Shown: positions 1 through 64,000 of the stretch, one piece after another
Layout: each line of letters begins with the position of its first letter
Position numbering within the stretch: position 1 is the first letter of the stretch
NCBI GenBank assembly: GCA_964344965.1
Contig: CAYFPJ010000006.1
Coordinates: 568 to 64,567, forward strand
DNA: 64,000 nucleotides
Direction of reading: 5' to 3'
Origin: an uncultured Gammaproteobacteria bacterium
GTDB taxonomy: Bacteria; Patescibacteriota; Patescibacteriia; Magasanikbacterales; UBA922
Translations under genes and position numbers: made by a program
Notes under the pieces: generated by a model
Told to the model about the DNA's origin: nothing
Seen by the model: only the letters and a program-made list of their open reading frames with translations
Database searches by the model: none

Positions 1-551
1 TGATATTTTTCTTCAATCAGAGCATCTGTTGTCCAGTCAATCAATTCTTGCATTTCTTTCGGCGTCAAATAAGCTGGCGTCGTATCAAAAAGCACACCGA
101 CGGATTCTCCAGCTTCATTAATCATGTGGACTTTATTCTCTTGCTTTTTGTATTCACCGCGATGTCCTTTGTCTTTGTCAACGTATTTTAGTAGTTCTTT
201 GTGAAAATGTTTGATTGTGTTTTCGTTGAATTTGATCGTTTTCCATGAATCAAAAACATTGTTCAAAAGTTCATAATAACCTTTGACTTCTTGGATATCT
301 CGATCGGCAAATTTTTGAACAGACAACCCCCGCATCATTTTTTCAATATCTTCGTCAGAGAGTTTTGCGCCCTCAATACGAGTAGATGCACCAGTTGAAG
401 TAATCAAGACAGATTTTTTCAGGCGACCCAAAACCTGAGGGCTTAGTTTTGCTCCGGCAATCCATTGCCCTTTGAGCTCATCAATTTTATTGATTTTGAG
501 CCAAATGTCGCTAGGGATATTTTGGAGGCGTTTGTCTAGCCTTCTTTGCAT
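1..551 (-). CDS. Fic family protein, N-terminal part; gene continues beyond the window start
   Basis: Minus-strand ATG at 549-551 and open to position 1. Translation MQRRLDKRLQNIPSDIWLKINKIDELKGQW...ITSTGASTRIEGAKLSDEDIEK matches the Fic_N-type N-terminal region (conserved TSxxxSxxIEG). The catalytic HPFx(D/E)GNGR motif would lie outside the window. Confidence 0.6.
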   Translation of the reverse strand, partial: MQRRLDKRLQNIPSDIWLKINKIDELKGQWIAGAKLSPQVLGRLKKSVLITSTGASTRIEGAKLSDEDIEKMMRGLSVQKFADRDIQEVKGYYELLNNVFDSWKTIKFNENTIKHFHKELLKYVDKDKGHRGEYKKQENKVHMINEAGESVGVLFDTTPAYLTPKEMQELIDWTTDALIEEKY

Positions 552-582
552 AGTATAATCTTATACTTTAACTATATAAGAT

Positions 583-626
583 TATATAAGATTAGACTTG
601 ACAAAGTCAAGAAACTGTGTTAATAT
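583..626. promoter_or_regulatory. Overlapping divergent sigma-70-like promoters sharing the palindrome CTTGACAAAGTCAAG (597-611)
   Basis: Plus strand: TTGACA (598-603), 17-bp spacer, TAATAT (621-626). Minus strand: TTGACT (rc of 606-611), 17-bp spacer, TATATA (rc of 583-588), reading toward the fic gene. The palindrome supplies both -35 hexamers. Confidence 0.45.
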
Positions 627-784
627 AAGTCATACAATTGAAATAAAAACCGCTAGTTTATACTGCCTAACCCGTAGGTAAACAGGGAAAATATGCGAAA
701 AATAGTCGTATTTTCACTGATTATCTGCGGGTTTTTTTGTTCTTTAACTAAGCGCCATCTTCCTGTCAGCTTGAGTCGGCTAAC

Positions 785-841
785 AAACGGACAAGCGGGG
801 ATAGCACAATTTTTGTGTTGTTTCCGTTTGTCCGTTTTTTT
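785..841 (+). terminator. Intrinsic terminator or attenuator hairpin in the long leader ahead of the cupin/NMT1-like operon
   Basis: AAACGGACAA (785-794) pairs with TTGTCCGTTT (828-837), with an inner hairpin CACAA-TTT-TTGTG, followed by the T-run GTTTTTTT (835-841). It lies about 150 nt downstream of the predicted transcription start and 60 nt upstream of the ATG at 900. Confidence 0.45.
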
Positions 842-899
842 AACATGCGGACTTACTACTTATTCAGCAGTATTTAATACTGCCTAATCAAAATGTACT

Positions 900-1739
900 A
901 TGGAAAAAACAATACCAGAGGTGCTTTATGGAGACCTCTCCAAAACACAAAAGGAGAAAAAATCTTGGGGGTATATTGGTCGGTTGTTTGGCAATTATGG
1001 CCATCGCAACATTAATGCGTTTACTGTTACCTTTAGCAAAGAAACCGTTTACTCGGAGTGGAGTATGACAGAAGCTGAAAATATAAGTGTTGTAGAGGCG
1101 GGTAGCGGTACAATTTTTTGGAATGGAAAGGAATATGATGTCGCTGAGGGATTTGCGATAAAGATTTTTCCAGGCCAGAAACCAATCGTTAAGCCAGCAG
1201 AGCCTTTGACTTTTTATTCGGTACAGATGCCAGCGCCAAAGGGTAAAAAGTTTACAGGAGAAAATTTGGACGAGTTATGTGTTCTCAATGTACGAAGCAA
1301 GCCTGATCAAGTATATGAGTATGAATCATTGGGACAAGAAATTATTACTCCAGCGTACGACGGTGGACTTGGGCTCCTTACTTTTACATTTGCGATAGAT
1401 AAAATTCCTTTGCACATTCATCCAAATTCAGACCGCATTATTCGACCATTCCCTGATTCTGGCGATGGATATACCTATGCGAAACCAAATATATATCAAA
1501 TGAATCCTGATACATATGCCGTGTTTCCAAAAGGGACCATCCACACGAACGGACCTGTGCCTGGGTCGGTTTACAAAGTATATGCCTTTCAGCTCCCATG
1601 GGTTGAGTCAGAAATAACTGAAAAAGAAATTGGTGGTGTGCCTGAATTTGTTACATATGTCGGAGAAACACCGCCAAGGGAGTTATGGAAAACAAAAGAA
1701 GATTTTTATCGTGTTATAGAACGACTGAGTGTAAAATAG
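900..1739 (+). CDS. cupin-fold protein (possibly phosphomannose-isomerase-like), hypothetical
   Basis: 279-aa ORF with a cupin-like metal-site segment FTFAIDKIPLHIHPNSDRIIRPF (GX5HXH-type). No signal peptide. No firm family assignment is possible from sequence alone. Confidence 0.4.
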   Translation: MEKTIPEVLYGDLSKTQKEKKSWGYIGRLFGNYGHRNINAFTVTFSKETVYSEWSMTEAENISVVEAGSGTIFWNGKEYDVAEGFAIKIFPGQKPIVKPAEPLTFYSVQMPAPKGKKFTGENLDELCVLNVRSKPDQVYEYESLGQEIITPAYDGGLGLLTFTFAIDKIPLHIHPNSDRIIRPFPDSGDGYTYAKPNIYQMNPDTYAVFPKGTIHTNGPVPGSVYKVYAFQLPWVESEITEKEIGGVPEFVTYVGETPPRELWKTKEDFYRVIERLSVK

Positions 1740-1794
1740 CAAGGCAAAGAAATGCAAAGTGCCTCTGGATGAGGTACTTTGTTTGTGATAAAAT

Positions 1795-3240
1795 GTGAAT
1801 GTTATGAGAAACAAAATAACAATTGGACACCTACCGATTCTCGATCATCTTATTCTTGGGATAGCGAAAGAGAAAGATACATTCAAGCATTTTTCACTCG
1901 ACGCGGAATTGTTTTCAAATTGGGACGATATAGCAAATGCTCTCACGAATAAAAAAATTGATGGTGCGTTTTTGCTGTTTCCTCTTGCACTTGATGTATT
2001 TCGGAAAACAAAGGACATACAACTTGTTCTCCTTGGACATAGAGAAGGACAGGTGTTGGCTGCCAACAAAGATATTAAAGGTATAAGAAATCTTAGAGGA
2101 AAAAAAGTCTTTGTGCCTCATATATTTTCTACCCATCATATTTTGCTGCACAAATTACTGCAGACAGAAGGACTCACCACACGTGATGTCACGTTGCAGG
2201 TCGGCAACAAAAATATCAAAGACATTGTTGGGGCGCTTGCTGGAAATGATATCCAGGCATTTATTGCTGCTGAGCCTTTTGGAACAGAGTCGCGTCGCTC
2301 CAAGGCAGGTCACATCTTGAGTCTGTCGCATGACGTACAAAGCCATCATATTGATTGTGTTTTGGTACTGAGGAAGGAATTGGTCAACAAACAGCCGGGT
2401 GTGTGCCAAGAATTGGTTGAAAGCTTGGTGAGAGCTGGAATGTTTATCAACGCGTACCCTCGTCAAGCCGCAGAGATGGGAGAAGGGTTTTTGGGGTGGT
2501 CAAAGAAGACGTTGATTGAAGGACTGACGCACGATAAGGGGCATATTTTGTTTTGGGATTTGTTGCCTCGTCTTCAGGATTTTGAAACATTACAAAATAC
2601 TGCAGTTGACGAAATGGGGTTGTGGAAAGACAAGATTGATTTGGAAGCGTTTGTGTATCCTCATTTTGCCCAAACAGCCTATAGAGAATGGATGATTGAT
2701 GTGCGTCGGGAGGTAAAAGATCGAGGCGAAGAACGAACCCTGCCGGGGAGTTTTCAAGAGGCTGTGCAGAGATTTTTAAAGTTTTTTCCTACCACACCGG
2801 CCACATCGATTGCCGGGCTAACATTTACGCGGCCGGGCGAAAAATATCCAAAAGATATCCGAAAGCTGAAAGAAGTTAAGGAGCCGTTTTCTGTGTTTCT
2901 TGAGAAAGTGTTTGATGGACAGGAATTTCTTGTACGAAGCATGTCCAAAGGAAAAAAGTCTTTTTCATTCCTCCGACCTGCTCACAACACGCTTCCTGAT
3001 CGTGTTTTGTGCGAATTGTCAATTGATACTGCACAGCGTTGCCTTCAAGCATTGCAATTTGGAGAAAAAATAAAAGTGTTTGCAGATTTTCATGACGATT
3101 CAGCTGAAGTAGACTTGGTGAGTCCAAAAAAAGAAATCATTATGTTGCAAAAAGGCGATGTGGTATGGTGTTCACTTGGGTATACAACGTTTCGTTTTTT
3201 GGTACTTTTGTTGGTTCAAGGAAATTTTTCTGGTGAATGA
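1795..3240 (+). CDS. NMT1/SsuA/THI5-like (NitT/TauT-type substrate-binding fold) protein without signal peptide, fused to a roughly 170-aa C-terminal domain of unknown function
   Basis: N-terminal roughly 300 aa (ITIGHLPILDHLILGIAKEKDTF...GALAGNDIQAFIAAEPFGTESRRSKAGHIL) resembles periplasmic-binding-protein type 2 NMT1/SsuA domains. No signal peptide is present, so it is predicted cytoplasmic. C-terminal region: FSVFLEKVFDGQEF...IIMLQKGDVVW. Confidence 0.5.
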   Translation: MNVMRNKITIGHLPILDHLILGIAKEKDTFKHFSLDAELFSNWDDIANALTNKKIDGAFLLFPLALDVFRKTKDIQLVLLGHREGQVLAANKDIKGIRNLRGKKVFVPHIFSTHHILLHKLLQTEGLTTRDVTLQVGNKNIKDIVGALAGNDIQAFIAAEPFGTESRRSKAGHILSLSHDVQSHHIDCVLVLRKELVNKQPGVCQELVESLVRAGMFINAYPRQAAEMGEGFLGWSKKTLIEGLTHDKGHILFWDLLPRLQDFETLQNTAVDEMGLWKDKIDLEAFVYPHFAQTAYREWMIDVRREVKDRGEERTLPGSFQEAVQRFLKFFPTTPATSIAGLTFTRPGEKYPKDIRKLKEVKEPFSVFLEKVFDGQEFLVRSMSKGKKSFSFLRPAHNTLPDRVLCELSIDTAQRCLQALQFGEKIKVFADFHDDSAEVDLVSPKKEIIMLQKGDVVWCSLGYTTFRFLVLLLVQGNFSGE

Positions 3241-3297
3241 TAATATCTTTGAGTTTTGCATAGTCGTCTATATGGCGATTTTATAATACGAAAATTT

Positions 3298-3334
3298 GTC
3301 CTGCCGAGAATACGGCAGGACTCCATGTTTTTTC
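3298..3334 (+). terminator. Rho-independent terminator after the NMT1-like gene
   Basis: GTCCTGCCG-AGAATA-CGGCAGGAC perfect 9-bp stem (3298-3321), followed by TCCATGTTTTTTCC. Confidence 0.7.
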
Positions 3335-3337
3335 CCT

Positions 3338-3374
3338 CATAAAATAAATCGTCCCGCAGAGGATACTGCGGGAC
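3338..3374 (-). terminator. Rho-independent terminator for the convergent minus-strand gene 3469..3900
   Basis: GTCCCGCAG-AGGATA-CTGCGGGAC (3351-3374) has nearly the same stem as the neighbouring terminator. On the minus strand it is followed by GATTTATTTT. Confidence 0.6.
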
Positions 3375-3395
3375 ACCACCGTCCACAAGTAGGTA

Positions 3396-3424
3396 TTGAC
3401 AGATATCTCGTGTTATGCGATAAT
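3396..3424 (+). promoter_or_regulatory. Strong sigma-70-like promoter consensus with no downstream plus-strand ORF (orphan, possibly antisense or sRNA)
   Basis: TTGACA (3396-3401), 17-bp spacer, GATAAT (3419-3424). It points into the 3' end of the minus-strand ORF 3469..3900. Confidence 0.3.
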
Positions 3425-3468
3425 ATATTCAGAAAAAGGCTTTCGGCCCGTAGTTCATATACTACAAT

Positions 3469-3900
3469 TTAGCGGAGAGTCCTTTTTTGTTTTTCAAGCG
3501 GGAATATTGAGATAAGAAATTTTTTGCCTGTTGATTTTTCCTCCTTTATCTGGACGTAGAATTTTTTACCATTCGGTGTAATGCCAGCAAACCTATGCAG
3601 GATTTCTGTTTTCTTGTTCGGATTTTCCTTTGAAGTTGGAATAAACGTTGATTTTTGAATCAACTCAAGTCCACAGGCAAAAAATTTCATTCGTCTCATT
3701 TGATCCCAAAAGTTTTTTTGGAATAAATGCTCCCAAAACATCTCGAGAAATACTTTATCTCGCTTAAAAAAGGCCGACTTTACGTACGGCTTTCTTTTTG
3801 ATTTCTTCCTTACTTCTTTGTATAGGCCGAAAGCCTTTTTCTTGATTTCGGTATAGCTCGTACCTGATAGTGGTTTAGTTTTTGTTTTATAGACTTGCAT
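3469..3900 (-). CDS. hypothetical basic (K/R-rich) protein
   Basis: 143-aa ORF with non-repetitive, lysine-rich composition. It has its own downstream hairpin terminator. A 16-bp inverted-repeat pair AAAAAGGCTTTCGGCC (3433-3448, and 3825-3840 in reverse-complement orientation) brackets most of the ORF. Confidence 0.4.
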   Translation of the reverse strand: MQVYKTKTKPLSGTSYTEIKKKAFGLYKEVRKKSKRKPYVKSAFFKRDKVFLEMFWEHLFQKNFWDQMRRMKFFACGLELIQKSTFIPTSKENPNKKTEILHRFAGITPNGKKFYVQIKEEKSTGKKFLISIFPLEKQKRTLR

Positions 3901-4016
3901 AACTAGTATATTCTACCATTTTATCACCCAAAAGAAAAGGTCAAAATTTGGGAGAAGACAACATGACAGTCTATTAAAAAATAAAAAAGTCACGTTGGCT
4001 GAACCTGCTATACGCT

Positions 4017-4049
4017 GTTAGGCGATGTATTTTTATAATCATTTTTCAA
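4017..4049. repeat. Left arm of a 33-bp inverted repeat flanking the 4050-4611 cassette
   Basis: GTTAGGCGATGTATTTTTATAATCATTTTTCAA is the reverse complement of 4612-4645 (TTGAAAAATGATTATAAAAATATTTCGCCTAAC) with 2 mismatches. Confidence 0.7.
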
Positions 4050-4072
4050 TATCAAATAACAAAGAAAACTTT

Positions 4073-4565
4073 TTATTTTTGCCCTTGGATTTGTTGCAGA
4101 CTTTCATAGAACCTCTGCTTGGCCGTACTAATAATCTCCATGCCTTTCATTATTTTTGCCAAACTTTCGGGGTCAGCACTGTACTTAGAGATGACGCGCT
4201 CTAAATCGGGATAGTGTGATCTCGCATCGTGTGCAATGTGGTGGTCAATATAGAGTCGAGCAAATCCTTTTTGGCGGCGTTGTCCACTACCATCGCTCGG
4301 ATTGGTCACGAACTCAGCAGGAAATTTCCTGCGCCTTTTCAATACCAGCCTTGAGTAATTCCTCGAAATGACGAGCCGCCAAATATCGCTGTTTAGCGAA
4401 TTCACGCCATTCATCTTGTGTAAGATTTCCGCTCTCGACAGCCTCTAACACAGGGTTATCAATCATCCTTTCGGTGATTTCTCTAAGGCGTGAATGGATT
4501 TGCTCGAGTCCAGCCTCAGCTTGCTCGATGTGAGCGCCATCTCGCGGTCCATCTGGATTAGTCAT
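4073..4565 (-). pseudogene. hypothetical protein split by an apparent frameshift (ORFs 4314..4565 and 4073..4414 overlap by 100 nt); GC-richer than its surroundings
   Basis: The upstream ORF ends ...EELLKAGIEKAQEISC* and the downstream frame continues KFPAEFVTNPSDGSG...IDHHIAHDARSHYPDLERVISKY.... The frame change falls at about 4320-4335, in GAAATTTCCTGC. The locus is flanked by a 33-bp IR pair. Confidence 0.4.
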
Positions 4566-4611
4566 AAATCTTTGTTTAGTGGTAGCAAAAATAAAAAGTT
4601 TTCCTCGTTAT

Positions 4612-4645
4612 TTGAAAAATGATTATAAAAATATTTCGCCTAACT
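4612..4645. repeat. Right arm of the 33-bp inverted repeat flanking the 4050-4611 cassette
   Basis: Reverse complement of 4017-4049 with 31/33 identity. Confidence 0.7.
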
Positions 4646-4704
4646 AGAAGTTATCTAGAATCTGATTGTATTTTATTCCCAAATCGGATATTATGCGGAA
4701 TATT

Positions 4705-6099
4705 TTAGACAGAACTTACTTCCTGCCCATCATCCCGATCCTTCACAACAAAACCAAGTCCACTAATCTCCTCCCGCAATCTATCACTTTCCTCCCAGTT
4801 TTTCTCATCCCGAGCTAACTGTCGAGCATCAAGCAGTTTTTGCACTTCTTCTGGAATTTCCACATTTTTTCGATTTGGATCATGAAGTTTCAATCCCAAG
4901 ACCTTATCAAACTCAATCACCATCTCGAGATCAAGCTGGTGATTTTTTAGTCCCTTCCAGAGGGTAGCTAGAGCTTCTGGCATATTGAGATCATCATTGA
5001 TAGCTGTGACAAATTGCTCGCGGACATAAGGATCACGAGCAGCATGGTCTGGGATATTGGCAACCAAATTGCGCAAGTTTTTCAAGCCACTAGCCGCAGC
5101 CTCGAGAGCTTCCCAAGAGAAGTTTAGCTGTTTGCGATAGTGGGTTTGCAAGAGGAAATAACGATAGGATAGGGGAGATACCTTTTTTTCTTTGAGCGTA
5201 TTCATGGTAATGAAATTTCCTTTTGATTTTCCCATTCTGGCTTCATCAATAACCAAAAACTCGCCATGCAGCCAAAAATTAACCCAAGGTTTAACACCAC
5301 TTGAGCTTTCAGCTTGAGCAACTTCATTGGTATGATGAACTGGAATATGATCTATCCCGCCACAGTGAATATCGAATTGATCTCCAAGATACTTCATACT
5401 CATGGCCGAACACTCGATGTGCCAACCAGGAAATCCTTTGAATCCGAAGGCTTCCCATTCCATCTGACGAACAGATCCTTCGCTTTGCTCAGGACTCGCA
5501 CCCTTCGGGACGCTTCGCTTCCACAAAGCAAAATCATGAGGATTTTTCTTTTCTCCCATATCCACTCTTTCGCCAGCTTTCAATTCTTGATTTTGGAGAT
5601 TGGCTAGCTTACCGTAGTCATCTAGCTTGGTGGTGTCGAAGTATATCCCGTCTGAAGTCTCATAAGTAAATCCTCTGTCAATCAAGGTTTGCACTTGGGC
5701 GATTTGTTCCTCAATATGATCGGTGGCCTTGCACCAAGTGTGAGGCTCTAGTAGGTTGAGCGCCTGCATATCATCTTTGAATGCTTGGGTGTAGAATTCT
5801 GCAATCTCCCAAGCCGTCTTACCTTCACGCTTTGATCCTTTTTCCATTTTATCCTCACCTTGGTCAGCATCATCAGTCAAGTGTCCAACGTCAGTTATGT
5901 TCATGACATGGTTGACCTCAAAACCATTGTATTTCAAAACACGACGCAGGATATCCTCGAAAACATAAGTACGAAGATTACCGATGTGAGCGTAGTTGTA
6001 GACAGTGGGGCCGCAGGTGTAGAGACCTACTTTTTTGTCTACCAATGGCTTGAATTCTTCCTTTTTTCGAGTGCGAGTGTTGTAGAGTGATAGAGTCAT
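4705..6099 (-). CDS. cysS: cysteine--tRNA ligase
   Basis: 464 aa with class I HIGH motif ([17 protein letters not shown]) and KMSKS-type RMGKSKGN. Full-length similarity to CysRS. Confidence 0.92.
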
Positions 6100-6165
6100 A
6101 ATTTTGGTTTAATATTGATGGTATTGTAGCGTTTTTGAGTTGATTGGGCAAGATCAGTGGTTTTG

Positions 6166-6286
6166 CATAGTCCGAGCAACCCATCCTTGACCCTTCCCTT
6201 AAAAAGGGAAGGGAACTTTCTCAGGACATTTCTCCCCTTTTTAAGGGGAGGTGCCCGTAGGGCGGAGGGGTTGCTCGGACTATGTT
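6166..6286. repeat. GC-rich three-way palindromic element in the cysS / DUF559 divergent intergenic region
   Basis: 17-bp perfect outer stem CATAGTCCGAGCAACCC (6166-6182) pairs with GGGTTGCTCGGACTATG (6270-6286). It encloses two similar hairpins, CCCTTCCC-TTAAAAA-GGGAAGGG and CTCCCCTT-TTTA-AGGGGAG. The structure is symmetric, so it can form on either strand. Confidence 0.6.
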
Positions 6287-6312
6287 TCAAGAAATGATAT
6301 ATTAAAGCATGT

Positions 6313-6681
6313 ATGAACGAAACAATAAAAACAATTCTTGAGCGTAGTAGACGACTTAGAAAACAACCGACTCCAGCAGAAGAAGAACTTTGGAAATATT
6401 TACGTAAACGTCAATTTTATGGATTGCGTTTTCTCCGACAACACCCCATAAAATTTACTTACGACAAAAAAATAAACTATTTCATAGCAGATTTTTATTG
6501 CCATGCCAAAAAATTGATTATTGAGCTTGATGGTGGTGTTCATAAAAAACAAAAAGAGTGTGATCAAATGAGAGATGATACTCTAGAACAAATGGGATTT
6601 GAAATGGTTAGATTTCAAAATAAAGATATTCTTGAAAATATTGAATTTGTTTTACAAACTATTCACGAAAATATTTTATAG
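6313..6681 (+). CDS. DUF559 (Vsr-like PD-(D/E)xK endonuclease) domain protein
   Basis: QPTPAEEELWKYLRKRQFYGLRFLRQHPI...YFIADFYCHAKKLIIELDGGVHK is the canonical DUF559 motif pattern. Confidence 0.85.
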   Translation: MNETIKTILERSRRLRKQPTPAEEELWKYLRKRQFYGLRFLRQHPIKFTYDKKINYFIADFYCHAKKLIIELDGGVHKKQKECDQMRDDTLEQMGFEMVRFQNKDILENIEFVLQTIHENIL

Positions 6682-6741
6682 AAAGTAAGACAACTTTTCT
6701 TTAGTATGCTATAATATTCAATATATATTTATTTATGATAT

Positions 6742-7887
6742 ATGGGCTTGTTTAAGAAAAATGACTCCTATCTTGGTATAGACATTGGTGCTCATGGTAT
6801 CAAGGTAGTGGAACTTAGAAAATTCAAAGGAAGGCCACAACTATGGACTTATGGCGTTGCTGAGCATGAGATAGATATTCACATGCCAGACCAGAAAGAC
6901 AAGACCCCAGAAGAGTTGGTAGAGGAAGGTAAGATAGTTGGAAAGAAAGTAAAGAAAGGAAAAAGTTCTATCAGTTCCGAATCTTTTGGGGCAGAGGATC
7001 CGAGAGTCGAAAAATATGCCAAACTTCTCAAAAATGTTTTGGAAAAAGCAAAAACCACTACCCGACATGTCACTGCCAGTCTTCCTGTGTCGCATATTTT
7101 CCACGCTATTGTCACCTTACCCTTGGTAGATGAAAATAGAATTGACAGCATAATTGAGGCTGAATTGAAAAAAGTATTGGATCGACCTGTGGAGGAGATG
7201 CAAATAGTCCATCAGCAAATTCCAGATGAGGTGGCAAAAGAGAAGAAATATATGAGAGTCCTCGTGACTGCCGCCCCAAAAATTTTGGTAGGATTTTATA
7301 GTGCCATATTTGCCAAAGCAGGTCTTGAACTGAAAGAGCTGGAGACAGAAGCGTTTGCCATTGAGAGATCTCTCGTAGGTCGCGATCCTTCTACCATGAT
7401 GGTCGTCGATGTCGGGGCTGAGCGAACAAATTTTTTTATCATTGATCAGAGCTTGCCGATGACTCACCGGAGTGTGCAGATAGGTGGAAATAACATAAAT
7501 AGTATTTTGTCAGATAATCTTGGTATTGGTGAAGACATCGTGGAACAAATAAAGATAGACGCCTCGAGGTTGGATTGGAGTAAGATAGATAATTCTCTGT
7601 TTGGTCCCATTACCGAGCCAATTGTAAAAGAAATTGAATATAGTTTTGATTTGTTTTTGGGTCAGCTTGGTAATCAAAAGAAGAAACCTGAAAAAATAGT
7701 ATTGACTGGTGGTTCTGCTGCCTTTCCACTGCTAAAACAAGAAATTGAAAAACATTTTGACATGAAAGTTTTTGTGGGAGATCCTTGGGCCAGGGTGGTG
7801 TACCAGCAAGATTTGAAAGTCTTGCTTGATACTATTGGTCCGCGTATGGCTGTCAGTATCGGGCTTGCTCTTAGAAATATAATTTGA
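6742..7887 (+). CDS. pilM: type IV pilus assembly protein PilM (actin-like ATPase)
   Basis: N-terminal LGIDIGAHGIKVVEL is typical of PilM/FtsA actin-fold proteins. It is co-located with the pilin, prepilin peptidase and receiver genes. Confidence 0.65.
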   Translation: MGLFKKNDSYLGIDIGAHGIKVVELRKFKGRPQLWTYGVAEHEIDIHMPDQKDKTPEELVEEGKIVGKKVKKGKSSISSESFGAEDPRVEKYAKLLKNVLEKAKTTTRHVTASLPVSHIFHAIVTLPLVDENRIDSIIEAELKKVLDRPVEEMQIVHQQIPDEVAKEKKYMRVLVTAAPKILVGFYSAIFAKAGLELKELETEAFAIERSLVGRDPSTMMVVDVGAERTNFFIIDQSLPMTHRSVQIGGNNINSILSDNLGIGEDIVEQIKIDASRLDWSKIDNSLFGPITEPIVKEIEYSFDLFLGQLGNQKKKPEKIVLTGGSAAFPLLKQEIEKHFDMKVFVGDPWARVVYQQDLKVLLDTIGPRMAVSIGLALRNII

Positions 7888-8020
7888 AATCTATCCACAA
7901 CTAGATTGCAGTAATAAGCATATATATTTGTTATACTGTTTTATATAATAAATTAACTTCTCTAAAGAAGTATTGCAAAATGTAAAATAAACATTTTGTA
8001 GATTAAGTTTTAGAGAGTTA

Positions 8021-8051
8021 GAGTTCTCGTCCCGACAGGGTCGGGATTAAA
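8021..8051. repeat. Dispersed hairpin repeat, family TCGTCCCG...TCGGGATTAAA (copy A), immediately 5' of the receiver gene ATG
   Basis: GAGTTCTCGTCCCGAC-AGG-GTCGGGATTAAA. It is related to the copies at 37505-37541 and 49237-49270, and shares AGAGTTCTCG with 19727-19802. Confidence 0.55.
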
Positions 8052-8437
8052 TGAAAGATATGGCAAAAGAAATAAATATTTTATTGGTAGAAGATGATAC
8101 TTTTCTTGGCAACATCTATAAGACCAAATTTGAAATCGAAGGCTTCAAAGTGACTCATGTGGAAAATGGGCAAGAAGGTTTTGACACTGCCAAAAAGAAA
8201 AAACCAGATTTGATTTTGCTAGACATCTTACTTCCTAAGATGGATGGATTCGCCGTACTTACAAAATTGAAGGCAGATGCTGCCACCAAGGATATTCCTG
8301 TGATACTTCTCACCAATCTTGGACAAAAAGACGATGTTGAGAAGGGGTTGGAGATGGGGGCTTCAGACTATCTGATCAAGGCTCATTTCAAGCCATCAGA
8401 GACAGTCTCCAAGGTGAAGAAAGTTCTAAAAATGTAA
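8051..8437 (+). CDS. stand-alone response regulator receiver domain (CheY-like)
   Basis: LLVEDD...DLILLDILLPKMDG...LLT...K motifs are present (phospho-acceptor Asp, T, K). There is no output domain. Confidence 0.85.
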   Translation: MKDMAKEINILLVEDDTFLGNIYKTKFEIEGFKVTHVENGQEGFDTAKKKKPDLILLDILLPKMDGFAVLTKLKADAATKDIPVILLTNLGQKDDVEKGLEMGASDYLIKAHFKPSETVSKVKKVLKM

Positions 8438-8479
8438 TTTTTAGTTTACTATGTCCATAAATAGAGAGGGGGTGAGTAC

Positions 8480-8926
8480 ATGAAAAACAATAAACAAGGT
8501 TTTACATTGATCGAGCTCTTGGTAGTAGTAGCCATTATTGGGTTACTCTCTACCTTAGCAGTAGTGGCACTAGGATCAGCTCGTGAAAAAGCTCGTGACT
8601 CCAAGCGTCTATCTGATGTCAAGCAAGTGCAGACAGCTCTTGAGCTTTATTATACAGACAACAACGCTTATCCTGCCGAAGCTTCTGCCGTCACACTTGG
8701 TGACACCAACAATGTTTGTCTAAATGATGCTGATGGGTTCACTACCACTGGTTGTGCAGATGCATACATGGGGCAAGTCCCGGCAGATCCTTTGTCATCA
8801 CAGAGTTATACGTATGAATCTGCTGATGGTTCTACCTATGAGATTGCATTTACTCTAGAAGGTGCGATGGGTGGATTTGCTGCTGGAGCTGCGACAGCGA
8901 CTCCGTCTGGAATTACTGGTCAGTAG
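8480..8926 (+). CDS. type IV pilin (prepilin N-terminal cleavage/methylation domain)
   Basis: KQGFTLIELLVVVAIIGLLSTLAVVAL is a class III signal peptide. A strong RBS GGGGGTGA lies upstream. Confidence 0.9.
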   Translation: MKNNKQGFTLIELLVVVAIIGLLSTLAVVALGSAREKARDSKRLSDVKQVQTALELYYTDNNAYPAEASAVTLGDTNNVCLNDADGFTTTGCADAYMGQVPADPLSSQSYTYESADGSTYEIAFTLEGAMGGFAAGAATATPSGITGQ

Positions 8927-8953
8927 TATTCTAGTAAATTTTAGAAAAAATTT

Positions 8954-8985
8954 AACCCCAGCTTAACATGCTGGGGTTTTTGTTT
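8954..8985 (+). terminator. Rho-independent terminator after the pilin gene
   Basis: AACCCCAGC-TTAACAT-GCTGGGGTT followed by TTTTTG. Confidence 0.75.
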
Positions 8986-9266
8986 AGTAATGTTTATAAA
9001 TTTTATATTGTTATACTTCTTATGCACTTGTTAAACTACTAACATTTTGCATTACTAACTTACTTTTTGTAACCAAAAAGTAACAAAAAGTTTTGGGGGT
9101 GGACAAGCTCTCCGTTACAACTAAACTAATAATATTGTTATCTAGTTTTACAACGATGCCACCCCCAAACCCCCTCGTAGATTCTACAAGAATTAAAAAT
9201 TTTGGAGTAACATTTAATAATTTATTTTAGTTATTATTTGAATTTTATATTATAAAAGGATATGAT

Positions 9267-10022
9267 GTGTCTATGGGTTATATATTTATTTTTATCTTAG
9301 GAATTATCTTTGGGAGTTTTCTCAATGCTTTTTTGTGGCGGACTAGGAAAGAAATTTCTTTTGGCTCTGGGCGATCAATATGTCCAGAATGCGGTAAGCA
9401 GTTAAGATGGTTCCACAATTTTCCAATATTAAGTTTTATTTTTTTGGGTGGTAAGTGTGCCTTTTGCAAAAGAAAAATTTCTTGGCAGTATCCAGCAATA
9501 GAATTCACTCTGGGATTGTTATTTGTTTTTTCAGCTTGGTTTTATAGCTTTGACTATCTTCTGATGAGTAGAGATTTTTTTATATTATTTTTTTTACTTG
9601 CTGTTTTTGTCTACGATCTTCGTTATCAAGAAATTTGGGATCGGATGACTATTTTCCCTGCTGGTATTCTCTTTGTTTTGTCCTTAATTTTTTCATGGCA
9701 AACTTGGCAAAGTATGTTGATTGGTATTTTGATTGGTGGAGGATTTTTTCTTCTCCAGTTTGTGATATCTAAGGGTAGGTGGATTGGGGGAGGGGATATT
9801 AGACTGGGAGTTTTTATGGGAGTTATTTTGGGTTGGCCTTTGACTCTCTTTGCTGTGATGCTGGCCTACATGATCGGAGCAATATTTAGCATACCTTTGC
9901 TAATGATGAAAAAAAAGACCTTAGCGAGCAAGGTTCCTTTTGGTACGTATCTTTGTGTGGCGACTTTTGTTGCTGTATATTGGGGAAGTGGTATAATTGA
10001 GTGGTATACTAATTTGTTATAA
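9267..10022 (+). CDS. pilD: prepilin peptidase (A24 family)
   Basis: N-terminal zinc-binding CPECGKQLRWFHNFP...GGKCAFCKRKI, followed by multi-pass membrane peptidase region with GGGD. Confidence 0.85.
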   Translation: MSMGYIFIFILGIIFGSFLNAFLWRTRKEISFGSGRSICPECGKQLRWFHNFPILSFIFLGGKCAFCKRKISWQYPAIEFTLGLLFVFSAWFYSFDYLLMSRDFFILFFLLAVFVYDLRYQEIWDRMTIFPAGILFVLSLIFSWQTWQSMLIGILIGGGFFLLQFVISKGRWIGGGDIRLGVFMGVILGWPLTLFAVMLAYMIGAIFSIPLLMMKKKTLASKVPFGTYLCVATFVAVYWGSGIIEWYTNLL

Positions 10023-10025
10023 TTT

Positions 10026-10385
10026 ATGAAAGAAATAAATTCTCATAAAGAAGTTGGGATTAATAATGATGATCTAATGAGAGAATATCGTTTTATTTTA
10101 GATTTTTTTGATAAACATAATTTTGTCCCAACTCCTGCAGAAGCAGTGTATTTGCGTAGGATAATAAGTGAATCTATGTTAAATAATTTGAGTGTTAGTG
10201 ATTATTCTCGTACTTCTGATTATATCACAGAGGTTTTGGCCAGATTTTGTAAAGAATTGTATGGCATTGATTATATTACTTACAAAGATGGAATGATAGA
10301 TATAGCTAGACCAGAAAGAGTCGAAAGAAGGACTCAATTATTTGAGTACATAAAAAAAATAAGAGGAGATGCAGAGGTAAATTAG
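10026..10385 (+). CDS. hypothetical protein
   Basis: 119-aa ORF starting 4 nt after the pilD stop. No recognisable motifs. Confidence 0.4.
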   Translation: MKEINSHKEVGINNDDLMREYRFILDFFDKHNFVPTPAEAVYLRRIISESMLNNLSVSDYSRTSDYITEVLARFCKELYGIDYITYKDGMIDIARPERVERRTQLFEYIKKIRGDAEVN

Positions 10386-10412
10386 AGGAAGTATCTTATA
10401 GATTATAAGGAC

Positions 10413-11984
10413 TTAGAGTGTTCTATTAAACACTCTATACAAAACAGGAAGCACATGTTCAAAGACCCCAATCGGTTTCAAAATAATACTAAATGTTAAA
10501 ACTAGGTAAAATATCCCTAGGACGTGATAGAGAGCTGGAGAAGTGAAAGTCATCACCATAAGAGAGATAAGTCCAGCTAGTAAACCAACATAAAAATCAT
10601 GATAGTCTGATAAAGACTGTATTTTTTTATTTAATTCATAAATTATAAAAAATATTACAGTCAAGAACATAGTCAGACCAAAGAACCCTAGCTCGACAAG
10701 CATCTCAAGATAGCCCCATTCAAATTGAGTAGTATTGATTTGCTCATAAGTAATAGGACTAAAAAAATCAATCTCACTACCAAGTCCGCTACCTAGAATA
10801 GGGCGATCTTGGATCATGATAAAAATTGGTTCAAGTAAGGCACTACGTGTGTAGGTGCTAACTTCCATCTGAGGACTGGCAATGCTTAAAAAACGAAAAC
10901 CAAACATCCCAAGTCCTAAAGATTTTCCAAGACTTGAAATAAAGGAGATGCTCATCAGTAATACAAAAAATATAGCAAAAGCATTGACAGTAACTTTGAT
11001 CCAACGTTTCCAAGAATGTTTGTATTTTAGCACTAGAAAACCAATGGCAAGAGCTAGGAAATAGGTCCGCGAAAGATTGAGGACTAAAATTAAAACACCC
11101 AAAAATAGCAGCATTCTCCAAGCTTTGTGATGCCTCTCATCACGCATGAGAAGAGAGGAGATAAATAGAATAGCAGGAATTACCAAGAGATGTTCGGGAG
11201 TGACAATGCGGAAAAATCCCTGTTGCATGTCAGTAATCTTACCCATGGCCACGTCTCTGAACCATTGGTAAAAGCTGTCATGGATTTCTCCTAGGCCACT
11301 AGAATACAGAAGGAAGGTAAAAACAGAAAAGAAAGCTCCTCCAAGTAAGAAAACAATCATCAAACGTACTAAGTATTCTTGAGTTTTTGGCTCTTGAAAA
11401 TGATGATAAAAGGGGAGTAGTAGAAGAAAATATGAAAATGGTAAGAGATCTCCAATAATATTATTAATATTATTTCCGTATACCAGACCGAGAATAGCAG
11501 CAAAGATTACAAAACCGGCAAGAGGAAAAAACATGTAAAATATCTTGTGCTTAATATGAAAGCGATGTTTTAGTTCTTCGAAACTAAGATGCTGTACTAC
11601 CCAAAGAAAGAGAAAGGTAAAGACCAATACTGTACGCATCGATAGCCCAAAAAATTCTAAGAAATGTCCAGCTCCGCCTAAGAACAATTCCGCAAGTAAG
11701 ATAAAAAAAGCATACTCAATTTTTTTGAAATAAAGCATGGCAAAGACCATCATCAAGATGAAAAGTAGAATGGCCTGGATGATATTGTGTCCCGCAAGAG
11801 CAAAGGATAAGATCCTGGCACCGACAAAGCAAACAAAGAGCCAGATAGTTTGCTTGTTTAGGAAGATTGATTTTGTAGTGAGGAAATTATACATGGAGCA
11901 TGGAACAAATTTATTGATGATCAGTACGTCATCCCGAGCGCAGTCGAGGGATCTCATGATAGCGACGAGATCTCTCCACTCCAC
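10413..11984 (-). CDS. O-antigen ligase / Wzy_C-domain polytopic membrane protein (TfpO/PilO-like candidate). The annotated GTG start lies inside a MITE copy; the probable true start is the ATG at 11892-11894.
   Basis: More than 10 predicted TM helices plus a Wzy_C-like core (...LLFLGVLILVLNLSRTYFLALAIGF...). The first 30 codons (MEWRDLVAIMRSLDCARDD...) are encoded by repeat element 11926-12020. Confidence 0.55.
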   Translation of the reverse strand: MEWRDLVAIMRSLDCARDDVLIINKFVPCSMYNFLTTKSIFLNKQTIWLFVCFVGARILSFALAGHNIIQAILLFILMMVFAMLYFKKIEYAFFILLAELFLGGAGHFLEFFGLSMRTVLVFTFLFLWVVQHLSFEELKHRFHIKHKIFYMFFPLAGFVIFAAILGLVYGNNINNIIGDLLPFSYFLLLLPFYHHFQEPKTQEYLVRLMIVFLLGGAFFSVFTFLLYSSGLGEIHDSFYQWFRDVAMGKITDMQQGFFRIVTPEHLLVIPAILFISSLLMRDERHHKAWRMLLFLGVLILVLNLSRTYFLALAIGFLVLKYKHSWKRWIKVTVNAFAIFFVLLMSISFISSLGKSLGLGMFGFRFLSIASPQMEVSTYTRSALLEPIFIMIQDRPILGSGLGSEIDFFSPITYEQINTTQFEWGYLEMLVELGFFGLTMFLTVIFFIIYELNKKIQSLSDYHDFYVGLLAGLISLMVMTFTSPALYHVLGIFYLVLTFSIILKPIGVFEHVLPVLYRVFNRTL

Positions 11985-12020
11985 CTCTTACTTCGTAGAG
12001 GCTCTGGTCGAGATGACGTA
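11926..12020. repeat. MITE-like palindromic element, copy 1 (family ACGTCATCTCGACC...GGAGTGGAGAGATCTCG...GGGATGACGTA)
   Basis: GC-rich 95-bp element. Its termini are inverted (TACGTCATC...GATGACGTA), and it has an internal IR GAGATCTCTCCACTCC. The related copies are at 20190-20290 and 39467-39591. Confidence 0.8.
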
Positions 12021-12029
12021 TTGATAGAT

Positions 12030-12938
12030 TTACAACATTTTACCAAATCCATTCACAAAAGTTTTACTATCCATTGCTTTTTTTCCTTCCAATTGCAATT
12101 CATGAATTTCGATTGAATTGTCACTAGTTCCTACGTATAGTTTATCACTATCTACTACCACTTTGCCAGGTGAAAAACTTTTTTCAGCAGGAGAAATTTT
12201 GAGCAGTTTTAATCTTTTGTCATTCCAGGTTGTCCAGACTCCTGGCCAAGGTGTCATGCCCCGATATTGATTGTATATTTCTTGGGCAGTATTCTGCCAG
12301 TTTACTTCGCCATCTTCTCGAGAAAGTTTGGAACAGAGGGTAACTTGAGATTCATCTTGTGGTATTGGCTTTAGACTACCTTCGATATAGCCAAGGATGG
12401 TCTCCATAAGGGCTTGTAGTCCCACGTCAGCAAGTTTTTTGTCGAGATCGAGGTAAGTGTCATCCGGAGCAATATAAATCTCTTTTTGGAGCAATATTGG
12501 TCCAGAGTCCATACCTTTGTCCATCAGCATGATGCTTACTCCAGTTTTCTCTTCTCCATTGATGAGAGCCGACTGAATAGGTGAGGCACCACGATACTTT
12601 GGCAGAAGTGACGTGTGAACATTTATGGTTCCATATTTTGGAATGTCCAATATGCTTTTGGGTATAAGCAAACCATATTGTGCTACGATGGCTAAGTCAT
12701 AAGTCTTCAATCTTAAGTCTTCAATCTTAAGTCTTTCAGGTTGTTGTACTGGTATATTATGCTGCTCTGCTAAGATTTTTGTAGGTGGAGAAATAAGTTC
12801 TTTTTTTCTTCCTGCTGGACGATCTGGCTGGGTGATGACTAGCTGAATATCAAAAAGGGGGCTGTCTATCAGTCCTTGGAGGATGGTGGCGGCGAAGTCA
12901 TGCGTGCCGAAGAATACTGTTGAAATTTTTTTATCCAT
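12030..12938 (-). CDS. fmt: methionyl-tRNA formyltransferase
   Basis: 302 aa. It has the N-terminal formyltransferase fold (VFFGTHDFAATILQGL...) and a Fmt C-terminal domain. The gene contains a 14-bp tandem duplication (AAGATTGAAGACTT x2) at about 12706-12733. Confidence 0.85.
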   Translation of the reverse strand: MDKKISTVFFGTHDFAATILQGLIDSPLFDIQLVITQPDRPAGRKKELISPPTKILAEQHNIPVQQPERLKIEDLRLKTYDLAIVAQYGLLIPKSILDIPKYGTINVHTSLLPKYRGASPIQSALINGEEKTGVSIMLMDKGMDSGPILLQKEIYIAPDDTYLDLDKKLADVGLQALMETILGYIEGSLKPIPQDESQVTLCSKLSREDGEVNWQNTAQEIYNQYRGMTPWPGVWTTWNDKRLKLLKISPAEKSFSPGKVVVDSDKLYVGTSDNSIEIHELQLEGKKAMDSKTFVNGFGKML

Positions 12939-12942
12939 TTTA

Positions 12943-13084
12943 ATCTTTAAGCGGTTTTATTCCTCGATGCTTGCATCGAAAAAGTGAAAACTAACATTGG
13001 TTGAAATAAGATTTTCTGCCAATACCCCGCAGCTTGCTGCGGGGATGGCCCGATGAAGTCTTACTTAAACCAAATTTACTTTTA
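12943..13084. repeat. 142-bp element, left copy; perfectly identical in inverted orientation to 41728-41869
   Basis: Exact reverse-complement match over 142 bp. It contains the hairpin CCCCGCAGC-TTG-CTGCGGGG and lies between the stop of gene 13082..14083 and the start of fmt. Confidence 0.9.
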
Positions 13085-14083
13085 TTTTTTTGTAATTTTA
13101 TAACGAACTCCATCACGAATACTCTCTAGGAGTAGTTGAGCTTCTTTTTGGGTGATTTGAGATTTCTTTCTACCATTAGCTATGGCTTGAAGTGCTTTAT
13201 TGACACTATTGTAGTCTATGTGTGTTCCTTTGGGTAATTTTTTCAATAACTCTGTCTTTGAAAAGATGTTGTCAAAAAAAATTTGGATTCCATATTTTTC
13301 TTCTAATTTTTCTGCATTTTGCCACATATATACAGCAGTATTTTTGTACAATGATGCTATGTATAATTCTCCACTACTTAGTAACTTTCTTACCAAAGCA
13401 TCAAATATTTGATTGAATTCTGTTTTTTCATCATCTTCATTTATTTGATCGTACATGCTGGCATAATACAGCTCGCCATAAGTATCTAGTATCACATCAA
13501 ATTCCTGAAAATCCCTTAACTCAAGAATACTCTCTCTGATTTTGTCTACTTTTTTTTGCTTTCCTTTTCCCAATAATTTTTTTATAAGAGTTTCTCTATC
13601 TTTGCTGTAGGGTATTTCTTTCTTTTTTATATGATGGTCTGGAAGTGCTGCATGACTCCTGGTTACAGCTTGTCGTGTTTTTTCTACAATTTCTTCTCTG
13701 GTAAATTTAAGATTTGACAAACTTGTTCCAATTATTTTCACATCATCACCTAGCGCTTCTCTCACTTGCTCGTTATACAATCCCAGCCCAGCACCATTAT
13801 TCAATACTTTTAATTTTCTTTTTTCTCCTGCGGCACGCAACTTCTCTACTTTTTTTGGAAATACATCTCCTATGAATTCAACTCCATGAGAAGAGTTTAT
13901 GGTACCATTGTTAATTTCTATCAAATCATTGAATTTTCCTTCAAGTCTGGTTTGCATTAAAGTGGAATCTTCCAAATGTTTTTTTGCTCCTATTTTTTTT
14001 ACTTTGAGCACTCCAAATTCTGGGTCTTCTGGATCCAAAAATTTTTTTCCTCTATCTCTTATTTTCATATTTTTTATAAACAA
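13082..14083 (-). CDS. hypothetical protein with a possible Rossmann/SAM-MTase-like glycine motif
   Basis: 333 aa. KVLNNGAGLGLY...DVKIIGTS resembles methyltransferase motif I/II. The C-terminal half is helical and of unknown function. Confidence 0.35.
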   Translation of the reverse strand: MFIKNMKIRDRGKKFLDPEDPEFGVLKVKKIGAKKHLEDSTLMQTRLEGKFNDLIEINNGTINSSHGVEFIGDVFPKKVEKLRAAGEKRKLKVLNNGAGLGLYNEQVREALGDDVKIIGTSLSNLKFTREEIVEKTRQAVTRSHAALPDHHIKKKEIPYSKDRETLIKKLLGKGKQKKVDKIRESILELRDFQEFDVILDTYGELYYASMYDQINEDDEKTEFNQIFDALVRKLLSSGELYIASLYKNTAVYMWQNAEKLEEKYGIQIFFDNIFSKTELLKKLPKGTHIDYNSVNKALQAIANGRKKSQITQKEAQLLLESIRDGVRYKITKK

Positions 14084-14092
14084 TTTTTATTT

Positions 14093-14836
14093 TTAGCTAA
14101 ACAGTAATTTAATAGCAGAAGCAACTACCACAACTGCCAGCAATATTTTTACAAATCCATTCCCTTTCTTGATCATTGTGTGAGCACCTAGATAACCTCC
14201 GACCAACATGCCAAGAAAAAGCGCTATGCCAAGTTGGAAATTGATTATCCCATAAACTGCAAATATAGCTACACCAATAATATCTGCGACAAGGGCAGGG
14301 AGTCTAATGGTCGAAGATATGTCGATTATCGTCATGCCAAAAAAATACATCATGGCAAACTGCATGAATGTTGCTGCGCCTCCGCCAAAAAATCCACTCC
14401 AGATTCCAATGAAAAATAAAGTAACATATCCAATGGTTATCATCATTTTTGATTTGTCCGTTCTTTCTACTCCTGTTCTTTTGTGAATAAATATAAGAGG
14501 TAAAAGAACCAACAAAATAATACCAACTATAATAGACAGAAGTTTTTCGTCTATGGAGATTAAAATTTGTGTACCTACCAACAGTCCAAGAGTGTCAACA
14601 ATAATAAGCGGTATAACGTATTTCCAGACTATTGTTTTTTCTTTGAGAAATTTTTTGGTGGCTCCGATATGGAGACCTGTCGCTCCAAGCTTATTGGTAG
14701 CAATGGCGACATGAGGTGGTAGTCCGAGGAAAATAAGAAAAGGGATACTGATCAACCCACCGCTACCAACCATAGCACCAATGAAGCTGGCCGCGACGCC
14801 GATGAAGAAAGTTAGTATGAGGGGGATTATTTCCAT
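14093..14836 (-). CDS. TauE/SafE (DUF81) family anion exporter membrane protein
   Basis: 247 aa with 7-8 TM helices and glycine-rich repeat halves (GAMVGSGGLISIPFL...) typical of TauE/SafE. Confidence 0.75.
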   Translation of the reverse strand: MEIIPLILTFFIGVAASFIGAMVGSGGLISIPFLIFLGLPPHVAIATNKLGATGLHIGATKKFLKEKTIVWKYVIPLIIVDTLGLLVGTQILISIDEKLLSIIVGIILLVLLPLIFIHKRTGVERTDKSKMMITIGYVTLFFIGIWSGFFGGGAATFMQFAMMYFFGMTIIDISSTIRLPALVADIIGVAIFAVYGIINFQLGIALFLGMLVGGYLGAHTMIKKGNGFVKILLAVVVVASAIKLLFS

Positions 14837-14838
14837 AG

Positions 14839-15651
14839 TTAAGTAGTATTACTTATTCTTTTGGACAATATATCTCTGTATTCTTCAATTACTTCGTCCT
14901 GTGATCCACTATCCCATTCACCATTCAAAAGATCTCCAGCATCACTGATATATATTCTTCCATCCACTAGTGCTAAGTTACTTTCAGCAGCTTCTTCCTC
15001 TGTCATTCCCAAATCAACTTGAGGAGTGACTCGTGATGACTGCAATCTTGACACAAAATCATCAAGTTCTTCAGGAGCTATTTTTTTTGGATGCTCCATT
15101 TTTTCAATGATGGGCATAAGGAGATAAATCCTTCTACCAATCATGATCATCTTGGATGGAACAAATATTTTGTTTATCTCATTTTTTAATTCTGTTAATT
15201 TTTGTGGTTCATCAGGGGACTTATACAAGGGGCTTCTTTCATCAATAGATAGTATACGAAATTTTACACCATCAATTTCACAGTAAACTAATATGTCTGA
15301 GAAGGTTTTCTTCCCTCTTTTTTTTGGTGGGGTGATTGCAATTCCTACTTCAATATCCAATCTTTCCCCAATATACTTTAGTTCTTCAGAGAAATAACCT
15401 GACGCTCTTCTGGAATCTAGGTAAGTAATACTTTCCTGGTATGGTAATTCTTGAATATCGGCAGCTTGTAGTGCTTCTTGTAGTACTTTTGATTTTTCTG
15501 TCAATAATGTTTGATTTCCTTTGACTTTATTTTCTTCTGTCATTTTAAGAGCAGTTACATCAAATCCATCTCTTGGTATTCTCAATACAAGACTTGCATC
15601 CTTGGTTTGTATCACCTCTCTAACAGCCCTTTCTTTATCTTGCTCAGACAT
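14839..15651 (-). CDS. hypothetical protein
   Basis: 270-aa ORF in an operon-like arrangement between def and the TauE gene. No motif recognised. Confidence 0.4.
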   Translation of the reverse strand: MSEQDKERAVREVIQTKDASLVLRIPRDGFDVTALKMTEENKVKGNQTLLTEKSKVLQEALQAADIQELPYQESITYLDSRRASGYFSEELKYIGERLDIEVGIAITPPKKRGKKTFSDILVYCEIDGVKFRILSIDERSPLYKSPDEPQKLTELKNEINKIFVPSKMIMIGRRIYLLMPIIEKMEHPKKIAPEELDDFVSRLQSSRVTPQVDLGMTEEEAAESNLALVDGRIYISDAGDLLNGEWDSGSQDEVIEEYRDILSKRISNTT

Positions 15652-15666
15652 ATTATAAATAATTAA

Positions 15667-16176
15667 TCATTCTACCTCGTAAATATCCTTCGCCTTATCG
15701 ACAAATAGAATCCCATCAAGATGATCTACTTCATGCTGGATAACACGAGCAAAGAAGTCTGTGGCTTTGAATTTGAGCTCATGACCATCTCGATCCCAAG
15801 CCTCTACATAGATATTTTTGTATCTCTTTACCTTACCAAAAGTCTTAGGGACAGAGAGACAGCCTTCGGTATCCCAGGCAGTCTTACGACTCGTTCTTTC
15901 CCAGACTGGATTTACAAGTACCAAATCTTGGCCAGCCAAGTCATGATCTTTGTTAATTGCTTCTTTTCCTACCACCAAGATTCTGACATTGTTGTCGACT
16001 TGTGGAGCAGCCAGTCCAATCCCGTCGTCATCATACATTGTTGGGATCATTTCATCTATTAATTCTTGGGTATTTACTGATAATAAAAAATCACGATCTA
16101 TTTCTACAGATCGTTCTCGGAGAGATGGGGTTGGGATTTTTATTATTTTGAGCATTAGAAAAGGATTAAAAGGCAC
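15667..16176 (-). CDS. def: peptide deformylase
   Basis: GLAAPQV, EGCLSVP and QHEVDHLDG metal-binding motifs are all present. Confidence 0.92.
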   Translation of the reverse strand: MPFNPFLMLKIIKIPTPSLRERSVEIDRDFLLSVNTQELIDEMIPTMYDDDGIGLAAPQVDNNVRILVVGKEAINKDHDLAGQDLVLVNPVWERTSRKTAWDTEGCLSVPKTFGKVKRYKNIYVEAWDRDGHELKFKATDFFARVIQHEVDHLDGILFVDKAKDIYEVE

Positions 16177-16201
16177 AAAAGGCTGGAAAGGCTGGAAAGG
16201 C

Positions 16202-16504
16202 CTAAAATGCTTTTTTATTTGTGTTATTATTCATGTCATTCGCATGCTTACTTTTCCAGACAAACAATTTTCCTGGATTATCTACATTACTATCTTGGAT
16301 TTCAGAGAATATTTGTCTTGCTCTCGTCACACCAATTCTCTTGATGATCCCAAGATACATGCCAAATTTTTTTCGCTCACCAAAAGCACTAGAGATCACA
16401 TCTGTCCAATAGTGAACCTCAGAATGAATATTTTTATTCTGCGGCTTCTTTGGTTTAGTTTTTTTCAAGATGTCAGATATGTCGTCCATATTGACAGTAG
16501 ACAA
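16202..16504 (-). CDS. hypothetical small protein, possible helix-hairpin-helix
   Basis: 100 aa. YLGIIKRIGVTRARQIF resembles an HhH motif (L..I.GIG...A..I). Confidence 0.35.
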   Translation of the reverse strand: MSTVNMDDISDILKKTKPKKPQNKNIHSEVHYWTDVISSAFGERKKFGMYLGIIKRIGVTRARQIFSEIQDSNVDNPGKLFVWKSKHANDMNNNTNKKAF

Positions 16505-16548
16505 AATTAGAAAGAAATATTCGTGTCAATTCGTGCTATTCGCATATA

Positions 16549-17343
16549 TTAATCAAAACCAAACTCTCCTGTCAAATAACCAACACCAAAAGGGGATTCG
16601 TAGCAAAGGTTTTTAAAGGTATAATTCATGTTTTTTAGTACCCCAAGAGCTATCAAGATAGATCTATAAGCACAATCATCAGCATTGGCCACCATGTCAG
16701 GATCTAGTCCCACAAACCCTGTGGTATTATGTGTCTCCAGTAGTTCGATAATTTTATCATCAAATTTTTGACCATCTTTATGAAATCCTCCTGGAGAGTT
16801 GGTGGTAAGCCTGTGAGAGAGGTCTCCAGAAGCTATGAGGGCTATTCTTTTTTCTGAATTCATGATTACTTCTTTCAATATCTCACCAAAAAGAAGGTGA
16901 GACTTGGCATCTGTTTTGCTGTATCCAAGGGGGAGGACTTGCACATTTGGTAGATGAGAAGTCAGAAAGAACAGTGGGACACTGGCGCCGTGACCCAGCT
17001 CTTCATTGCTTATTAGTCTTGTAGCTATGTTCTCCTCTCTTGTCTTGTGTTGTATTTTGGCAGCAATAGAAGGAGCCCCAGACCACGACTTTTTGGTTTC
17101 CATGTCTCCGAATTCTTGAAAATGAGATTGTAGAGTGGTATGAGCATTTACCACAAAAGTATCATCATATATTCCTTCATGTGGAGTGATGATGATGATT
17201 AGATGAGGCTTGGATAGATATAGGTTTTGCTCTATCTCTTCCAATGCCTTTTTTGTTTTTACTAGCTCCTCAGTCTTATCTTTGCCAATATTTGGTATTA
17301 GTAAAGGTGGGTGGGGAGTAATAGCGGAGTATACAAGAGACAT
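16549..17343 (-). CDS. LigB-superfamily protein (class III extradiol dioxygenase / MEMO1-like)
   Basis: 264 aa. N-terminal AITPHPP and the SGDLSHRL motif are characteristic of the LigB/MEMO family. Confidence 0.5.
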   Translation of the reverse strand: MSLVYSAITPHPPLLIPNIGKDKTEELVKTKKALEEIEQNLYLSKPHLIIIITPHEGIYDDTFVVNAHTTLQSHFQEFGDMETKKSWSGAPSIAAKIQHKTREENIATRLISNEELGHGASVPLFFLTSHLPNVQVLPLGYSKTDAKSHLLFGEILKEVIMNSEKRIALIASGDLSHRLTTNSPGGFHKDGQKFDDKIIELLETHNTTGFVGLDPDMVANADDCAYRSILIALGVLKNMNYTFKNLCYESPFGVGYLTGEFGFD

Positions 17344-17352
17344 ATTGTTATG

Positions 17353-17432
17353 TGCGAAATTACGAAAGGTACGAAATATACGAAAATAAATAATTTAGTT
17401 CGTATATTTCGTACTGTTCGTATCTTCGTACA
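17353..17432. promoter_or_regulatory. Long palindrome built from 9-bp-spaced TACGAA/TTCGTA repeats (candidate operator or bidirectional terminator)
   Basis: Perfect 16-bp IR GTACGAAATATACGAA (17369-17384) pairs with TTCGTATATTTCGTAC (17399-17414) across a 14-nt loop. It is extended by further TACGAAA / TTCGTA repeats, with TACGAA recurring 3 times on the left arm and TTCGTA 4 times on the right. Related ATTCGTG / ATTCGCA repeats occur at 16518-16542. Confidence 0.5.
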
Positions 17433-17436
17433 TGAT

Positions 17437-19695
17437 TTAGAATTGATTTGTTGCCCAAATAGATAGGGCACGAGGCTCTTCAAATCTATATGGATGGTCT
17501 GGATTACCCATAGTTATAATAACAAATTTCTTCTTGTCTGTCTTCCTTTCTATCAGCATGACAAGATTGTCTCCAGCTTCGTAGATATATCCAGTTTTGC
17601 TGGCAATTATGGAAAAAGGTAGTCCTAATTCTTTTACGAGATCATTGCTGTGGTCATCCTGGTGCTTAGGGGAATCATTTTTATCAACTAATTCTTCGTA
17701 TTCATAAGATTTTTTGCCAAGGTAGTTTTTCACATCATTATTTTTGACGGCTTTTTGGAAAATAGTAAGATATTCTCTTGCCGTTGTCTCATTTGGTACA
17801 CCACCTCCATAAACATCTACAAACTTGGTGTTTTCCAATCCCCAATCTTTGGCTTGCTTATTCATGCCAGCTATAAAATCATCTTCATTGGTAGCTCCTT
17901 TGACTAGCATTCTAGATTGGGTGTTTAGTGAAGAGACCAGCATGGCGTCCAGCAAATTACTGTTTAGTATCTTCTCACCTTCTGTAATGTTATAAAAGTG
18001 AAAGTCAGGAGGAGTCTTGTGTTCTGCAGCCACATAGGTGACCGAGGCATTTTTATTCAGCCCTTCCTTGAATAATCTATAAGCAGTCATAACTTTGGCA
18101 AATGAGGCTGTCGGTCTTACTGTATCTATATTTTTACCAGCCAATATTTCTCCTGTAGTATAGTCTGCTACCAAATAAGTATCTACATCTGTATCAAATT
18201 CTGTACCTATGACTTCTTTCTTATCTTCAGGAGTTCTGACCATTAGATCTACAACACTTGGTTCTTCTTTGGGTGAAGTATAATCAGAGGTGGGGGTAGT
18301 GGTATCTGTAGTAGTTTCCTCTTTTTCTGAACGAAGATAGATTGGCTCACCAATCTCTATGGTTGTACCACTAAATTGGTTGATCCAAATAATATTACCC
18401 CAATCAAATCCTAATCCATTGAATACAGCTTCAGAAGCTATGTGTCTTTTTTTACCTTTTTCCATGACATATATTTTACTGCTTCCTTCTGTCCCAAATA
18501 TTGTCCCATCTTTTAGTATTACAGTAGGTCCTGATTCATAATTTTTTAGATCAGAAGCCTGGCCACTTTCTATGGTAAGATGGGAGAAGTTTATCTTTGC
18601 AATTGTTTCATCGTATATTGGTTGGTACTGATTATCATTTAGATAATATATTGTGTTGTTTTCTGCTACCTTGAGCAACCTTCCCAATGGACCATCTCCA
18701 GTATTGGTATTGATAGCATTGCCTGTAGAATAATTTTCTAGGTCATCACTACTCACCTCCAAAATTTCATCTGGATGGTAACCGAGCTTCTGGACAACTT
18801 CGTAGTCAGCAAAAGGTCTTTTGGAATCAAAATCTAATAAGTAGTATTTACTACCATTTTTTACAACTGAGTAATTTGGTAGAGAAATCTTGTTAGCATC
18901 TTTATAGCGAGTTAGCTCAGATTTTGGGACAGTCAATATGAGGTCTGGATCGTAACGTGTAATAAGGGCTGTCATACTTGTAAATGGACGCTTCTTACCA
19001 TCTTGAATCAAGTAGACAGTAGATTCACCGCTAGCTCGAATCAGCGAACCGTCCGGATACACTTGTTCAAACCACATCTGCCAAAGTTTCCAAAAATTTT
19101 CATTACCTTGCAGGTGTGGTGTGTAAGTGTAGAGAAATGCTGTGGCGTTATTAGCTGGAGTAACCTTTGTATTATCAATTGTATATGTATTACCAGCTGT
19201 CTTGATCCATGATTTTTGATTGACATTTTCATAATACCAGCGGATGATACCAGCAGCACTGTCGATTTGCTTACCAATTCCTTTGTGCTTGGCAATACTG
19301 GGATCATCGAGAGGTACGCCATCACTAGCTCCGTACCCTGTAGCCCAGTCTAGTTGCTTTTGGGTTGGGTCTTTTTCGGTCACGAGACTTTGTTCTTTTT
19401 GCAGTTTTACTAACAAATATTTGGGATTAATCTTATGTTCTTTGCTAGCTCGATAGATGATATCTGATATTTTTCTTCTTTTTTCGTGGACATCATTTGC
19501 TCGCATGGATTGCAGATAACCACCTTTTTCTTCCAGGAAAGCTTGAATATCAGAGCGATTCATCGATTGCCAGGCTTGCATCTCTTCATCACTGATTAGA
19601 TAATTGGGATCGAAATTACTAAGATCAGCTGCTATGGAGAGAGTTGGGGAGAGAATCATTGATAGGATGGTAATTGTACTTATTATTTTTTTCAT
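17437..19695 (-). CDS. secreted D-alanyl-D-alanine carboxypeptidase (S11, low-MW PBP) with a large N-terminal domain of unknown function
   Basis: Signal peptide MKKIISTITILSMILSPTLSIAA. The C-terminal roughly 280 aa carry SxxK (SFAK), SxN (SSLN) and KTG (KTGY) motifs. The N-terminal roughly 450 aa have no recognised motif. Confidence 0.75.
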   Translation of the reverse strand: MKKIISTITILSMILSPTLSIAADLSNFDPNYLISDEEMQAWQSMNRSDIQAFLEEKGGYLQSMRANDVHEKRRKISDIIYRASKEHKINPKYLLVKLQKEQSLVTEKDPTQKQLDWATGYGASDGVPLDDPSIAKHKGIGKQIDSAAGIIRWYYENVNQKSWIKTAGNTYTIDNTKVTPANNATAFLYTYTPHLQGNENFWKLWQMWFEQVYPDGSLIRASGESTVYLIQDGKKRPFTSMTALITRYDPDLILTVPKSELTRYKDANKISLPNYSVVKNGSKYYLLDFDSKRPFADYEVVQKLGYHPDEILEVSSDDLENYSTGNAINTNTGDGPLGRLLKVAENNTIYYLNDNQYQPIYDETIAKINFSHLTIESGQASDLKNYESGPTVILKDGTIFGTEGSSKIYVMEKGKKRHIASEAVFNGLGFDWGNIIWINQFSGTTIEIGEPIYLRSEKEETTTDTTTPTSDYTSPKEEPSVVDLMVRTPEDKKEVIGTEFDTDVDTYLVADYTTGEILAGKNIDTVRPTASFAKVMTAYRLFKEGLNKNASVTYVAAEHKTPPDFHFYNITEGEKILNSNLLDAMLVSSLNTQSRMLVKGATNEDDFIAGMNKQAKDWGLENTKFVDVYGGGVPNETTAREYLTIFQKAVKNNDVKNYLGKKSYEYEELVDKNDSPKHQDDHSNDLVKELGLPFSIIASKTGYIYEAGDNLVMLIERKTDKKKFVIITMGNPDHPYRFEEPRALSIWATNQF

Positions 19696-19726
19696 AAATA
19701 TTGGAATCTTTGACAGATATTTTTTT

Positions 19727-19802
19727 AAGGATTAGAGTTCTCGGCGAAAGTCCAATAAGTGCCCACCCAGCTTTCGCCTGGAATCCTTTTTTGTATTATG
19801 AT
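19727..19802. repeat. Dispersed hairpin repeat, family GGATT...CGGCGAAAG...CTTTCGCC..GGAATCC-Tn (copy B)
   Basis: AAGGATTAGAGTTCTCGGCGAAAG...CAGCTTTCGCCTGGAATCCTTTTTT. It is closely related to 23636-23695. Confidence 0.6.
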
Positions 19803-19891
19803 TATCTAGCAAGTATAACATATTTTGCTATATAATAAAAATATGAATTCAACTTGCTTTTTCTCTTATTTTTGGCTAAAATATAAGCGAT

Positions 19892-20638
19892 ATGGAAAAA
19901 GGAATACTTTACATAGTAGCCACACCGATTGGCAATCTTGGTGATATTACAATGCGGGCTCTAGAAATTTTGAAGTCTGTAGATATTATCTTGTGTGAAG
20001 ACACTAGAGTCACTAAGAAATTACTTAGCCATTTCGAGATAAGCACACCAACCATGAGCTATCATCAGCATAGTGATGAGGGGAAAGTCGATAAGATTGA
20101 GGAATTATTGCTAGATGGAAAAAATTTGGCTTTGGTGACAGATGCTGGTACGCCAGGGATTAGTGATCCGGGGAATAGGCTTGTCCAACACGTCATCTCG
20201 ACCGATCCCGGCAGTCAGTCGGGAGAGTGGAGAGATCTCGATAAATCACGAGATTCCTCGACTTCGCTGCGCTCCGCCCGGAATGACGTAAAAATTATTC
20301 CAATCCCTGGACCTTCGGCAGTGGTCGCAGCTTTGAGTGTCTCTGGTTTTCCTACTGACAAGTTTGTCTTCATGGGATTTCCCCCGCACAAGAAGGGGAG
20401 AGAGAAGTTTTTTCAAGAAATGGCAGGTGTGAAGTACACAGTTGCTTTTTATGAGTCGTGTCATCGGATCAAGAAATGTTTGAGGCAATTGGCAGAAGTT
20501 TTGGGTGAAGATAGGCAAGTTTGTATTTGTAGAGAATTAACGAAGAAGTTTGAAACGATTTACAGAGGAACTATTGGCGAAATTATGGAGATGGATATTA
20601 AAGAAAAGGGGGAGTTTGTGGTTCTGGTGTCCAGGTAA
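19892..20638 (+). CDS. rsmI: 16S rRNA (cytidine1402-2'-O)-methyltransferase RsmI, carrying an in-frame insertion of roughly 30 aa encoded by a MITE copy
   Basis: ILYIVATPIGNLGDIT...EDTR...DAGTPGISDPG...IPIPGPSA tetrapyrrole-methylase-fold motifs. The segment VISTDPGSQSGEWRDLDKSRDSSTSLRSARNDV (20190-20290) is absent from typical RsmI and equals the repeat family found at 11926 and 39467. Confidence 0.85.
   Translation: MEKGILYIVATPIGNLGDITMRALEILKSVDIILCEDTRVTKKLLSHFEISTPTMSYHQHSDEGKVDKIEELLLDGKNLALVTDAGTPGISDPGNRLVQHVISTDPGSQSGEWRDLDKSRDSSTSLRSARNDVKIIPIPGPSAVVAALSVSGFPTDKFVFMGFPPHKKGREKFFQEMAGVKYTVAFYESCHRIKKCLRQLAEVLGEDRQVCICRELTKKFETIYRGTIGEIMEMDIKEKGEFVVLVSR
20190..20290. repeat. MITE-like palindromic element, copy 2, inside the rsmI reading frame
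   Basis: ACGTCATCTCGACCG...GGGAGAGTGGAGAGATCTCG...CCCGGAATGACGTA. It is GC-rich relative to the gene. Confidence 0.8.
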
Positions 20639-21094
20639 ATTATATTGTGATAATTCATGGCGAGGTTTTGTTCCTTTATTTTTTAAGACCAATTGAATAA
20701 CTTAATACTATGTCAAAAGAAGTACCGTCTCAAGTTTCAAAGTCTGATATCATTGACAGTTCAGAATTAGAAAACTTGAGGAGAGGTGTGTCTAAAGTGA
20801 TGATAGAAGACTACAAAGCTGGTGTAATAAAAAGAATTGTAAATAAATATATTAAAAAAGAAGAAAGGATGATTTTTTTTATTAATAATAAATAAGGTCG
20901 TGGGTGTTTATTAGGAAAACAAGGTTTAAGAATAAAGGATGGAGTAGAAAATATAGAAATAAAGATTGATTCTAGGTTCTGGTTTTGGTGATAAAAAGTG
21001 ATAAGAAGAAAAAAAATAAATAAAACAATTTTTAGAGAATTTGGAGTAAATATTAGTTTAAAGACCTCCCGCAGAGTGGTTAAAAATAGAGATT

Positions 21095-22114
21095 ATGCCT
21101 GAAAATAGAGTAAAAAAAAATGCAAATAGAATACCAAGTAAAGAAGAAAGCACTGAACATCTAAGACAGCGCTGTATAGAACAGGTTGCAGCTGATTATA
21201 GTTCCGGTTATATTTTCGTTGTGGTAAAAAATAAAACTTCTTTTAAGTTCGTAGATACTGATCATAGTGATATAGAAGATTATGTTCAGCAAGTGGTAGC
21301 TAGACTGTTGGCTGATATTCACAAGAAGGACAATGAAGAAATTTTGGAGAAATTTTTGTCATCAAGAGGGTATAGAGGAAAGGTTTACTCCAATGTTTTT
21401 GTGGATTTTTTGCGAAGTAGTAGATGGGAGAATATTTTAAGAAATAAGACAAGAAGTTTAGACACAACTTTGGATATAGAAGCACCAACATTAATTTCCA
21501 GACAAGAGACAAGGGATCTGATCACTGATTTGGAAAAAATTACTGACAGAATAAGTGATAGGGAAGACGCTGAAAAATTGAAAGATATTTTTTTGTTCAT
21601 TTTTATGGCAGGACATAGTGCCAGCGATTTAGCCAAAGCCTACGAAGTCACCCCCACCTCTATTTGTTCTATGATTAAGAGACTGTTTGCCAAGTACAGA
21701 GACTTGTTTGCAGATCATGGAGTCAATCTTCCTGTCAGTATGACAGACATAGTAAACTTATTGAAAGAATATGAACAAGAAAATAGTGATATTTCTTCTG
21801 AAGAAAATAACAGAAAAAAATTTGAGTACTATATTGAAGTTCTAAATCAATTAAAAGGCAGCGTAGCTGATAGTGGTTTTCAGTATATTTCAAAAGAAGA
21901 AAAAGATAATTTGTTGGCTGTTTTAGAATATTATACAGCCAATAGCAAAGAAGAGAAATATCAGGTAGAGAAGAAACTTACTGATTTGATGGGAGGAAGA
22001 GGGGTGAGAGACAAAAAAATAACCCAATTGCGTATCGTAATTAACGATCTTTTGGGATTTGATCTACCTTGGAAATTTTTTACAGGTTATCGTGATCAAA
22101 TATTTTTTAGATGA
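21095..22114 (+). CDS. ECF-type sigma-factor-like protein with N- and C-terminal extensions
   Basis: Region-2-like VQQVVARLLADIHKK...FVDFLRSSRWENILRNKTRS and region-4-like HTH DAEKLKDIFLFIFMAGHSASDLAKAYEVTPTSICSMIKRLFAKYRD, followed by a roughly 120-aa extension. Confidence 0.45.
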   Translation: MPENRVKKNANRIPSKEESTEHLRQRCIEQVAADYSSGYIFVVVKNKTSFKFVDTDHSDIEDYVQQVVARLLADIHKKDNEEILEKFLSSRGYRGKVYSNVFVDFLRSSRWENILRNKTRSLDTTLDIEAPTLISRQETRDLITDLEKITDRISDREDAEKLKDIFLFIFMAGHSASDLAKAYEVTPTSICSMIKRLFAKYRDLFADHGVNLPVSMTDIVNLLKEYEQENSDISSEENNRKKFEYYIEVLNQLKGSVADSGFQYISKEEKDNLLAVLEYYTANSKEEKYQVEKKLTDLMGGRGVRDKKITQLRIVINDLLGFDLPWKFFTGYRDQIFFR

Positions 22115-22123
22115 TAAGTAAAT

Positions 22124-23635
22124 ATGAAAAAAACATTCTACATAACAACCACACTGCCATATGTAAATGCAGATCCACATATTGGTTTTGCATTAGAAAT
22201 TATCCAGGCTGATGCCATTGCCAGATATCACACCCTTCTCGGTGAAGAGGTTGTGTTCAATACAGGTACAGATGAGCATGGCCTCAAAATTTATCGTAAG
22301 GCAGAAGAGAGGGGGATCACACCACAAGCATATTGTGACGAGTATGCAGCTAAGTTTGATGCTCTCAAGGATGCCCTAAATTTGAGCTATACCAAGTTTG
22401 TCCGCACTACTGATAAGCATCATGTCGTGGCTGCTCAAGAATTTTGGAAACTGTGTGATGCTAGTGGGGATATTTACAAGAAAAATTATAAAATAAAATA
22501 CTGTGTGGGCTGCGAACTTGAAAAAACTGATTCAGAACTGGTAGACGACAAATGTCCAATTCATCCAACATATGAATTGGAGCAAATTGACGAAGAAAAT
22601 TATTTCTTTAGATTTTCTGCTTACCAAGATAAGCTCCTGGAGCTTTACAAAAGAGAGGATTTCATTATTCCAAAAAATCGATCCACAGAGATAGCCAATT
22701 TTGTCAAAAATGGTCTGCAGGATTTCAGTATTTCGAGACTGAAAGAAAAAATGCCTTGGGGTGTGTCAGTACCAGGGGATGATGAGCATGTGATGTACGT
22801 TTGGTTCGATGCTCTTGTGAATTATATATCCACTATTGGCTGGCCAGACAACAAACAAGAATTTGAGAAAAATTGGCCTGGAGTGCAGGTGGCAGGTAAA
22901 GATAATTTGCGTCAACAAAGTGCCATGTGGCAAGCTATGCTGCTTTCTGCTGGGCTTGATCCATCAAGGCAGATTTTCATCCACGGTTTCATCAGCTCTG
23001 AGGGGCAAAAAATGAGCAAAAGTATTGGAAATGTCGTGGCACCCTATGAAGTGGTAGAAAAGTATGGTACTGATGCTGTTAGGTTTTATTTACTGGGAGC
23101 TTTACCTAGTTATGATGACGGAGATTGGTCCAAGAAAAGATTTGAAGAATTTTATACAGCCCATCTTGCCAATGGAGTGGGGAATTTGACAAGTCGGATA
23201 CTGACGATGTTGGAGAAGTATTGTAATGGTGTGGTGTCAGAGATGAACAAGACAGCAGACAACAGGCAACAGACAGCAGATTTTTGGGGGCAGTATACTG
23301 AAGCATTGACAAAGTATAATTTTGAAGAGTCGGTCAGTCTTGTTAATGGATTAGTTGGGCAATTGGATGGAGTTATTTCAGAACAAAAACCATGGGAAAA
23401 GGCAAAAGCTGGTGAAGATATTTCTGGACTACTATATCAGCTTGCCGAAGGGTTGCGTCACCTTGGCTTAGCTTTATTGCCAATAATTCCAGAAACAGCT
23501 GAGAAAATTTTGTATAGCTTGGGAATTGATGTAGATAATTTGGAAGATTTGGAAGTGGAGAAAGAGTGGGGGAGGCTGGAGCCGGGAACAAAGATTAAAA
23601 AAGGTGATATGTTGTTTCCGAGATTAGAGGCATAA
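22124..23635 (+). CDS. metG: methionine--tRNA ligase
   Basis: Core MetRS motifs P-Y-V-N-A-D-P-H-I-G, KMSKS (KMSKSIGN) and the anticodon-binding domain. There is no C-terminal tRNA-binding extension. Confidence 0.92.
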   Translation: MKKTFYITTTLPYVNADPHIGFALEIIQADAIARYHTLLGEEVVFNTGTDEHGLKIYRKAEERGITPQAYCDEYAAKFDALKDALNLSYTKFVRTTDKHHVVAAQEFWKLCDASGDIYKKNYKIKYCVGCELEKTDSELVDDKCPIHPTYELEQIDEENYFFRFSAYQDKLLELYKREDFIIPKNRSTEIANFVKNGLQDFSISRLKEKMPWGVSVPGDDEHVMYVWFDALVNYISTIGWPDNKQEFEKNWPGVQVAGKDNLRQQSAMWQAMLLSAGLDPSRQIFIHGFISSEGQKMSKSIGNVVAPYEVVEKYGTDAVRFYLLGALPSYDDGDWSKKRFEEFYTAHLANGVGNLTSRILTMLEKYCNGVVSEMNKTADNRQQTADFWGQYTEALTKYNFEESVSLVNGLVGQLDGVISEQKPWEKAKAGEDISGLLYQLAEGLRHLGLALLPIIPETAEKILYSLGIDVDNLEDLEVEKEWGRLEPGTKIKKGDMLFPRLEA

Positions 23636-23695
23636 AAGGATTCCCGGCGAAAGCCGGGTTAGTGCTCACCCGGCTTTCGCCGGGAATCCTTTTTC
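23636..23695 (+). terminator. Hairpin repeat family B/C acting as the metG terminator
   Basis: GGATTCCCGGCGAAAGCCGGG...CCCGGCTTTCGCCGGGAATCC is a perfect roughly 20-bp IR, followed by TTTTTC. Confidence 0.8.
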
Positions 23696-23740
23696 TCTCT
23701 TTCATATTTGATAAAAAATTTAATCTTTAATTAAAACAAT

Positions 23741-24181
23741 ATGAACAAAAAACGAGCCCTTCTTTTTGGAATAATGGCTTGGGTTTTCACTTTTGTCATT
23801 ATCTCCATTTTGATCTTCACCCCTTGGGTAAAAGAAAGTGATTTGAGGGTACAGGTGATTTGGTGGATTTTGGAAATCCCTCTGGTATTATTGCTTGCCA
23901 AGTGGTATTTTAGGGAAGATCCACCAACCACCAAGAAAGGTTTTTTCTTGGGTCTTATTGGTCTTCTGACTGGTGTCGTATTGGACCTAATTATCACCAT
24001 ACCATTATTCATCTCCCAACAAAGCGACAAACCTTTTGCCGATTTTTATGGAGATTGGAAGATGTGGGTTGGATTTGGAATCTTTGTGCTGCTGACTACT
24101 TATGCTGGATATGAGTTTGATGCTACTTATACAAAGGCCCCAGAAAGTACTCAAGAAGTAAATAAATCTGAAAAAAGTTAA
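23741..24181 (+). CDS. small polytopic membrane protein
   Basis: 146 aa with 4 predicted TM helices. It is immediately upstream of, and abuts, the SPFH gene. Confidence 0.5.
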   Translation: MNKKRALLFGIMAWVFTFVIISILIFTPWVKESDLRVQVIWWILEIPLVLLLAKWYFREDPPTTKKGFFLGLIGLLTGVVLDLIITIPLFISQQSDKPFADFYGDWKMWVGFGIFVLLTTYAGYEFDATYTKAPESTQEVNKSEKS

Positions 24182-24182
24182 T

Positions 24183-25244
24183 ATGGATTTGGCAGAATTA
24201 TTTAAAAAGTATCCATTTGCATCTTATGGAGTTTTGGCTATCTTGTTTGGACTTGTTGCCAAGTCTCCATTTTTCGTGTTTATTGGGTTATATTTGTTGG
24301 TACTGTTTGCTGATAAAAGAAAAAAACTTGGAAATAGTAGTAATATAAAAAATATTTTTAAAGATTTTAATTTTAATGTTCCAAATAAAAAGACTATGGA
24401 AACAATCAATCCGAAGAAATTTCGTAAAGGAGGATGGTGGGCTGGAGTGACAATCTTGATCTTAATTTTTGCCCTATTCGGAAGTAGCTTCTGGGTGGTA
24501 GTAGGAGCTGGTGAGACTGGCGTGCAGTCACTCTTCGGTAAGGTTCGTGATCAGGAGCTTCATTCTGGTTTTCATCTCAAAAATCCTTTTGTGAAGATCA
24601 CCAAGATGAGTATCCGGACCCAAGATTATACAATGAGTATTACCCAAGGGGAGGGTAAGAAGTATGGTTCAGATGTCATCACAGCTCTTACCAAAGAAGG
24701 TTTGAGTGTGGATCTTGATATCACGGTTCTTTATCACCTGCTAGAGGACAAGGCCTCTGACGTTTATCGAGATGTTGGCCTTGGTTATGATGAAGTGGTT
24801 ATTCGTCCTCAGATCAGAAGCGTGATCAGAGAGGTGATTGCTCAGTATGAAGCAAAAGACATCTACTCCGAAAAAAGACAGGAGGCAGCGGCTCAAATTT
24901 TTGAGATTCTGAAACAAAAACTTGACCCCCGTGGAATAGAGATAGAGGACGTGCTACTTCGCCATGTCGAGTTGCCGCCAAATTTGGCCAACAGTATTCA
25001 GGAAAAATTACAAGCAGAGCAGGATGCAGAGAGGTATGACTTTTTGCTCCAAAAAGAAAGTAAAGAAGCGGAGAGAAAAAGACTTGAAGCAGAAGGGCAA
25101 CGCGATGCTCAGAAGATCATCAATGAAAGCTTAACTCCACGTTATCTAGAATATCTGTATATTCAAAGTCTTGAGAATCGTGAAGGGACCATCTATGTCC
25201 CAACCAGCCCAAGCAATGGTACTCCATTGTTCCGAGGGATCTAA
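24183..25244 (+). CDS. SPFH / band-7 (prohibitin/HflK-C-like) membrane protein
   Basis: Two N-terminal TM segments, then an SPFH core (GETGVQSLFGKV...LTKEGLSVDLDITVLY...) and a coiled-coil tail (EKLQAEQDAERYDFLLQKESKEAERKRLEAEG). Confidence 0.8.
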   Translation: MDLAELFKKYPFASYGVLAILFGLVAKSPFFVFIGLYLLVLFADKRKKLGNSSNIKNIFKDFNFNVPNKKTMETINPKKFRKGGWWAGVTILILIFALFGSSFWVVVGAGETGVQSLFGKVRDQELHSGFHLKNPFVKITKMSIRTQDYTMSITQGEGKKYGSDVITALTKEGLSVDLDITVLYHLLEDKASDVYRDVGLGYDEVVIRPQIRSVIREVIAQYEAKDIYSEKRQEAAAQIFEILKQKLDPRGIEIEDVLLRHVELPPNLANSIQEKLQAEQDAERYDFLLQKESKEAERKRLEAEGQRDAQKIINESLTPRYLEYLYIQSLENREGTIYVPTSPSNGTPLFRGI

Positions 25245-25259
25245 TCTTAATCAACTTAT

Positions 25260-25794
25260 ATGTCAAGTAGAAAGCCAGGTGGTCCACCATCAGGTGACCC
25301 AACAGAACCAAACCGTGCGTTAGCGACAGAATTCACTACTGATGAAATTCATGCAGCTGGTAAAAATGCTGGTTATGAGCCAAAGACTGCAACTCCGATT
25401 CCTGAAGAGCCACCATCTCTCCCTGGTGCAGAAAGAACCGGAATACCAACTTACTCCAGAGCAAATTGAAGATTTGAGAAATGCACCTCCACCACCGACA
25501 CAGCCTAGTAGGGAGAGTTATAAGAAAATGGTGGCTGATGCTCGCAGTAGGGTAAAAGCTGTGCCAGAAAAGCCAGGTTCAAAAGTTGTGCAGCCCACAG
25601 AAGCATATCTTCCAGGGTCAGGATCCCCTGCCTACCATGATGCTGATGCTGGGGAATTAGGAAGACAAGTGAGAGAAGCTTTGGGTACGCTTAAAGATGC
25701 CCAAGAGGCTCCAACAGAGGAAATATCTGCAGTACAACCTGAAGAAAAAAAGAGCTGGTGGAATAGAGCTTGGAAAAAATTGTCTGGCAAGTAG
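25260..25794 (+). CDS. hypothetical proline-rich, probably disordered protein with an apparent frameshift (frames 25260..25469 and 25342..25794)
   Basis: The first frame ends ...PSLPGAERTGIPTYSRAN*. The +1 frame continues PEYQLTPEQIEDLRNAPPPPTQPS.... The segment before the junction in the second frame (MKFMQLVKMLVMSQRLQL...) looks like out-of-frame read-through. Confidence 0.3.
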
Positions 25795-25934
25795 GTTTTT
25801 GAAGCTAAAATATTGACAAAAATATCCCAAAATGCTATACTTTTGGCGCAATTATTATCAATTGTTTACCTTGCTTTATTCTTAAGTTTCGCAAGATAAA
25901 TTAAAGGTCGGTTAAGTTATACAGCTAATGCTAT

Positions 25935-26243
25935 GTGAGCATCAATGTTGTAAAAAGTAGAAAAATTATGAATTATCAATCAGATCGCCAGATGTTTGAT
26001 GTAGACGTAGATTGTGGAGAATGTGGTACTAAGATCACCCAACTTCCTTTCCAACCATCTGGAGACCGACCTGTATTTTGTTCAAACTGTCTTCGCGCTC
26101 GTAGAAGTGAGAGAAGAGAAAGACGTATGTTTGACGTAGATGTAGATTGTGCTGAATGTGGTATCAAGATCACTCAGCTTCCTTTCGAACCATCAGGTGA
26201 CCGTCCAATTTATTGTTTTGATTGCAATAAGAATCGCAGATAA
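25935..26243 (+). CDS. tandem double zinc-ribbon protein (internal 41-aa duplication, CxxC-x17-CxxC twice)
   Basis: MFDVDVDCGECGTKITQLPFQPSGDRPVFCSNC is followed by MFDVDVDCAECGIKITQLPFEPSGDRPIYCFDC. The probable start is MNYQSD at 25968. Confidence 0.5.
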   Translation: MSINVVKSRKIMNYQSDRQMFDVDVDCGECGTKITQLPFQPSGDRPVFCSNCLRARRSERRERRMFDVDVDCAECGIKITQLPFEPSGDRPIYCFDCNKNRR

Positions 26244-26259
26244 ATTTATCTGAAATTTC

Positions 26260-26286
26260 AAAACCCCGACTAGTTCGGGGTTTTTT
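26260..26286 (+). terminator. Rho-independent terminator
   Basis: CCCCGA-CTAG-TTCGGGG followed by TTTTTTG. Confidence 0.75.
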
Positions 26287-26296
26287 GTGTGTAAAA

Positions 26297-26390
26297 TTAG
26301 GAAATAGAACGCGGATTTAACGGATTGGACGGATCAAAACAGATCCATTCAAATCTATTTAATCCGTGTCATCTGTGTTCTATTTCCTAA
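26297..26390. repeat. MITE-like element, family 2, copy 1 (TIR TTAGGAAATAGAAC / GTTCTATTTCCTAA)
   Basis: 14-bp perfect terminal inverted repeats around an interior carrying ATCCATT...AATCCGTGT. A second copy is at 47832-47936. Confidence 0.7.
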
Positions 26391-26396
26391 AATAAT

Positions 26397-27278
26397 TTAT
26401 TCTCCAGTTATTAGGCAAGTTACTGCCCCTTCTATTTTATAGTCAGAGCTTATAGCCTTCTTTAGACCAGCAATAGAAAGAGCACTATTTGGTGAAATGG
26501 TAATATTTGTATTTCTTTTTACTATATCTATGGCTGCCGTAATTTGATCATTATTTACAATCCATCCCGAGCCACTAGTGGATTTGATAGCCTCTATTAC
26601 CTCTGCTTTTCTGTGAGAAACATTATCCACTATTGCTCCAGCCAACGAACTCTCTTCCTTAGATATCTGGTCAAACTCTTCAGCTATAGGATGACAAGTG
26701 GTAGTCTGGACAATATGGATTTGAATAGGATTTTCCAACTTGAGAAATTGCTCTCCCAAGGCCTGAGCTGTAGTACCACTAGAAGTAGGGATGAATACAG
26801 CTCGTAGATCTGGTATTTTTTCCAGATCTTTTGCCAGCTCCATATAGCCTTCCAGAGCTAGAGGGTCAGTGGACTGGCGAAGATGTTTTGCTTCAGCATT
26901 TTTATCCATTTGAAAGGCTATCTGTTTTGGCCTCTCGACTTGTTCAATTGATATATCTTTATCTTTTATTTCTCTATTTAATTTACTTAATTTTTTATTA
27001 CTAATTTTTTTACCAACCAAAACTCGCAATCTGATTTTATTTTCAGGATTATTTTTATTATGTTTATTGGTTGCTAGAATAGCAGCAAGCGCTGCATTTC
27101 CAGAAGAAGAAATCACAAAATCGCGAAAACCATCACGCTTGAAATATGTCTTGATCATGTAGGGAATGGACCTACCCTTGTGAGAACCATACTTGTGCAA
27201 GTCCTCGCGTTTCAGATATAGATTGTCTATCCCGAGAGCTTGAGCTAGATCGGGATAGGATTGTTGGGGGGTTTTCAT
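26397..27278 (-). CDS. PLP-dependent enzyme, fold type II (tryptophan synthase beta / threonine synthase-like superfamily)
   Basis: KREDLHKYGSHKGRS matches the PALP lysine motif K-x-E-x-x-N-P-x-x-S-F-K-D-R. Glycine-rich SSGNAAL and SSGTTAQAL loops are present. Confidence 0.55.
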   Translation of the reverse strand: MKTPQQSYPDLAQALGIDNLYLKREDLHKYGSHKGRSIPYMIKTYFKRDGFRDFVISSSGNAALAAILATNKHNKNNPENKIRLRVLVGKKISNKKLSKLNREIKDKDISIEQVERPKQIAFQMDKNAEAKHLRQSTDPLALEGYMELAKDLEKIPDLRAVFIPTSSGTTAQALGEQFLKLENPIQIHIVQTTTCHPIAEEFDQISKEESSLAGAIVDNVSHRKAEVIEAIKSTSGSGWIVNNDQITAAIDIVKRNTNITISPNSALSIAGLKKAISSDYKIEGAVTCLITGE

Positions 27279-27412
27279 GTTTATAGTTCATAGTGAATAG
27301 TTCATAGCCAATAGGAATTCAATACTATTGACTATGAACTATTGGCTTTTAGAATTTGTAATTTTTACAAAATTTTGTTATTCTTAGAAAAGTTATTTGT
27401 AAGCTTAACACT

Positions 27413-27580
27413 ATGAAACTAACTTGTCCAGAATGTAAAAATGATGTAGATCTTACTCCATATCCTGATTTGAAAAAAGATCAAGTCATCGAATGTGGGA
27501 TGTGTGGGATTACTCTTCTTGTTACCGAAATATCTGACAGCGGAGATGTTCTAACTGAAATTGTAGATGAGGGGAAATAG
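27413..27580 (+). CDS. LysW-like small zinc-ribbon protein (55 aa; below the ORF-track size cutoff)
   Basis: MKLTCPECKNDVDLTPYPDLKKDQVIECGMCGITLLVTEISDSGDVLTEIVDEGK. The CPEC...x17...CGMCG spacing and acidic C-terminus match LysW/ArgW-type carrier proteins. Confidence 0.4.
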   Translation: MKLTCPECKNDVDLTPYPDLKKDQVIECGMCGITLLVTEISDSGDVLTEIVDEGK

Positions 27581-27581
27581 A

Positions 27582-27615
27582 CAGCTAGTAAGCAATAAGC
27601 AGAATAAGCTGTAGG
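27582..27615. repeat. Left 34-bp inverted repeat flanking the four-helix-bundle gene
   Basis: CAGCTAGTAAGCAATAAGCAGAATAAGCTGTAGG is the reverse complement of 27996-28029 with 33/34 identity. Confidence 0.8.
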
Positions 27616-27617
27616 CA

Positions 27618-27986
27618 TTAAGTAAATTTTTTTTGGCTTTGTATCCATCTTGTTAATAATTTGCCTACTTCTTCAGTACTCGAAAGAGTACTTTTGTATT
27701 GTTCTCGTGTAATATAATTTAGGTCTCGCATGAGCAAAATATGATATTTTAATTCTTCTAAGGATGCATCTGCTTGATTATAAAAACGAATACTATCCTT
27801 TATACTTTGTCTCCTAAAACCTTCCACAATATTTGCCGGTATTGAAGCGGCAGCTCTACGTGCCTGACTAGTTAGACCAAACAGTTCATGTTTAGGATTT
27901 TGTTCAGTCAGTTTGTATATTAGTAAAACATTTCTATGAGCCTTTTGCCACACAAGTAAATCTTTAAAAGTTTGAATTCCTCCCAT
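27618..27986 (-). CDS. four-helix-bundle protein (family typically found inside 23S rRNA intervening sequences)
   Basis: FKDLLVWQKAHRNVLLIYKLTEQNPKHELFGLTSQARRAAASIPANIVEG is the hallmark of this family (described under TIGR02436). Confidence 0.85.
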   Translation of the reverse strand: MGGIQTFKDLLVWQKAHRNVLLIYKLTEQNPKHELFGLTSQARRAAASIPANIVEGFRRQSIKDSIRFYNQADASLEELKYHILLMRDLNYITREQYKSTLSSTEEVGKLLTRWIQSQKKFT

Positions 27987-27995
27987 ATAAAATTG

Positions 27996-28029
27996 CTTAC
28001 AGCTTATTCTGCTTATTGCTTACTAGCTG
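27996..28029. repeat. Right 34-bp inverted repeat flanking the four-helix-bundle gene; it overlaps the last codons of the mpl/murC-like gene
   Basis: CTTACAGCTTATTCTGCTTATTGCTTACTAGCTG. The ligase C-terminus (VQLVSNKQNKL*) is encoded by the repeat. Confidence 0.8.
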
Positions 28030-29415
28030 GACGAACTGTTTTATCATTCCTCTGAATCCATGACTTCCCAAGAAGGCGACAACATCGCCTTTTTCTGTTT
28101 TTTTTTGTAAAAATTCTACCAATTCTTCATCATCTGGAATGAACTTTACATCTTTGTGAGTCTTTTTGATCACTTCAGCTAATTCCTGCCCATTGAGAGG
28201 GGTGGGAGTGTCTGGAGCACGTTTTATTCTTGAGAGTCTTGGTATTACCACTGTATCAGCATTGACAAATTTGTCGTCATATCCTGGGATAGCCTCTGGT
28301 AAGCGATTGCCAGAGTTTGGCTCATATATTGCAATGATTTTATTTTTATAAACTTCACGCAGAGTTCGCAAAACCCCTTCGGCTTTTTTGGGAGAGTGGG
28401 CGATGTCGTCAAACACTGTAATCTCACCATCCGATCTTTTTTCTAGACGACGTTTGATATTTTTGAAAGTTTTTATTGATTTGATAATATCCTCTGGCTT
28501 CATACCAATCTGGTGACACATAGCAAAGCATCCGACCATCTTGTCAACTAAGTAATCTCCAAGTGAATCTGTACTTGCTGACCAAGATTGATCTCCATGG
28601 ACAATGTCAAAGGTCATGCCATCAGTAGAGGCTTGATAGTTAGTAAAGTAGTAGTCATTATCTTCGCTGTGTCCATAAGTGATTACTTTACACTTTGCCA
28701 AATTTTTCATTTCAGGATGCTGAGTTGTCACTTTGGCAGATAAGACTAGCAGACCATCCTCTGAGACTTCTTGAACTAATTTTTCAAAAGCCTCTTTGTA
28801 AGATTCTGGAGTAGGGTAGACATCAGCATGGTCCCAGACCACTGCTGTCAGGAGAAGGTGAGTAGGGGAGTAGTGGGCAAATTTAGGCCTGTTATCCCAG
28901 CGAGCTGTCTTGTATTCGTCACCCTCGACAATACTCCAATCACTTTCAGAAAGTACTGCAGCAGGAATATCATTTAAGCCAACCCCACCAAACATATAAT
29001 TTGGATCCCAACCATTTTCCAACATGATCCAGGAGAGGAGGGAAGCACTAGTCGATTTGCCGTATGTTCCAGCGCAAACTATGGAATTCTTTTGGATCAA
29101 ATGTTCAGCTAGAGCTTCTGGATATGATTTATAAGGAATATTATTTTCTTGTATATAGAGCCATTCTGGATTTTTTGATCCAGCGACATTGCCAACAATG
29201 ACTAAATCCGGGTTTCCATCTTTGGTCATTAACTCTGGGTGCCAGCCTGGGTAGTAGGAAACACCTGTTTCCTTGAGGTAAGTAGAAACTGGAGGATAAA
29301 ATCCTTTGTCTGATCCTGTTACTTTATAACCTTTTTTGTGAAATGCCAAAGCAAGGGCTGACATGGCGACGCCGCAGATGCCGATGAAGTGGATAGACTT
29401 TTTTTTATTGAGCAT
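27997..29415 (-). CDS. Mur ligase family: UDP-N-acetylmuramate:L-alanyl-gamma-D-glutamyl-meso-DAP ligase (Mpl)-like / MurC-like
   Basis: N-terminal IHFIGICGVAMSALALAFHKKGYKVTGSDKGFYPPVSTYL matches MurC/Mpl. The P-loop GTYGKSTSASLL is present. Confidence 0.8.
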   Translation of the reverse strand: MLNKKKSIHFIGICGVAMSALALAFHKKGYKVTGSDKGFYPPVSTYLKETGVSYYPGWHPELMTKDGNPDLVIVGNVAGSKNPEWLYIQENNIPYKSYPEALAEHLIQKNSIVCAGTYGKSTSASLLSWIMLENGWDPNYMFGGVGLNDIPAAVLSESDWSIVEGDEYKTARWDNRPKFAHYSPTHLLLTAVVWDHADVYPTPESYKEAFEKLVQEVSEDGLLVLSAKVTTQHPEMKNLAKCKVITYGHSEDNDYYFTNYQASTDGMTFDIVHGDQSWSASTDSLGDYLVDKMVGCFAMCHQIGMKPEDIIKSIKTFKNIKRRLEKRSDGEITVFDDIAHSPKKAEGVLRTLREVYKNKIIAIYEPNSGNRLPEAIPGYDDKFVNADTVVIPRLSRIKRAPDTPTPLNGQELAEVIKKTHKDVKFIPDDEELVEFLQKKTEKGDVVAFLGSHGFRGMIKQFVQLVSNKQNKL

Positions 29416-29436
29416 AGAGCACTGGCAGTGGAAGAA

Positions 29437-29748
29437 TCATTTTTTTATTATGTAAAAAATTTTGGTATCAATGATTATCAATAATAACAGATAGACCAAC
29501 TGCTTGAAGCTAAATTCTATAAATATCAATCCATAAATTTTTGCAATAATCAAAACAGCGATAAGAACAAAAATTATTTGCAGTATGATTTTATTTATTT
29601 TTTTCATATTGGTTTCATAATTTTGGTTTTCTATCCTGCATATAAATAGGTCAGGATTAAATTTCCATATAACGTTCAAGTATATGAGAAGTTTTGGAAA
29701 CTGCTTAGAAATCAAATGATTTCCAAAATTTGGGAGAGTGCGCAGCAA
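29437..29748 (-). CDS. possible small membrane protein (the likely start is the internal MKKINKII)
   Basis: Highly hydrophobic I/L-rich C-terminal half in an AT-rich stretch. Confidence is low. Confidence 0.25.
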   Translation of the reverse strand: MLRTLPNFGNHLISKQFPKLLIYLNVIWKFNPDLFICRIENQNYETNMKKINKIILQIIFVLIAVLIIAKIYGLIFIEFSFKQLVYLLLLIIIDTKIFYIIKK

Positions 29749-29763
29749 CGAGCCTCATATACT

Positions 29764-29788
29764 TTGTTAGGTTATGTAACTGAATACT
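29764..29788. repeat. Left 25-bp inverted repeat flanking the GNAT gene (overlaps its last 5 codons)
   Basis: TTTGTTAGGTTATGTAACTGAATAC is the reverse complement of 30236-30260 (GTATTCAGTTATTTAACCTAACAA) with 23/25 identity. Confidence 0.65.
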
Positions 29789-30227
29789 CCAATACGATTA
29801 TGGGTATTTTTACACCTTTTCTTTCTACAAATTTATCCATTATTTTTTCGAAGCCATATTTTTCATAAAAGCTTTGGGCATTGAGAGTAGATTCAACCTT
29901 AACTTTCTTCACCTCTTTGCTTGCAATTCTTAAGGCTTGGTCAAATAATTCCTTCCCAATTCCTCTTTCTTGAAATTCTGGATCTACAAAAATTCGGACT
30001 ATTTCTCCCTTCTTGGCCTGACCAAACCCCATGATATTATCATTCTCTTCAAAAACAAATATTTCTTCTTTTTTCATCCCTTCTTCATAAGTATCTGATG
30101 AGAGATCATCAACCCAAACCTTCATTTGTTCATCTGTATAAAAATTTTTGGAGCCAACTAACAAAGCTTTTCTATGAATTGCCCAAAGCTTTGATGAATC
30201 CTTGGCTGATGCAATTCTAATACCCAT
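29772..30227 (-). CDS. GNAT family N-acetyltransferase
   Basis: Acetyl-CoA binding motif IFVDPEFQERGIGKEL (Q/RxxGxG/A). Confidence 0.85.
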   Translation of the reverse strand: MGIRIASAKDSSKLWAIHRKALLVGSKNFYTDEQMKVWVDDLSSDTYEEGMKKEEIFVFEENDNIMGFGQAKKGEIVRIFVDPEFQERGIGKELFDQALRIASKEVKKVKVESTLNAQSFYEKYGFEKIMDKFVERKGVKIPIIVLEYSVT

Positions 30228-30235
30228 AATTGTAT

Positions 30236-30260
30236 GTATTCAGTTATTTAACCTAACAAT
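30236..30260. repeat. Right inverted repeat flanking the GNAT gene
   Basis: See 29764-29788. Confidence 0.65.
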
Positions 30261-30296
30261 GCCTAGTAGAGCATTGATCTGTCGTCATATTTTAGA

Positions 30297-30962
30297 TCAT
30301 TTAAAAATATTTTTTAACTCTCCTAGATCTTCACTCCACCTCTCACCATCAAACCACTCCAATCCCTTAAACTGAAGCTTGTAAATATCGCCAGGACGCT
30401 GAAATGAGCCGAGGTAGATATATTTCTTTTTTTCCTCTTGCGCCCATTGGATTGCCATGGTCATCATCCCTAAGCCTAAATTTGGGATATGGAATTTAGA
30501 ATTTAGAATGTAGAATGGATAAGAGTAGTGGAGGATGTTGTTTGTTTCAACACAAATTGCATGGCCAACTGTTTGCTGTTTTTTGTTAGTTGTTAGTTGA
30601 TAATTTAGCACCCGATTAAAATCATCTCTATCACCAGTCAAAAGTTCCTTGATTTTATTAGCACTAAAAGTTCCCTCACCAAACTTAGTATCATAAAAAT
30701 CTTTTCCCATTTTTCCTATTTTCCAGGTATAGCTAGTGCAAGGAAGAGGGTAGATTTTCATTTTGATATCTTCAGTCTTTCTCAAGATTCGTCGATTTTC
30801 ACTAGATAGTTCAAATTTATTTAAATCAATTCGCAAACTTCTAGTCTGTTGCATAAAACCATTTTCTGGACGTCCAAAAACAAAACCACGATCATACATC
30901 GCGTTTATATTTTTATCAGAAAAATCAGTTATTATTTTTTCTTGCCAAGATAGATAAGACAT
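30297..30962 (-). CDS. arginyl-/leucyl-tRNA--protein transferase-like (ATE_C/Bpt family) protein
   Basis: IYLGSFQRPGDIYKLQFKGLEWFDGERW resembles the conserved YLGY...YK.QF.P.E segment of ATE1/Bpt. It contains an in-frame heptamer tandem (AGAATTT x2 followed by the degenerate units AGAATGT and AGAATGG) at 30496-30523. Confidence 0.45.
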   Translation of the reverse strand: MSYLSWQEKIITDFSDKNINAMYDRGFVFGRPENGFMQQTRSLRIDLNKFELSSENRRILRKTEDIKMKIYPLPCTSYTWKIGKMGKDFYDTKFGEGTFSANKIKELLTGDRDDFNRVLNYQLTTNKKQQTVGHAICVETNNILHYSYPFYILNSKFHIPNLGLGMMTMAIQWAQEEKKKYIYLGSFQRPGDIYKLQFKGLEWFDGERWSEDLGELKNIFK

Positions 30963-30968
30963 AATTCT

Positions 30969-31175
30969 CTAACAAGGTGGTCTGTCATAATCAGTTCCGC
31001 CACATGTATTCTGAAACCACCATTTGCATTTTATATGCTCTAGAAAAATTTTGTTTGCACATGGTTCTTTTGAGTCGTAATTTTTTTGTATTCGTGGCAA
31101 TGTGTGTGAAAGAACAAGTATACCTACGAATATAGTTGCAATTAATGTGTACAGAAAAATATTCAAATTTTTCAT
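30969..31175 (-). CDS. small secreted cysteine-rich protein
   Basis: Signal peptide MKNLNIFLYTLIATIFVGILVLSHT, followed by 6 Cys in 45 residues. Confidence 0.35.
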   Translation of the reverse strand: MKNLNIFLYTLIATIFVGILVLSHTLPRIQKNYDSKEPCANKIFLEHIKCKWWFQNTCGGTDYDRPPC

Positions 31176-31181
31176 ATTTTT

Positions 31182-32342
31182 TTAGAATAAAGCCACCCAA
31201 ATCCCCAACAACACCACCGCCGCATGCATAATCCAAAATCTCATCACAGTTTTTTCCTCACTCCAACCACGCAACTCAAAGTGATGATGAATGGGAGCCA
31301 TTTTGAAAATACGTCTACCAAGGATATGACGACCAAAAACTTGAATAATAACCGAAGCAATCTCTACATAAAAAATAAAAGCTAAGAATGGCAATAGCAA
31401 CATCTTATTGATCACTATGGCATTAATTGCTAAAAGCGCACCTAACCCTAGCGATCCCACATCACCCATCTGAAAGCGAGCCGGCTTGATATTGAAATAA
31501 GTGTAAGTAATAAGAGCTCCGACAGTAGTAGCGTTCAAAATAGTAATCTCAGAATATCCACCAAGCCAACTGAGAAGAGTAAGAGCAGAAAAAGTAATAA
31601 TGAGTGAACCGCCCGCAAGACCATCCATCCCGTCTGCAAAATTAACAGCATTCGCTGTCAACATCACGAAGAAGATGATGAGAGGGATAATCCAGAAGCC
31701 AATATTGACAAACCCATCAAACGGAATATAAATCTCTCGCCAGTGCTCCCCAAGCTTAAAATAAATCCACCAAGCGGTAAGAGCTCCTGCAATGAATTGT
31801 AGAATCAATTTCTCATGGACATGGACCCCTTTACCAGGATGACTACCAAGCCAAAGAGATGATCTCTTGAAAATAGCCCAAGGCAAAGTCAAGGTCAGCC
31901 AGACGCGTTGTTTCCAATCTTTGTGTACTTTTATCAATCTCAGAATTTGTTTAATTTTTCTATTCCTCCTCTTGTGTCCATAGATATGAAGAATATCATC
32001 TATTCCTCCTAGAAGGGCAGCTAGGAGCATCACAGCAATCGGCATCCAAGTGAAGCTTCTCTCCCAGTTGAAGAGCATCGTGACCACAGCCACGACAATG
32101 ATAACCAGGAGGCCACCCATGATTGGTACTCCGGCCTTACTTTCTCGTTTACCAATGGATAAGCTAGCGTCAAATTCTGCTCGTCTGGTAATTTTGTATT
32201 TATATAATATTTTGGTCAAAAGTGGGGCCAAAAAGAAAGCCAAGACAGAAGAAAGAAGACCAAATCCAATGGCTGTTTTCAACAATTCTAGCTGTTCTGG
32301 AGAGATAGACATAACGGGAATATAATAGCAGAAAATGATCAT
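31182..32342 (-). CDS. mraY: phospho-N-acetylmuramoyl-pentapeptide transferase
   Basis: NAVNFADGMDGLAGG, MGDVGSLGLGA and APIHHHFELRGW motifs are present. It carries a roughly 60-aa basic insertion (HKRRNRKIKQILRLIKVHKDWKQRVW). Confidence 0.9.
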   Translation of the reverse strand: MIIFCYYIPVMSISPEQLELLKTAIGFGLLSSVLAFFLAPLLTKILYKYKITRRAEFDASLSIGKRESKAGVPIMGGLLVIIVVAVVTMLFNWERSFTWMPIAVMLLAALLGGIDDILHIYGHKRRNRKIKQILRLIKVHKDWKQRVWLTLTLPWAIFKRSSLWLGSHPGKGVHVHEKLILQFIAGALTAWWIYFKLGEHWREIYIPFDGFVNIGFWIIPLIIFFVMLTANAVNFADGMDGLAGGSLIITFSALTLLSWLGGYSEITILNATTVGALITYTYFNIKPARFQMGDVGSLGLGALLAINAIVINKMLLLPFLAFIFYVEIASVIIQVFGRHILGRRIFKMAPIHHHFELRGWSEEKTVMRFWIMHAAVVLLGIWVALF

Positions 32343-32584
32343 AAAATCAACAAAGTAGTAGATAAGTCTCTTTTCTTGATTTTTGACTGTAGATAAGCTA
32401 TCTTATCTATGAACTCATATTAACTTTTCTATCCAACACCTCGAATATCCTTATTTTTTAGCCATCAAAACTCGCTTCCACTCACACAATTGCTGGCTAA
32501 AAAATAAGGATATTTCTCGGTCTATTTTAGATAAAAAATAAGTTTGACTTAATACAGTTCTTTATTATAAAGACTAAAAAAATT

Positions 32585-34387
32585 ATGTCTGATACTAGAG
32601 AAATCAAAGACAAAATTGATGTAGTGGATTTGATAAATGAATACGTTCAACTGAAGCCAGCTGGAATCAATCACAAAGGTCTTTGTCCGTTTCATCAAGA
32701 AAAATCTCCTTCATTTATGGTCAATCGTGAGCGACAGAGCTGGCATTGTTTTGGTTGCAGCAAGGGTGGAGACATTTTTACTTTTATCGAAGAGATAGAA
32801 GGGATGGAGTTCAAAGAAGCATTGAAATATTTGGCAGACAGAGCTGGGGTTCAGTTGACACGTAATTTTTCTACTGATACCAGTGGTAGTGAGAAAAGTA
32901 AGATCAAGGAAATTAATAGCGAGGCTGCTAGATTTTTTCACAATTTTCTTCTAAAAATGCCAGCATCAAAGCCAGCACTTGATTATCTAAAAAATAGAGG
33001 GCTTGGTTTGGAAACAATTGAAAATTGGCAAATAGGATTTGTCCCGGAGCAGTGGGATCTCTTGACAAAATACTTACTTAAAAAAGGATTTTCAATTGAT
33101 CACCTAATTGCTTCTGGACTCACCATCAAACGTGATGGGACTGATGTCAAAAGCGGAAGAGGATTTTATGATCGTTTTCGAGGTAGAATCATGTTCCCAA
33201 TTTGGGATGTGCATGGCAATGTTATTGGATTCACCGGAAGGATACTCGTCGAAACCGAACGTAGTGGGGGAAAGTACGTCAATACTCCTCAAACCATTGT
33301 CTATGACAAATCAAGAGTAGTCTACGGATTGAATAAATCCAAAAAAGAAATTCGCAATCAAGATCTAATCGTGATGGTCGAAGGACAGACAGATGTGATC
33401 ACTTCTCACCAGGCTGGGATGAAAAATGTTGTTGCCAGTAGTGGTACAGCTCTTACAGAGCACCAGATCAAACTTTTGAAACGCTACAGCAATAATATCA
33501 ATATGGCCTTCGATGCTGATGAGGCTGGAGTGAAAGCAGCCAAACGTGGTATTGATCTGGCTCTTCAAGCTGGTATGAACGTGCGAGTGATTCAGATTCC
33601 CGAAGGAGCTGGTAAAGACCCAGATGAGGTTTTGAAGAATAATAAGCAAGTTTGGTTTGATGCTGTCAAAAATGCCAAAGCAGTGATGGACTGGTATTTC
33701 AATCGAGCTTTTGCCAACAAAGATTTGGGAGACCCGAGGCAAAAACAAGAAATATCTTCTACTCTATTGTCCGAAATAAAAAATATTCCTTATGCGGTGG
33801 AGAGAGATCATTGGCTCCAACTTTTGGCTCAGAAATTATCAGTAGACGTCGCTGTCCTGCGTGAGGATTTGAAGAATGCAGAGATAAGAAAAGAAGACTT
33901 AAGATATAAGAAGGAAGACATAAGAGTAGTTGACCAAAACATTAATAATAAAAAAACAAGATTAGAGCTACTTCTCGAACGTTTGGTGATTCTACTACTT
34001 CGCTATCCTCAGTCAAAAATTGAAAATTCTAAATTGAAAAGTGAAACTTTAACAAGTTTATCCACATCCAAGTTGGTAGATCTTTACAAATCTATTAAAA
34101 AAGGCTACAATAAGGGAAATATAGATGTCGATGCTTTGCGTCAAGAATTCAATATTGATGGAAAAGAAAACATAGTTGATATCCTGCTCATGAAGGGTGA
34201 GTTGGATTTTTCTGCTATCTCAGACCAGGAGGTCAAAAAAGAAATTGAAAAGATTGATAAAATGACGGCAGATGAGATAAATAAAAGTATTCGTAAGGAT
34301 CTGGAAGTTCAGATCAATCAAGCAGAGAATAGTGGAGACACCGATGCTCTCCAATCACTTTTAGAAAAATTCAAATCTATTTCATAA
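32585..34387 (+). CDS. dnaG: DNA primase
   Basis: Zinc-binding CPFHQEKSPSFMV...WHCFGCSKGGD, followed by a TOPRIM core (EGQTDVITSHQAG...DADEAG). Confidence 0.92.
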   Translation: MSDTREIKDKIDVVDLINEYVQLKPAGINHKGLCPFHQEKSPSFMVNRERQSWHCFGCSKGGDIFTFIEEIEGMEFKEALKYLADRAGVQLTRNFSTDTSGSEKSKIKEINSEAARFFHNFLLKMPASKPALDYLKNRGLGLETIENWQIGFVPEQWDLLTKYLLKKGFSIDHLIASGLTIKRDGTDVKSGRGFYDRFRGRIMFPIWDVHGNVIGFTGRILVETERSGGKYVNTPQTIVYDKSRVVYGLNKSKKEIRNQDLIVMVEGQTDVITSHQAGMKNVVASSGTALTEHQIKLLKRYSNNINMAFDADEAGVKAAKRGIDLALQAGMNVRVIQIPEGAGKDPDEVLKNNKQVWFDAVKNAKAVMDWYFNRAFANKDLGDPRQKQEISSTLLSEIKNIPYAVERDHWLQLLAQKLSVDVAVLREDLKNAEIRKEDLRYKKEDIRVVDQNINNKKTRLELLLERLVILLLRYPQSKIENSKLKSETLTSLSTSKLVDLYKSIKKGYNKGNIDVDALRQEFNIDGKENIVDILLMKGELDFSAISDQEVKKEIEKIDKMTADEINKSIRKDLEVQINQAENSGDTDALQSLLEKFKSIS

Positions 34388-34400
34388 CTAATTTTCCTTC

Positions 34401-35882
34401 ATGCCTAGGAAAAAGAAAATCACAACCAAAAAAGGTGTGAGAAAAAAATCTCCACCAAAAAAGAAAAAAGCAGTGAAAAAATCTGTTTCTCCTAAAAAAA
34501 AGGCAGCTCCAAAAAAGAAGCGAAAAGTCTCACCAAAAAAGACTCGCTCAAAAAAAGTAGGAGCAAAAAAAGTAACTCCGAAAAAGAAGGTCGTAAAAAA
34601 GAAAAAGGTGGTAAATAAAAAAATCACCAAAAAGAAGAAGGCGACCAAAAAGAAAAAACCTGCTAGAAAATCTCTACTAGCAAAAAAAACTAAGAAGAAA
34701 AAAGCCAAGGTCTCAAGCCTTGTGTTTCGTGGTTCAAAAAAGAACAAAGTGAAGCTAAAAAAACCAGACGAAAAAGTGGAAGAGCCATCTTCTGTAGCCA
34801 TGTGGTCGCTAATTGAAAAAGGGAGAGGGAGGGGATTTATCACTCACATCGAGATAAACTCTATCTTCCCTAGAGTGGAGCACTACATTACGATTTACGA
34901 AGCTTTTTTGGATGTGCTTGATAAGCATAGTGTCTCTCTTGTGGAGAATACAGGTGGAAGTTTACTTGGTAACCGATCAAAACAAAGTGACCTTTTGAGT
35001 CAGTTACAAGGTCATCAACCGGACCAAAAAGCAGGAGTGTTTGATTTAGCGAAGATATCTGAAGACTCTATCCAGATGTACCTACGAGAGATTGGAAAAA
35101 TTCCACTTCTCACAGCTGATCAAGAAGTCTCTTTGGCAAAGCTGAAAGAGAGGGGGGGCAATGCTGCAGAAAGAAAGATGATCGAAGCTAATTTACGTCT
35201 AGTTGTATCGATTGCTAAGAAATTTGTAGGCAAGACACTTTCCCTACTTGACCTGATTCAAGAAGGAAACATCGGACTATTTCGAGCAGTAAAGAAATTT
35301 GACTATCGTCGTGGATACAAATTTTCTACCTACGCCACATGGTGGATCCGCCAAGCAATTACTCGTGCTCTTGCAGACCAATCTAGAACCATTCGTATTC
35401 CAGTCCACATGGTGGAGACGATCAATCGTCTCAAACAACACCAGCGTCGATTACTGCAAGACTTGGGCCGTGATGCCACTCCAGAAGAATTGGCTGCCGA
35501 GATGCAGCAAGATATCGAAAAGGTCAAACATATTATCAAGATTTCTCAAGACACAGTGTCTCTAGAAACTTCAGTAGGGGATGATGACGATGATGATTCT
35601 TCACTCGCTGATTTTATTAAGGATGTCAAAAATGTCAGCCCATCACACTCAGCCGGAGTACAACTTTTGAAAGACTATATTCAAGAGGCCATCAAAGATC
35701 TATCTCCGCGTGAACAGAAGATTTTGGAGATGAGGTTTGGACTCAGTGATGGAGTGACTCATACGCTTGAAGAAGTTGGTCGGGAGTTCGATGTCACTCG
35801 TGAGCGTATTCGTCAGATTGAGGCCAAGTCTCTAGAAAAAATTCAAGGATTCGATATAATTAGTAAGTTGAGAGACTACTAG
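34401..35882 (+). CDS. rpoD: RNA polymerase sigma-70 factor with a roughly 130-aa lysine-rich histone-H1-like N-terminal tail
   Basis: Regions 1.2-4 are present: [68 protein letters not shown]. The N-terminus is made of KKxxPKKK repeats ([27 protein letters not shown]...). Confidence 0.92.
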
Positions 35883-35914
35883 TATCATGTAACATGAATC
35901 ATATAACATAAAAC

Positions 35915-35951
35915 AAAAAAACCACTTCATAATTATCGAAGTGGTTTTTTA
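35915..35951. terminator. Bidirectional intrinsic terminator between rpoD (+) and the ABC-F gene (-)
   Basis: AAAAAA-ACCACTTC-ATAATTATC-GAAGTGGT-TTTTTAT, with an A-run before and a T-run after. Confidence 0.8.
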
Positions 35952-35968
35952 TATTTTAAAAAATAAAA

Positions 35969-37483
35969 TTAAATTTTACCCAGATCAAGTTCTCTGTCGA
36001 TTTTTATTTCATCCACAAACTCAGGAGCATGGGAAACTAATATCATAGTACCTTCATACTCATTGATAGCCTTTGCTATTACTGGCAGATGGCGGAAGTT
36101 GATATGGTTGGTGGGTTCGTCTAGGATGAGTAGTCCAGGCTCCTGGAGCACAAATCTAGCATAGACTAGTAGTCCTTTTTGCCCTTCAGAGAGTGAACCT
36201 ACTTTGCTTTGCAAATCTTTTGATTTCAAGAGAAATCTAGCTGCTGTCTTATAGATCATCTCATTGTCTGGTACGCCCATCATACTCTCCAGTGACTTGT
36301 AAGCAGTCTGACCAAAGTCTAGGCCAGAGAAGTCTTGCTTGTAATAAGCCACTCGCACGTCTTTACCAATTGTAATTCCTTCTGTTTCTTCTTCGGCAAT
36401 ACGTTTCAGAAGAGTACTCTTACCAATTCCGTTTGGTCCTTTGATGAATAATCTATTACCTCTGCGCAGTCTGATATCTACTTCTTTTTCTACAACGTTA
36501 TGATCTTTGAGAATAGATATCTTTGACAATCCGAGAATTTCGTCTTTGTATTCTTGGGCTGGAATCTTGAATGGGGCTATGGTCTTGTCTTCACGCATCA
36601 CTTCGACCATATTTTCTTCGTCTTCTGCGACTTCTTCACGCATTTTGGAGGCAAGTTTTCTCATCTTTCCACCTTTGTGAGAGAAGAAATTTATTTTATC
36701 TTTGCGATCTTGGATATTCTTTTTTAGTTGGGCATTCTTTCTTTCTTCACGCTTAATCTGAGCATTGATATCTTCTAGTACATCTAGATAGTTTCCCTGA
36801 TATTGCTTGATATCATGGGTATGTTCATTCAAGTGCAAGACACCATCAGTAAATGAATTTAAAAAATATGTATCATGAGAAATGACAATGACAGTCTTCT
36901 CATACATGATCAAAAATGTAGTAAGGTGACCAATACCATCATCATCCAAATTGTTGGTAGGCTCATCAAGAAGAAGGATGTCTGGCTTTTGTATCAGTGC
37001 ATAGGCCAGAAGAAGGCGAGCTTGCTGGCCTCCAGAAGTGTCCTTGATTAATCTGTCGAGTAGAATTTCATAATTAACAATTTCCAGAGCCTCTTTGATT
37101 AGTCTATCCAAGTTGTGCTTTTTTTCATCAAAAGCTGTGGCAAAGTATTCACGGACAGTCATTTCTTTGTATTCATCGGCCATCACTTGTCTGGCAATGG
37201 CAATACTGGCATTTTCTGAAACAATAGCCCTACCTTCTACTGGCTCAAGTTCGCCAGTGATAAGCTTAAACATGGTAGATTTGCCAGCTCCATTTGGGCC
37301 CATGATAGTGACTTTAGAATCTTTGCGTAGTGAAAAATTAGCCTCTTTCAATACTGGCTTGTACTCATCGTAATAAAATGTCAGGTTGTCAAAACGAAGG
37401 ATGACGTTTTCTTTGGTCATAATGAAGTTAAAATCAGAGGTATGAACCACAAGGTGAGTGCTTGATTCTTTTTTTAGAAACAA
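35969..37483 (-). CDS. ABC-F family ATPase (tandem ABC domains, no TM domain; EttA/Uup-like translation factor)
   Basis: Two Walker A motifs (GPNGAGKST, GPNGIGKST), two signature motifs (SGGQQARL, SEGQKGLL) and a linker between the domains. Confidence 0.85.
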   Translation of the reverse strand: MFLKKESSTHLVVHTSDFNFIMTKENVILRFDNLTFYYDEYKPVLKEANFSLRKDSKVTIMGPNGAGKSTMFKLITGELEPVEGRAIVSENASIAIARQVMADEYKEMTVREYFATAFDEKKHNLDRLIKEALEIVNYEILLDRLIKDTSGGQQARLLLAYALIQKPDILLLDEPTNNLDDDGIGHLTTFLIMYEKTVIVISHDTYFLNSFTDGVLHLNEHTHDIKQYQGNYLDVLEDINAQIKREERKNAQLKKNIQDRKDKINFFSHKGGKMRKLASKMREEVAEDEENMVEVMREDKTIAPFKIPAQEYKDEILGLSKISILKDHNVVEKEVDIRLRRGNRLFIKGPNGIGKSTLLKRIAEEETEGITIGKDVRVAYYKQDFSGLDFGQTAYKSLESMMGVPDNEMIYKTAARFLLKSKDLQSKVGSLSEGQKGLLVYARFVLQEPGLLILDEPTNHINFRHLPVIAKAINEYEGTMILVSHAPEFVDEIKIDRELDLGKI

Positions 37484-37504
37484 GTCTCCGAAATTACATC
37501 AATA

Positions 37505-37541
37505 CCTCGTCCCGTACCGAGGTACGAGGTCGGGATTAAAA
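37505..37541. repeat. Dispersed hairpin repeat, family TCGTCCCG...TCGGGATTAAA (copy D)
   Basis: CCTCGTCCCGTACCGAGGTACGAGGTCGGGATTAAAA. Its reverse-complement relative is at 49237-49270. Confidence 0.6.
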
Positions 37542-37566
37542 ACGGCTGTGAGTATAGCCGTTTTTA
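37538..37566 (-). terminator. Intrinsic terminator for the sodA-containing minus-strand unit
   Basis: AAAAACGGCT-GTGAGTAT-AGCCGTTTTT, symmetric A/T runs. Confidence 0.7.
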
Positions 37567-37584
37567 GATAGTTTGTCAATCAAA

Positions 37585-37782
37585 CTAAGTATTGTTATAT
37601 TTTTTTGCTTCCTCTATTGCGACATCAGCATCATCCACGGTAGGTACTGGACCTCCATCTGCTCCTTGATTGTCGGCAATAGACCTTTCTAAAGCCTCAT
37701 TATCTCCAGCTACTTCAGCATTCTCTGCTTTAGAGGCTTCGATAGCAGCAGCTTCTTCTGGACTCATTGATTCATTTCCCAT
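37585..37782 (-). CDS. small acidic hypothetical protein
   Basis: 65 aa, E/D/A-rich. It sits between sodA and a terminator on the same strand. Confidence 0.3.
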   Translation of the reverse strand: MGNESMSPEEAAAIEASKAENAEVAGDNEALERSIADNQGADGGPVPTVDDADVAIEEAKKYNNT

Positions 37783-37810
37783 ATATTTTTTATGTTATTA
37801 ATTAATAAAA

Positions 37811-38401
37811 CTAATTTTTTAGTAAACTTCCAGCATGTTCCCAATTCACTACATTCCAATATTCATCTACATACTTAGCACGAGCATTTTGGAAGTCTAG
37901 ATAGTAAGCATGTTCCCAGACATCGAGAGTAAGGAGGGGAGTCTTGCCTTCTGTCAGGGGAGTGCCAGCATTTGGCATTGGTAAGATTTCTAGTTTTCCT
38001 TCACTATCCTGAACTAGGAAGACCCAGCCAGATCCAAACAGAGATGTAGAAGACTTGGTGAATTCTTCACGAAAACTGTCTACTGAGCCAAAGTCTCTCT
38101 CTAATAGCTCTCGCAAGTTTCCACTAGGGTCACTTCCACCATCTGGTGAAAGACTATTCCAAAAAAAACTATGATTGAAATGTTGAGCAGAATTATTGAA
38201 GAGCCCAGCGTTTCCAGTCTGGTGAGCAGTAGAAATGACTTCTTCGAGAGTTTTGTCTGCAAGCTCTGTTCCCTCAATAGCAGTATTAAGCTTCTTCACA
38301 TAGCCAGCATGATGCTTGCCATGATGAAAGTCAAAGGTGTTGGCCGAACAAAAGTTTGGGAGTGAGTTGTTTGGGAATGGAAGATCGGGGAGGGTGAACA
38401 T
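37811..38401 (-). CDS. sodA: Fe/Mn superoxide dismutase
   Basis: FHHGKHH, DVWEHAYY and the C-terminal metal ligands are present. Confidence 0.92.
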   Translation of the reverse strand: MFTLPDLPFPNNSLPNFCSANTFDFHHGKHHAGYVKKLNTAIEGTELADKTLEEVISTAHQTGNAGLFNNSAQHFNHSFFWNSLSPDGGSDPSGNLRELLERDFGSVDSFREEFTKSSTSLFGSGWVFLVQDSEGKLEILPMPNAGTPLTEGKTPLLTLDVWEHAYYLDFQNARAKYVDEYWNVVNWEHAGSLLKN

Positions 38402-38470
38402 ATGGTTTCAAATATTAAGGTGTGCTTGAATAGACAGCTAGACACAAGATAAAAATGTCGACTACCTAAC

Positions 38471-38818
38471 TTAGTCAATAGAATTATTTGGTGTTTCTAA
38501 ATCATTAATAATAGCTTTTATATTAGCGATTGCTTCTGTAAATGTAGAATACTGGAATTGTCTGAAATCAATTTTAAAATCATTATTACTGTCTTCCCCC
38601 ATTTTACGAATTGTATTTAATAGGTCCGACCCTCCACGATTATGCGGAGCTCTTATTATTTGAATGTCGGAAGTATCTGGATTTTTTTCAATAAATACCT
38701 CCAGCTCACTTAACAATACTTTGAGAGGCCTTATTATCCTCTCTTCGTTATTTTCTCTTCTTCTCTGTTCATTTTCTACATTCTCTGCGACTTGTGCTCT
38801 ATCTGCTGCTGTTTCCAT
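38471..38818 (-). CDS. hypothetical protein
   Basis: 115-aa ORF, charged and helical. No motif recognised. Confidence 0.35.
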   Translation of the reverse strand: METAADRAQVAENVENEQRRRENNEERIIRPLKVLLSELEVFIEKNPDTSDIQIIRAPHNRGGSDLLNTIRKMGEDSNNDFKIDFRQFQYSTFTEAIANIKAIINDLETPNNSID

Positions 38819-38854
38819 ATTTTTTTATTTAAAAATTAAGTTTTTTATATGATT

Positions 38855-39445
38855 TTAAATTTTACCAACCAAGTCTACACCTGGAGTAAGAGTATCATTC
38901 CCAGGTTTCCATTTGGCTGGACATACTTCTCCACCATGTTCACGAACATACTGGGCAGCTTGAAGTTTTCGGAGAAGCTCTTCAGCACTACGACCTATAC
39001 TATTGTCATGAATTTCCAGAGCTTTGATCACTCCATCTGGATCTATGATAAAGCTGCCGCGAAGAGACAATCCTTCGTCTGGAATATAAGTGCCAAGAGC
39101 TTTACACACTTTGCCAGTGGGATCAGCGCCCATTGGGAAGTTCACTTTGCCAATAGCAGGACTATTGTCATGCCAAGCTTTGTGAGAGAATGCTGTGTCA
39201 GTGCTCATACTGATCACCTCAGCATCCATTTCTTGGAATTTTGGATAAAGTTCGGCCATTTCTTCTAGCTCTGTTGGACAAACAAATGTGAAGTCTGCTG
39301 GATAGAAGAAGAGGATTAGCCACTTCCCCTTATAATCAGAGAACTTTGTCTTTGCCAGTTTATTTTGATGATAGATCTCTATTTCAAAATCTGCAATGTT
39401 TTCTCCAACTAGCGGGAGGCTATTGTTTGGACTTGTGTTTTCCAT
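38855..39445 (-). CDS. typical 2-Cys peroxiredoxin (AhpC/Prx1 family)
   Basis: Peroxidatic Cys motif FFYPADFTFVCPTE and resolving Cys GEVCPAKW. Confidence 0.92.
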   Translation of the reverse strand: MENTSPNNSLPLVGENIADFEIEIYHQNKLAKTKFSDYKGKWLILFFYPADFTFVCPTELEEMAELYPKFQEMDAEVISMSTDTAFSHKAWHDNSPAIGKVNFPMGADPTGKVCKALGTYIPDEGLSLRGSFIIDPDGVIKALEIHDNSIGRSAEELLRKLQAAQYVREHGGEVCPAKWKPGNDTLTPGVDLVGKI

Positions 39446-39466
39446 AGTATTTTTTGTTATTAATAA

Positions 39467-39591
39467 ACGTCATCTCGACCGAAAGTCTGATGAAATACAG
39501 ACTGGAGTGGAGAGATCTAGTTGTTTTAAATAAAAACCATGAGATCTCTCCACTTCGTCCCTCCTTCGTCAGGACTGCGGTCGAGATGACA
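39467..39591. repeat. MITE-like palindromic element, copy 3 (intergenic, 125 bp, near-perfect palindrome)
   Basis: ACGTCATCTCGACCG...GGAGTGGAGAGATCT...AGATCTCTCCACT...CGGTCGAGATGAC. It has 13-bp TIRs plus an internal 15-bp IR. Confidence 0.85.
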
Positions 39592-39684
39592 TTTGCTTAA
39601 TTATTATCCACACTTGTGTTAAGTAAACTTTGTTCCTATACTTAATTCATACGTGAATAATTTATTAAATCATACCATTTTTGT

Positions 39685-40830
39685 ATGAATAAACAAATGG
39701 GGATAATTGTGGGAGTTTTTGTGGCGATAGCACTTCTTCTGGTGGCAATTTTTTTCTTTTTTTCAACCAGAACACAAGATAATGATAGTTTACCAGAAGA
39801 TCTAAGTCAAGAGTTCATTCATGACAAACTAGCTCCCAATGATCCTACTATAGAAGAGATTGAAAAGGAGTTGGAAAAATTAAAAGAATTAACTCCAGAA
39901 GAGCTCGGAACAACCTCTGGAGTTTTTGAAGAAGAAATAATTTTATTAGAACAGCCTCAAGATATTATGATTACTGATGGTACTAAACACAGTGTACCAT
40001 TAGAAGAAATTTTGGCAGGGGGTCCAGTCAAAGATGGTATACCTCCGATTGACAATCCCAAATTTATTTCTGTAGAAGATGCTGAAAATTTTTTGAATGA
40101 TGATGAGCCTGGGATAGCAATTTCATTTGATGGAGTAGATAGATTTTATCCTTTTCAGATTCTAGTCTGGCATGAAATAGTCAATGATACTTTACCGGAT
40201 GGTCGACGAATTTTGGTGACATATTGTCCACTCTGTTTTTCAGGAATTGTCTTTGACCCAGTTGTACAGAATGAGAGAGTAGAGTTTGGCACTTCTGGCA
40301 AACTGTGGAACTCCAATCTGGTGATGTATGATCGTAAGACTGATTCGTATTGGTCTCAAGTACTTGGAGAGGCGATAGTGGGTGAAGAAACTGGCGTGAA
40401 ATTGGAAGTACTTTCTTCTGACCAGGTCAAATTTGGCAATTGGAAAAAACAATTTCCCAGCGGAGAAGTACTCTCTAAAAAAACTGGCAAGCTTAGAGCC
40501 TATGGCGTAGATCCATATGGGGATTATTACATCTCTCCGGGAGTTTATTTTCCACTTACCAACAAAGATAATCGTCTTGGTGAAAAAGATTTGATCCTTG
40601 GTCTTGTCGAGGGAGGAGAATCCCTGGCTGTTCATGTGGAGGCTGTAAAAAAAGCAGGTTCTATGGAGACCACTTTTGCTGACAAAAAAATCTTAGCAAA
40701 ATTTGATCCCAATCTAGAAGTTGTAAAGATATATGAAAAATTGGATGATAAGTTAATTGAAGTAAACCCTTTCACAAGTTTTTGGTTTGCTTGGGTGGCA
40801 GTTCATCCTGATACTGAGTTGATGCGATGA
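39685..40830 (+). CDS. DUF3179 family secreted/membrane-anchored protein
   Basis: N-terminal TM anchor, KDGIPPIDNPKF and VTYCPLCFSG signatures. Confidence 0.65.
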   Translation: MNKQMGIIVGVFVAIALLLVAIFFFFSTRTQDNDSLPEDLSQEFIHDKLAPNDPTIEEIEKELEKLKELTPEELGTTSGVFEEEIILLEQPQDIMITDGTKHSVPLEEILAGGPVKDGIPPIDNPKFISVEDAENFLNDDEPGIAISFDGVDRFYPFQILVWHEIVNDTLPDGRRILVTYCPLCFSGIVFDPVVQNERVEFGTSGKLWNSNLVMYDRKTDSYWSQVLGEAIVGEETGVKLEVLSSDQVKFGNWKKQFPSGEVLSKKTGKLRAYGVDPYGDYYISPGVYFPLTNKDNRLGEKDLILGLVEGGESLAVHVEAVKKAGSMETTFADKKILAKFDPNLEVVKIYEKLDDKLIEVNPFTSFWFAWVAVHPDTELMR

Positions 40831-40847
40831 TTGTGGACAAGCCTTTC

Positions 40848-40875
40848 TTGCAAATTCATACGATTCTGCTATACT
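40848..40875 (+). promoter_or_regulatory. sigma-70-like promoter for greA
   Basis: TTGCAA (40848-40853), 16-bp spacer, TATACT (40870-40875). Confidence 0.45.
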
Positions 40876-40948
40876 CAAATAAATAACCCGTCTTCTTGAG
40901 GCGGCGTTGTTTATTACATGGACAAAAAATTAGATAAATAAGTATAAT

Positions 40949-41413
40949 ATGTCAGACACACAATATCTAAGTAAAGAAAAACATAAAGAGCTAGAGCAAG
41001 AGCTGGTTTCCATTAAACATGAAAAAATACCAGAAATTGCCAAGCGTATTGATGAAGCCAAGCAGATGGGAGATCTTTCTGAAAATGCTGAATATCATGA
41101 TGCTAGAGATCAAATGGCTTGGGCTCAAAGTAGAGTAAAAGAGATAGAACACATCTTGCAACATGCTCAAATCATCTCTGATGATGACCTCAAGGCAGGA
41201 ATAGTCGGTATCGGCTCCACTATAGTTGTAGAGGTAAAGGGGAGAGAAAAAGAATTCACCATTGTGGGAGCTCAAGAGGCAGACCCACTATCAGGCAAAA
41301 TCTCCAACGAATCTCCACTGGGTGAGGCTTTTTTGGGGAAAAAGAAGGGTGATGAAGTGGATGTTGAGGTGCCGGCTGGTGTTCAGAAATACACTCTGTT
41401 GACAATAAAATAG
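40949..41413 (+). CDS. greA: transcription elongation factor GreA
   Basis: N-terminal coiled coil with the DLSENAEYHDARDQ acidic tip motif, and a C-terminal FKBP-like domain. Confidence 0.9.
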   Translation: MSDTQYLSKEKHKELEQELVSIKHEKIPEIAKRIDEAKQMGDLSENAEYHDARDQMAWAQSRVKEIEHILQHAQIISDDDLKAGIVGIGSTIVVEVKGREKEFTIVGAQEADPLSGKISNESPLGEAFLGKKKGDEVDVEVPAGVQKYTLLTIK

Positions 41414-41482
41414 AGCCTCTCTCTCAATATCTTTGAATGTCTATTAAGTTAGATATCCACTTGACAAAAATATGTCAATATG

Positions 41483-41514
41483 ATTTGATATCAAATTAAA
41501 TTTTGATATCAAAT
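41483..41514. promoter_or_regulatory. Tandem palindromic operator-like repeats, TTTGATATCAAA twice, 10-40 bp upstream of the Pmp-like gene ATG (41521)
   Basis: ATTTGATATCAAAT (41483-41496) and TTTTGATATCAAAT (41501-41514). Each is a perfect 12-bp palindrome, with a centre-to-centre spacing of 18 bp. Confidence 0.45.
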
Positions 41515-41730
41515 TTTTTTATGTCTAAAATAAATTTTGCCTCTATAAAGATAAATTTTTTGGTAGTTGGTTTGGCTATTGTAGCCGTCTGCATGCCATC
41601 TGCCGCCCAGGCAGCTGATATTGTGGTTGGTGGTGATTGTACTCTGGTGGATGCCGTTTATGCGGCCAACCAGGATCAGGCAGTGGGTGAATGTAGTGCT
41701 GGAGAAGTTGGAGAGGACACTATTCAATAA
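41503..41730 (+). pseudogene. N-terminal fragment (signal peptide plus CSLREA-like domain) of a Pmp-type beta-helix surface-protein gene, terminated by the inserted 142-bp element
   Basis: MSKINFASIKINFLVVGLAIVAVCMPSAAQA signal peptide, then ADIVVGGDCTLVDAVYAANQDQAVGECSAGEVGEDTIQ. The stop TAA is the first triplet of the repeat. Confidence 0.6.
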
Positions 41731-41869
41731 AAGTAAATTTGGTTTAAGTAAGACTTCATCGGGCCATCCCCGCAGCAAGCTGCGGGGTATTGGCAGAAAA
41801 TCTTATTTCAACCAATGTTAGTTTTCACTTTTTCGATGCAAGCATCGAGGAATAAAACCGCTTAAAGAT
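41728..41869. repeat. 142-bp element, right copy (exact inverted duplicate of 12943-13084), inserted in the Pmp-like gene
   Basis: Perfect identity to the reverse complement of 12943-13084. Deleting exactly these 142 bp joins ...DTIQ to LTEDVVLTEVANF... in frame. Confidence 0.9.
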
Positions 41870-41881
41870 TTAACTGAAGAT

Positions 41882-43381
41882 GTGGTTTTAACTGAAGTGG
41901 CTAATTTTCTTTATGGCAATGGTGTGCCGATGATTGTTTCTCCGCTGGTGATTGATGGACATGGATTTGCTGTAGAGCGGGCTCAAGAAGCTGAACCTTT
42001 TGGTATTTTTTCTGTTCATGATACTGAAGCGGTTTTCAAAAATTTAGCAATTAAGAAAGGTGACTATGATCCTAGTTTGGGTAATAAAGTTGGAAATGCA
42101 TTGTTTATTGAGAATAGTTTAGTCATAGTGAAAAATGTGGATTTCATGAATAATTACTCATACTATGGCGGAGCAATATTTGTAGATGATTCTCGGGTAT
42201 CAATTCAGGATAGCTCCTTTGTCAAAAATAGTGCTACCACAGATGGTGGAGCCATTGCTCTACTCTTTAATTCTAGAATCACTGTTAGTAATACAGATTT
42301 TGTAGATAATAGTTCAGTTAGTAATGGTGGGGCTATATATAGTTTGACAGACAGCACTTCACTCCTGGTGGTTGATAGTACTTTTTCCGGTAATAAGAGT
42401 ATTGATGGTAGTGGTGGAGCGATTGATAGTGGATTTAATAACCATACCAAAATTATTAATAGTCACTTCACTAACAATAGTGCCAATAACGTCGGTGGAG
42501 CTATCTTAAGCAACTCTGAAAAAATGATTGTAAAAAATAGTAGCTTTGTTGCTAATAGCGCAGAAAATAGTGGTGGAGCGATTCAAAATAATAATGGTTT
42601 GATTATTAGCGAAAGTATTTTTCGCAACAACAACTCCTCTGATGGGGGAGCAATCGATAATTGGGGACATGTCAGTATAGTTAACTCTGGATTTTTGGCA
42701 AATAAGAGTGAGTTTGGCGGAGCTATTTGGAATCGCCACTCCTGGAATGGTAAAAAAGGTGAAATTCTGGTTGATAGTAGTTATTTTTATCTAAATTCTG
42801 CCCAGAAGTCAGGTGGTGCTATTTTTAATCTTTCTGATATCTCACTATTAAATACCAGTTTGGCTCATAATAGTGCTGGGAATTCAGGTGGCGGAATTCT
42901 AAGCGATGATAATGCTAATGTCGAAATTTCTTATGTTACTATAGCAAACAATGAAGCAAAAGATGGTAATGGTATTTTTGTGGACTCCAATATTTTTGTT
43001 AATCCTAATGAAGCTTCACCCGTAGGACCTGCTGTCCATATATCTAACAGTATTATTTTTGATGATTGTAGTGTTACTAATGATTTTTCATACTATAATA
43101 GCGTTAATAATCTGGGTACAGGTTTTTGTGCAGAAGTGGAATTGACCGGTCTTGATTCCGTCTTTCAGGATAATGGAGGAGATACTTTGACTTATGCACT
43201 ATTGGCTGACAGTAATGCCATAGATGCGGCAGATGAAAGTATAAGTGCTTGTCCTGCGTTTGACCAGCGTGGTGAGGCTAGAGATGATGGACAGTGTGAT
43301 ATAGGAGCGTATGAGTACAAGGCTAAGGGAAAAAGTAATTCAGACTACAGCTTGGGGAATATGTCTATCCAATGGCAGTAA
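41882..43381 (+). CDS. parallel beta-helix repeat protein (chlamydial Pmp-like GGAI/FxxN repeats); the body of the gene split at 41728-41869
   Basis: At least 9 GGAI(F/A/D/L/Q/W) repeats alternating with F(V)xN(S/N) motifs: GGAIFVDD, GGAIALLF, NGGAIYS, GGAIDSG, VGGAILS, SGGAIQN, DGGAIDN, FGGAIWN, SGGAIFN. The frame is open upstream of the GTG start through to 41870. Confidence 0.7.
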   Translation: MVLTEVANFLYGNGVPMIVSPLVIDGHGFAVERAQEAEPFGIFSVHDTEAVFKNLAIKKGDYDPSLGNKVGNALFIENSLVIVKNVDFMNNYSYYGGAIFVDDSRVSIQDSSFVKNSATTDGGAIALLFNSRITVSNTDFVDNSSVSNGGAIYSLTDSTSLLVVDSTFSGNKSIDGSGGAIDSGFNNHTKIINSHFTNNSANNVGGAILSNSEKMIVKNSSFVANSAENSGGAIQNNNGLIISESIFRNNNSSDGGAIDNWGHVSIVNSGFLANKSEFGGAIWNRHSWNGKKGEILVDSSYFYLNSAQKSGGAIFNLSDISLLNTSLAHNSAGNSGGGILSDDNANVEISYVTIANNEAKDGNGIFVDSNIFVNPNEASPVGPAVHISNSIIFDDCSVTNDFSYYNSVNNLGTGFCAEVELTGLDSVFQDNGGDTLTYALLADSNAIDAADESISACPAFDQRGEARDDGQCDIGAYEYKAKGKSNSDYSLGNMSIQWQ

Positions 43382-43455
43382 TAATAAATATATTTGACTT
43401 TTTTTACTGCTGACAACCATATACTGCTTCATAGACATACAATAATAAAACCTAA

Positions 43456-43482
43456 AAACTTCCCTTCTGGGGAAGTTTTTTT
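43456..43482 (+). terminator. Intrinsic terminator after the Pmp-like gene
   Basis: AAAAA-CTTCCC-TTCT-GGGGAAG-TTTTTTT. Confidence 0.65.
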
Positions 43483-43584
43483 GAGGTTTGTGTATTTGTT
43501 CTATTTCTTTTTCTATGGTTAGGCAACATAATACTTCAGATAATTTATTCTTATTTGACCTTGTCTTGTCTTTTGTAGACTATT

Positions 43585-44439
43585 TTGGTAAAATTATTGT
43601 GTTATTTTAGTAATATTTATCTTCATAATATGTCTGATAAATCTGTCTTTACTGAGATTTTACTACCCAGAGATGCTAGTCCGGAAGAAGAGACTGCATT
43701 TTTGGTAGAGTTTAAAAAGGAAATAGGTTTTTTGAATCAACTGGTTCGGGAAAGTATAAAATTTGTTGCGGTGCATTTACCTAAACAGCACTTTGGAGAT
43801 AAAGTGGAATTCGTAGTACCTGAAGGAAAACCAGAAGATAAAGGTTATTTGAAATTTACAGACTTGACAGAAGAAGAGCGGAAAGAGAGAGAAGATATGG
43901 CAATTCCAATGGCAGAAGCCATAGCTTTTTTATACAAAAGATCTAAAGTTTATCAAAAAAAAGAAAGCTTAACAAGACAAGATGTCGATAATTTTATCCA
44001 TGATATCTGTCATGTCTATCTAGAAAAATTGAGTGCATTAAATAAAGACAATTTAGACCTTTTTAAGGGATTTATAGAGTATCTTTTAGGAACAGCAAGA
44101 GAGCGTGTTTTAAAAAAAATGGAAGGAGAGAGTTTAACAAGAGAAGAATTGGACAGAATGTATGCTGAAATAAAGTCAGATTTAAGATTGTTTGAACCTG
44201 GTGAGGGGCAAGAAGAGGAGGTAAGTAGTGAACCTTCTGAACCAGCTAAAGTGGCGGATGCTGGAGAAGGGGAAACAACCATAGTAGAACTTGAAGAGAT
44301 TTTTAGAAAAATAAGGCCAGAATTAACAAACTTGGTGGACCCCAAAGGTGAAGAAGGGGATTCATTGACTAAACCTAGAGAAATGGAGGGTTCTGAAAAT
44401 CCTGAAGTAATCTGCTTACCTGATAATAGTAGGAAATAA
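43585..44439 (+). CDS. hypothetical acidic protein (the likely start is MSDKSVF at 43630)
   Basis: 284-aa ORF with E/K-rich, non-repetitive composition. The antisense ORF 44016..44558 looks spurious because it is S/L-rich. Confidence 0.4.
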   Translation: MVKLLCYFSNIYLHNMSDKSVFTEILLPRDASPEEETAFLVEFKKEIGFLNQLVRESIKFVAVHLPKQHFGDKVEFVVPEGKPEDKGYLKFTDLTEEERKEREDMAIPMAEAIAFLYKRSKVYQKKESLTRQDVDNFIHDICHVYLEKLSALNKDNLDLFKGFIEYLLGTARERVLKKMEGESLTREELDRMYAEIKSDLRLFEPGEGQEEEVSSEPSEPAKVADAGEGETTIVELEEIFRKIRPELTNLVDPKGEEGDSLTKPREMEGSENPEVICLPDNSRK

Positions 44440-44451
44440 TTGATAGTTTTT

Positions 44452-45909
44452 ATGACCAAACAAGAACTAAACATCAACGATGAGCGTGAAATTCGTCTTA
44501 AAAAAATAAAAGATATTGAAGAGACCGGCATTGAAGTCTTTCCAGCTAGATCTGTCAAAAATCACAGCATTACTCAAGCCCTAGATGCAGGAGAGGGGGA
44601 GAGCGTGGAGATTGCTGGTCGGATCATGATGAAACGTGAGATGGGTAAGCTCACTTTTTGTCATCTCCAAGATCAGTCTGGTCGGATGCAGATTGCTTTC
44701 AAGCAGGATGAGTTAGGGAAAGATACTTACAAACTTTTTGTCAAAAAAATCGACATTGGAGATATCATTTCAGTAGAAGGAGAAAGATTTGTGACTCACA
44801 AGGGTGAGCAATCTGTGATGGTCAAAAAATGGACTATTCTTACCAAAGCAGTATTGCCTTTGCCAGATAAGTTTCATGGGTTGAAAGATGAGGACCTGCG
44901 TTTTCGCAAAAGATACCTAGATATGCTGACCAATCCTGAACTAAGAGAGTTGTTTGTAAAAAAAGCTAAATTTTGGGATGTTACCAGAATGTTCATGAAA
45001 GAAAAAGGTTTTTTTGAAGTAGAAACTCCACACCTCGAAACAACCACCGGAGGAGCAGAGGCTACTCCATTCAGCACTCACCACAATGATTTTGATTTGG
45101 ATGTCTATCTCCGTATTTCTGTCGGAGAACTGTGGCAGAAGAGATTAATGGCAGCCGGATTTGAAAAGACTTTTGAAATTGGTCGAATATTTCGCAACGA
45201 AGGATCGAGCGCAGATCATCTCCAAGAGTTTACTAACATGGAATTTTATTGGGCTTATGCAAATTATAATGATGGCATGAAGCTCACCCAAGAATTGTAT
45301 CAACGCATTGCTACAGAAGTTTTTGGAACCACAAAATTTTCAACACGTGGCTATGACTATGACTTGGCTGGTGATTGGGAAAGGATTGATTATGTGGAGG
45401 AAGTAAAAAAACAAACAGGAATTGATGTCCTGAAAGCCACAGAAAAAGAGATGAAGGATAAGCTAGAAGAATTGAAAGTAAAATATGATGGAGAAAACAA
45501 AGAGAGGTTGACTGACACTCTTTGGAAATATTGCCGCCGCAATATTGCTGGTCCTGCTTTTTTGGTAAATCATCCTAAACTTGTTTCACCTCTTGCCAAA
45601 GCTCACTCAGAAAATCCATCCCTTACCGAACGTTTCCAAATTATTATTGCTGGAAGTGAGGTTGGGAATGGTTATTCAGAGCTCAATGATCCAATAGAGC
45701 AGAGAAAGAGATTTGAGCAACAGCAAGCTCTTATTGACAGTGGCGACAGCGAGGCAATGATGCCTGACATGGAGTTTGTAGAGATGCTTGAACATGGCAT
45801 GCCACCGACATGCGGATTTGGATTTGGTGAGCGCCTATTTGCTTTCATGGTAGATAAGCCGATCCGGGAGTGCACACTATTTCCGCTTATGAAGCCAGAG
45901 ATTGAATAG
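44452..45909 (+). CDS. lysS: lysine--tRNA ligase (class II)
   Basis: OB-fold anticodon-binding N-domain (GRIMMKREMGKLTFCHLQD) and class II motifs 1-3 (FEVETPHL, FEIGRIFRNEG, GFGFGERL). The ORF-track start at 44440 is a TTG; the first ATG is at 44452. Confidence 0.92.
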   Translation: MTKQELNINDEREIRLKKIKDIEETGIEVFPARSVKNHSITQALDAGEGESVEIAGRIMMKREMGKLTFCHLQDQSGRMQIAFKQDELGKDTYKLFVKKIDIGDIISVEGERFVTHKGEQSVMVKKWTILTKAVLPLPDKFHGLKDEDLRFRKRYLDMLTNPELRELFVKKAKFWDVTRMFMKEKGFFEVETPHLETTTGGAEATPFSTHHNDFDLDVYLRISVGELWQKRLMAAGFEKTFEIGRIFRNEGSSADHLQEFTNMEFYWAYANYNDGMKLTQELYQRIATEVFGTTKFSTRGYDYDLAGDWERIDYVEEVKKQTGIDVLKATEKEMKDKLEELKVKYDGENKERLTDTLWKYCRRNIAGPAFLVNHPKLVSPLAKAHSENPSLTERFQIIIAGSEVGNGYSELNDPIEQRKRFEQQQALIDSGDSEAMMPDMEFVEMLEHGMPPTCGFGFGERLFAFMVDKPIRECTLFPLMKPEIE

Positions 45910-45915
45910 ACTTTT

Positions 45916-46335
45916 ATGAAAACAGTCCTCATTACTGGCACCTTCGATATTCTCCATCTTGGTCATATATACTTTTTCAAACAAGCTAGAGAATATGGTG
46001 ATAATCTTCACGTCATAATAGCAAGAGATAGTAATGTTGAGAAAATAAAAGGTCACAAACCCGTAAACACAGAGGATGAAAGATTAGATCTATTATCTTA
46101 TGTCAAATTAGTTGATAAAGTTATCCTCGGTGATGAAGACAATCCTTACAAATATATTGAAGAATTACAGCCAGACGTGATAGCACTCGGCTATGATCAA
46201 AATGTCTTTGTAGATAAGTTAGAAAATTTTTTAAAAGAGAAAAATATTGATGCTGAGATTGTCAGATTGAAACCACATCGAGAAGATAGGTTAAAGAGCG
46301 GGAGGATTAAGGATTATATTGAAAGTAATATCTAA
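45916..46335 (+). CDS. cytidylyltransferase-like nucleotidyltransferase (HxGH family; RibL/TagD-like)
   Basis: VLITGTFDILHLGHIYFF contains the (T/H)xGH nucleotide-binding motif. Its 139-aa size fits single-domain cytidylyl/adenylyl-transferases. Confidence 0.75.
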   Translation: MKTVLITGTFDILHLGHIYFFKQAREYGDNLHVIIARDSNVEKIKGHKPVNTEDERLDLLSYVKLVDKVILGDEDNPYKYIEELQPDVIALGYDQNVFVDKLENFLKEKNIDAEIVRLKPHREDRLKSGRIKDYIESNI

Positions 46336-46368
46336 CACAGATTACAGGGATTTTATTGGATTACACAG
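46335..46368. repeat. Left inverted repeat of the GxxExxY cassette, copy 1
   Basis: ACACAGATTACAGGGATTTTATTGGATTACACAG is the reverse complement of 46771-46799 with 28/29 identity. Confidence 0.75.
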
Positions 46369-46380
46369 AAAAAAAACAAT

Positions 46381-46773
46381 ATGCTAAAGGAGGTAGATTT
46401 AACAAGAGAAATAATTGGGATAGCAATGAAAGTACACGGAGAACTTGGTCCTGGATTTAAAGAAGTGATCTATCATCAAGCCATGTTGTCCGATTTGATT
46501 GAGAATGATTTTGATGTAGAAACAGAAGTGGAATTTGATGTAATTTACAAAAATAAAATAATTGGTATATTTAGAATTGATCTATTGGTAAATAAAAAAG
46601 TATTAATAGAGCTAAAGGCAATAAGCGGTGAGATACCTAAAATATTTAAATCACAAGTTGTCTCTTATTTGAAAGCAAGTAATTTGGAAGTTGGTCTACT
46701 GCTTAATTTTGGAAACCCAAGTCTTGAAATAAAACGATTTGGAAACTACAAAGACTATAAAAGATCAGTGTAA
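46381..46773 (+). CDS. GxxExxY family protein, copy 1
   Basis: 130 aa with GIAMKVHGELGPGFKEVIYHQA (G-x-x-E-x-x-Y) and ...IDLLVNKKVLIELKA. It is 126/130 identical to the copy at 59671..60063. Confidence 0.8.
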   Translation: MLKEVDLTREIIGIAMKVHGELGPGFKEVIYHQAMLSDLIENDFDVETEVEFDVIYKNKIIGIFRIDLLVNKKVLIELKAISGEIPKIFKSQVVSYLKASNLEVGLLLNFGNPSLEIKRFGNYKDYKRSV

Positions 46774-46799
46774 TCCAATAAAATCCTTGTAATCTGTGT
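46771..46799. repeat. Right inverted repeat of the GxxExxY cassette, copy 1; it abuts the ATG of the next gene
   Basis: TAATCCAATAAAATCCTTGTAATCTGTGT. Confidence 0.75.
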
Positions 46800-47819
46800 A
46801 TGAATAGACTCCTCATTGCCACAACCAACCAAGGAAAGCTAAAAGAGATCAAACATTTTTTAGCAGATTTACCATTTGAAATTATTGGACTGTCTGATCT
46901 TGATAAAGAATATGACGAACCAGAAGAAACAGAAGAGACCTTGATGGGAAATTCTGTGCTGAAAGCAAAGTACTATGGAGAAAAGACAGGCCTAATTTCA
47001 CTAGCTGATGATACTGGATTATTTTGTCACGGTCTTGATAACTGGCCTGGAGTTCGTGCCGCAAGGGTAGCGAAGACAGATGACGAACGCTGCCTAGCTC
47101 TCTTAGAAAAAATGAATGGAATAAAAGACAGATCAGCATCATTCAGGTCTGGAATTTCGATTTATGACCCAAACACCAAATCAACATTTTTTACATTGGG
47201 AGAATTGCATGGTGAAATTCTGACTGAAATGCCTGGTGAGAGAAAAAATGGATTTTGTTATGATCCACTTTTTTTCCTAAAAGAATTTGGCAAAACAACA
47301 GACGAGTTGGAAACTGTCGAAAAAAATGCAATTAGCCATCGCGGCAAAGCATTGGTAAAAACAAAATACTTTCTCCAAAATCAGTACAGTGCTAAGCACA
47401 TTGTCGTTCCAATTGCTCTCATTATCCAAGATGGAAAAATTCTGATGCACAAACGCAACGATCCTCATCGACCAGACTACCACGGCAAGTGGGAATTTCC
47501 CGGTGGGACGATGGAATTTGGAGAATCATTTGAAGAAAATATAATTCGTGAAACCAGAGAAGAAGCTGGATATGATGTGGAAGTAATAAAAAAGTTAGAT
47601 CACACAGCTGTCGAAAATCAAGAATTGCCAACTTTTCAATATCAAGTCTATCTAGTACCATTTCTTTGTAAGATTATTGGTGGAGAAGGGGAGTATAGTG
47701 ACGCTGAAGTGATGGAGCAGAGATGGTTTGAGCTTGATGATGTGGTCAATCATGATTTGATTGGGGAGAATCGGAGGATGTTTGAGAAACTCTTATCAGA
47801 GCTAAAGGAGAGTATTTAA
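46800..47819 (+). CDS. fusion protein: non-canonical purine NTP pyrophosphatase (RdgB/Ham1) N-domain plus Nudix hydrolase C-domain
   Basis: RdgB-like LLIATTNQGKLKEIKHFL...DTGLFCHGLDNWPGVRAARVA. C-terminal Nudix box GKWEFPGGTMEFGESFEENIIRETREEAGYDV. Confidence 0.8.
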   Translation: MNRLLIATTNQGKLKEIKHFLADLPFEIIGLSDLDKEYDEPEETEETLMGNSVLKAKYYGEKTGLISLADDTGLFCHGLDNWPGVRAARVAKTDDERCLALLEKMNGIKDRSASFRSGISIYDPNTKSTFFTLGELHGEILTEMPGERKNGFCYDPLFFLKEFGKTTDELETVEKNAISHRGKALVKTKYFLQNQYSAKHIVVPIALIIQDGKILMHKRNDPHRPDYHGKWEFPGGTMEFGESFEENIIRETREEAGYDVEVIKKLDHTAVENQELPTFQYQVYLVPFLCKIIGGEGEYSDAEVMEQRWFELDDVVNHDLIGENRRMFEKLLSELKESI

Positions 47820-47831
47820 AAAACACACAAA

Positions 47832-47936
47832 TTAGGAAATGGCACACAGATGACACAGATCTAATGGATTTACACGGATAAAATCTATCAAAATCCATTT
47901 AATCCGTGTGCCGAAGGCCTGTGTTCTATTTCCTAA
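47832..47936. repeat. MITE-like element, family 2, copy 2
   Basis: TTAGGAAAT...ATCCATTTAATCCGTGTG...GTTCTATTTCCTAA. It shares its TIRs and internal blocks with 26297-26390. Confidence 0.65.
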
Positions 47937-47959
47937 TTTAGAAATCTAATAATTTTATT

Positions 47960-49204
47960 ATGCTAGACATAAATCTAATCCGCAACAACACAGAAGAAAT
48001 AAAGCAAAACCTCCTCAAACGCATGGATCCTCAAGATCTAAATCTTGATGCTATCTTGAAGCTCGATGAAAAACGAAGAGAAATTTTGAAACAGGTGGAA
48101 GAATTGAAAGCTGAGCGCAATAAACATTCTAAAACAAAACCAACTCCAGAGCTAATTACGGAAATGAAAAAGATAGGAGAAAATATTAAAAAATTAGAAG
48201 TTAAATTGACAAAGATTGGCGGAGAATTAAATGAAAAAATGGCCGACTTACCAAATATTGTCGCTGATGATGTCGTGGCCGGCGGTAAAGAAAATAATAA
48301 AGTCTTGAAAACTTTTGGTGAGCAGCCAAAGTTTGATTTCGAGCTGAAAGACCATGTCGAGTTGGCCACATCACTTGGCCTGATTGATTATGAAAGGGGG
48401 GTGAAGATGTCTGGCTCTGGTTATTGGGCCTATACTGGAGATGGGGCACTACTCGAGTGGGCTCTCCTTAATTACTTCATAGAATTCCATCGCAAAAATA
48501 ATTACAAATTTGTCATCCCACCATACCTATTGACTGAACAATCTGCCTACACTTCCGGACATCTACCAAAATTTCGAGACGATCTCTTCTGGACCCAAGA
48601 CAATACTTGCCTCAATGCCACATCAGAAATGATGATGGGAAACTACCATCGAGATGAGATACTTGAGACAGAAAAATTACCAATGAAATATTTTTCTTAC
48701 TCAGCATGTTTCAGGCGTGAAGCTGGTAGCTACCGCAAAGAAGAAAGAGGAATGATCCGCGGGCATCAGTTCAACAAAGTAGAAATGTTTCAATTTACCA
48801 GACCAGAAGACTCTTGGACTGCTTTTGATGAGCTTCTCAAAAATGCAGAAGCACTGGTGGAAGGCTTAGGACTTCACTACCAGACAAGTCAGCTCGCAGC
48901 AGGGGACAGCTCAGCCGCTATGGCTAAAACTTGTGATATCGAAGTTTGGATCCCCAGCATGGAAGTCTACAAAGAAGTCAGCAGCGCTTCTAATGCGCTT
49001 GATTACCAAGCCAGGCGAGGCAATGTCCGCTTCAAAAATCCAGAAACAAATAAAAATGAATTTGTCCACACTCTCAATGCCTCAGGATTAGCCACTAGCA
49101 GACTTATTCCAGCTATCTTAGAGCAGTTTCAGCAGGAAGATGGTGGTGTTAGAGTACCGGAGGTTTTGCAGGAATTTGTTGGAAAGGAAGTTCTTAGTCC
49201 ATAG
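47960..49204 (+). CDS. serS: serine--tRNA ligase
   Basis: N-terminal coiled-coil tRNA-binding arm and a class II catalytic core (motif 2 FRREAGS.., motif 3 GLATSRLIPAILE). Confidence 0.92.
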   Translation: MLDINLIRNNTEEIKQNLLKRMDPQDLNLDAILKLDEKRREILKQVEELKAERNKHSKTKPTPELITEMKKIGENIKKLEVKLTKIGGELNEKMADLPNIVADDVVAGGKENNKVLKTFGEQPKFDFELKDHVELATSLGLIDYERGVKMSGSGYWAYTGDGALLEWALLNYFIEFHRKNNYKFVIPPYLLTEQSAYTSGHLPKFRDDLFWTQDNTCLNATSEMMMGNYHRDEILETEKLPMKYFSYSACFRREAGSYRKEERGMIRGHQFNKVEMFQFTRPEDSWTAFDELLKNAEALVEGLGLHYQTSQLAAGDSSAAMAKTCDIEVWIPSMEVYKEVSSASNALDYQARRGNVRFKNPETNKNEFVHTLNASGLATSRLIPAILEQFQQEDGGVRVPEVLQEFVGKEVLSP

Positions 49205-49236
49205 TTCAAGGTTCATAAATTTTTAAAAAAATAGTT

Positions 49237-49336
49237 TAATCCCTACCTCGTTCCTCGGTACGGGACGAGGGGTTGGTTTAATTCCCCGAGGCTCGCCTCG
49301 AAAAAAAGGTTCCAGGGCTTGCCCTGGGGTTCATAA
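49237..49336. repeat. Hairpin repeat copy E (reverse-complement orientation of family TCGTCCCG...TCGGGATTAAA) plus two further GC hairpins, acting as the serS terminator region
   Basis: TAATCCCTACCTCGTTCCTCGGTACGGGACGAGG is the reverse complement of the 37505-37541 type. It is followed by GAGGCTCGCCTC-GAAAAAAA and CCAGGGCTTGCCCTGG. Confidence 0.6.
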
Positions 49337-49346
49337 CTTTGATTAC

Positions 49347-49595
49347 ATGGTAGATATACTTGGGTACTTGGCTGGGATATTAGTAGTAATATCTCTTTTG
49401 CCACAGACAATAAAGAGTTGGAAAACAAAATCTACAAGCGACCTCTCACTTTGGAGATATATAATATATTGTATAGGATTAATATTGTGGATTATGTACG
49501 CAGTTATAATTAAAAATGGTCCAGTGGCTTTAATGAATTCAGCAGGACTGTTTCTAGCATTTTCTATTTTATACCTAAAGATAAAGTATAAATAA
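49347..49595 (+). CDS. SemiSWEET (PQ-loop) family sugar transporter
   Basis: 82 aa with 3 TM helices. LLPQTIKSWKTKSTSDLSLW carries the PQ motif of bacterial SemiSWEETs. Confidence 0.65.
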   Translation: MVDILGYLAGILVVISLLPQTIKSWKTKSTSDLSLWRYIIYCIGLILWIMYAVIIKNGPVALMNSAGLFLAFSILYLKIKYK

Positions 49596-49603
49596 AAAAT
49601 CCC

Positions 49604-50326
49604 ATGGACCAAGAACCAAGAACCAAGAACCTAATAATCATACCCGGCTGGAACGGCACCAAACAAACCTGGCAAAAATTTGTAGAACTGGCAAGTGATA
49701 ATTTTGATGTCCAAGTCATCGAACTTCCTTGTTTTGGTAATGAACCTTGCCCTGATGCAGTCTGGGGAGTAGAAGAATATGCTGACTTCGTCAAATCTAA
49801 AATCATAAATCATAAATCTAAAATCATCTTATTGGGTCATAGTTTTGGTGGGGCAGTCGCTACCCACCTAGTAGCCAATAACCCAAGTATCTGTAACAAA
49901 TTAATCCTCAGTGGAGCTCCGATATTTAGAAGAAAAAAAACTATCAAAAAAGTAATATTTGGAATTATTGCCAAAGTCGGGAAATTCATCTTCTCTCTAC
50001 CAGGATTGAAAAAATTTGACAGAATAATGAAAAAAATATTATACAAAACAGCGCATTCGGACTATAATGGTACTAGTGGCATAAAACGAGAAATTTTCAA
50101 AAAAATAACAAGGCAAGATCAAAGTCATTTGCTATCGAAAATAAAAACCAAAACTTTGGTTATCCATGGGACAAAGGACACATATGTACCTCTGATCGAC
50201 GGCAAAAAAGTTGCAAGCATTATAGAAAACGCAGAGATGGAAATTGTAGAAAATGGCAAACACGGTCTCCATCTACAACAACCAAGCAACCTACTGAGTA
50301 TCATAAATAATTTTGTACAAAATTAA
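49604..50326 (+). CDS. alpha/beta hydrolase fold protein
   Basis: Nucleophile elbow GHSFGG and a C-terminal His (GKHGLH). The start of the gene contains the heptamer tandem CCAAGAA x3. Confidence 0.75.
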   Translation: MDQEPRTKNLIIIPGWNGTKQTWQKFVELASDNFDVQVIELPCFGNEPCPDAVWGVEEYADFVKSKIINHKSKIILLGHSFGGAVATHLVANNPSICNKLILSGAPIFRRKKTIKKVIFGIIAKVGKFIFSLPGLKKFDRIMKKILYKTAHSDYNGTSGIKREIFKKITRQDQSHLLSKIKTKTLVIHGTKDTYVPLIDGKKVASIIENAEMEIVENGKHGLHLQQPSNLLSIINNFVQN

Positions 50327-50336
50327 GCAATAGCAT

Positions 50337-51938
50337 ATGCTTGATTTCTCCTCAATCCAAATTACAATAGCAATTCTCTGGCTTTTTGTCAGCTTGATTG
50401 ACTATTTTGATTATGCATATCTGTGGCAATTGAAATGGTACAGATTCGATCGCATCAAAGAGTTGTACCAAGCCCAAGGATTGAAGGCATTCTCTCGATA
50501 TAATATCCTTTGGAGAGGTATTGGGTTTTTACTTCTAATATTCTGGCCAGTAAATCAGTATTACATAGTAGAATATATTATTTTTTTGATACTTGTCCTC
50601 GACATTGTCTATGCCATTTATAAATATTTCGAAAAAATATTACGAAGACCAATTTTTTCCATAAAGGCCACACTCCTAATCCTAACTTCTACAATATTTG
50701 AAGCTGGTGCACTTCTATACATGAGAGATTATCTCTTACTTTTATTTTTGATGCTATTTAGATTTTTTATTATCTCCATTTTTGTCCTACTTGCCAATTT
50801 ACTTACAGACAAGATTAGAAATCTGAAAATGCACAAAGCAGAGAAAAAATTAAAGAGTTATAAAAATTTGAAAATAATAGGAATTACAGGTAGCTACGGA
50901 AAAACCTCTGTTAAGGAATTTCTATACCACATTCTCTCAAAAAAATTTAAAGTAATAAAAACTCCAAAAAATATTAATACAGAAATAGGTATTGCAAATT
51001 TTATCCTAAAAAATAATTTTGATGACTATGAAGTATTCGTGGTAGAGATGGGAGCCTACAGGATAGGGGAGATAGAAAAAATGTGTGAAATGGTTCATCC
51101 TCAGATAGGCGTACTGACAGCAATTGCCAACCAGCATGTCTCTTTGTTTGGGTCAATACGGAATACTCAAAAAGCCAAGTATGAACTGATTCGCTCTATT
51201 CCAAAAGACGGTCTAGTGGTAACCAATGCAGACAATGACTACTGCACAGAATTTCTAAATGAACTAGACTGTCAAAATATTCAAACGTATGGAGTAGAAT
51301 CAGAAAAAAATCCAGACTGCTATGCAACCGAAATAAAATCAAAGCTAGATGGATTCTTTTGTAAGGGATACCTACATGGAGAATATGGAGAAGTACATGC
51401 TCCTATAATTGGGGCGCACCATGCCTACAACATAGGGGCAGCCACTCTTGTAGCAAACTATTTGGGAATGTCTGGTGAAGAAATTGCAAAACACTGTCTC
51501 ACCATACCGACAGATATTCACGGCTCTATCAAGCTATATAAGTATGGAAAAGCCAGTATAATCGATGATAGTTACAACTCAAATCCTAGAGGATTTTGTG
51601 CAGCTCTGGATGTCCTGAATCTCTACCCTCAAGAAAAACGTAGGATTGTGATCACCAGAGGAATGCTAGAGCTAGGCGAAAGAAGTGACGCAGAGCACGA
51701 AAAAATAGCAGGCGAAATATCATTTATAGCTGACGAGCTAGTGGTGATAACAAAAGACTTCATAGAACCACTAAAAAATGGAGTGGTGGAGAAGTACAAT
51801 CTGGATATTTTGGTAAAAGACCAACCAAACACACTACTAACTTATCTAAAATCCCTAAAGGATGAAAATGTGGTAATTTTATTAGAAAATAGAATGCCCA
51901 GTCTGATAACAGAAGAGCTCCAAAAAAATAAAAAATAA
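50337..51938 (+). CDS. murF: UDP-N-acetylmuramoyl-tripeptide--D-alanyl-D-alanine ligase fused to a roughly 170-aa N-terminal polytopic membrane domain
   Basis: Mur ligase P-loop GITGSYGKTSVKE, central and C-terminal Mur domains (DDSYNSNP). The N-terminus has 4-5 predicted TM helices. Confidence 0.8.
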   Translation: MLDFSSIQITIAILWLFVSLIDYFDYAYLWQLKWYRFDRIKELYQAQGLKAFSRYNILWRGIGFLLLIFWPVNQYYIVEYIIFLILVLDIVYAIYKYFEKILRRPIFSIKATLLILTSTIFEAGALLYMRDYLLLLFLMLFRFFIISIFVLLANLLTDKIRNLKMHKAEKKLKSYKNLKIIGITGSYGKTSVKEFLYHILSKKFKVIKTPKNINTEIGIANFILKNNFDDYEVFVVEMGAYRIGEIEKMCEMVHPQIGVLTAIANQHVSLFGSIRNTQKAKYELIRSIPKDGLVVTNADNDYCTEFLNELDCQNIQTYGVESEKNPDCYATEIKSKLDGFFCKGYLHGEYGEVHAPIIGAHHAYNIGAATLVANYLGMSGEEIAKHCLTIPTDIHGSIKLYKYGKASIIDDSYNSNPRGFCAALDVLNLYPQEKRRIVITRGMLELGERSDAEHEKIAGEISFIADELVVITKDFIEPLKNGVVEKYNLDILVKDQPNTLLTYLKSLKDENVVILLENRMPSLITEELQKNKK

Positions 51939-53182
51939 TGAAGTTATTTAAATCTACAATATTTACTGGATTTGCCCCCAACTTACGAATACAAGATTTT
52001 TTGCTGGCTTGTAGTTTTTTGTTTTTTCCTTGGCGTTGGCCATTTTTACGAGTCGGTAAATATACAAAAGAGGTAGAAGAGTGGCTACAAGAATTCCTCT
52101 CTGCAGACCATGCCTTTTCGGTTGATAGTGGACGCAGCGCTCTACTTCTCTCCCTCAAATCTATCGGTGTCAAGGAGGGGGATGAAGTAATTTTACCAGG
52201 GTACACTTGTGTAGTAGTGACCAATGCGATTCGTTATCTTGGAGCTGTGCCTGTATATGTGGATGTAGGAGATGATCTCAATGTTATTGTCAGTGAAATA
52301 GAACAAAAAATTACTACAAAAACAAAAGCTTTGGTTGTTCAACACACATTTGGCGTGGCTGCTGATCTGGATGCTATTGTCGAGATAGCTGGAGAAAAAA
52401 ATATCAAAATAATAGAAGATTGTGCTCACTCACTCGGTGGTGAGTATCATGAAAGAAAATTAGGAACTTTTGGTGATATTGGATTTTTTAGTTTTGGGAG
52501 CAACAAAATAATATCCTCTGTCCGCGGTGGAGCAGTAGTCACAAATAGTGACAAAATCGCCAAAAATTTGGAAGAGCAAATAGCAAAATTAAAAAAACAA
52601 AAACTCTCAGAACTGCTGAGACATCTATTGCATTTCCCACTATTTTTTATAAGTAAACCAATGTATAATTTTGGTGGAAAAATAATCCTCGGCTGTGCCA
52701 AAAAAATAAAATTACTTCCAAATATTATTTCTAAAAAAGAAAAGAGGGGAGTGATAGATAATTTCTATCCATCACTTTTTTCAAACTCTTTGGCAAGAAT
52801 CACACTTAGTCAACTACAAAATCTAGCAAAAAATATCAAACACAGAGAGAGAATTGCCAAGCATTATAGAGAAGAATTAAAATCAAAAATTGAATACCAG
52901 GAAGGTGAAGAGGGGAGAGTCTGGCTTTATTACACCATTTTTACAAAAGACCATGATGCTCTGGCGAGCGCTCTAAAAAAACAAGGAGTGATTGCTGGTA
53001 CAGACTGGAGTGGATCTGTGATCGTACCAAAAGATATTGATCTTACAAAAACTAATTACCAACCAGGCACTTGTCCTAATGCCGAAAAAATTTCTTTTCA
53101 AGTACTAAATTTACCTACAAATTTGAACATTGACATAAGGAAGGCTGATAAAATTGTAAAGATTGTAAATGAAAATTTTTGA
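51938..53182 (+). CDS. DegT/DnrJ/EryC1/StrS family PLP-dependent sugar aminotransferase
   Basis: ILPGYTCVVVTNAI...AHSLGG...FSFGSNKIISSVRGGAVV carries the catalytic Lys in SFGSNK. The start overlaps the murF stop (ATGA). Confidence 0.8.
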   Translation: MKLFKSTIFTGFAPNLRIQDFLLACSFLFFPWRWPFLRVGKYTKEVEEWLQEFLSADHAFSVDSGRSALLLSLKSIGVKEGDEVILPGYTCVVVTNAIRYLGAVPVYVDVGDDLNVIVSEIEQKITTKTKALVVQHTFGVAADLDAIVEIAGEKNIKIIEDCAHSLGGEYHERKLGTFGDIGFFSFGSNKIISSVRGGAVVTNSDKIAKNLEEQIAKLKKQKLSELLRHLLHFPLFFISKPMYNFGGKIILGCAKKIKLLPNIISKKEKRGVIDNFYPSLFSNSLARITLSQLQNLAKNIKHRERIAKHYREELKSKIEYQEGEEGRVWLYYTIFTKDHDALASALKKQGVIAGTDWSGSVIVPKDIDLTKTNYQPGTCPNAEKISFQVLNLPTNLNIDIRKADKIVKIVNENF

Positions 53183-54224
53183 ACATATGAACAAAATAGA
53201 AATAATCACAGATGAAAAAAAATGGAAAAATTTTGTCCTAAATCAAGACCACAATCTTTTCATTCAATCACCAGAGTATGGAGAATTCAACAAAAGCATG
53301 GGTGATGACTATTTCATACTGGGAATGTACAAAAATGAAAAACTAATCGGAGGCTCTTTGGTGATTTGTGTCCATGCTAGAAGGGGGAATTTTCTCTATC
53401 TTCCATACGGCCCTATATTCAACAACGATGTGGAAAAATCTGAAAAGAAAGAGCTTTTTAAGATGTTTACAAATTATTTGCGTGAATATGCCAAGAAGAA
53501 TAAATTTTTATTTTTGAGAGTTAGTCCTTTCATAAAAAAAAGCGAGGAAACAAAAGAAATTTTCAAACATTCTGGCTTTAGAGATGCTCCGATGCATATT
53601 TTGGCAGAACATACCTGGATATTGAATCTTGAAAAATCAGAGGAAGAAATCATGAGAGAAATGAAAAAAAATCACCGCAACCTGATAAGAAGATGCATAA
53701 AAGAAGGTGTAAGAGTGGAAATTGACACAAAGCCCGAGTCTCTAAAAAAATTCAATAACATGCACGATGAGACTGCAAAACGTCATAAATTTACTCGTTT
53801 TTCTAAAGAATATATTGAAAAAGAATTTAAAGCTCTTAACAAGAGCAAAGAAGTTTTGATCTTAACCTCATACTTATCAAACGGAGATTTAGACGCCAGT
53901 GCTATTATTGTCTATTTTGGTAATACAGCGGTATACAGACATGGAGCATCTTACGGAAAAAATAAGAAGATACCAACCTCTTATCTATTGCAATGGGAAG
54001 CAATCAAGGAGGCCAAGAGAAGGGGAGTGAGGTGGTATAATTTTTGGGGCATAGCTCCAGATGGCGCTCCAAAAAGTCATCCGTTTAAAGGCATAACTCA
54101 TTTTAAAAAAGGTTTTGGAGGATTTGGAACTCACATGATGCACTGTCAAGATTTGCCCTTATCATGGAAGTACTGGTTCAACTGGATGATAGAGACTTTC
54201 AGGAAAAAAAGGAGAGGGTTCTAA
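53169..54224 (+). CDS. FemAB family peptidyltransferase (peptidoglycan interpeptide bridge formation, FemX/MurM-like)
   Basis: 351 aa with a two-GNAT-like-lobe pattern (...YLPYGP..., ...VYRHGASYGKNKKIPTSYLLQWEAIKEAKRRGVRWYNFWGI). It overlaps the degT-like gene by 14 nt. Confidence 0.7.
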   Translation: MKIFEHMNKIEIITDEKKWKNFVLNQDHNLFIQSPEYGEFNKSMGDDYFILGMYKNEKLIGGSLVICVHARRGNFLYLPYGPIFNNDVEKSEKKELFKMFTNYLREYAKKNKFLFLRVSPFIKKSEETKEIFKHSGFRDAPMHILAEHTWILNLEKSEEEIMREMKKNHRNLIRRCIKEGVRVEIDTKPESLKKFNNMHDETAKRHKFTRFSKEYIEKEFKALNKSKEVLILTSYLSNGDLDASAIIVYFGNTAVYRHGASYGKNKKIPTSYLLQWEAIKEAKRRGVRWYNFWGIAPDGAPKSHPFKGITHFKKGFGGFGTHMMHCQDLPLSWKYWFNWMIETFRKKRRGF

Positions 54225-54248
54225 TATTCATTTGCAAGTAAGATCAAA

Positions 54249-55256
54249 ATGAGAAAAAAAATAATGAATCGTCACAAAATAAAGAGGAGAATGAAGAGGA
54301 GAATGAAAAAAACTTCTCCATATTTATTATTTCGAAACAACAATGAAACATTGGCAAAAAACAGATTCAAAAATCCATACAAAAAAAAGCAAGAATATCT
54401 CCGTAAAAGCACAAAAATAAAATTATATATAATTGCATTTTGTCTATTTTCAATAGCAGGTATTTTTTTGTACAATCCATTCTTTTCAATTTCAAACATA
54501 GATATACACGGAAACCAGCGCATATCTTCTGATGAAATTACTCAAGCAGTTCTCGCAGTAGGATCTGGAAAAAAATTTTTAGTATTACCTGGAAATAGCT
54601 ATCTAATGTTTGACGAAAAAGAAGTTCAGGCAGTACTGGAATCTCGTTTTCCTTTTCACTCAGTCATTGTAAGTAAAATATTTCCAAATAAAATGTCAGT
54701 GATTGTGGAAGAAAAAATATCTACACTTATCTATGACAACGGAAAAATGTACAGCTACCTTGGGGTAGACGGAAAAATTGTAGAAAACATCAGGCAAGTA
54801 GGGGAGGACGAGTGGATTATCAAAACAAAAATTGTCACTTCGACCAATGAGCTAGGAGAAATAATTTCAGAAGAAAAAGAAATAGATAGGATTCACACAC
54901 CCTCTGTAAAAAATATTATCCTTGAGATGGGTGATTATCCAATTGTATATGACCTCAGAGAAAAGCAGGGGAGTGTAAACGATGTGGTTCTTGGGGCTGG
55001 AATTGCTGAGGGTATAATAAAATGGTTCAATATTTTGGACAAAAGGACAGACATACCATTTGGGTATATCACAGTTGAAAATGAGCTTGGTGACGGACTG
55101 ATAAAAACCAGAGAAGGTTGGATTTTGAAAGTAAAATTGGATATGAATATCGAAGCTCAATTTGAAGAATTACAGCTGGCTTTGAAACAAAAAATAAATA
55201 GAGGTTCTTTAAACTATATAGATCTCAGATTTATGGGTAAAGTATATTGGCAGTAG
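54249..55256 (+). CDS. ftsQ: cell division protein FtsQ/DivIB (POTRA domain)
   Basis: Basic N-terminus, a single TM helix (LYIIAFCLFSIAGIFLY) and a POTRA-like ISNIDIHGNQRISSDEITQAV. Confidence 0.6.
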   Translation: MRKKIMNRHKIKRRMKRRMKKTSPYLLFRNNNETLAKNRFKNPYKKKQEYLRKSTKIKLYIIAFCLFSIAGIFLYNPFFSISNIDIHGNQRISSDEITQAVLAVGSGKKFLVLPGNSYLMFDEKEVQAVLESRFPFHSVIVSKIFPNKMSVIVEEKISTLIYDNGKMYSYLGVDGKIVENIRQVGEDEWIIKTKIVTSTNELGEIISEEKEIDRIHTPSVKNIILEMGDYPIVYDLREKQGSVNDVVLGAGIAEGIIKWFNILDKRTDIPFGYITVENELGDGLIKTREGWILKVKLDMNIEAQFEELQLALKQKINRGSLNYIDLRFMGKVYWQ

Positions 55257-55585
55257 AGTGGAGGAAGGAGATAACAAAAGAACCTTACTTAATATAGTAT
55301 AAAGCGTCGCACAATGTATCTTATACGACATATTATACTTAGTGTGTTTATCTTAAGCACTTTCCACCTTTCAAATACTTTTTATTATTAAGCCTATTCC
55401 TACAGTTAGAAAGTTTTTTAATTCTTTCACTCGTTTAGTGTGTGTTTAGTCACATTAACTGGTACCTGCTGCTGAAGACCACATCTTCTTTATACTTAGC
55501 TTCGCCCCCCTATTCTTTCATTTTACGACACTACAGAATAACGTTTCAAAATTAGGAGGTATAGAGTATCGTCTTTTTGACTCTC

Positions 55586-55680
55586 TCATCCTGAGCGCAG
55601 CGAAGGATCTTTAGTAAGGAAAATATTCTCCAAAGGAAAATATTCTCCATAAGAAATATCCTTCGCTGCGCTCAGGATGA
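55586..55680. other. Large perfect stem-loop (22-23 bp stem, 49-nt loop with internal direct repeats) inside a 570-bp ORF-free region
   Basis: CATCCTGAGCGCAGCGAAGGAT (55587-55608) pairs with ATCCTTCGCTGCGCTCAGGATG (55658-55679). The loop carries GGAAAATATTCTCCA twice. Confidence 0.7.
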
Positions 55681-55828
55681 CATTATTAAAATATAAATAA
55701 AAAATCCAGAATTTTAAAAAATCACTGGACAATTTTTTGTCTAACCTATTTATCTATATCAAATTGAAAGACTTCTCCCCTTCCCCATTCACTCTCCCCT
55801 GCTAAATATATTGTGCGACACATCACAA

Positions 55829-56470
55829 CTAAATTCCTTCAGCACGAAAAATAGTTTTGACTGTTCTCCAAATTATTAAAGTATCTCTTTTGATGATTTG
55901 CCAAGAAGAGCTATTTTTCAAAAAATTTATATATTCTTCATCAATTTCTCTTTGACCTTTGCTTATGCCTTTCATGCTCTGAAAAGGTCCTGTAAGACCA
56001 CATTTCATAACTTCCCTTGTCATGTCCCCCTCCTCTCTGGCTTTTTTAGAATTTTCAATGTTTGTTGGTCTTGGACCTATCAATGTCATGTCTCCACGCA
56101 ACACATTCCACAGCTGTGGAAATTCATCCATATATATCTGTCTCAAGACCCTCCCATAAAAAGTCAAATTGTTTTTATCCCCTTCCAAAACTTTCGTATG
56201 GACTACCTTTCCCTTTCTGGAAGCTTTTTCAATAGATGTTAATTTAAATATCCTAAATTTATATAATTCAAATATTTTTCCCTGCGAAATTCTTTTTTCA
56301 TGGTAAAAGATGGGTCCTCGAGAACTTGGAAAAAATAAAAACTCTGTAAACATGCACAGCGCCAATACTCCGAGTGGAATTATTGCTAAGACCAACAATA
56401 AAAAAGTTACCAGTACATCTGCAATTCTCTTTATCTTTGGAAGTTTAACTATTTTTTTATTTGTAGACAT
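55829..56470 (-). CDS. small phosphoglycosyl (sugar) transferase, PglC/WbaP C-terminal-domain type
   Basis: N-terminal re-entrant hydrophobic helix and the DEFPQLWNVLRGDMTLIGPRP signature. Confidence 0.85.
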   Translation of the reverse strand: MSTNKKIVKLPKIKRIADVLVTFLLLVLAIIPLGVLALCMFTEFLFFPSSRGPIFYHEKRISQGKIFELYKFRIFKLTSIEKASRKGKVVHTKVLEGDKNNLTFYGRVLRQIYMDEFPQLWNVLRGDMTLIGPRPTNIENSKKAREEGDMTREVMKCGLTGPFQSMKGISKGQREIDEEYINFLKNSSSWQIIKRDTLIIWRTVKTIFRAEGI

Positions 56471-56505
56471 TTATTTCCTTTTCATAGTATTCTATCTCCA
56501 GCTCC

Positions 56506-57747
56506 TCAGTAATCCTTCACTAGATAGCTCAGTGGATCGACAGGAATACCATTCTTACGTACTTCGAAGTGCAGGTGTGGCCCTGTAACAAATGGGCCTG
56601 CACCGACAGTACCTGGAGTACCACCAGAATATCCTATCACATCTCCCCTAGTGACAAATTGATCCGTAGCCACATTGATCTTACTCATATGCCCATAGAC
56701 TGTTGATAATCCTCCAGAGTGAACCAGCATGATATAAGAATAGCACGTCCATACCGCACAATGCTTTGCTCTAGCGACATAGCCAGAAGCTGCCGCCTTG
56801 ATGGGTGTCCCCTGCCCTGCTCGAATGTCAATGGCATTGTGTTCAAAAATGTGGCGATACGGATAATCTGGATCATGGAAATAGGCTGTCACATAGCGAC
56901 TTTGAGTGGGCCAAGATAGCTTCCCGTCAAAATTTACCTCACCACCATTTAGTTTATCCTGGACTTCTAATTTTTTACGAACTTCTTGCTCTATGCTGGT
57001 AATTTCTCCTTCAATTTGCTGGTATTGTTTTTTCAACCCACTAAGAAGGGTCTGGAACTGTAGTTCTGACGATTGAGTTTGGGCAAGTAGAGTACCTTTG
57101 ACATTCAGCTGATCATCAAAATCTTTTTTCTTTTCATCTAGCTCTTCCTTTAACTCTGTATAAGCTATCTTTCTCTCTTCTTTCTGTGTTTTTTTTGTAT
57201 CCAATTCTTCTTTTGCAAGTCTAAGTGATCTAGTACTTTTTCCAAGGTCTTTTTCAATTGTTTCTATGTACTGCAGTTGGTTATAAAAATCAGAAAAATT
57301 TTCATGAGTTGCTAGTATTTCTAAGAATTTTTTACTTCCTTCTTGATGAATCAAGCGAATAAAATCAGAAATAATTTCTTTTCTTTTACTAATCACAGTT
57401 TCTTTGGTGTCAATAGATAATACTAAAGCTTCGAGTTCTAGTTCTAGTGTTTCTATTTTCTCTTCTGTATATTCTATATCCAATTCTACTTGAGCAATGC
57501 GATTGTCAATGATGCCTATTTGATTTGATAAGGATACTCCTTCTAGTCTTTTTTGTTGAATTTTTTTCTTGTAGGCGTCAATGCTTTTTTCCAAATTTTG
57601 TACTTTTTTCTTCTTTTCAGCTATTTTTTGATTCAACGTTTCTATTTCAGTTTTATTCCCTCCGGCATTTTCTGATAAGACAAAATTGGGCTGAATTACT
57701 AGTCCAAAAATAAGTAAAATTGTCCCCAAAAACAAAAACTTCTTCAT
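56506..57747 (-). CDS. M23 family metallopeptidase with an N-terminal coiled-coil (EnvC-like architecture but with an intact active site)
   Basis: Signal peptide and roughly 250 aa of coiled coil. C-terminal M23 with HxxxD (IFEHNAIDI) and HLHFEV motifs. Confidence 0.85.
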   Translation of the reverse strand: MKKFLFLGTILLIFGLVIQPNFVLSENAGGNKTEIETLNQKIAEKKKKVQNLEKSIDAYKKKIQQKRLEGVSLSNQIGIIDNRIAQVELDIEYTEEKIETLELELEALVLSIDTKETVISKRKEIISDFIRLIHQEGSKKFLEILATHENFSDFYNQLQYIETIEKDLGKSTRSLRLAKEELDTKKTQKEERKIAYTELKEELDEKKKDFDDQLNVKGTLLAQTQSSELQFQTLLSGLKKQYQQIEGEITSIEQEVRKKLEVQDKLNGGEVNFDGKLSWPTQSRYVTAYFHDPDYPYRHIFEHNAIDIRAGQGTPIKAAASGYVARAKHCAVWTCYSYIMLVHSGGLSTVYGHMSKINVATDQFVTRGDVIGYSGGTPGTVGAGPFVTGPHLHFEVRKNGIPVDPLSYLVKDY

Positions 57748-57844
57748 AGGAAGTATTATATCACAAGGTTTGACCGGATTTCAATCTTGGTGCCTGTTAC
57801 TTATTCTTATTTTACCTCTCAAGTAAAGATCTTAAAAATAAACC

Positions 57845-58117
57845 CTATTCTATATTATCCCCAAGGTCATTTACCAATCTATTCCAAGTTGTCAAAACCA
57901 CATCGACATCTTTCCAGTCATGTTGACCAGAGAAAGAGATGCTAAGTAACACTTCAAATATTTTTTCTCTCCTGCCAGCTTCTACCTCATTTACGATAGC
58001 AGAAAGACATTCTCTCAATATCTCTATTTGCTCTTCTGTAAAACCTGCCAGCACTTATTGAGAAGCGGCCATGGTTGCTGCTTCTAGAAGCCTACGTTGT
58101 CTTTCATTTTCGCTCAT
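57845..58117 (-). CDS. small hypothetical protein interrupted by an in-frame TAA (20-aa N-terminal ORF MSENERQRRLLEAATMAASQ, stop, then the 69-aa ORF)
   Basis: ATG at 58115-58117. The TAA at 58058-58060 is followed in the same frame by VLAGFTEEQIEILRECLSAIVNEV.... This is either a disrupted gene or a sequencing error. Confidence 0.3.
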
Positions 58118-58150
58118 ATTTTTTATAGTTATGTAAGGTAAATTCCTCAA

Positions 58151-59641
58151 TCATATTAACTTGAATGCATTATTCAATCTATGTAGAGTTTTCTCCTTCC
58201 CCAAAACCCACATAATCTCAAAAGGTCCCGGGCTATTCTTCAGACCGGACAAAGCAACACGAGTTGGCCACAAGACATCACCATTCCCCCAGCCATTTTC
58301 TTTAATCCAAGCCAGAGTTTTTTCCTCCAGATTTTCCTTATTCCACTCCCCTTCTCCAATATTATTTAAAAATTCTGAAATAGCTTGCAACTTCTCTTTA
58401 GTATCCTCACAAGTAGATTTTCTCCAGACCAGGAGCTCTACATCATACTGCAAATTCTCAGCAAAAATAAAACTCACATTATCTACCAGTTCGAGCAAAG
58501 TGCTAGCTCTTCCCTGCTCCAACGCAACAATCTGTTCCATGTCCCATGCCTGCCCGCCGGATTGGAGGGTTCCATGTTCGATATCAATCCCTTGATTTAC
58601 AAAAAAAGATTCACAACGTTTAGCTAGTTCCTCAGAGTCTAAATTAGCGATATACTGCTTGTTGTACCAATCCAGTTTTTCTCTATTGAAAAATGCTGCC
58701 GCCTTCCCCACTTTGCCAAAATCAAATTCTTCTTCCAATTCTGCTAGGCTAAAAATTTCTCGATCATCTCCAGGATTCCAACCCAAAAATGCAATGAAGT
58801 TGATCATCGCTTCTGGCAAATAACCTTTTTCTTTGAAATCTTCTACTGAGACATCTCCGTGACGCTTGCTCAGCTTTTGTTTTTTCTCATTGACCATCAA
58901 CGGTAGATGAGCAAACTGAGGCAGCTCCCAACCAAACATATTGTAGAGTTGGATATGTTTGGGGGTAGACGGTAACCACTCCTCTCCTCTGATAACATGA
59001 GTCAATTCCATTAGATGATCGTCAACTACGACAGCGAGATGATAAGTTGGAAAGCCATCAGCCTTTCGGATGACTTGATCATCGACCAATTTATTTTGAA
59101 ATTCCACCTTGCCGCGCACTAAATCATCTACTACTGTAGTCCCTTCTTTTGGCATTTTCATTCGAACTACATATTCTTCACCAGCCTCTATTCTTTTCTT
59201 AGATTCTGAATTATTCAATTCTCTACAATGTCCATCGTATCCTGTAGGGAGTTTATTTTTTTCTTGATATTCGCGTAATTCTACGAGCCTATCTTTGGTA
59301 CAAAAGCAGTAATACGCGTGATTTTTTTCAATAAGTTCGTTGACATGTGAGTGATAAATTTCTAATCGTTCAGATTGGACGTAGGGACCTTTGCCACCTT
59401 TTTGGAGTACTTTTCCGTCTTGTATATCAACACCTTCATCAATTTTTATACCTCCCCAGTTAAGAGCAGAGATGATATTTTCAATTCCTCCCTCTACAAG
59501 TCTATTCTGGTCTGTGTCTTCGATACGTAGCACAAAATTACCACCTTCTTTTTTTGCCAACAAATAGGCATAGAGGGCAGTACGTAATCCTCCAACATGG
59601 AGGAATCCTGTTGGTGATGGTGCGAAGCGGGTTTTAATCAT
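58151..59641 (-). CDS. gltX: glutamate--tRNA ligase
   Basis: FAPSPTGFLHVGGLRTALYAY contains the HIGH-type HVGG motif. KLSKR (KMSKS) motif and an anticodon-binding C-domain are present. Confidence 0.92.
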   Translation of the reverse strand: MIKTRFAPSPTGFLHVGGLRTALYAYLLAKKEGGNFVLRIEDTDQNRLVEGGIENIISALNWGGIKIDEGVDIQDGKVLQKGGKGPYVQSERLEIYHSHVNELIEKNHAYYCFCTKDRLVELREYQEKNKLPTGYDGHCRELNNSESKKRIEAGEEYVVRMKMPKEGTTVVDDLVRGKVEFQNKLVDDQVIRKADGFPTYHLAVVVDDHLMELTHVIRGEEWLPSTPKHIQLYNMFGWELPQFAHLPLMVNEKKQKLSKRHGDVSVEDFKEKGYLPEAMINFIAFLGWNPGDDREIFSLAELEEEFDFGKVGKAAAFFNREKLDWYNKQYIANLDSEELAKRCESFFVNQGIDIEHGTLQSGGQAWDMEQIVALEQGRASTLLELVDNVSFIFAENLQYDVELLVWRKSTCEDTKEKLQAISEFLNNIGEGEWNKENLEEKTLAWIKENGWGNGDVLWPTRVALSGLKNSPGPFEIMWVLGKEKTLHRLNNAFKLI

Positions 59642-59644
59642 AAA

Positions 59645-59676
59645 ACACAGATTACAAGGATTTTATTGGATTACAC
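59645..59676. repeat. Downstream inverted repeat of the GxxExxY cassette, copy 2
   Basis: ACACAGATTACAAGGATTTTATTGGATTACAC is identical to the reverse complement of the copy-1 right flank 46771-46799. Confidence 0.75.
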
Positions 59677-60063
59677 TGATCTTTTATAGTCTTTATAATT
59701 TCCAAATCGTTTTATTTCAAGACTTGGGTTTCCAAAATTTAACAGTAGTCCGACTTCCAGATTGCTTGCTTTTAAGTAAGAGACTACTTGTGATTTAAAT
59801 ATTTTAGGCATTTCACCACTTATTGCTTTCAACTCTATTAATACTTTCTTATTTACCAATAAATCAATTCTAAATAAACCTATTATTTTGTTTTTGTAAA
59901 TTACATCAAATTCTACCTCTGTTTCTACATCTAAATCATCCTCAATCAAATCGGACAACATGGCTTGATGATAGATCACTTCTTTAAATCCAGGACCAAG
60001 TTCTCCGTGTATTTTCATTGCTATCCCAATTATTTCTCTTGTTAAATCTACCTCCTTTAGCAC
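59671..60063 (-). CDS. GxxExxY family protein, copy 2 (GTG start)
   Basis: 126/130 aa identical to 46381..46773. It sits in the opposite orientation with related flanks. Confidence 0.8.
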   Translation of the reverse strand: MLKEVDLTREIIGIAMKIHGELGPGFKEVIYHQAMLSDLIEDDLDVETEVEFDVIYKNKIIGLFRIDLLVNKKVLIELKAISGEMPKIFKSQVVSYLKASNLEVGLLLNFGNPSLEIKRFGNYKDYKRSV

Positions 60064-60120
60064 ACAAAATTTATTTTCTGTGTAATCTTTTAAAAATCCT
60101 TTAATCTGTGTAAGACTACA
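60064..60120. repeat. Upstream flank of GxxExxY cassette copy 2 (degenerate relative of the copy-1 left IR)
   Basis: The reverse complement contains ACACAGATTAAAGGATTTTTAAAAGATTACACAGAAAATAA, against ACACAGATTACAGGGATTTTATTGGATTACACAGAAAAAAA in copy 1. Confidence 0.55.
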
Positions 60121-60896
60121 CCCACCGAAACAGCCAAATTGAGCGACTCAGCACTTCCTTTTCCTGGTATAGTGTAGCTTTTTTCAACTAATTTTTCAAG
60201 ATTATCTGGAACCCCGTGAGATTCACTGCCAAATAGATAGATAGATTTGTTATCAGTAGGAATTTCAGATATGTTTTCTCCACCCAAATCAAGTGAGTAC
60301 AATTTGTACTCATGTTTTTCTATCAAAAACTTTAGATCGCTCAATAGATTTGGTGAGCGAAAAATACTGGTATGAAAAATTGAGCCCATAGTGCTGCGTA
60401 CCACCTTAGGATTATAGACATCTACACAGTCTTCAGAAAGCAAAATATTTTTTATCCCAAACCAATCTGCTGTTCTGATGATCGTCCCCAGGTTTCCTGG
60501 GTCTTTGATGCCAGCCAAACAGATCACCTTCTCCCCGACCACATCACTCAATTCTAATTCATTTTGAGAAACTACGGCCAGCACACCTGGAAAAGTATCA
60601 GTAGTCTTGATATCACCGACATCCTTGTGACCACAATACTCTACTGGAATATCCAGTTCTTCTGCTTTTTTTATTATTTCCTTCATTTCTGTCTTGTCCC
60701 GTATTTTCCCTTCTACAACAACAAGAGCGATATCAAAATCAGAGTCGAGTGCCTCTTTTACCCCTTTTACACCTTCAACAATAAATTCTTTGAATCCCTT
60801 ACGAAATTTTTTTTGTTGGAGTTTGTTAATGTGTTTTTTGACTTTTTGTCTTATCATAATATTTTGTTTTTTTAAATTGATTCCATAAATATTCAA
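60090..60896 (-). CDS. TrmH/SpoU family RNA 2'-O-methyltransferase (RlmB-like); the probable start is the internal MIRQK at 60857
   Basis: SPOUT motifs VICLAGIKDPGNLGTIIRTADWFG, LFGSESHGV and a C-terminal AESLNLAVSVGVVL. An N-terminal EGVKGVKEAL substrate-binding subdomain is also present. Confidence 0.8.
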   Translation of the reverse strand: MNIYGINLKKQNIMIRQKVKKHINKLQQKKFRKGFKEFIVEGVKGVKEALDSDFDIALVVVEGKIRDKTEMKEIIKKAEELDIPVEYCGHKDVGDIKTTDTFPGVLAVVSQNELELSDVVGEKVICLAGIKDPGNLGTIIRTADWFGIKNILLSEDCVDVYNPKVVRSTMGSIFHTSIFRSPNLLSDLKFLIEKHEYKLYSLDLGGENISEIPTDNKSIYLFGSESHGVPDNLEKLVEKSYTIPGKGSAESLNLAVSVGVVLHRLKDF

Positions 60897-61470
60897 TATT
60901 TTCCCAACTCTTTGGGTGTATGAACTTCTGATGTGCGTCTATAAAGTATTTTTTTAAGTTGGGGTACAATTTTTGAAAGTCGAGGCAATACCATTCAAAA
61001 AAAATCTCTTCGTTAATTTTATCAAATTTTAATAGCATTCCAATTTTTTCTAAGAGAGTTAAAATTGGAAATAGATGCATATTAATTTTATTTATATCTT
61101 CGTCAGTAAACAGAACATTGTCTCGATTTTCTCGTATTCTTGCCTCTACTAGAGTTTTAAATTCTGTTGAAATAAAGATAAAAGATTTAGAAAACTCGAT
61201 AGTACTCAATTTTTCTATAGACTCGAGAGACTTTTCTGTCTTTAATTTATCTTTTGTAAACCAAAAACTTTCTTTTGCCCAATATGCAGTTATAACTATT
61301 GCCATTGCTGAAACAAAAGTAGAAAAGGCTGTAATGTTGTTTGAATTGATATCTATTACAAATTTAGTAAAAAATATACCACCAATAAAGGCAATGAATA
61401 GTAAAGAGCCTAAGCCTAAGCCTAGTAAAAAAATATTATTTCTTTCTAATTGCATAATATATAAATACAA
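60826..61470 (-). CDS. hypothetical membrane protein
   Basis: 214 aa with 2-3 N-terminal TM helices and a charged C-terminal domain. It overlaps the annotated start of the SpoU gene. Confidence 0.35.
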   Translation of the reverse strand: MYLYIMQLERNNIFLLGLGLGSLLFIAFIGGIFFTKFVIDINSNNITAFSTFVSAMAIVITAYWAKESFWFTKDKLKTEKSLESIEKLSTIEFSKSFIFISTEFKTLVEARIRENRDNVLFTDEDINKINMHLFPILTLLEKIGMLLKFDKINEEIFFEWYCLDFQKLYPNLKKYFIDAHQKFIHPKSWENIEYLWNQFKKTKYYDKTKSQKTH

Positions 61471-62194
61471 AAGTCGCCTTCCAAATCCTCTTAAATCTTC
61501 TTGGTTCCCTAATCAAACGATACAGCCATTCTAGACCAATTTTCCTCATCAGTCTAGGTGCTCGTTTGACCTTACCAGCAATAAAGTCAAATGCTCCTCC
61601 TACACCCATCGCCACTTTCACACCAGGTAATTCTGGCAAATATTTATCAATCCACTTTTCTTGTTTGCCATGTCCGAAGGCGACGAAGAGTATATCCGGA
61701 CTGCTCATAGTGATGTCTGCAATCAACTGATCATTCTCCTCTCTATCTAATTGTAACTTATAACTTATAACTTGTAACTTGTTTCCTGGGTGACTGCCTG
61801 CAATCTTTAAGTCTGGAAATTTCTGCCTAATCTCTGTCACCAATTTTTGCAAAGTCTCTTCACTTCCACTGCCAAGAAAGTAGACACCTCTCCCCTGCTC
61901 TTCTGCTAGCTTACAAATGTCTAGCATGAAGTCTGTGCCGGGAATGCGTTTTAATCTAAACCAAGACACCAATTGTAACCCAAAGCCATCACAAATATTC
62001 AAATCACCTTTATTCAGCACTTTTCTAAAATTTTCATCAAGGTTGGCATCAACAAGCATCTCTGGATTTGGGGTATAAATTTTGTGTTGTTCATTATCTT
62101 GCAAAAAATTAGCTACTTTATCTAGAGCTTCTTTTTTACTTAGATTGCTAATCTTTATACCCAAAATTTCAATGAAATTCATAGCATGTACCAC
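61436..62194 (-). CDS. WecB/TagA/CpsF family glycosyltransferase (UDP-ManNAc / ManNAcA transferase type)
   Basis: VYFLGSGSEETLQKL...VAMGVGGAFDFIAGKVKRAP...EWLYRLIREPRR conserved blocks. Confidence 0.85.
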   Translation of the reverse strand: MVHAMNFIEILGIKISNLSKKEALDKVANFLQDNEQHKIYTPNPEMLVDANLDENFRKVLNKGDLNICDGFGLQLVSWFRLKRIPGTDFMLDICKLAEEQGRGVYFLGSGSEETLQKLVTEIRQKFPDLKIAGSHPGNKLQVISYKLQLDREENDQLIADITMSSPDILFVAFGHGKQEKWIDKYLPELPGVKVAMGVGGAFDFIAGKVKRAPRLMRKIGLEWLYRLIREPRRFKRIWKATFVFIYYAIRKK

Positions 62195-62254
62195 AAAATG
62201 TTACATGCTCTATGTTCCATGATTCATGACAATTTGCTATAATCTTAGCAGATA

Positions 62255-62314
62255 TTGACTAATTTTACTAGTGTGATATAGTATTATCACTCTAGTATTG
62301 AGAGTGATAATACT
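62255..62314 (+). promoter_or_regulatory. sigma-70-like promoter overlapping a CIRCE-like inverted repeat (TTATCACTC-N9-GAGTGATAA) upstream of clpB
   Basis: TTGACT (62255-62260), 16-bp spacer, TATAGT (62277-62282). Perfect 13-bp arms AGTATTATCACTC / GAGTGATAATACT (62280-62314). The 9+9+9 core at 62284-62310 differs from the CIRCE consensus TTAGCACTC-N9-GAGTGCTAA at one symmetric position. Confidence 0.55.
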
Positions 62315-62366
62315 CCTTAATTTCAAACTGTAACCTAAATACCTAGAACCTAAACGACCTACACCT

Positions 62367-64000
62367 ATGATCCCCCAAAATTTCACCCAAAAATCTCAAG
62401 AAGCTCTCCAGCAGGCTGCCCAGATTGCTCATAAAAATGGCCAGCCCCAGGTGGAGCCACCTCATTTATTCCTCTCCCTGCTCGAACAAGTAGATGGAGT
62501 AGTTTTGTCTGTTTTGAAAAAATTAAATACCAACATTGAAGAATTGAAGGAAGACACGCAAAAAATGATTGAAAAACTTCCTAAACAAGGCGGAGCTTTT
62601 GTGAGCGGAGGAATGGGTCAAATCATGATGGGTCAGGCCATGATGTACATTCTTCAAAATGCCCAAAATGAATCTAAAAAAATGGGTGATGAATATATCA
62701 GTGTAGAGCATTTGCTTCTGGCATTTCTAACTAATAAAAATCCTGTCAGCGATGCTCTCTCTCGTCAAGATGCCCAGTACAAAGAAGTCTTGAAAGTACT
62801 AGCAGATGTTCGCGGCACTCAGCGCGTTGACTCCCCTACTCCAGAAAGCAAATACCAAGCTCTAGAAAAATATGGTAAAAACTTTACTGAATTAGCCAGG
62901 AAAGAAAAACTTGATCCAGTGATTGGTCGTGATGATGAGATTCGTCGCGTGATGCAAGTCTTGACCAGAAGGACAAAAAATAATCCAGTACTCATCGGTG
63001 AGCCTGGAGTTGGTAAGACTGCCATTGCCGAAGGCTTGGCTCAGAGAATAGTGAATGGTGACGTGCCAGAAAGTTTGAAAGAAAAAGAACTAATTGGTCT
63101 TGACATCGGTGCCCTCATTGCTGGCACCAAATTTCGAGGAGAATTTGAACAGCGCTTCAAGGCAGTTCTGAAAGAAGTGACTGAGTCGAATGGGGAAATA
63201 ATTCTTTTCATTGATGAACTGCATACTATCGTTGGTGCTGGTAGCTCAGACGGAGCAGTAGATGCTTCTAATATGCTCAAACCTGCTCTCGCCCGGGGAG
63301 AACTGCGTACCATCGGGGCCACAACTTTGAAAGAATACCAAAAATATATTGAAAAAGATGCTGCTTTCGAGAGACGTTTTCAGCCTGTCATGGTATTTGA
63401 GCCAGATGAGGAAGATGCTATCGCAGTTCTTCGTGGGATTAAAGAAAAATATGAAGTGCACCATGGTGTCCGTATTACCGACCCAGCAATTGTCTCTGCT
63501 GTAAAGCTCTCTAGTCGCTATATCACAGACAGATTTTTACCAGACAAGGCTATCGATCTTATTGACGAAGCAGCTTCTGCTCTCCGCCTTGAGATAGAGT
63601 CTATGCCTGACGATCTAGATAAAATGAAACGTAAAATGATGAAGCTCGAAATTGAATTGAGAGCATTGAAAAAAGAAAAAGATGCCAAATCAAAAGAAAG
63701 AAGTGGTAAATTAAAAAAAGAAATGGCCAATCTGAAAGAACAAATTGCTGAACTAGAGATGCACTGGAAAAATGAAAAGGAGGTTATTACCAAAATTCGT
63801 GATTATAAAAAAGAAATTGACAAGGCCAAACAAGAGGCAGAAATAGAAGAACGTAAAGGTGACTTACAAAAAGTTGCTGAAATTCGCTATGGAAAAATTC
63901 CTAATATTGAAGAAGCTATCAAGAAATTGGAGAGTAAGCTAGACAGTATCCAAGAAGGACGTGCTATTCTAAAAGAAGAAGTAACAGATCAAGACATAGC
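62367..64000 (+). CDS. clpB: ATP-dependent chaperone ClpB (N-terminal and NBD1 region; continues beyond the window end)
   Basis: Clp_N repeats, Walker [16 protein letters not shown], Walker B ILFIDELH, and the start of the long coiled-coil M-domain (...[13 protein letters not shown]...). The frame is open to position 64000. Confidence 0.9.

Follow-up and report, generated by a model that had tools for sequence, protein, structure and literature searches.

An exact inverted pair of 142-nt sequences in a Candidate Phyla Radiation-type genome is very probably a recently transposed, non-autonomous IS200/IS605 element

Results and Discussion

The locus

The DNA analysed here, a single stretch of 64,000 nt (the window), belongs to a bacterium of the Candidate Phyla Radiation (CPR) type and carries one short sequence twice, in inverted orientation. 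Copy 1, whose + strand we call the top strand since it is the counterpart of the sense strand of tnpA in relatives, lies between the gene of a hypothetical protein and fmt, and copy 2 lies within a surface-protein gene (Table 1). The 28.6-kb segment between them was originally described as carrying def, rsmI, metG, mraY, dnaG and rpoD, and Pfam searches broadly agreed, with rsmI and mraY appearing as rsmI-like TP_methylase and MraY-like GT4 genes. Over the block the two copies are identical at 145 of 145 positions, an identity that cannot have arisen by chance; the 142-bp exact pair first reported is thus real and slightly longer than claimed. The same cannot be said of the claim that there is little other long repeated DNA, at least for the window, which holds a further inverted pair of 437 nt at 92% identity (46363-46799 and 59645-60081). 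The exact element is known from these two copies, as regards the genome-collection scan among the matches listed, and no third copy was found in one JGI metagenome scan or in a viral-contig scan.

Table 1. Coordinates of the two copies, their parts and their neighbours in the window
Feature	Position	Strand	Remarks
Copy 1	12942..13086	+	145-bp identical block; exact match to copy 2
Copy 2	41726..41870	- (top strand on -)	exact match to copy 1; inside PMP-repeat surface-protein gene
fmt (methionyl-tRNA formyltransferase)	12030..12938	-	downstream neighbour of copy 1; Formyl_trans_N/C
328-aa hypothetical protein	13082..14068	-	upstream neighbour of copy 1; stop codon inside element
N-terminal fragment of interrupted gene	41521..41727	+	69 aa, signal peptide, CTLVDA...GEDTI motif
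C-terminal remainder	41870..43381	+	Chlam_PMP / POMP repeats, choice-of-anchor Q domain
Second hairpin, TCGATG-CTTG-CATCGA	copy 1 12964..12979; copy 2 41833-41848	+; -	putative left-end hairpin
Long imperfect stem	12997..13073	+	encloses core hairpin; ssDNA and RNA folds
28-nt conserved core, AATA-CCCCGCAG-CTTG-CTGCGGGG-ATGG	copy 1 13021..13048; copy 2 41764-41791	+; -	putative right-end TnpA-binding hairpin
Core hairpin, CCCCGCAG-CTTG-CTGCGGGG	copy 1 13025-13044; copy 2 41768-41787	+; -	
3' tail, ATTTACTTTTATT	13074-13086	+	follows long stem; ends in family cleavage motif TTTAT(T)

Insertion sites of the two copies

At copy 1 the ATG of fmt begins 3-6 nt beyond the end of the element, by boundary choice. 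Matching def - ORF - fmt - Wzy_C synteny was found in Ca. Magasanikbacteria GCA_002793015.1, where the homologue of the 328-aa protein gene and fmt overlap by 11 nt and the element is absent, which makes this an empty site. Copy 1 thus went into an overlap, or a 1-nt spacer, between the hypothetical gene and fmt.

Copy 2 had likewise been placed at a gene boundary, which proved wrong, the element being inside a single gene. Excision of exactly 142 nt fuses the 69-aa signal-peptide ORF, whose TAA stop (41728-41730) is supplied by the element as is the TAA at copy 1, with the 499-aa PMP-repeat ORF called from a GTG at 41882, in one frame, and the fused product reads ...GEDTI(Q/H)LTEDVVLTEV... 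across the junction. A HMMER scan of 1.84 billion proteins with this restored protein gave 2,074 hits, and in 148 of the 150 best listed the best-scoring stretch spans the junction of residues 69 and 70. About 2,000 homologues continue ungapped through this point, and an alignment of 12 sequences is gap-free there, with D66, T71, D73, V74 and L76 invariant. Since excision restores a conserved domain without insertion or deletion, copy 2 is a true insertion within one gene, with no target duplication. By its position between codons 69 and 70 it cuts the signal peptide off, and the gene is most likely inactivated; the 69-aa and 499-aa ORFs are to be annotated as the halves of one disrupted gene. 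An exact protein look-up returned no empty-site allele from the same population.

Evidence for mobility thus comes from two copies that are 100% identical, from the empty site in a syntenic relative and from an interrupted gene that can be rebuilt in silico.

Anatomy of the element

The mobile unit is 142 nt long, with limits at copy 1 of 12945-13086 or 12943-13084 (a 2-nt boundary uncertainty). It is too short for a transposase and contains only spurious ORFs, for example one of 41 aa at copy 1. [quoted passage not shown] The fold is much more stable than those of shuffled sequences, with z of -6.2 as RNA and -3.9 as ssDNA. Between the ends, CTTTAAGCGG... and ...ACTTTTATT, there is no complementarity, so that there are internal stems and no terminal inverted repeats. 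A target duplication could measure 1 bp at most, and the TA/TAA duplication suggested before is absent. The earlier opinion against a classical TIR-type MITE (Correia, ERIC, Tc1/mariner-like) was therefore borne out, since both terminal inverted repeats and a target duplication, often TA in such elements, are missing.

The tail after the long stem ends as do the right ends of the relatives described below, which likewise terminate in TTTAT. The left hairpin has a stem of only 6 bp and is without the AATA 'guide' of the relatives, and the distance between core hairpin and right cleavage motif is 41-42 nt, compared with 8-22 nt in relatives, which suggests that the copies may now be poorly mobile. 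To the left the element is flanked by TTAAT at copy 1 and TAAAT at copy 2, or by TTTA and TTAA with the other boundary, these being two sites only; the targets of relatives are TTTAT, less often TTGAT, and once TTAAT.

Relatives with an IS200-type transposase

We searched genomes with a pattern of 25 nt from inside the core, leaving two loop bases free. It matched at least 97 archaeal and bacterial genome stretches, in most of which 27-28 nt of the core were identical by blastn, and in 28 of these stretches the core stands beside an IS200-type Y1 transposase gene, as either the left-end or the right-end hairpin. The Y1_Tnp ORF adjoining the hairpin was identified as PF01797 with E = 1e-32. One Methanothrix MAG contains eight copies of such an IS200, and their alignment defines an element of ~590 bp with the layout TT(T/G)AT^...AATA-hairpin-ATG...tnpA...second hairpin...TTTGACT^ (carets mark element boundaries). 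The core hairpin takes the right-end position in Bacteroidota and Ignavibacteria, where (C/A)TTTAT^ follows it. The second hairpin agrees at all 14 central nucleotides with the hairpin at the right end of a Methanothrix IS200 element (L013). Directly before the second hairpin is TTTTAT-TCC (12955-12963), resembling the target/left-end boundary TTTAT^TCC of relatives, a signature present in palindrome-associated transposable elements (PATEs) of Ignavibacteria, Bacteroidetes and Deltaproteobacteria. In another CPR genome, that of Ca. Doudnabacteria, there are at least 18 copies of a transposase-less relative of ~110 nt, and 18 aligned copies are bounded by TTTAT^...TTTAT^T.

The two hairpins are thus TnpA-linked hairpins of an IS200 clade, the core being the putative right-end TnpA-binding hairpin and the second hairpin the putative left-end one. 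In the 64-kb window neither tblastn nor a profile search detected a Y1 transposase gene. The 28-nt core is the same to the letter in organisms ranging from Methanosarcinales to Ignavibacteria, Chloroflexi and CPR bacteria, and lends itself to use as a probe, both for this IS200 clade and for the miniature derivatives. Methanosarcinales carry the core hairpin in abundance.

Proposed transposition of the pair

Taken together, the data make it very probable that the pair represents two copies, both recently transposed, of a non-autonomous IS200/IS605 element of 142 nt, or PATE; the main idea of the original prediction, which did not name the family, was recent transposition of an active mobile element, and it holds, now with an insertion and an empty site behind it. 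By analogy with the family, the element would be moved in trans by TnpA, a Y1 (HUH) transposase whose gene would lie elsewhere. TnpA would recognise the two subterminal hairpins on one strand while this is single-stranded, and the active strand would be + at copy 1 and - at copy 2. Two cuts, one upstream of the left hairpin and the other after the ...TTTAT(T) tail that follows the right hairpin, would release a single-stranded circle ('peel-and-paste'). The circle would then be pasted on the 3' side of a short target rich in A and T, probably TTNAT-like, with TTAAT used at copy 1 and TAAAT at copy 2. Such single-strand chemistry creates no terminal inverted repeats and does not duplicate the target. 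In both copies this strand is antisense to the neighbouring genes, and if those genes run with replication, it is the strand opposite to that favoured by the lagging-strand bias of IS608 and ISDra2.

Small CPR-type genomes are usually thought to be poor in mobile DNA. The present pair indicates that transposase-less, hairpin-ended IS200/IS605 derivatives are active, or were recently so, in such genomes and can knock out surface-protein genes there; the current understanding of the transposition mechanism is unchanged.

Comparison with known systems

The element is of a known kind. Its features match the definition of PATEs (Dyall-Smith et al. 2011, PMC3119063), and those of Haloquadratum walsbyi, e.g. 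HqIRS46, are likewise too short for a transposase, lack terminal inverted repeats and target duplications, and have palindromes near both ends that resemble IS200/IS605-type ones, with near-identical copies in the 'homogeneous PATE'. They differ in hairpin sequence, in copy number (two only here) and in host, ours being a CPR-type bacterium and not a haloarchaeon; the linked transposase also differs, being IS200-type TnpA alone in the relatives of the present element whereas the H. walsbyi PATEs are linked to IS1341/TnpB-type elements. The IS200-type elements of Methanothrix and Methanosarcina (CAVWIG01 copies, JBFYLF010000021.1) have the identical 28-nt core, the shared 14 nt of the second hairpin, and target and end motifs of the same type (TTNAT, TTTAT). 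They carry tnpA, however, while the present element has none, their core hairpin is at the left end and not at the right as here and in Bacteroidota and Ignavibacteria, and outside the hairpins there is no sequence similarity.

The features also match the strand-specific, guide-directed mechanism of IS608 from Helicobacter pylori and ISDra2 from Deinococcus radiodurans (PMC3333891, PMC10055086). These have subterminal hairpins and neither target duplication nor terminal inverted repeats, and they move by strand-specific 'peel-and-paste' with insertion 3' of a 4-5-nt target (TTAC, TTGAT) and seamless excision (PMC3333891). They are autonomous, with tnpA and tnpB, and have other hairpins and targets, and the mechanism proposed for our element is drawn from theirs. 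The PATE-like protein-less IS of Geobacillus stearothermophilus (Meers et al. 2023, PMC10055086) are likewise minimal, keeping only left and right ends; these ends resemble those of resident IS200/IS605, and mobilisation in trans by TnpA was predicted. Many of them encode omega-RNAs for TnpB, in contrast to the present element, in which we found no TnpB/IscB gene or omega-RNA-like feature.

Alternative explanations

In an unlikely variant of the preferred reading, the element would be a PATE whose original left end has lost its spacer and guide and was rebuilt from ~16 nt of captured flank, and which is still moving in a reduced CPR genome by means of a TnpA that this genome may not encode, the source being perhaps a co-resident element or a partner organism. 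The internal TTTTAT-TCC motif, abutting the second hairpin, would then be a relic of the old boundary. Given that excision in the IS200/IS605 family is seamless, copy 2 could, if all this were true, be a reversible on/off switch for the PMP-like adhesin at the cell surface.

It is similarly unlikely that the pair, whatever its origin, now allows the 28.6-kb segment to be inverted by homologous recombination. The inverted identity is perfect over 145 bp, and an ENA contig of 28,884 nt is of just the length that the segment between the copies should have, implying that the assembly graph permits both orientations. On the other hand, 145 bp is short for RecA, an inversion has no obvious regulatory logic, and on either side of copy 2 the two fragments of the interrupted gene still face one another, so that the arrangement in the window is the ancestral one in which insertion happened. 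Inversion would be a possible side effect of the pair.

Very unlikely is a REP/BIME-type repeat handled by a domesticated RAYT (TnpA-REP) instead of an IS200/IS605 derivative. REPs are also GC-rich, recognised by a Y1 HUH enzyme and similar to IS200/IS605 end hairpins, but they are extragenic and have a GTAG or CGTC tetranucleotide 5' of the palindrome (PMC3333891), and here AATA or TTCC stands 5' of the palindromes and one copy is inside a coding gene. Moreover, RAYT genes are single-copy, whereas the Y1 genes of the relatives belong to multi-copy IS with defined ends, as in the Methanothrix MAG.

Perfect identity over 145 bp could also come from recent gene conversion, or from ectopic recombination, between two sequences long resident at these sites, and gene conversion had been offered beside transposition. 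We regard this explanation as highly improbable, and it is not needed for the pair: neither site held the sequence ancestrally, there being no spacer at site 1 in the relative and site 2 being the middle of a conserved protein domain, and the identity stops sharply at limits that fit hairpin-type transposon ends.

Equally remote is the possibility that the element works as a structured RNA, whether an sRNA or a small intervening sequence that splices itself out or is removed in some other way, with the PMP-like gene still working. The predicted fold is very stable as RNA, removal of exactly 142 nt would restore the frame, and IStrons are a precedent for IS200/IS605 ends moving together with a self-splicing intron. 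Known group I and II introns are, however, well above 142 nt, and no group I or II core was recognised by Rfam, in which no family reached its gathering score and the hits at E up to 10 were no better than chance. A scan of the element for promoter or terminator consensus found none, and the structure is explained in full by the two DNA hairpins that the element has in common with TnpA-linked ends.

Least credible of all is an assembly artefact in which one real copy was collapsed or mis-joined, for although short-read assemblies break at the repeat and an inverted pair leaves the orientation of the middle segment open in the assembly graph, four distinct unique flanks, each matched at 100% identity, lead into the element in independent assemblies (ENA, k127, and Logan) of runs ERR2281800-805, and a chimeric join would not give a copy 2 whose excision restores a conserved domain exactly. 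The check for a chimeric join proposed with the original prediction thus came out in favour of a genuine pair, the assemblies of six sequencing runs reproducing all four junction sides. Contigs entering copy 1 from either side share 99 nt within the element (12965-13063). The contigs found to reach the element all end within it, in most cases after about 122 nt of repeat sequence, and the element thereby explains the breaks at two points in the short-read assemblies of this organism.

An exact inverted pair carrying two hairpins

The inverted exact duplicate, originally put at 142 bp, proved slightly longer, the two copies being identical at 145 of 145 positions when one was compared with the reverse complement of the other. 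The GC (core) hairpin predicted in each copy was present, together with a second hairpin. On folding, a long imperfect stem carries the core hairpin at its top, and the element, a 142-nt unit inside the identical block, folds far better than shuffled sequence (z = -6.2 as RNA and -3.9 as single-stranded DNA). Rfam gave nothing meaningful, for the whole window at gathering score or for the element at E up to 10; no tRNA or tmRNA was detected with ARAGORN, and a scan for promoter and terminator consensus within the element was negative.

Coordinates of the element, its hairpins and boundary choices, and of other repeats in the window
Feature	Position 1	Position 2	Description
Identical block	12942-13086 (+), copy 1	41726-41870 (-), copy 2	inverted
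Core hairpin	13025-13044	41768-41787	CCCCGCAG-CTTG-CTGCGGGG
Second hairpin	12964-12979	41833-41848	TCGATG-CTTG-CATCGA
Boundary choice 1	12943-13084		restored junctions ...DTIQLT..., ...KITKK*; left flanks TTTA / TTAA
Boundary choice 2	12945-13086		restored junctions ...DTIHLT..., ...KITKN*; left flanks TTAAT / TAAAT
437-nt pair	46363-46799	59645-60081	inverted, 92% identity
Fragments related to 437-nt pair	47832-47879	26297-26390	
~380-nt segment	27582-27617	27994-28029	36-nt inverted repeats (97%)
~500-nt segment	4017-4082	4585-4644	~65-nt inverted repeats (94%)
54-nt pair	19738-19791	23641-23694	direct, 83%
49-nt pair	37492-37540	49235-49283	inverted, 88%
Short tandem repeat	12693-12735		14-nt unit (AAGTCTTCAATCTT), within fmt coding region

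We compared contigs from ENA (MEGAHIT k127) and Logan for runs ERR2281800-805 of project PRJEB17505. All four unique flanks were matched at 100%, so that the junctions are supported in these assemblies and an assembly artefact, a concern raised at the outset, is ruled out. Contigs that reach the element end inside it, mostly ~122 nt in, as expected of a genuine repeat longer than k, and at copy 1 contigs from opposite sides overlap by 99 nt inside the element. The length of one ENA contig, 28,884 nt, is exactly that expected of the segment between the copies, and we infer that this contig, of which the first 4.1 kb was read, is that segment.

Copy 2 interrupts a surface-protein gene

The original prediction placed both copies at gene boundaries, which holds for copy 1, between two genes; copy 2 splits one conserved gene. 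Upstream of copy 2 lies a 69-75-aa ORF that encodes a signal peptide and contains the motif CTLVDAVYAAN...GEDTIQ, then a stop, the terminating TAA being element sequence, and the downstream ORF, of 499 aa, encodes Chlam_PMP/POMP repeats plus a choice-of-anchor Q domain. The two ORFs occupy different frames, and excising exactly 142 nt brings both into one, ...GEDTI(Q/H)LTEDVVLTEVANF.... When the reconstructed N-terminus was used in an exhaustive HMMER scan, 2,074 proteins were matched at E <= 1e-3, and among the 150 best of these the best-scoring stretch spans residue 69/70 in 148, the two exceptions both being fragments of this genome's own split gene. A 12-sequence alignment is gap-free at the junction, with D66, T71, D73, V74 and L76 invariant on its two sides. 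A word-indexed homologue search with the same N-terminus gave no match; the N-terminal CTL..A..AN motif is unmodelled in NCBIfam and Pfam, which hence gave no test of junction continuity; and the reconstructed 572-aa protein, looked up by exact match as its Q and H variants, gave no intact allele in public data.

Given that the frame is restored and homologues are gap-free across the junction, copy 2 is intragenic, between two codons of a formerly intact gene, any target duplication being no longer than 1 bp, not the TA/TAA once suggested. The surface-protein gene is probably inactive, as a signal-peptide stub and a leaderless remainder, because the signal peptide has been severed from the rest.

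An inverted pair could also allow inversion of the segment between the copies, 13087-41725, and the assembly graph alone gives no orientation for that segment. Since the split gene has its two halves opposite each other on either side of copy 2, the layout in the window is the one present when the element inserted, and we regard inversion as quite improbable.

Copy 1 and a comparative empty site

Copy 1 separates a 328-aa hypothetical gene from fmt. The sole detectable homologue of the 328-aa gene (55% identical) is in Ca. Magasanikbacteria GCA_002793015.1, whose genes run in the same order (Peptidase_S11, Memo, def, ORF, fmt, Wzy_C, prepilin peptidase); in that genome the ORF and fmt overlap by 11 nt, and the hairpin element is absent. 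The locus is a comparative empty site for copy 1, and it places the organism among CPR/Patescibacteria relatives. At copy 1 a tight coupling of hypothetical gene and fmt is interrupted by 142 nt of hairpins.

Relationship to IS200/IS605 elements

A 25-nt pattern from the core hairpin and its immediate flanks, run against a species-representative genome collection, matched at least 97 stretches. The matches listed include Archaea (Methanothrix, Methanosarcina, Methanomicrobiales, Thermoplasmata), Bacteria (Deltaproteobacteria/Syntrophales, Ignavibacteria, Bacteroidota, Chloroflexi, Lentisphaeria, Acidobacteriota) and CPR lineages (Doudnabacteria, Kaiserbacteria), and their similarity to the element is confined to 27-28 nt (AATA-hairpin-ATGG). 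A ~150-aa ORF adjoins the hairpin in 28 of these stretches and is an IS200-type Y1 transposase (PF01797, E = 1e-32). Eight copies from one Methanothrix MAG align as a minimal ~590-bp IS200 with the layout flank TT(T/G)AT, then TTTTAAGTG-AATA-hairpin-ATG ... tnpA ... CCCCGCCTG-CTTG-CAGCGGGG ... TTTGACT, then flank. The identical hairpin forms the right end in Bacteroidota and Ignavibacteria, where (C/A)TTTAT and then flank come after it. The second hairpin of our element has its central 14 nt in common with the right-end hairpin of another Methanothrix IS (stretch L013).

The core hairpin varies in position among IS200 clades, some having it as the left end and others as the right. Many of the matches lie at contig ends, so IS200 with this hairpin breaks many MAG assemblies. 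One 2.7-kb contig binned as Christensenellaceae (L079) has an IS200 left end nearly identical, over ~100 nt, to Methanotrichaceae/Methanosarcinales copies (L037, L042, L092, L096), which could be mis-binning or very recent transfer.

Relatives free of transposase also occur. In Ca. Doudnabacteria RIFCSPHIGHO2_01_48_18, a ~110-nt element bounded TTTAT / ... TTTAT / T (slashes marking the ends) is present in at least 18 near-identical copies, and no examined Doudnabacteria stretch has a Y1 transposase. This palindrome-associated transposable element (PATE) carries the same core hairpin (MFEF01 stretches L017, L020, L026, L031, L034, L036, L049, L053, L058, L066, L074, L082, L085); in L058 three copies exactly 620 nt apart point to a tandem duplication that takes in the PATE. 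Two-hairpin elements of ~110-240 nt in Ignavibacteria, Bacteroidetes and Deltaproteobacteria start TTTAT / TCC....

PATEs are defined by no inverted terminal repeats, IS605-related near-terminal palindromes, no target duplication and being transposase-less by size (PMC3119063), and the features of our element match this definition. It is also similar to protein-less elements moved in trans in Geobacillus (PMC10055086). A classical MITE is ruled out, since terminal inverted repeats and target duplication are both lacking. The element is an IS200/IS605-derived PATE, a new example of an already known type; the earlier view of an active mobile element other than a TIR-type MITE was right in outline (recent transposition, no terminal inverted repeats) and wrong in several details.

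No tnpA lies within the 64-kb window. JGI metagenome and viral-contig scans gave no third copy of the exact element; the metagenome hits to the element-specific variant ...GGGGTATTGGC were three unrelated members of the family, and among viral contigs one UViG has the core and none the second hairpin. The value of the case is modest: recent transposition is evidenced in a CPR-type genome, copy 2 disrupts its host gene cleanly, and the 25-28-nt TnpA-binding hairpin is letter-perfect across Archaea and many bacterial phyla, thus both prokaryotic domains.

Ends and proposed mechanism

TnpA, the Y1 transposase of this family, acts on one strand only, binding subterminal hairpins in single-stranded DNA, locates its cleavage sites via a short guide lying 5' to the foot of each hairpin, and favours the lagging-strand template (PMC3333891). 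The active strand, by analogy, would be + at copy 1 and - at copy 2, antisense to the neighbouring genes in both; GC skew tracks gene orientation and gives no replication direction. The core hairpin with its AATA guide would form the right end, the 3' tail ending in the family cleavage motif TTTAT(T), which is unusually far from the core hairpin (41-42 nt) and 12-13 nt from the foot of the extended stem. The second hairpin, weak and without AATA, would form the left end, 19-21 nt from the left boundary depending on its choice, a typical left-end distance (13-18 nt in the relatives analysed).

Two boundary choices are compatible with the data. Choice 2 seems slightly preferable, because its left flanks look like the family's TTNAT target, because it would explain identity extending 3 nt (AAT) beyond the left end and stopping exactly at the right end, and because KITKN resembles KIVKN of the Ca. 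Magasanikbacteria relative. The predicted empty-site junctions are ...GACACTATTCA(A/T)TTAACTGAAG... and ...ACAAAAAA(A/T)TAAAATGGAT..., and the predicted right-end-to-left-end circle junction is ...ACTTTTAT(T) joined to (AT)CTTTAAGCGG....

An internal TTTTAT-TCC directly abuts the left hairpin and looks like an ancestral target/left-end boundary whose spacer was deleted; read as an old boundary, it invites the speculation that ~16 nt of the present left end was once flanking DNA. For the left end, the 4 nt preceding the second hairpin on its 5' side gave no guide-to-target rule, since TTCC, ATTC and TATT all failed to fit the observed left flanks.

Other repeats in the window

The expectation of little other long repeated sequence was wrong for the window, which has a 437-nt inverted pair, longer than the 145-bp pair, and several small genes flanked by 30-65-nt inverted repeats. 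Each 437-nt copy is a small ORF between 35-nt inverted repeats (ACACAGATTACAGGGATTTTATTGGATTACACAGA), solo copies of which occur elsewhere, and an ENA contig has a gene annotated as PF13366 PDDEXK_3 at this position; the pair looks like a second small mobile cassette, of TIR type. Two short GC-hairpin repeat families, represented by the 54-nt and 49-nt pairs, are unrelated in sequence to the PATE. The ~380- and ~500-nt segments, each with one short ORF (-), may be miniature gene cassettes or invertible segments.

Follow-up and report, generated by a model that had tools for sequence, protein, structure and literature searches.

Repeats of the CGTC-tagged REP superfamily, to which RPE-4 and RPE-6 of Rickettsia conorii and dRS3 of Neisseria belong, carry an outer CGTC or TGTC tag, an A-T-led stem and a short tail, and are mostly organized as inverted dimers (Di Nocera, De Gregorio & Rocco 2013, BMC Genomics 14:522; PMC3733652). 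They are mostly intergenic and have no known dedicated transposase; occasional copies lie in frame and add 20-30 aa, and intragenic translated copies have been described (PMC3733652). In-frame RPEs are palindromic selfish DNA in the housekeeping genes of Rickettsia, whose genome is small and AT-rich; their translation is presumed, as is their placement where the protein fold allows (reviewed in PMC10969869; Ogata et al. 2000 Science 290:347; 2002 Genome Res 12:808). Classical bacterial MITEs (Correia, ERIC, Nezha, and QMITE of Coxiella) are small, have terminal inverted repeats (TIRs), are non-coding by themselves, exist in several copies and may form in-frame fusions (PMC10969869, PMC5896051). 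In-frame palindromic repeats as such are already known, the earlier records coming mostly from Rickettsia and a few other bacteria.

Here the same phenomenon is found in the candidate phyla radiation (CPR), in a conserved ribosome-modification enzyme. The window (the whole stretch of 64,000 nucleotides that was analyzed) comes from Ca. Magasanikbacteria (CPR), and its rsmI gene contains a palindromic element (Table 1). That a GC-rich element lies in frame in this gene had been predicted, and the observation, with accurate coordinates, is confirmed: the repeat nature, the reading frame, the empty site of the nearest relative and the position in the protein model are shown. Recurrence of inserts at this site is shown as well, which the sequence alone could not have revealed. 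From GTCAT to ATGAC (20192-20287) the element measures 96 nt, or 32 codons, without a stop and in the rsmI frame; only two of its six frames are open, and rsmI uses one of these. GC content is 58% in the element, 41% in the remainder of rsmI and 37.5% in the window. The adjoining DNA reads ...GTCCAACAC on the left and GTAAAAATT on the right. Two hairpin units, arranged as an inverted dimer, make up the segment and show the features typical of CGTC-tagged REPs: CGTC tags are at 20191-20194 (plus strand) and 20288-20285 (minus strand). Inverted termini, also part of the original prediction, are present, but in the rsmI copy the inversion (ACGTCAT/ATGACGT) is perfect over 7 nt only. Folded as RNA the whole element gives -41.9 kcal/mol (z=-3.4; 0 of 200 shuffles equal), and folded as DNA it gives z=-2.6 against shuffles. 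Single-unit hairpins of the window fold no better than shuffles (z from -0.8 to +1.1), and among 103 distinct units from other genomes folding is better than in shuffles only where the interiors are longer; both results count against our main explanation.

Table 1. Location and make-up of the rsmI element and of related features (positions count from the first letter of the window).
Feature	Position	Strand	Description and evidence
rsmI CDS (16S rRNA C1402 2'-O-methyltransferase)	19892..20638	+	248 aa, element inside; ORF list, TIGR00096, PDB
Whole palindromic element, tag to tag (ACGTCAT...ATGACGT)	20190..20289	+	100 nt, 58% GC; sequence, GC, folding
In-frame part of element	20192..20287	+	32 codons, VISTDPGSQSGEWRDLDKSRDSSTSLRSARND; at the place of IAISQDP in syntenic relative; codon alignments vs L004, L010
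Left unit	20191..20239	+	CGTC tag, ATCTC...GAGAT closing stem, variable inner hairpin CCCGGC/GTCGGG, CTC tail; unit scan, fold
Inter-unit spacer	20240..20249	+	AT-rich, GATAAATCAC; sequence, copy alignment
Right unit	20250..20288	-	CGTC-ATTCC-GGGCGGAGCGCAGCGAAGTCGA-GGAAT-CTC in minus-strand reading; unit scan
Copy B, intergenic inverted dimer	11926..12019	-	same two unit types; between fmt (12030-12938) and Wzy_C-type membrane protein
Copy C, intergenic inverted dimer	39467..39591	+	two left-type units, 14-nt perfect inverted termini; between peroxiredoxin-like ORF and ORF 39685-40830
Related intergenic dimer	55583..55682		units TGTC-ATCCT-GAGCGCAGCGA-AGGAT; inverted repeat, sequence, unit scan

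The prediction of two further copies in the window holds: the pattern CGTCATCTCGACC-N12-40-GTGGAGAGATCT matches at 20191, at 11968-12018 (minus strand) and at 39468-39518 (plus strand), with no match in 100 shuffles. These are related repeats, but what they have in common is restricted to blocks. The copies are collinear, with conserved blocks of 14, about 17 and about 14 nt and variable interiors; the 14-17 nt blocks of the rsmI element are identical to those of the two intergenic copies, and the lack of near-identity among the three copies, which makes recent transposition no more than a possibility, is counted against our main explanation. In the three left units the inner hairpins occupy the same position with different sequences, and the right-unit stem is ATTCC/GGAAT in the rsmI copy and ATCCC/GGGAT in copy B: both sides have changed and pairing is kept. 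Every unit in the window has a (C/T)GTC tag, an AT-led closing stem of 5 bp and a CTC tail (unit scan). Both tags of copy B are CGTC, those of copy C are CGTC and TGTC, and those of the dimer at 55.6 kb are TGTC; the units of this last dimer are similar to the right unit of copy B and, less closely, to that of the rsmI copy. All four dimers in the 64 kb are inverted with the tags outermost, three of them intergenic and one in rsmI.

In tag, stem and inverted-dimer organization the window repeats correspond to CGTC REPs (PMC3733652), and they likewise end in a short tail and have no known dedicated transposase; within the 64 kb covered, most of them are intergenic and one dimer is in frame. CGTC REPs, however, normally have 8-9 bp in the stem and 4-5 nt in the loop, whereas the window units have the 5-bp closing stem around 12-36 nt (22-36 nt in the rsmI copy, sometimes with a second variable hairpin); the consensus tail is CCA rather than CTC, and the CPR host belongs to a group outside the survey of PMC3733652. 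The link to RPE-4 and RPE-6 consists of the shared CGTC-REP architecture only, as described in PMC3733652. REPs are usually species-specific, whereas the exact 38-nt left unit is kept across at least six phyla (hosts: Pedobacter, Acidobacteriaceae, Reyranella, Eggerthellaceae, Parvimonas and CPR) and at least 120 stretches, drawn from several phyla, share its flanks exactly. Many of the matches in other genomes are likewise inverted dimers, and in the genomes covered, those with GC below 50%, none of 131 left-unit matches lies inside a long ORF. A literature search on REPs in Patescibacteria, palindromic insertions in RsmI and these repeat sequences returned nothing relevant.

The original prediction called the element MITE-like, which is apt for the terminal inverted repeats (7 nt; 14 nt in copy C), the small size, the several copies and the coding capacity (none by itself). 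In MITEs, however, TIRs flank a core, whereas the rsmI element is a dimer of tagged hairpins whose copies are similar in blocks only. A target-site duplication is absent from all three copies (flanks: CA|...|TA for the rsmI copy, TA|...|TA for copy B, AA|...|TT for copy C), and no IS with matching ends was found: tblastn with the IS200-like transposase that adjoins rsmI in the relative L004 detected no Y1 transposase in the window, and the end hairpins of that IS200-like element (CCCTGYGATGTCCCGCAGGACTCRCAGGG) are unrelated to the rsmI element. We prefer the term inverted CGTC-REP dimer for three reasons: target-site duplications are lacking, the copies fall short of near-identity, and no parent IS was found. 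An intein or self-splicing intron was also considered and rejected: the 32-aa insert, far below intein size, has no Cys/Ser...His-Asn boundaries, and Rfam gave no match at its gathering threshold anywhere in the window (none at E<=1 in 20100-20400, where noise begins at E>=1.7).

The host protein is RsmI. It scores 229.7 bits against TIGR00096 (cut-off 167.9) and matches RsmI chains in the PDB at E=7e-53 (5hw4/9pzg/3kwp), the alignments pairing query residues 4-99 and 132-246 with E. coli RsmI 2-97 and 103-222; since they split at 99/132, some 27 residues have no counterpart. From LV (97-98) to IPIPGP (136-) there are 37 residues, the extended spacing that was originally predicted, compared to 12 in empty alleles. 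The insert is preceded by ...LVQH and followed by VKIIPIPG, and in an alignment of 70 homologues (window RsmI included) all invariant columns are outside it. A lineage-specific loop expansion, an assembly artefact or a decaying pseudogene would account for the extra residues without any link to mobile DNA. The site does vary in length across CPR RsmI: in a search with an empty-site query, nine of the 93 representatives with recognizable motifs have 24-73 aa where 15-18 are usual, some of them with no obvious palindrome. Nevertheless, blocks identical to two intergenic repeats and a unit found exactly in many other genomes argue against a mere loop or an artefact, the same protein occurs in independent ENA, Logan and NCBI assemblies (identical filled RsmI on six contigs from three sequencing runs, by exact-protein look-up), and the ORF is unbroken and retains the conserved residues: we regard this alternative as scarcely credible.

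In the syntenic relative nearest to the window, L004/L005 (GCA_002793015.1), the site is empty (GNRLVES-IAISQDP-IKIIPIPG); the window is closer to L004 than to the filled relative L010 (PBP identity 68% vs 55%). For a near-identical strain with an empty site, exact-protein look-up returned identical filled alleles only, and the best match in a JGI metagenome scan was 71%; 42 of 80 rsmI loci in the JGI metagenomes have a native-length (empty) site. Codon alignments set the 32 element codons against the seven native codons (IAISQDP) of L004, a net gain of 25 aa. The original prediction of an insertion is thus borne out by the empty site but needs amendment, because on the codon alignments the event is a replacement of seven native codons with net gain. 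The same position lacks 7-8 native codons in at least three separately polarized pairs of filled and empty lineages, a recurrent loss that simple insertion fails to account for and that counts against our main explanation. No conserved DNA target was detected among the 42 empty alleles: the replaced segment is AT-rich but variable. Raised divergence beside the insert is limited to about three codons on each side, and a long imported recombination tract is therefore not seen. Taken together, we think it probable that a dispersed, non-autonomous palindromic repeat became fixed in the reading frame of rsmI, where the protein tolerates it as a loop. This agrees in essence with the original prediction, the core of which is supported.

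Similar inserts occur elsewhere. An insert is present at this RsmI site in 45 of the 120 nearest homologues (38%), most of the 120 being of native length, and the inserts belong to at least five CGTC-type families plus some unrelated, non-CGTC palindromes, differing in sequence, family and length (about 10 to 45 extra aa). Aligned orthologues either lack the segment of the window or carry other palindromic repeats, as expected of mobile insertions and not of a loop common to close relatives. Filled and empty alleles are interspersed, and close pairs differ in state (L006/L007, 82% DNA identity; L008/L009, 79%, with 20 kb of synteny). Sister alleles may also carry different families: L131 and L132 (83% DNA identity) share the junctions CAGTCT|RTCATT and AATGAC|A, with repeats of different families between them, and in L131 a relic ATCATT tip precedes the new dimer. 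The L131 insert is a textbook CGTC-REP (GTCATCCCCGCGCAGGCGGGGATCCAG...GATTCCCGCTTTCGCGGGAATGAC; stem ATCCCCGCG, loop 3-4 nt), and the unit tail is CCA(G) in the L131 and L006 inserts and CTC in the window. The presence of many families at one protein site across lineages, with loss of native codons, is unlike RPEs; moreover, classical RPE-1 is about 150 bp long and encodes a conserved peptide, whereas the rsmI element is 100 bp and modular.

Part of this pattern might reflect a single early insertion in this CPR group, accompanied by a deletion of about eight codons and followed by repeated overwriting with other repeats (by nested insertion plus deletion, by tag-to-tag cassette exchange, or by gene conversion); now and then recombination would have carried filled alleles from one lineage to another, and the window copy would be neither fresh nor independent as an insertion. 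Such a history would explain why L131 and L132 have the same junctions around different families and why L131 retains a relic tip. It would also fit one 12-member clade of the insert-masked tree that is wholly filled, even though families and boundaries vary inside it, the recurrence in families a, b, d, e and g of identical left and right junction codons together with the loss of the same 7-8 native ones, and an allele (P0058) that resembles an internally deleted relic, VILSVSRRAQDD. But the interspersion of filled and empty alleles, down to the close pairs, and the greater closeness of the window to empty L004 than to filled L010 speak for separate events; deletion could not regenerate the canonical native sequence of empty alleles, the narrow zone of flank divergence shows no long imported tract, and P0044, P0053/P0106 and L173 have other junctions and keep every native residue. 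We therefore consider one ancient insertion rather unlikely.

The recurrent replacement suggests another, equally doubtful hypothesis: that the helix-strand junction after the DPG motif is a landing pad, which captures or exchanges palindromes as tag-to-tag cassettes in place of a fixed AT-rich segment of 7-8 codons. The cassettes may be CGTC-tagged dimers or even unrelated GC-rich palindromes. Were this so, an unrecognized mobilization or repair mechanism would act on these 'orphan' CGTC REPs, either by capturing them where AT-rich DNA is fragile or single-stranded, or by exchanging cassettes site for site; pairs of filled and empty alleles would make the movement of CGTC REPs and RPEs directly testable, and the occurrence of the exact 38-nt unit in at least six phyla would suggest a widely shared enzyme. 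The alternative to a landing pad is random insertion followed by filtering through selection.

All filled alleles are in frame: 45 of 45 among the homologues and 13 of 13 in a tblastn search that is independent of gene calling, with no frame-broken filled allele in either set. Palindromes of this general kind need not be translated. GC-rich palindromes (GC clusters and byp elements) invade coding regions of the AT-rich genomes of yeast mitochondria, and in one mitochondrial system (Magnusiomyces byp) they are bypassed, as happens also in gene 60 of phage T4. If the rsmI element were skipped by programmed bypass, or removed from the RNA, the mature protein would lack the insert, and the hairpin is indeed locally very stable. 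The known cases, however, are out of frame and bypassed, or mitochondrial, whereas the rsmI inserts, all 45 + 13 of them, are stop-free multiples of three; the element sits in one of its two open frames, and there is no Rfam intron or ribozyme match in the window. Since every allele is in frame and stop-free, ordinary translation is the better account, and we hold bypass or removal to be extremely unlikely. Judged by its reading frame, then, the element is probably translated within RsmI, with a predicted tryptic peptide, LVQHVISTDPGSQSGEWR, arising from the insert, and an RsmI with intact conserved residues most likely still works.

In the AlphaFold model, helix 94-102 is followed by a coil (103-133; pLDDT 48-66) and by strand 134-138, and the remaining fold matches 3kwp/5hw4/9pzg. 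In this model the insert is a low-confidence loop compatible with the RsmI fold, as was originally proposed: the extra residues are placed in the coil, outside all invariant positions. As with RPEs, the predicted location is one that the fold allows (PMC10969869). The loop could affect function, because at the start of the same helix Y103/H104 of E. coli RsmI contact 16S rRNA h24a (PMC13037946). It is conceivable that the insert is adaptive, the loop or the mRNA/DNA hairpin having been recruited, for example as an extra contact with the 30S subunit or for regulation of rsmI. The insert lies 5-6 residues past the positions that contact A790 of h24a in E. coli, and CPR RsmI (about 222 aa) has no CTD, a domain that is essential in the E. 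coli enzyme (PMC13037946); 38% of the nearest homologues retain an insert, and the predicted RNA hairpin is strong (-41.9 kcal/mol). Yet the inserts are unrelated in sequence, length and family, non-CGTC palindromes included, most relatives also lack the CTD and have no insert, model confidence for the loop is low, and the peptide sequence merely follows from the DNA palindrome. The net charge of the peptide is about -1, and the loop is for this reason not RNA-binding in character. An adaptive role appears very unlikely; selfish DNA that the protein tolerates is the most likely reading of the insert.

The preferred reading, a tolerated repeat, implies the following steps. The element would have been mobilized tag to tag by an enzyme acting in trans, and a copy would have become fixed where the helix after the SAM-loop motif DPG reaches its C-terminus, in place of seven native codons. 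Its first codons (Val-Ile) can prolong the helix and its last (Asn-Asp) can supply a turn before the strand; between these, about 28 residues with many Ser, Asp and Arg among them would form a disordered surface loop off the N-terminal domain, and the insert would be neutral. The element may have survived because the 96 nt gained and the 21 nt lost are both multiples of three, because rsmI reads it in one of the only two frames that are open, and because its end codons suit helix and turn. The original prediction described rsmI as essential, which is not the case in E. coli, where a delta-rsmI strain was used (PMC13037946).

The locus offers dozens of natural filled and empty alleles at a single site, with different repeat families. 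Such a series can be used to study by what means CGTC-type REPs move, no transposase being known for them, how proteins absorb random insertions of 20-35 residues, and how often apparent lineage-specific loops of CPR proteins originate from repeats. Repeats of this kind lengthen or mis-start gene calls, and can skew marker-gene alignments and phylogenies. In-frame REP-like inserts are not confined to rsmI: a relic is present in cysS of the window and another insert in TatD of L009.

The gene that carries the element matches TIGR00096, the NCBIfam equivalog model for 16S rRNA (cytidine1402-2'-O)-methyltransferase RsmI, and the solved RsmI structures 5hw4, 9pzg and 3kwp match the window ORF by sequence (E ~1e-53 to 1e-48). 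The structure alignments split into two blocks (query 4-99 with E. coli 2-97; query 132-246 with E. coli 103-222) and thus ~27 residues of the window protein are without a counterpart. The original prediction – that a repeat element lies in frame in rsmI – is confirmed as an observation and supported as an interpretation: the extra DNA lies at the predicted place and runs from GTCAT to ATGAC, and its 32 codons preserve the reading frame within an intact 248-aa ORF. The element is 58% GC compared to 41% for the remainder of rsmI, in a window that is AT-rich (37.5% GC), and folds as a hairpin that is long but imperfect (RNA -41.9 kcal/mol, z=-3.4, 0 of 200 shuffles as good; DNA fold z=-2.6 against shuffles). 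Two of the six reading frames are open through the element, the rsmI frame being one of these; a search of Rfam gave no match to it.

The names borne by its RsmI homologues place the organism in Ca. Magasanikbacteria (CPR). Two syntenic relatives, both ordered Memo, PBP, rsmI, were compared: in L004/L005 (GCA_002793015.1) the rsmI site is empty, while L010 holds a related element. PBP identity to the window is 68% for L004 vs 55% for L010, placing the window nearer the empty relative (Memo identity, window vs L004, is 76%). The codon alignment pairs GNRLVES-IAISQDP-IKIIPIPG of L004 with GNRLVQH-(32 aa)-VKIIPIPG of the window; seven native codons are therefore missing from the window, for a net gain of 25 aa. 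Judged from this alignment, the extra segment is an insertion and not a native loop.

Occupation of this site is recurrent. At least six extra residues are present at this one position in 45 of the 120 best RsmI homologues, and only one other internal insertion occurs anywhere in these proteins. When the empty-site protein was used as query against 50%-identity representatives, 24-73 residues were found here in 9 of the 93 with recognisable motifs, vs 15-18. The inserts come from different repeat families (see table), and non-CGTC palindromes occupy the same site in JGI loci L154 (CCCCTCTTTTTAAGGAGGGG type), L164/L172 (CCTCCCCTCAGATGAGGGGAGG type) and L208-210.

Filled and empty alleles (rsmI with and without a repeat insert) are intermixed in an insert-masked neighbour-joining tree (210 columns; deep resolution weak). 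In three filled/empty pairs the empty partner shows the canonical native sequence, which gives the direction of change: window/L004, L006/L007 (82% DNA identity) and L008/L009 (79%, 20 kb of synteny). Each of the three filled alleles has an insert of a different family; these inserts start 5-6 codons past DPG and stop 3-4 codons before PxPG, with 7-8 native codons missing. Such a pattern could reflect replacement of the native codons in one step, or insertion followed by convergent deletional trimming until the element's Val-Ile and Asn-Asp serve structurally. A later left boundary, with more or all native residues kept, is seen in P0044, P0053/P0106, P0081, L143, L154, L164 and L173; no conserved DNA target was found in 42 empty alleles, the replaced stretch being merely AT-rich. 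Sister alleles L131 and L132 (83% identity) have both junctions in common and different families, with a relic tip in L131, which shows that an insert already in place has turned over. A third account is cassette exchange at a site already filled; a fourth is that filled alleles spread by short-patch recombination. Divergence beside the insert is limited to ~3 codons per side. These data do not decide among the four. In the CGTC-type inserts of L006/L007, L008/L009, L131/L132 and window/L004, the same 7-8 native codons are always replaced; together with the different families behind shared junctions in sister alleles, this would fit turnover or cassette exchange at a filled site.

The position of the insert was examined in an AlphaFold model of the window RsmI (70-sequence alignment; mean pLDDT 82), for which the top Foldseek matches are RsmI structures. 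The model places the insert in a low-confidence coil (103-133; pLDDT 48-66, <50 at 114-128) between a helix (94-102, GNRLVQHVI) and a strand (134-138, KIIPI). The element's first codons (Val-Ile) would thus lengthen the helix and its last (Asn-Asp) precede the strand; in native alleles these places are filled by a hydrophobic residue and by an acidic or amide turn. Window N95/R96, where the helix starts, are the counterparts of E. coli Y103/H104, which touch A790 of h24a in the RsmI-30S structure (PMC13037946); the insert begins 5-6 residues later. Most likely the element is translated, forms a disordered loop at the surface and is tolerated; we infer translation and enzyme activity, and likewise the mechanism of mobilisation. 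The enzyme had been called essential, but a delta-rsmI strain is in use (PMC13037946) and RsmI is thus conserved, not essential. The window RsmI and all CPR homologues (~220-226 aa without insert) stop at about E. coli residue 230. The C-terminal three-helix domain is reported to be essential for C1402 methylation in E. coli (PMC13037946); CPR RsmI proteins are without it.

The window has three matches to the pattern CGTCATCTCGACC-N12-40-GTGGAGAGATCT, at 20191, 11968-12018 (minus strand) and 39468; 100 dinucleotide-preserving shuffles have none. Aligned copies share a backbone: CGTCATCTCGACC, a variable part, GGAGTGGAGAGATCTCG, a spacer, CGAGAT(T/C)CCTCGAC, a variable part and GG(A/G)ATGACGT. 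The two further copies that had been claimed are thus real, but as modular relatives rather than near-identical transposon copies. A scan for tag plus stem shows every element to consist of two hairpin units in inverted orientation, an inverted dimer whose tags lie at the outer ends. The right-unit stem of copy B differs from that of the rsmI copy on both sides with pairing retained, and the inner stems of the three left units are three different sequences in the same place. Single units fold no better than shuffles (z between -0.8 and +1.1); among 103 distinct units of other genomes only those with longer interiors do.

Features of the window and families of rsmI insert
Feature	Position	Strand	Description
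rsmI	19892-20638	+	248 aa; TIGR00096 229.7 bits vs cut-off 167.9
In-frame part of element, GTCAT...ATGAC	20192-20287	+	96 nt = 32 codons, VISTDPGSQSGEWRDLDKSRDSSTSLRSARND
Whole element, to tips ACGTCAT/ATGACGT	20190-20289	+	from sequence
Left unit, rsmI copy			CGTC-ATCTC-(GACC + inner hairpin CCCGGCAGTCAGTCGGG + AGAGTGGA)-GAGAT-CTC; unit scan
Right unit, rsmI copy		-	CGTC-ATTCC-GGGCGGAGCGCAGCGAAGTCGA-GGAAT-CTC; unit scan
Copy B	11926-12019	-	intergenic
Right unit, copy B			CGTC-ATCCC-GAGCGCAGTCGA-GGGAT-CTC; unit scan
Copy C	39467-39591	+	intergenic
Further dimer	~55583-55682		intergenic; units TGTC-ATCCT-GAGCGCAGCGA-AGGAT
cysS	4705-6099
Half-unit relic in cysS	5473-5496	-
Wzy_C-type membrane protein ORF	10413-11984	-
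151-nt inverted repeat	12936-13086 / 41726-41876		intergenic
437-nt inverted repeat	46363-46799 / 59645-60081
Palindromes of other families	19738-19793; 23631-23693; 37492-37540 / 49235-49283; 6229-6292		GC-rich; e.g. GGATTCCCGGCGAAAGCCGGG...CCCGGCTTTCGCCGGGAATCC
Insert family			VILSEARRAKS...LRSAQDD; DNA GTCATCCTGAGCG...CGCTCAGGATGAC
Insert family			VIA(R/S)S...PRND and VIASVAKQSP...PRND; DNA GTCATTGCGAG...CTCGCAATGAC
Insert family			VIPAKAGIQ...DSRFRGND; DNA GTCATTCCCGCG...
Insert family			VVIP(S/T)...RNDI
Insert family of window			VIS(T/S)DP...RNDV

The CGTC-tagged REP superfamily was defined by Di Nocera et al. 2013 (PMC3733652). Its units end in CGTC (often TGTC), have A-T as the first two stem pairs, short loops, and short tails that are usually CCA, mostly form inverted dimers, have no dedicated transposase, and in several species include in-frame intragenic copies coding for 20-30 aa; R. 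conorii RPE-4 and RPE-6 and Neisseria dRS3 are members (PMC3733652). The window element has the tag, the AT stem and the dimeric form, but differs in its 5-bp stem around 12-36 nt and its CTC tail; relatives' inserts at the same rsmI site are canonical (e.g. L131, GTCATCCCCGCGCAGGCGGGGATCCAG...GATTCCCGCTTTCGCGGGAATGAC). The earlier label of MITE was not sustained: there is no target-site duplication, and no parent IS was found, nor any Y1 transposase in the window. In L004 an IS200-like Y1 transposase gene (10824-11279) directly follows the empty rsmI allele. Hairpins CCCTG(T/C)GATGTCCCGCAGGACTC(A/G)CAGGG on either side of it are unrelated to CGTC repeats, and this IS200-like element has ends unrelated to those of the window element. 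The window element is best described as an RPE-like dimer of CGTC-tagged palindromic repeats that has become fixed, in frame, within rsmI. In-frame palindromic repeats are a known kind of phenomenon (Ogata 2000/2002, reviewed in PMC10969869; intragenic REPs in PMC3733652). Within the library searched, no paper was found linking REPs with Patescibacteria or RsmI; what is new, and of moderate interest, is that the host belongs to the CPR, that the unit is modular and, most of all, that many families recurrently occupy one site.

A contig scan of genomes, requiring an exact match to the 25 specified bases of the left unit, found it in at least 120 stretches. Genomes among the matches listed include many Pedobacter (Bacteroidota), Acidobacteriaceae, Reyranella, Eggerthellaceae, Parvimonas, Thermomicrobiales and Patescibacteria; the usual form among these matches is a 38-nt minimal unit CGTCATCTCGACC-N13-GTGGAGAGATCT, often as an inverted dimer (L011-L130), and no long ORF contains any of those listed from genomes below 50% GC. 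Such exact identity of the 38-nt unit across phyla is unusual for REPs, whose families are normally spread far less widely.

Other genes bear similar traces. Compared with PDB 3sp1, CysRS has ~9 extra residues where cysS holds the half-unit relic. The DNA coding for them, AGTCCTGAGCAAAGCGAAGGATCT, resembles one unit of the TGTC-ATCCT-GAGCGCAGCGA-AGGAT repeat in a decayed state and would be a second, older in-frame relic of the window. In L009 (~13377) a REP-like unit, CATTTCGAGCCTGAGCGAAAGCGAAGGGGAGAAATC, adds 15 residues (YSLISSLSESEGEKS) in frame to the product of a TatD_DNase gene; the L008 orthologue lacks them. About one to three in-frame REP-like inserts occur per 12-22 orthologue pairs in these CPR genomes.

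The mechanical start of the Wzy_C-type ORF is a GTG within copy B (MEWRDLVAIMRSLDCARDD...), and its counterpart in the relative (L005 1865-3349) has two gene calls, 442 vs 494 aa (52 aa apart). Intergenic repeats probably cause over-extended annotated N-termini; RsmI homologues P0045 and P0118 are among several N-terminal 'extensions' of similar look. Among the palindromes of other families, one occupies the spacer directly upstream of rsmI, and the one at 6229-6292, of CCCCTTTTTAAGGGGAGG type, is similar to the palindrome within rsmI of L154. The arms of the 437-nt inverted repeat are 92% identical and contain internal short repeats of the ACACAGATTACA... type. Those of the 151-nt inverted repeat, 28.6 kb apart, are 99% identical and both hold the hairpin CCCCGCAGCTTGCTGCGGGG; either a regulatory or small-RNA region may have been duplicated here, or the two arms may bound a segment that can invert or move.

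Follow-up and report, generated by a model that had tools for sequence, protein, structure and literature searches.

Organisation of the locus

The 64-kb stretch of DNA analysed here (referred to throughout as the window; G+C content 37.5%) carries at positions 27582–28029 a 448-nt cassette in which a single small gene is enclosed by a pair of long inverted arms. The best protein matches of the window assign it to a genome of Candidatus Magasanikbacteria (CPR/Patescibacteria). The cassette lies between a mpl/murC-like Mur ligase gene (27997–29415, minus strand, 472 residues), which is the upstream host gene, and a convergent LysW-like zinc-ribbon ORF (27413–27580, plus strand, 55 residues), which bounds it on the other side. 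The arrangement is very tight. Read along the minus-strand transcript, the 36-nt proximal (5′) arm (27994–28029, minus strand), made up of TAAGCAR-type units, is shared with the 3′ end of the ligase gene and covers its last 10 codons, its stop codon and 3 further nt. It is followed by a 7-nt spacer (27987–27993, minus strand; AUUUUAU) without a clear Shine-Dalgarno sequence, the gene for a 122-residue four-helix-bundle (4HB) protein (27618–27986, minus strand), and the 36-nt distal (3′) arm (27582–27617, minus strand), which follows the 4HB stop codon with a gap of 0 nt and leaves 1 nt to the stop of the LysW-like ORF. The synteny of the LysW-like ORF with the ligase and a PALP gene is kept in relatives with and without the cassette.

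A repeat search found the two arms to be complementary at 35 of 36 positions (97%) and separated by 376 nt, and their sole mismatch affects the third position of the ligase stop codon (27997–27999), itself located within the proximal arm. A 32-nt arm probe matches the window at these two arm sites only; in 100 shuffles, two or more matches never arose. No TAAGC clusters occur elsewhere in the 64 kb, and the window holds no second copy of the 4HB cassette, whether of its arms or of its gene. Four contigs, drawn from two or more ENA samples, carry the identical 4HB protein and arrangement; an assembly artefact is thereby ruled out, as is a chance pairing by the shuffles.

The initial annotation, which described an inverted-repeat pair of 33/34 bp around a 4HB gene situated outside rRNA, between a LysW-like ORF and a mpl/murC-like gene, is confirmed. 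The repeat pair is real and specific to the two sites, although the 34 nt form the core of longer, 36-nt arms; the order of the genes is as described; and Rfam and ARAGORN searches of the 64-kb window found no rRNA, tRNA or other Rfam family.

No minus-strand promoter-like or terminator-like site was found in or just upstream of the cassette, and the 7 nt between the arm and the 4HB start leave no room for a promoter. The outer arm edges (ATAGA/CAGCTAG and CTAGCTG/GACGAA, the slash marking the edge) show no target-site duplication. The inverted arms recall a MITE or IS-type element, but this assignment was rejected because there is neither a target duplication nor a set of repeated copies in the 64-kb window.

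The four-helix-bundle protein

Profile searches place the 122-residue ORF in the 23S_rRNA_IVP family, matching PF05635 over residues 8–112 with an E-value of 3.5e-37 and 127.3 bits (cut-off 33.8) and TIGR02436 with 118.8 bits (cut-off 24). These scores, and the long terminal stem of the 448-nt element, support its description as a gene of the type encoded in rRNA intervening sequences (IVSs). The nearest solved structures are 2gsc (E-value 2.4e-15) and 2rld. The family carries the conserved motif GxxRxxxSxxxNxxE (PMC3936711), of which R44, S48, N52 and E55 are present and are invariant or nearly so in alignment A2, whilst the first position in this subfamily is occupied by glutamine (Q41) rather than glycine.

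Two other identities were considered and rejected. The accessory variability determinant (Avd) of diversity-generating retroelements (DGRs) has a homologous four-helix-bundle fold, but the Avd models give weak matches only (PF22296, 38.9 bits against a cut-off of 40; NF033474, 48.5 bits against a cut-off of 80), and the protein is not taken to be an Avd because both scores lie below the cut-offs and no reverse transcriptase is present among the genes called within 10 kb on either side. Membership of a defence system was rejected as the protein has no match in a PADLOC search.

The C-terminus of the ligase

The ligase had been thought to take its last nine residues from the repeat and to have lost its own C-terminus to it. 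Its end is indeed encoded by the arm, over the last 10 codons (QLVSNKQNKL) plus the stop codon. In orthologues the conserved end of the ligase reads FLGSHGFRGMI-E-x-L-V-x-x-L-x-x and is followed by a tail of variable length. The QLVS segment (CAG CTA GTA AGC) matches, also at the nucleotide level, the tails of cassette-free or ORF-less members of the same subclade (QLVSRVSK in L019, QLVSRLSE in L020 and QLVS in L015), and an LVS.L pattern recurs in distant orthologues in other codons. Only NKQNKL (AAT AAG CAG AAT AAG CTG) is of arm type. The comparison with cassette-free relatives thus speaks in part against a replaced C-terminus, and the Mur_ligase_C domain is complete in a profile search. 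The arm does give the ligase a short tail and its stop codon, but the ligase retains intact catalytic domains and an intact native helix.

Elsewhere, unrelated genes also close with the arm read as K-Q-(S/N)-K, namely a convergent methyltransferase in L032 (SGKQSKL before the stop codon) and a membrane protein in L041 (QQSKQSKF before the stop codon). The native tail QLVSR(L/V)S of the cassette-free L019 and L020 is itself written in GTAAGCAGA-type units, and arms at non-ligase sites in L032 and L047 contain a similar AGCT(A/T)(G/T)TAAGCA. The QLVS codons in the arm may be host sequence that was copied into the distal arm, or the cassette sequence may have integrated at a similar host sequence.

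Age, selection and loss at the ligase site

The closest homologues of the 4HB protein (P0122, P0124 and P0125) share 80–83% amino acid identity with it, and on every contig recovered they occupy the same order of ligase, 10-nt gap, 4HB gene, LysW-like gene on the opposite strand and PALP enzyme. The ligases beside them are only 59–60% identical to the window ligase. Between these lineages the 4HB gene has a pS of 0.75–0.82, which is saturated, and a pN of 0.11–0.14, values that show strong purifying selection on the protein. Recent horizontal transfer as the reason for the higher identity of the 4HB protein is ruled out by the saturated synonymous sites, which indicate that the 4HB gene is more constrained than the ligase and was not recently transferred. 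Shared synteny, ligases of around 60% identity and saturated synonymous sites together show that the cassette has long been resident at this site. Over CTGCTTATTGCTTAC(T/A)AGCTG the non-coding distal arms of the window and L013 are identical at about 21 of 22 positions, and arm complementarity has been kept though neutral sites are saturated.

Clustering of 80+ ligases defined the subclades. The one that holds the window ligase also contains L005/L009, L010, L015, L019 and L020, and all of its tails begin with QLVS. Within it the cassette is present in three lineages, L019 and L020 are empty, and in L015 consecutive arm units are retained with no ORF. The nearest ligase relative of all (P0002/L003, 67% identity) has a NUDIX gene at the position of the cassette and a tail containing NKQSKQ in arm units. 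Cassette-bearing, empty and remnant states among close ligases indicate that loss is frequent. The orientation of the 4HB gene equals that of the ligase in all five independent ligase-site lineages, on every contig recovered. The cassette is therefore a long-standing resident of the ligase 3′ end, inherited vertically within one subclade of Magasanikbacteria, and some lineages have lost it.

A survey of four-helix-bundle genes

The arms were surveyed across the 4HB family in a sample of 80 ligase loci from species-representative genomes and 80 diverse metagenome loci at 45–57% identity. The arm score was the best inverted match between 140-nt windows at the start and stop of the gene, and 92 unique near-full-length 4HB genes were compared with 385 position-shifted controls. 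The median inverted-arm score was 31 for the 4HB genes (n = 92) and 16 for the controls, with 79% of the genes above the 95th percentile of the controls and 67% above the 99th; about a third of the genes are without strong arms. A score above 25 was reached by inverted arms in 62 of the 92 genes and by direct repeats, used as a control, in 5 of 92.

The 62 strong cassettes have a median length of 451 nt (interquartile range 430–495) and a median arm of 33.5 nt; at the median, the 5′ arm ends 16 nt before the start codon and the 3′ arm begins 1 nt after the stop codon. Among 45 strong cassettes, 19 have a 5′ arm that begins within the upstream gene. The arms consist of short units in tandem that are specific to the lineage and mostly heptamers, such as GGAGTCA, GGGAGTA, GGATACC and TAAGCAG, and a period of 7 was found in 28 of 53 arms. 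The 4HB gene is co-oriented with each neighbour in about 80% of cases and not so in about 20%, and no rRNA is present in the 20 loci with the strongest arms. In 54 of the 62 strong cassettes the arms have a purine-rich-first polarity, which is uninformative on the orientation of the ORF since an inverted repeat reads alike on both strands.

The same layout is found on finished plasmids of cultured organisms. In Nostoc punctiforme pNPUN01 the 4HB gene is bounded by (AGGAGTC/AGAATTC)n arms, in Picosynechococcus PCC 7003 it lies between cmr2 and cmr3 with (AGGAGATA)n arms, and plasmid C of Trichormus variabilis and a plasmid of Riemerella anatipestifer carry arm-bounded 4HB genes as well. A class can be proposed on this basis, consisting of one ORF of around 120–150 codons with inverted arms of around 20–60 nt that abut its start and stop, a total length of around 410–520 nt and a position at a gene junction. 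The cassette in the window, at 448 nt with arms of 36 nt and gaps of 7 and 0 nt, fits this class; the corresponding family medians are 451, 33.5, 16 and 1 nt.

Movement of the cassettes and other cargo

Within Magasanikbacteria, one 4HB clade with TAAGCAG-type arms is found at three gene junctions, namely the ligase 3′ end, a PALP/methyltransferase junction (L032) and, in L070 and L041, the 3′ end of a gene for a membrane protein. CAGCAGA-type arms are found in a second 4HB clade. One exception, L031_2666, has TAAGCAG arms at the ligase site and a protein nearer to the second clade. The occurrence of the same clade and arm units at three junctions in related genomes indicates that the module has moved over evolutionary time, so that the mobile insertion put forward at the outset survives in this form; a recent date does not, in view of the shared synteny, the ligase divergence and the saturated synonymous sites described above. 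Paralogous 4HB proteins within one genome are 69–71% identical in amino acid sequence and are thus old.

An inverted-repeat scan of the window revealed two more modules, at 46335–46800 on the plus strand and 59644–60111 on the minus strand. Each carries a 130-residue ORF of the GxxExxY (PDDEXK_3) family between arms of around 35 nt, and the arms of both have the same sequence. From outer arm edge to outer arm edge the two cassettes are 91% identical, whereas their flanks are unrelated (around 50% identity); the copies differ by 20 synonymous and 6 non-synonymous codons. Both fill junctions at which stop and start codons would otherwise overlap, and in one of the copies (copy B) the arm encodes the last residues of the upstream gene, HRLKDF, and its stop codon. 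All six of the GxxExxY genes among the loci collected are bounded by arms. Other cargo, too, is carried in this frame, among it a GIY-YIG protein in L083, an unknown 139-residue protein at the PALP/methyltransferase junction of L025 and a GNAT acetyltransferase in the window. Arms of this design thus enclose the majority of the 4HB genes sampled in other lineages, and every GxxExxY gene among the loci collected.

A proposed role for the stem

Folding of the whole region as RNA places the ORF in the loop of a helix formed by the arms (z = −5.67), and this stem is kept in both the minimum free energy and the centroid structures. The arm–arm duplex in the window has a predicted energy of −63.6 kcal/mol compared with −18.9 ± 3.7 kcal/mol for shuffles, and in most lineages the corresponding values are −30 to −64 kcal/mol, compared with −17 to −30 kcal/mol when shuffled. 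In L005/L009 the arms have largely decayed (−31 versus −24.5 kcal/mol shuffled) and the ORF is intact, which indicates that the stem is not indispensable.

The cassette is probably a promoterless 4HB gene carried within a stem that is co-transcribed and serves as an RNase III-type signal for processing, as a signal that sequesters the ribosome-binding site, or as both. Read-through from the ligase would transcribe the cassette, and the arms would then pair in the RNA to give a helix of around 36 bp enclosing the ORF, the 4HB start region and the ligase stop codon. The topology of this predicted helix is that of the stems cut by RNase III in 23S rRNA IVSs, and this match to the substrate geometry of IVSs is the reason for taking the helix as a putative insulator of host transcripts that is processed or occludes the ribosome-binding site. 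Most likely it would offer a double-stranded site at which processing splits the 4HB message from that of the ligase, or it would mask the 4HB ribosome-binding region like a clamp, or do both. In either case the cassette would be tolerated at any landing site, be it the loop of an rRNA or the junction of two genes, and the arm would supply the abutting gene with a few hydrophilic C-terminal residues and a stop codon. That RNase III itself would cleave this stem is what we infer purely by analogy; no RNase III gene was seen in the 64-kb window. The 4HB genes without strong arms (about a third) and those not co-oriented with their neighbours (about 20%) likewise count against the proposed role. 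The retention of several cassettes under purifying selection in small CPR genomes argues for a real function.

A possible, though clearly less probable, alternative places the function of the arms in DNA: they would be the ends of a non-autonomous mobile element, moved in trans by a nuclease or recombinase such as the GxxExxY PD-(D/E)XK or GIY-YIG proteins, and the RNA stem would be incidental. The GxxExxY pair speaks for this, since the sharp fall in identity at the outer arm edges means that the arms define the moving unit; so do the correspondence between arm unit type and 4HB clade over three insertion sites and the variety of cargo (4HB, GxxExxY, GIY-YIG, GNAT and an unknown protein) in one frame. 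Arm mismatches compatible with G.U pairing show no excess on the sense strand (59 versus 68), and the sequences thus give no positive sign of selection at the RNA as opposed to the DNA level; this absence of a wobble bias would accord with mobile DNA ends, but the comparison is uninformative because variants of the units dominate the mismatches. At the 4HB cassette itself, the lack of a visible target-site duplication and of a second copy in the window, the age of the paralogues within one genome and the persistence of the cassette at its site through synonymous-site saturation all weigh against the DNA reading. The two roles are also not exclusive, a DNA-level role of the arms in moving the unit, as supported by the GxxExxY pair, being compatible with a stem that functions in RNA.

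The hairpin could instead belong to the host, as a stabiliser or terminator at the 3′ end of the ligase message that spans its last codons, with the 4HB gene inserted into its loop, much as an IVS occupies the loop of an rRNA helix. Hairpins that lack an ORF and have the tail and stop codon of the ligase as their 5′ arm are present in at least seven further lineages (L034, L041, L072, L073, L089, L040 and L057), and the unit-like composition of the native QLVSR(L/V)S tail in L019 and L020 is in keeping with a hairpin of host origin. These solo hairpins are equally what cassettes would leave on losing their ORF, however, and the same TAAGCAG arms surround cassettes of the first 4HB clade (clade A) at two junctions that do not involve the ligase. 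In other phyla the arms around 4HB genes have very different sequences, and host hairpins that pre-existed at all of these sites are hard to envisage, which makes this origin unlikely.

Much less credible still is a recent insertion of a mobile IVS-like element that destroyed the native C-terminus of the ligase and replaced it. The near-perfect arms, the arm-type NKQNKL tail and the NUDIX gene at the corresponding position in the closest ligase relative would each suit such an event, but it is largely refuted by the orthologous cassette in lineages whose ligases are around 60% identical and whose 4HB synonymous sites are saturated, as well as by the retention of QLVS in cassette-free relatives, the complete Mur_ligase_C domain and the natural variation of tail length across orthologues. 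An inversion switch that flips the 4HB segment, which repeats of this length could in principle support, has a negligible probability given the constant orientation of 4HB gene and ligase and the lack of a recombinase gene nearby.

Relation to known elements

The 23S rRNA IVS of Coxiella is 428–444 nt long and has a 28-bp stem and an S23p ORF; it has no promoter of its own and is co-transcribed with its host (PMC4990558). RNase III cuts within such stems in the IVSs of Coxiella, Leptospira and Salmonella (PMC4990558). The cassette resembles the IVSs of Leptospira and Coxiella burnetii in that the PF05635 ORF family is common to both, in its size (448 nt) and in the long complementary ends that enclose the ORF (36 bp compared with 28 bp in Coxiella). 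It also resembles them in having no promoter of its own, and it would likewise be transcribed with its host. Of the features that define an IVS, a terminal stem enclosing an element of a few hundred nt with an ORF is present and the location in 23S rRNA is not: whereas an IVS lies in helix 25 or 45 of 23S rRNA, the present cassette is hosted by the 3′ end of a protein-coding gene together with a 1-nt gap to a convergent gene. The arm doubles as ligase coding sequence and stop codon, and the arms are arrays of short units. The ORF is under clear purifying selection, whereas the S23p ORF of Coxiella is decaying, and excision by RNase III is a feature of the Coxiella element, the present cassette being known from its sequence.

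Insertions in the 16S and 23S rRNA genes of CPR bacteria encode 23S_rRNA_IVP proteins at scattered sites and also carry GIY-YIG cargo (PMC11270868). They share with the cassettes described here the bacterial radiation and the protein family, with GIY-YIG cargo recurring in L083, but they lie inside rRNA genes, and that report describes neither flanking inverted arms nor non-rRNA copies.

Transcribed palindromic elements at gene junctions are familiar from other bacteria. The Correia elements of Neisseria and the enterobacterial ERIC sequences are MITEs bounded by inverted repeats and co-transcribed with their neighbours, and Correia elements are cut by RNase III. They have no ORF, many near-identical copies and target-site duplications, and differ in all three respects from the 4HB cassette.

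A literature search retrieved no account of 4HB or GxxExxY genes outside rRNA that are flanked by inverted or heptamer arms, nor of a unit-array frame shared between 4HB and GxxExxY cassettes; its coverage was incomplete and does not prove novelty. The one case leads on to a broad pattern that is apparently undescribed. To our knowledge, the origin and purpose of rRNA IVSs and of their conserved 4HB ORF have been open since the early 1990s, and they have been studied almost only inside rRNA. Tentatively, and with somewhat less confidence than an even chance, rRNA IVSs may be just the long-familiar example of a widespread and undescribed class of single-gene cassettes that are bounded by palindromes, lack a promoter, carry 4HB, GxxExxY PD-(D/E)XK, GIY-YIG or GNAT cargo and have lineage-specific, mostly heptamer arms. 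Such cassettes would sit at gene stop/start junctions in Patescibacteria, Cyanobacteria and Bacteroidota, donate tails and stop codons to their neighbours and move as arm-bounded units, possibly by means of their nuclease members. If a module of stem plus ORF is common at ordinary gene junctions, the rRNA location would be incidental, and the module would be open to study in tractable hosts, for example on pNPUN01 of Nostoc punctiforme or in the cmr operon of Picosynechococcus PCC 7003.

The pattern also bears on annotation. 4HB (23S_rRNA_IVP) genes interrupt cas operons, and the association has been read as functional, that is, Cas-related (PMC3936711). The likeness to the present case lies in a small 4HB gene wedged between co-directional operon genes, and the order cmr2-4HB-cmr3 was confirmed in Picosynechococcus PCC 7003; the palindromic frame, however, is not remarked on in that study. 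A 4HB gene that lies within a cas or another operon may have no functional link to it, and where a gene next to a cassette ends in a short hydrophilic tail, this tail and the stop codon can derive from the cassette.

Arm-bounded cassettes with other cargo

The window contains two cassettes carrying a GxxExxY gene (PF13366/TIGR04256, PD-(D/E)XK), the first on the plus strand at 46335-46800 and the second on the minus strand at 59644-60111, which have inverted arms of ~35 nt in common (ACACAGATTACAGGGATTTTATTGGATTACACAGA). The two copies are 91% identical over arms and ORF and have unrelated flanks. Each is located at the stop/start junction between co-directional genes, and in the second copy the final residues of the gene upstream are specified by the arm.

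In two related loci, cassettes bounded by arms hold different cargo, namely a 96-aa GIY-YIG protein (L083, 12001-12566) and an unknown 139-aa protein (L025, 6680-7213); the latter cassette sits at the PALP/methyltransferase junction, the same one that is occupied by a 4HB cassette in another relative, L032.

The 151-aa GNAT acetyltransferase gene directly upstream of the ligase also lies within an inverted pair (29764-30259; ~45 nt, in blocks of 24 and 17 nt, 92-94%). Since the corresponding site is empty of genes in two relatives, L003 and L005, the GNAT gene looks like another arm-bounded insertion.

Hairpins and a segment between inverted arms

Two imperfect hairpins of ~100 nt (26290-26392 and 47824-47937) lack an ORF and share both their outer ends, AAATTAGGAAAT.GAAC ... 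GTTCTATTTCCTAA, and the inner units ACGGATT/CACAGAT. These hairpins are similar to the arms that flank GxxExxY cassettes in the related locus L042, which suggests that they may be derivatives of a solo or MITE-like type. A 628-nt segment (4017-4644) is enclosed by 66-nt inverted arms (blocks of 33 and 31 nt, 94%) and contains an 18-nt inverted pair and only short, overlapping ORFs, with no Rfam match within it.

At four gene ends (55586-55680, 39459-39601, 23634-23693 and 17350-17433) there are long hairpins that pair almost perfectly and have loops of only 1-5 nt. Many Magasanikbacteria loci (e.g. L063, L071, L072 and L083) contain the motif GTCATCCTGAGCG..GAAGGATC or related versions of it. 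At the 3' end of the ligase in seven related loci (L034, L041, L072, L073, L089, L040 and L057) there are ORF-free hairpins in which the last codons and stop codon of the ligase make up the 5' arm; several ligase tails, such as ..NKQSKQNK and ..SNKQLKQGKQR, are made up of arm units read in-frame.

Neighbouring genes

The LysW-like zinc-ribbon ORF (27413-27580) and the threonine-synthase-like PALP enzyme (26397-27278) are conserved neighbours across Magasanikbacteria, in which the interval between ligase and LysW usually holds a NUDIX gene; the window has none at that position. A 102-aa ORF (25935-26243) is built from a treble-clef zinc finger (PF23477) repeated twice in tandem and is followed by an intrinsic-terminator-like hairpin at ~26262-26288.
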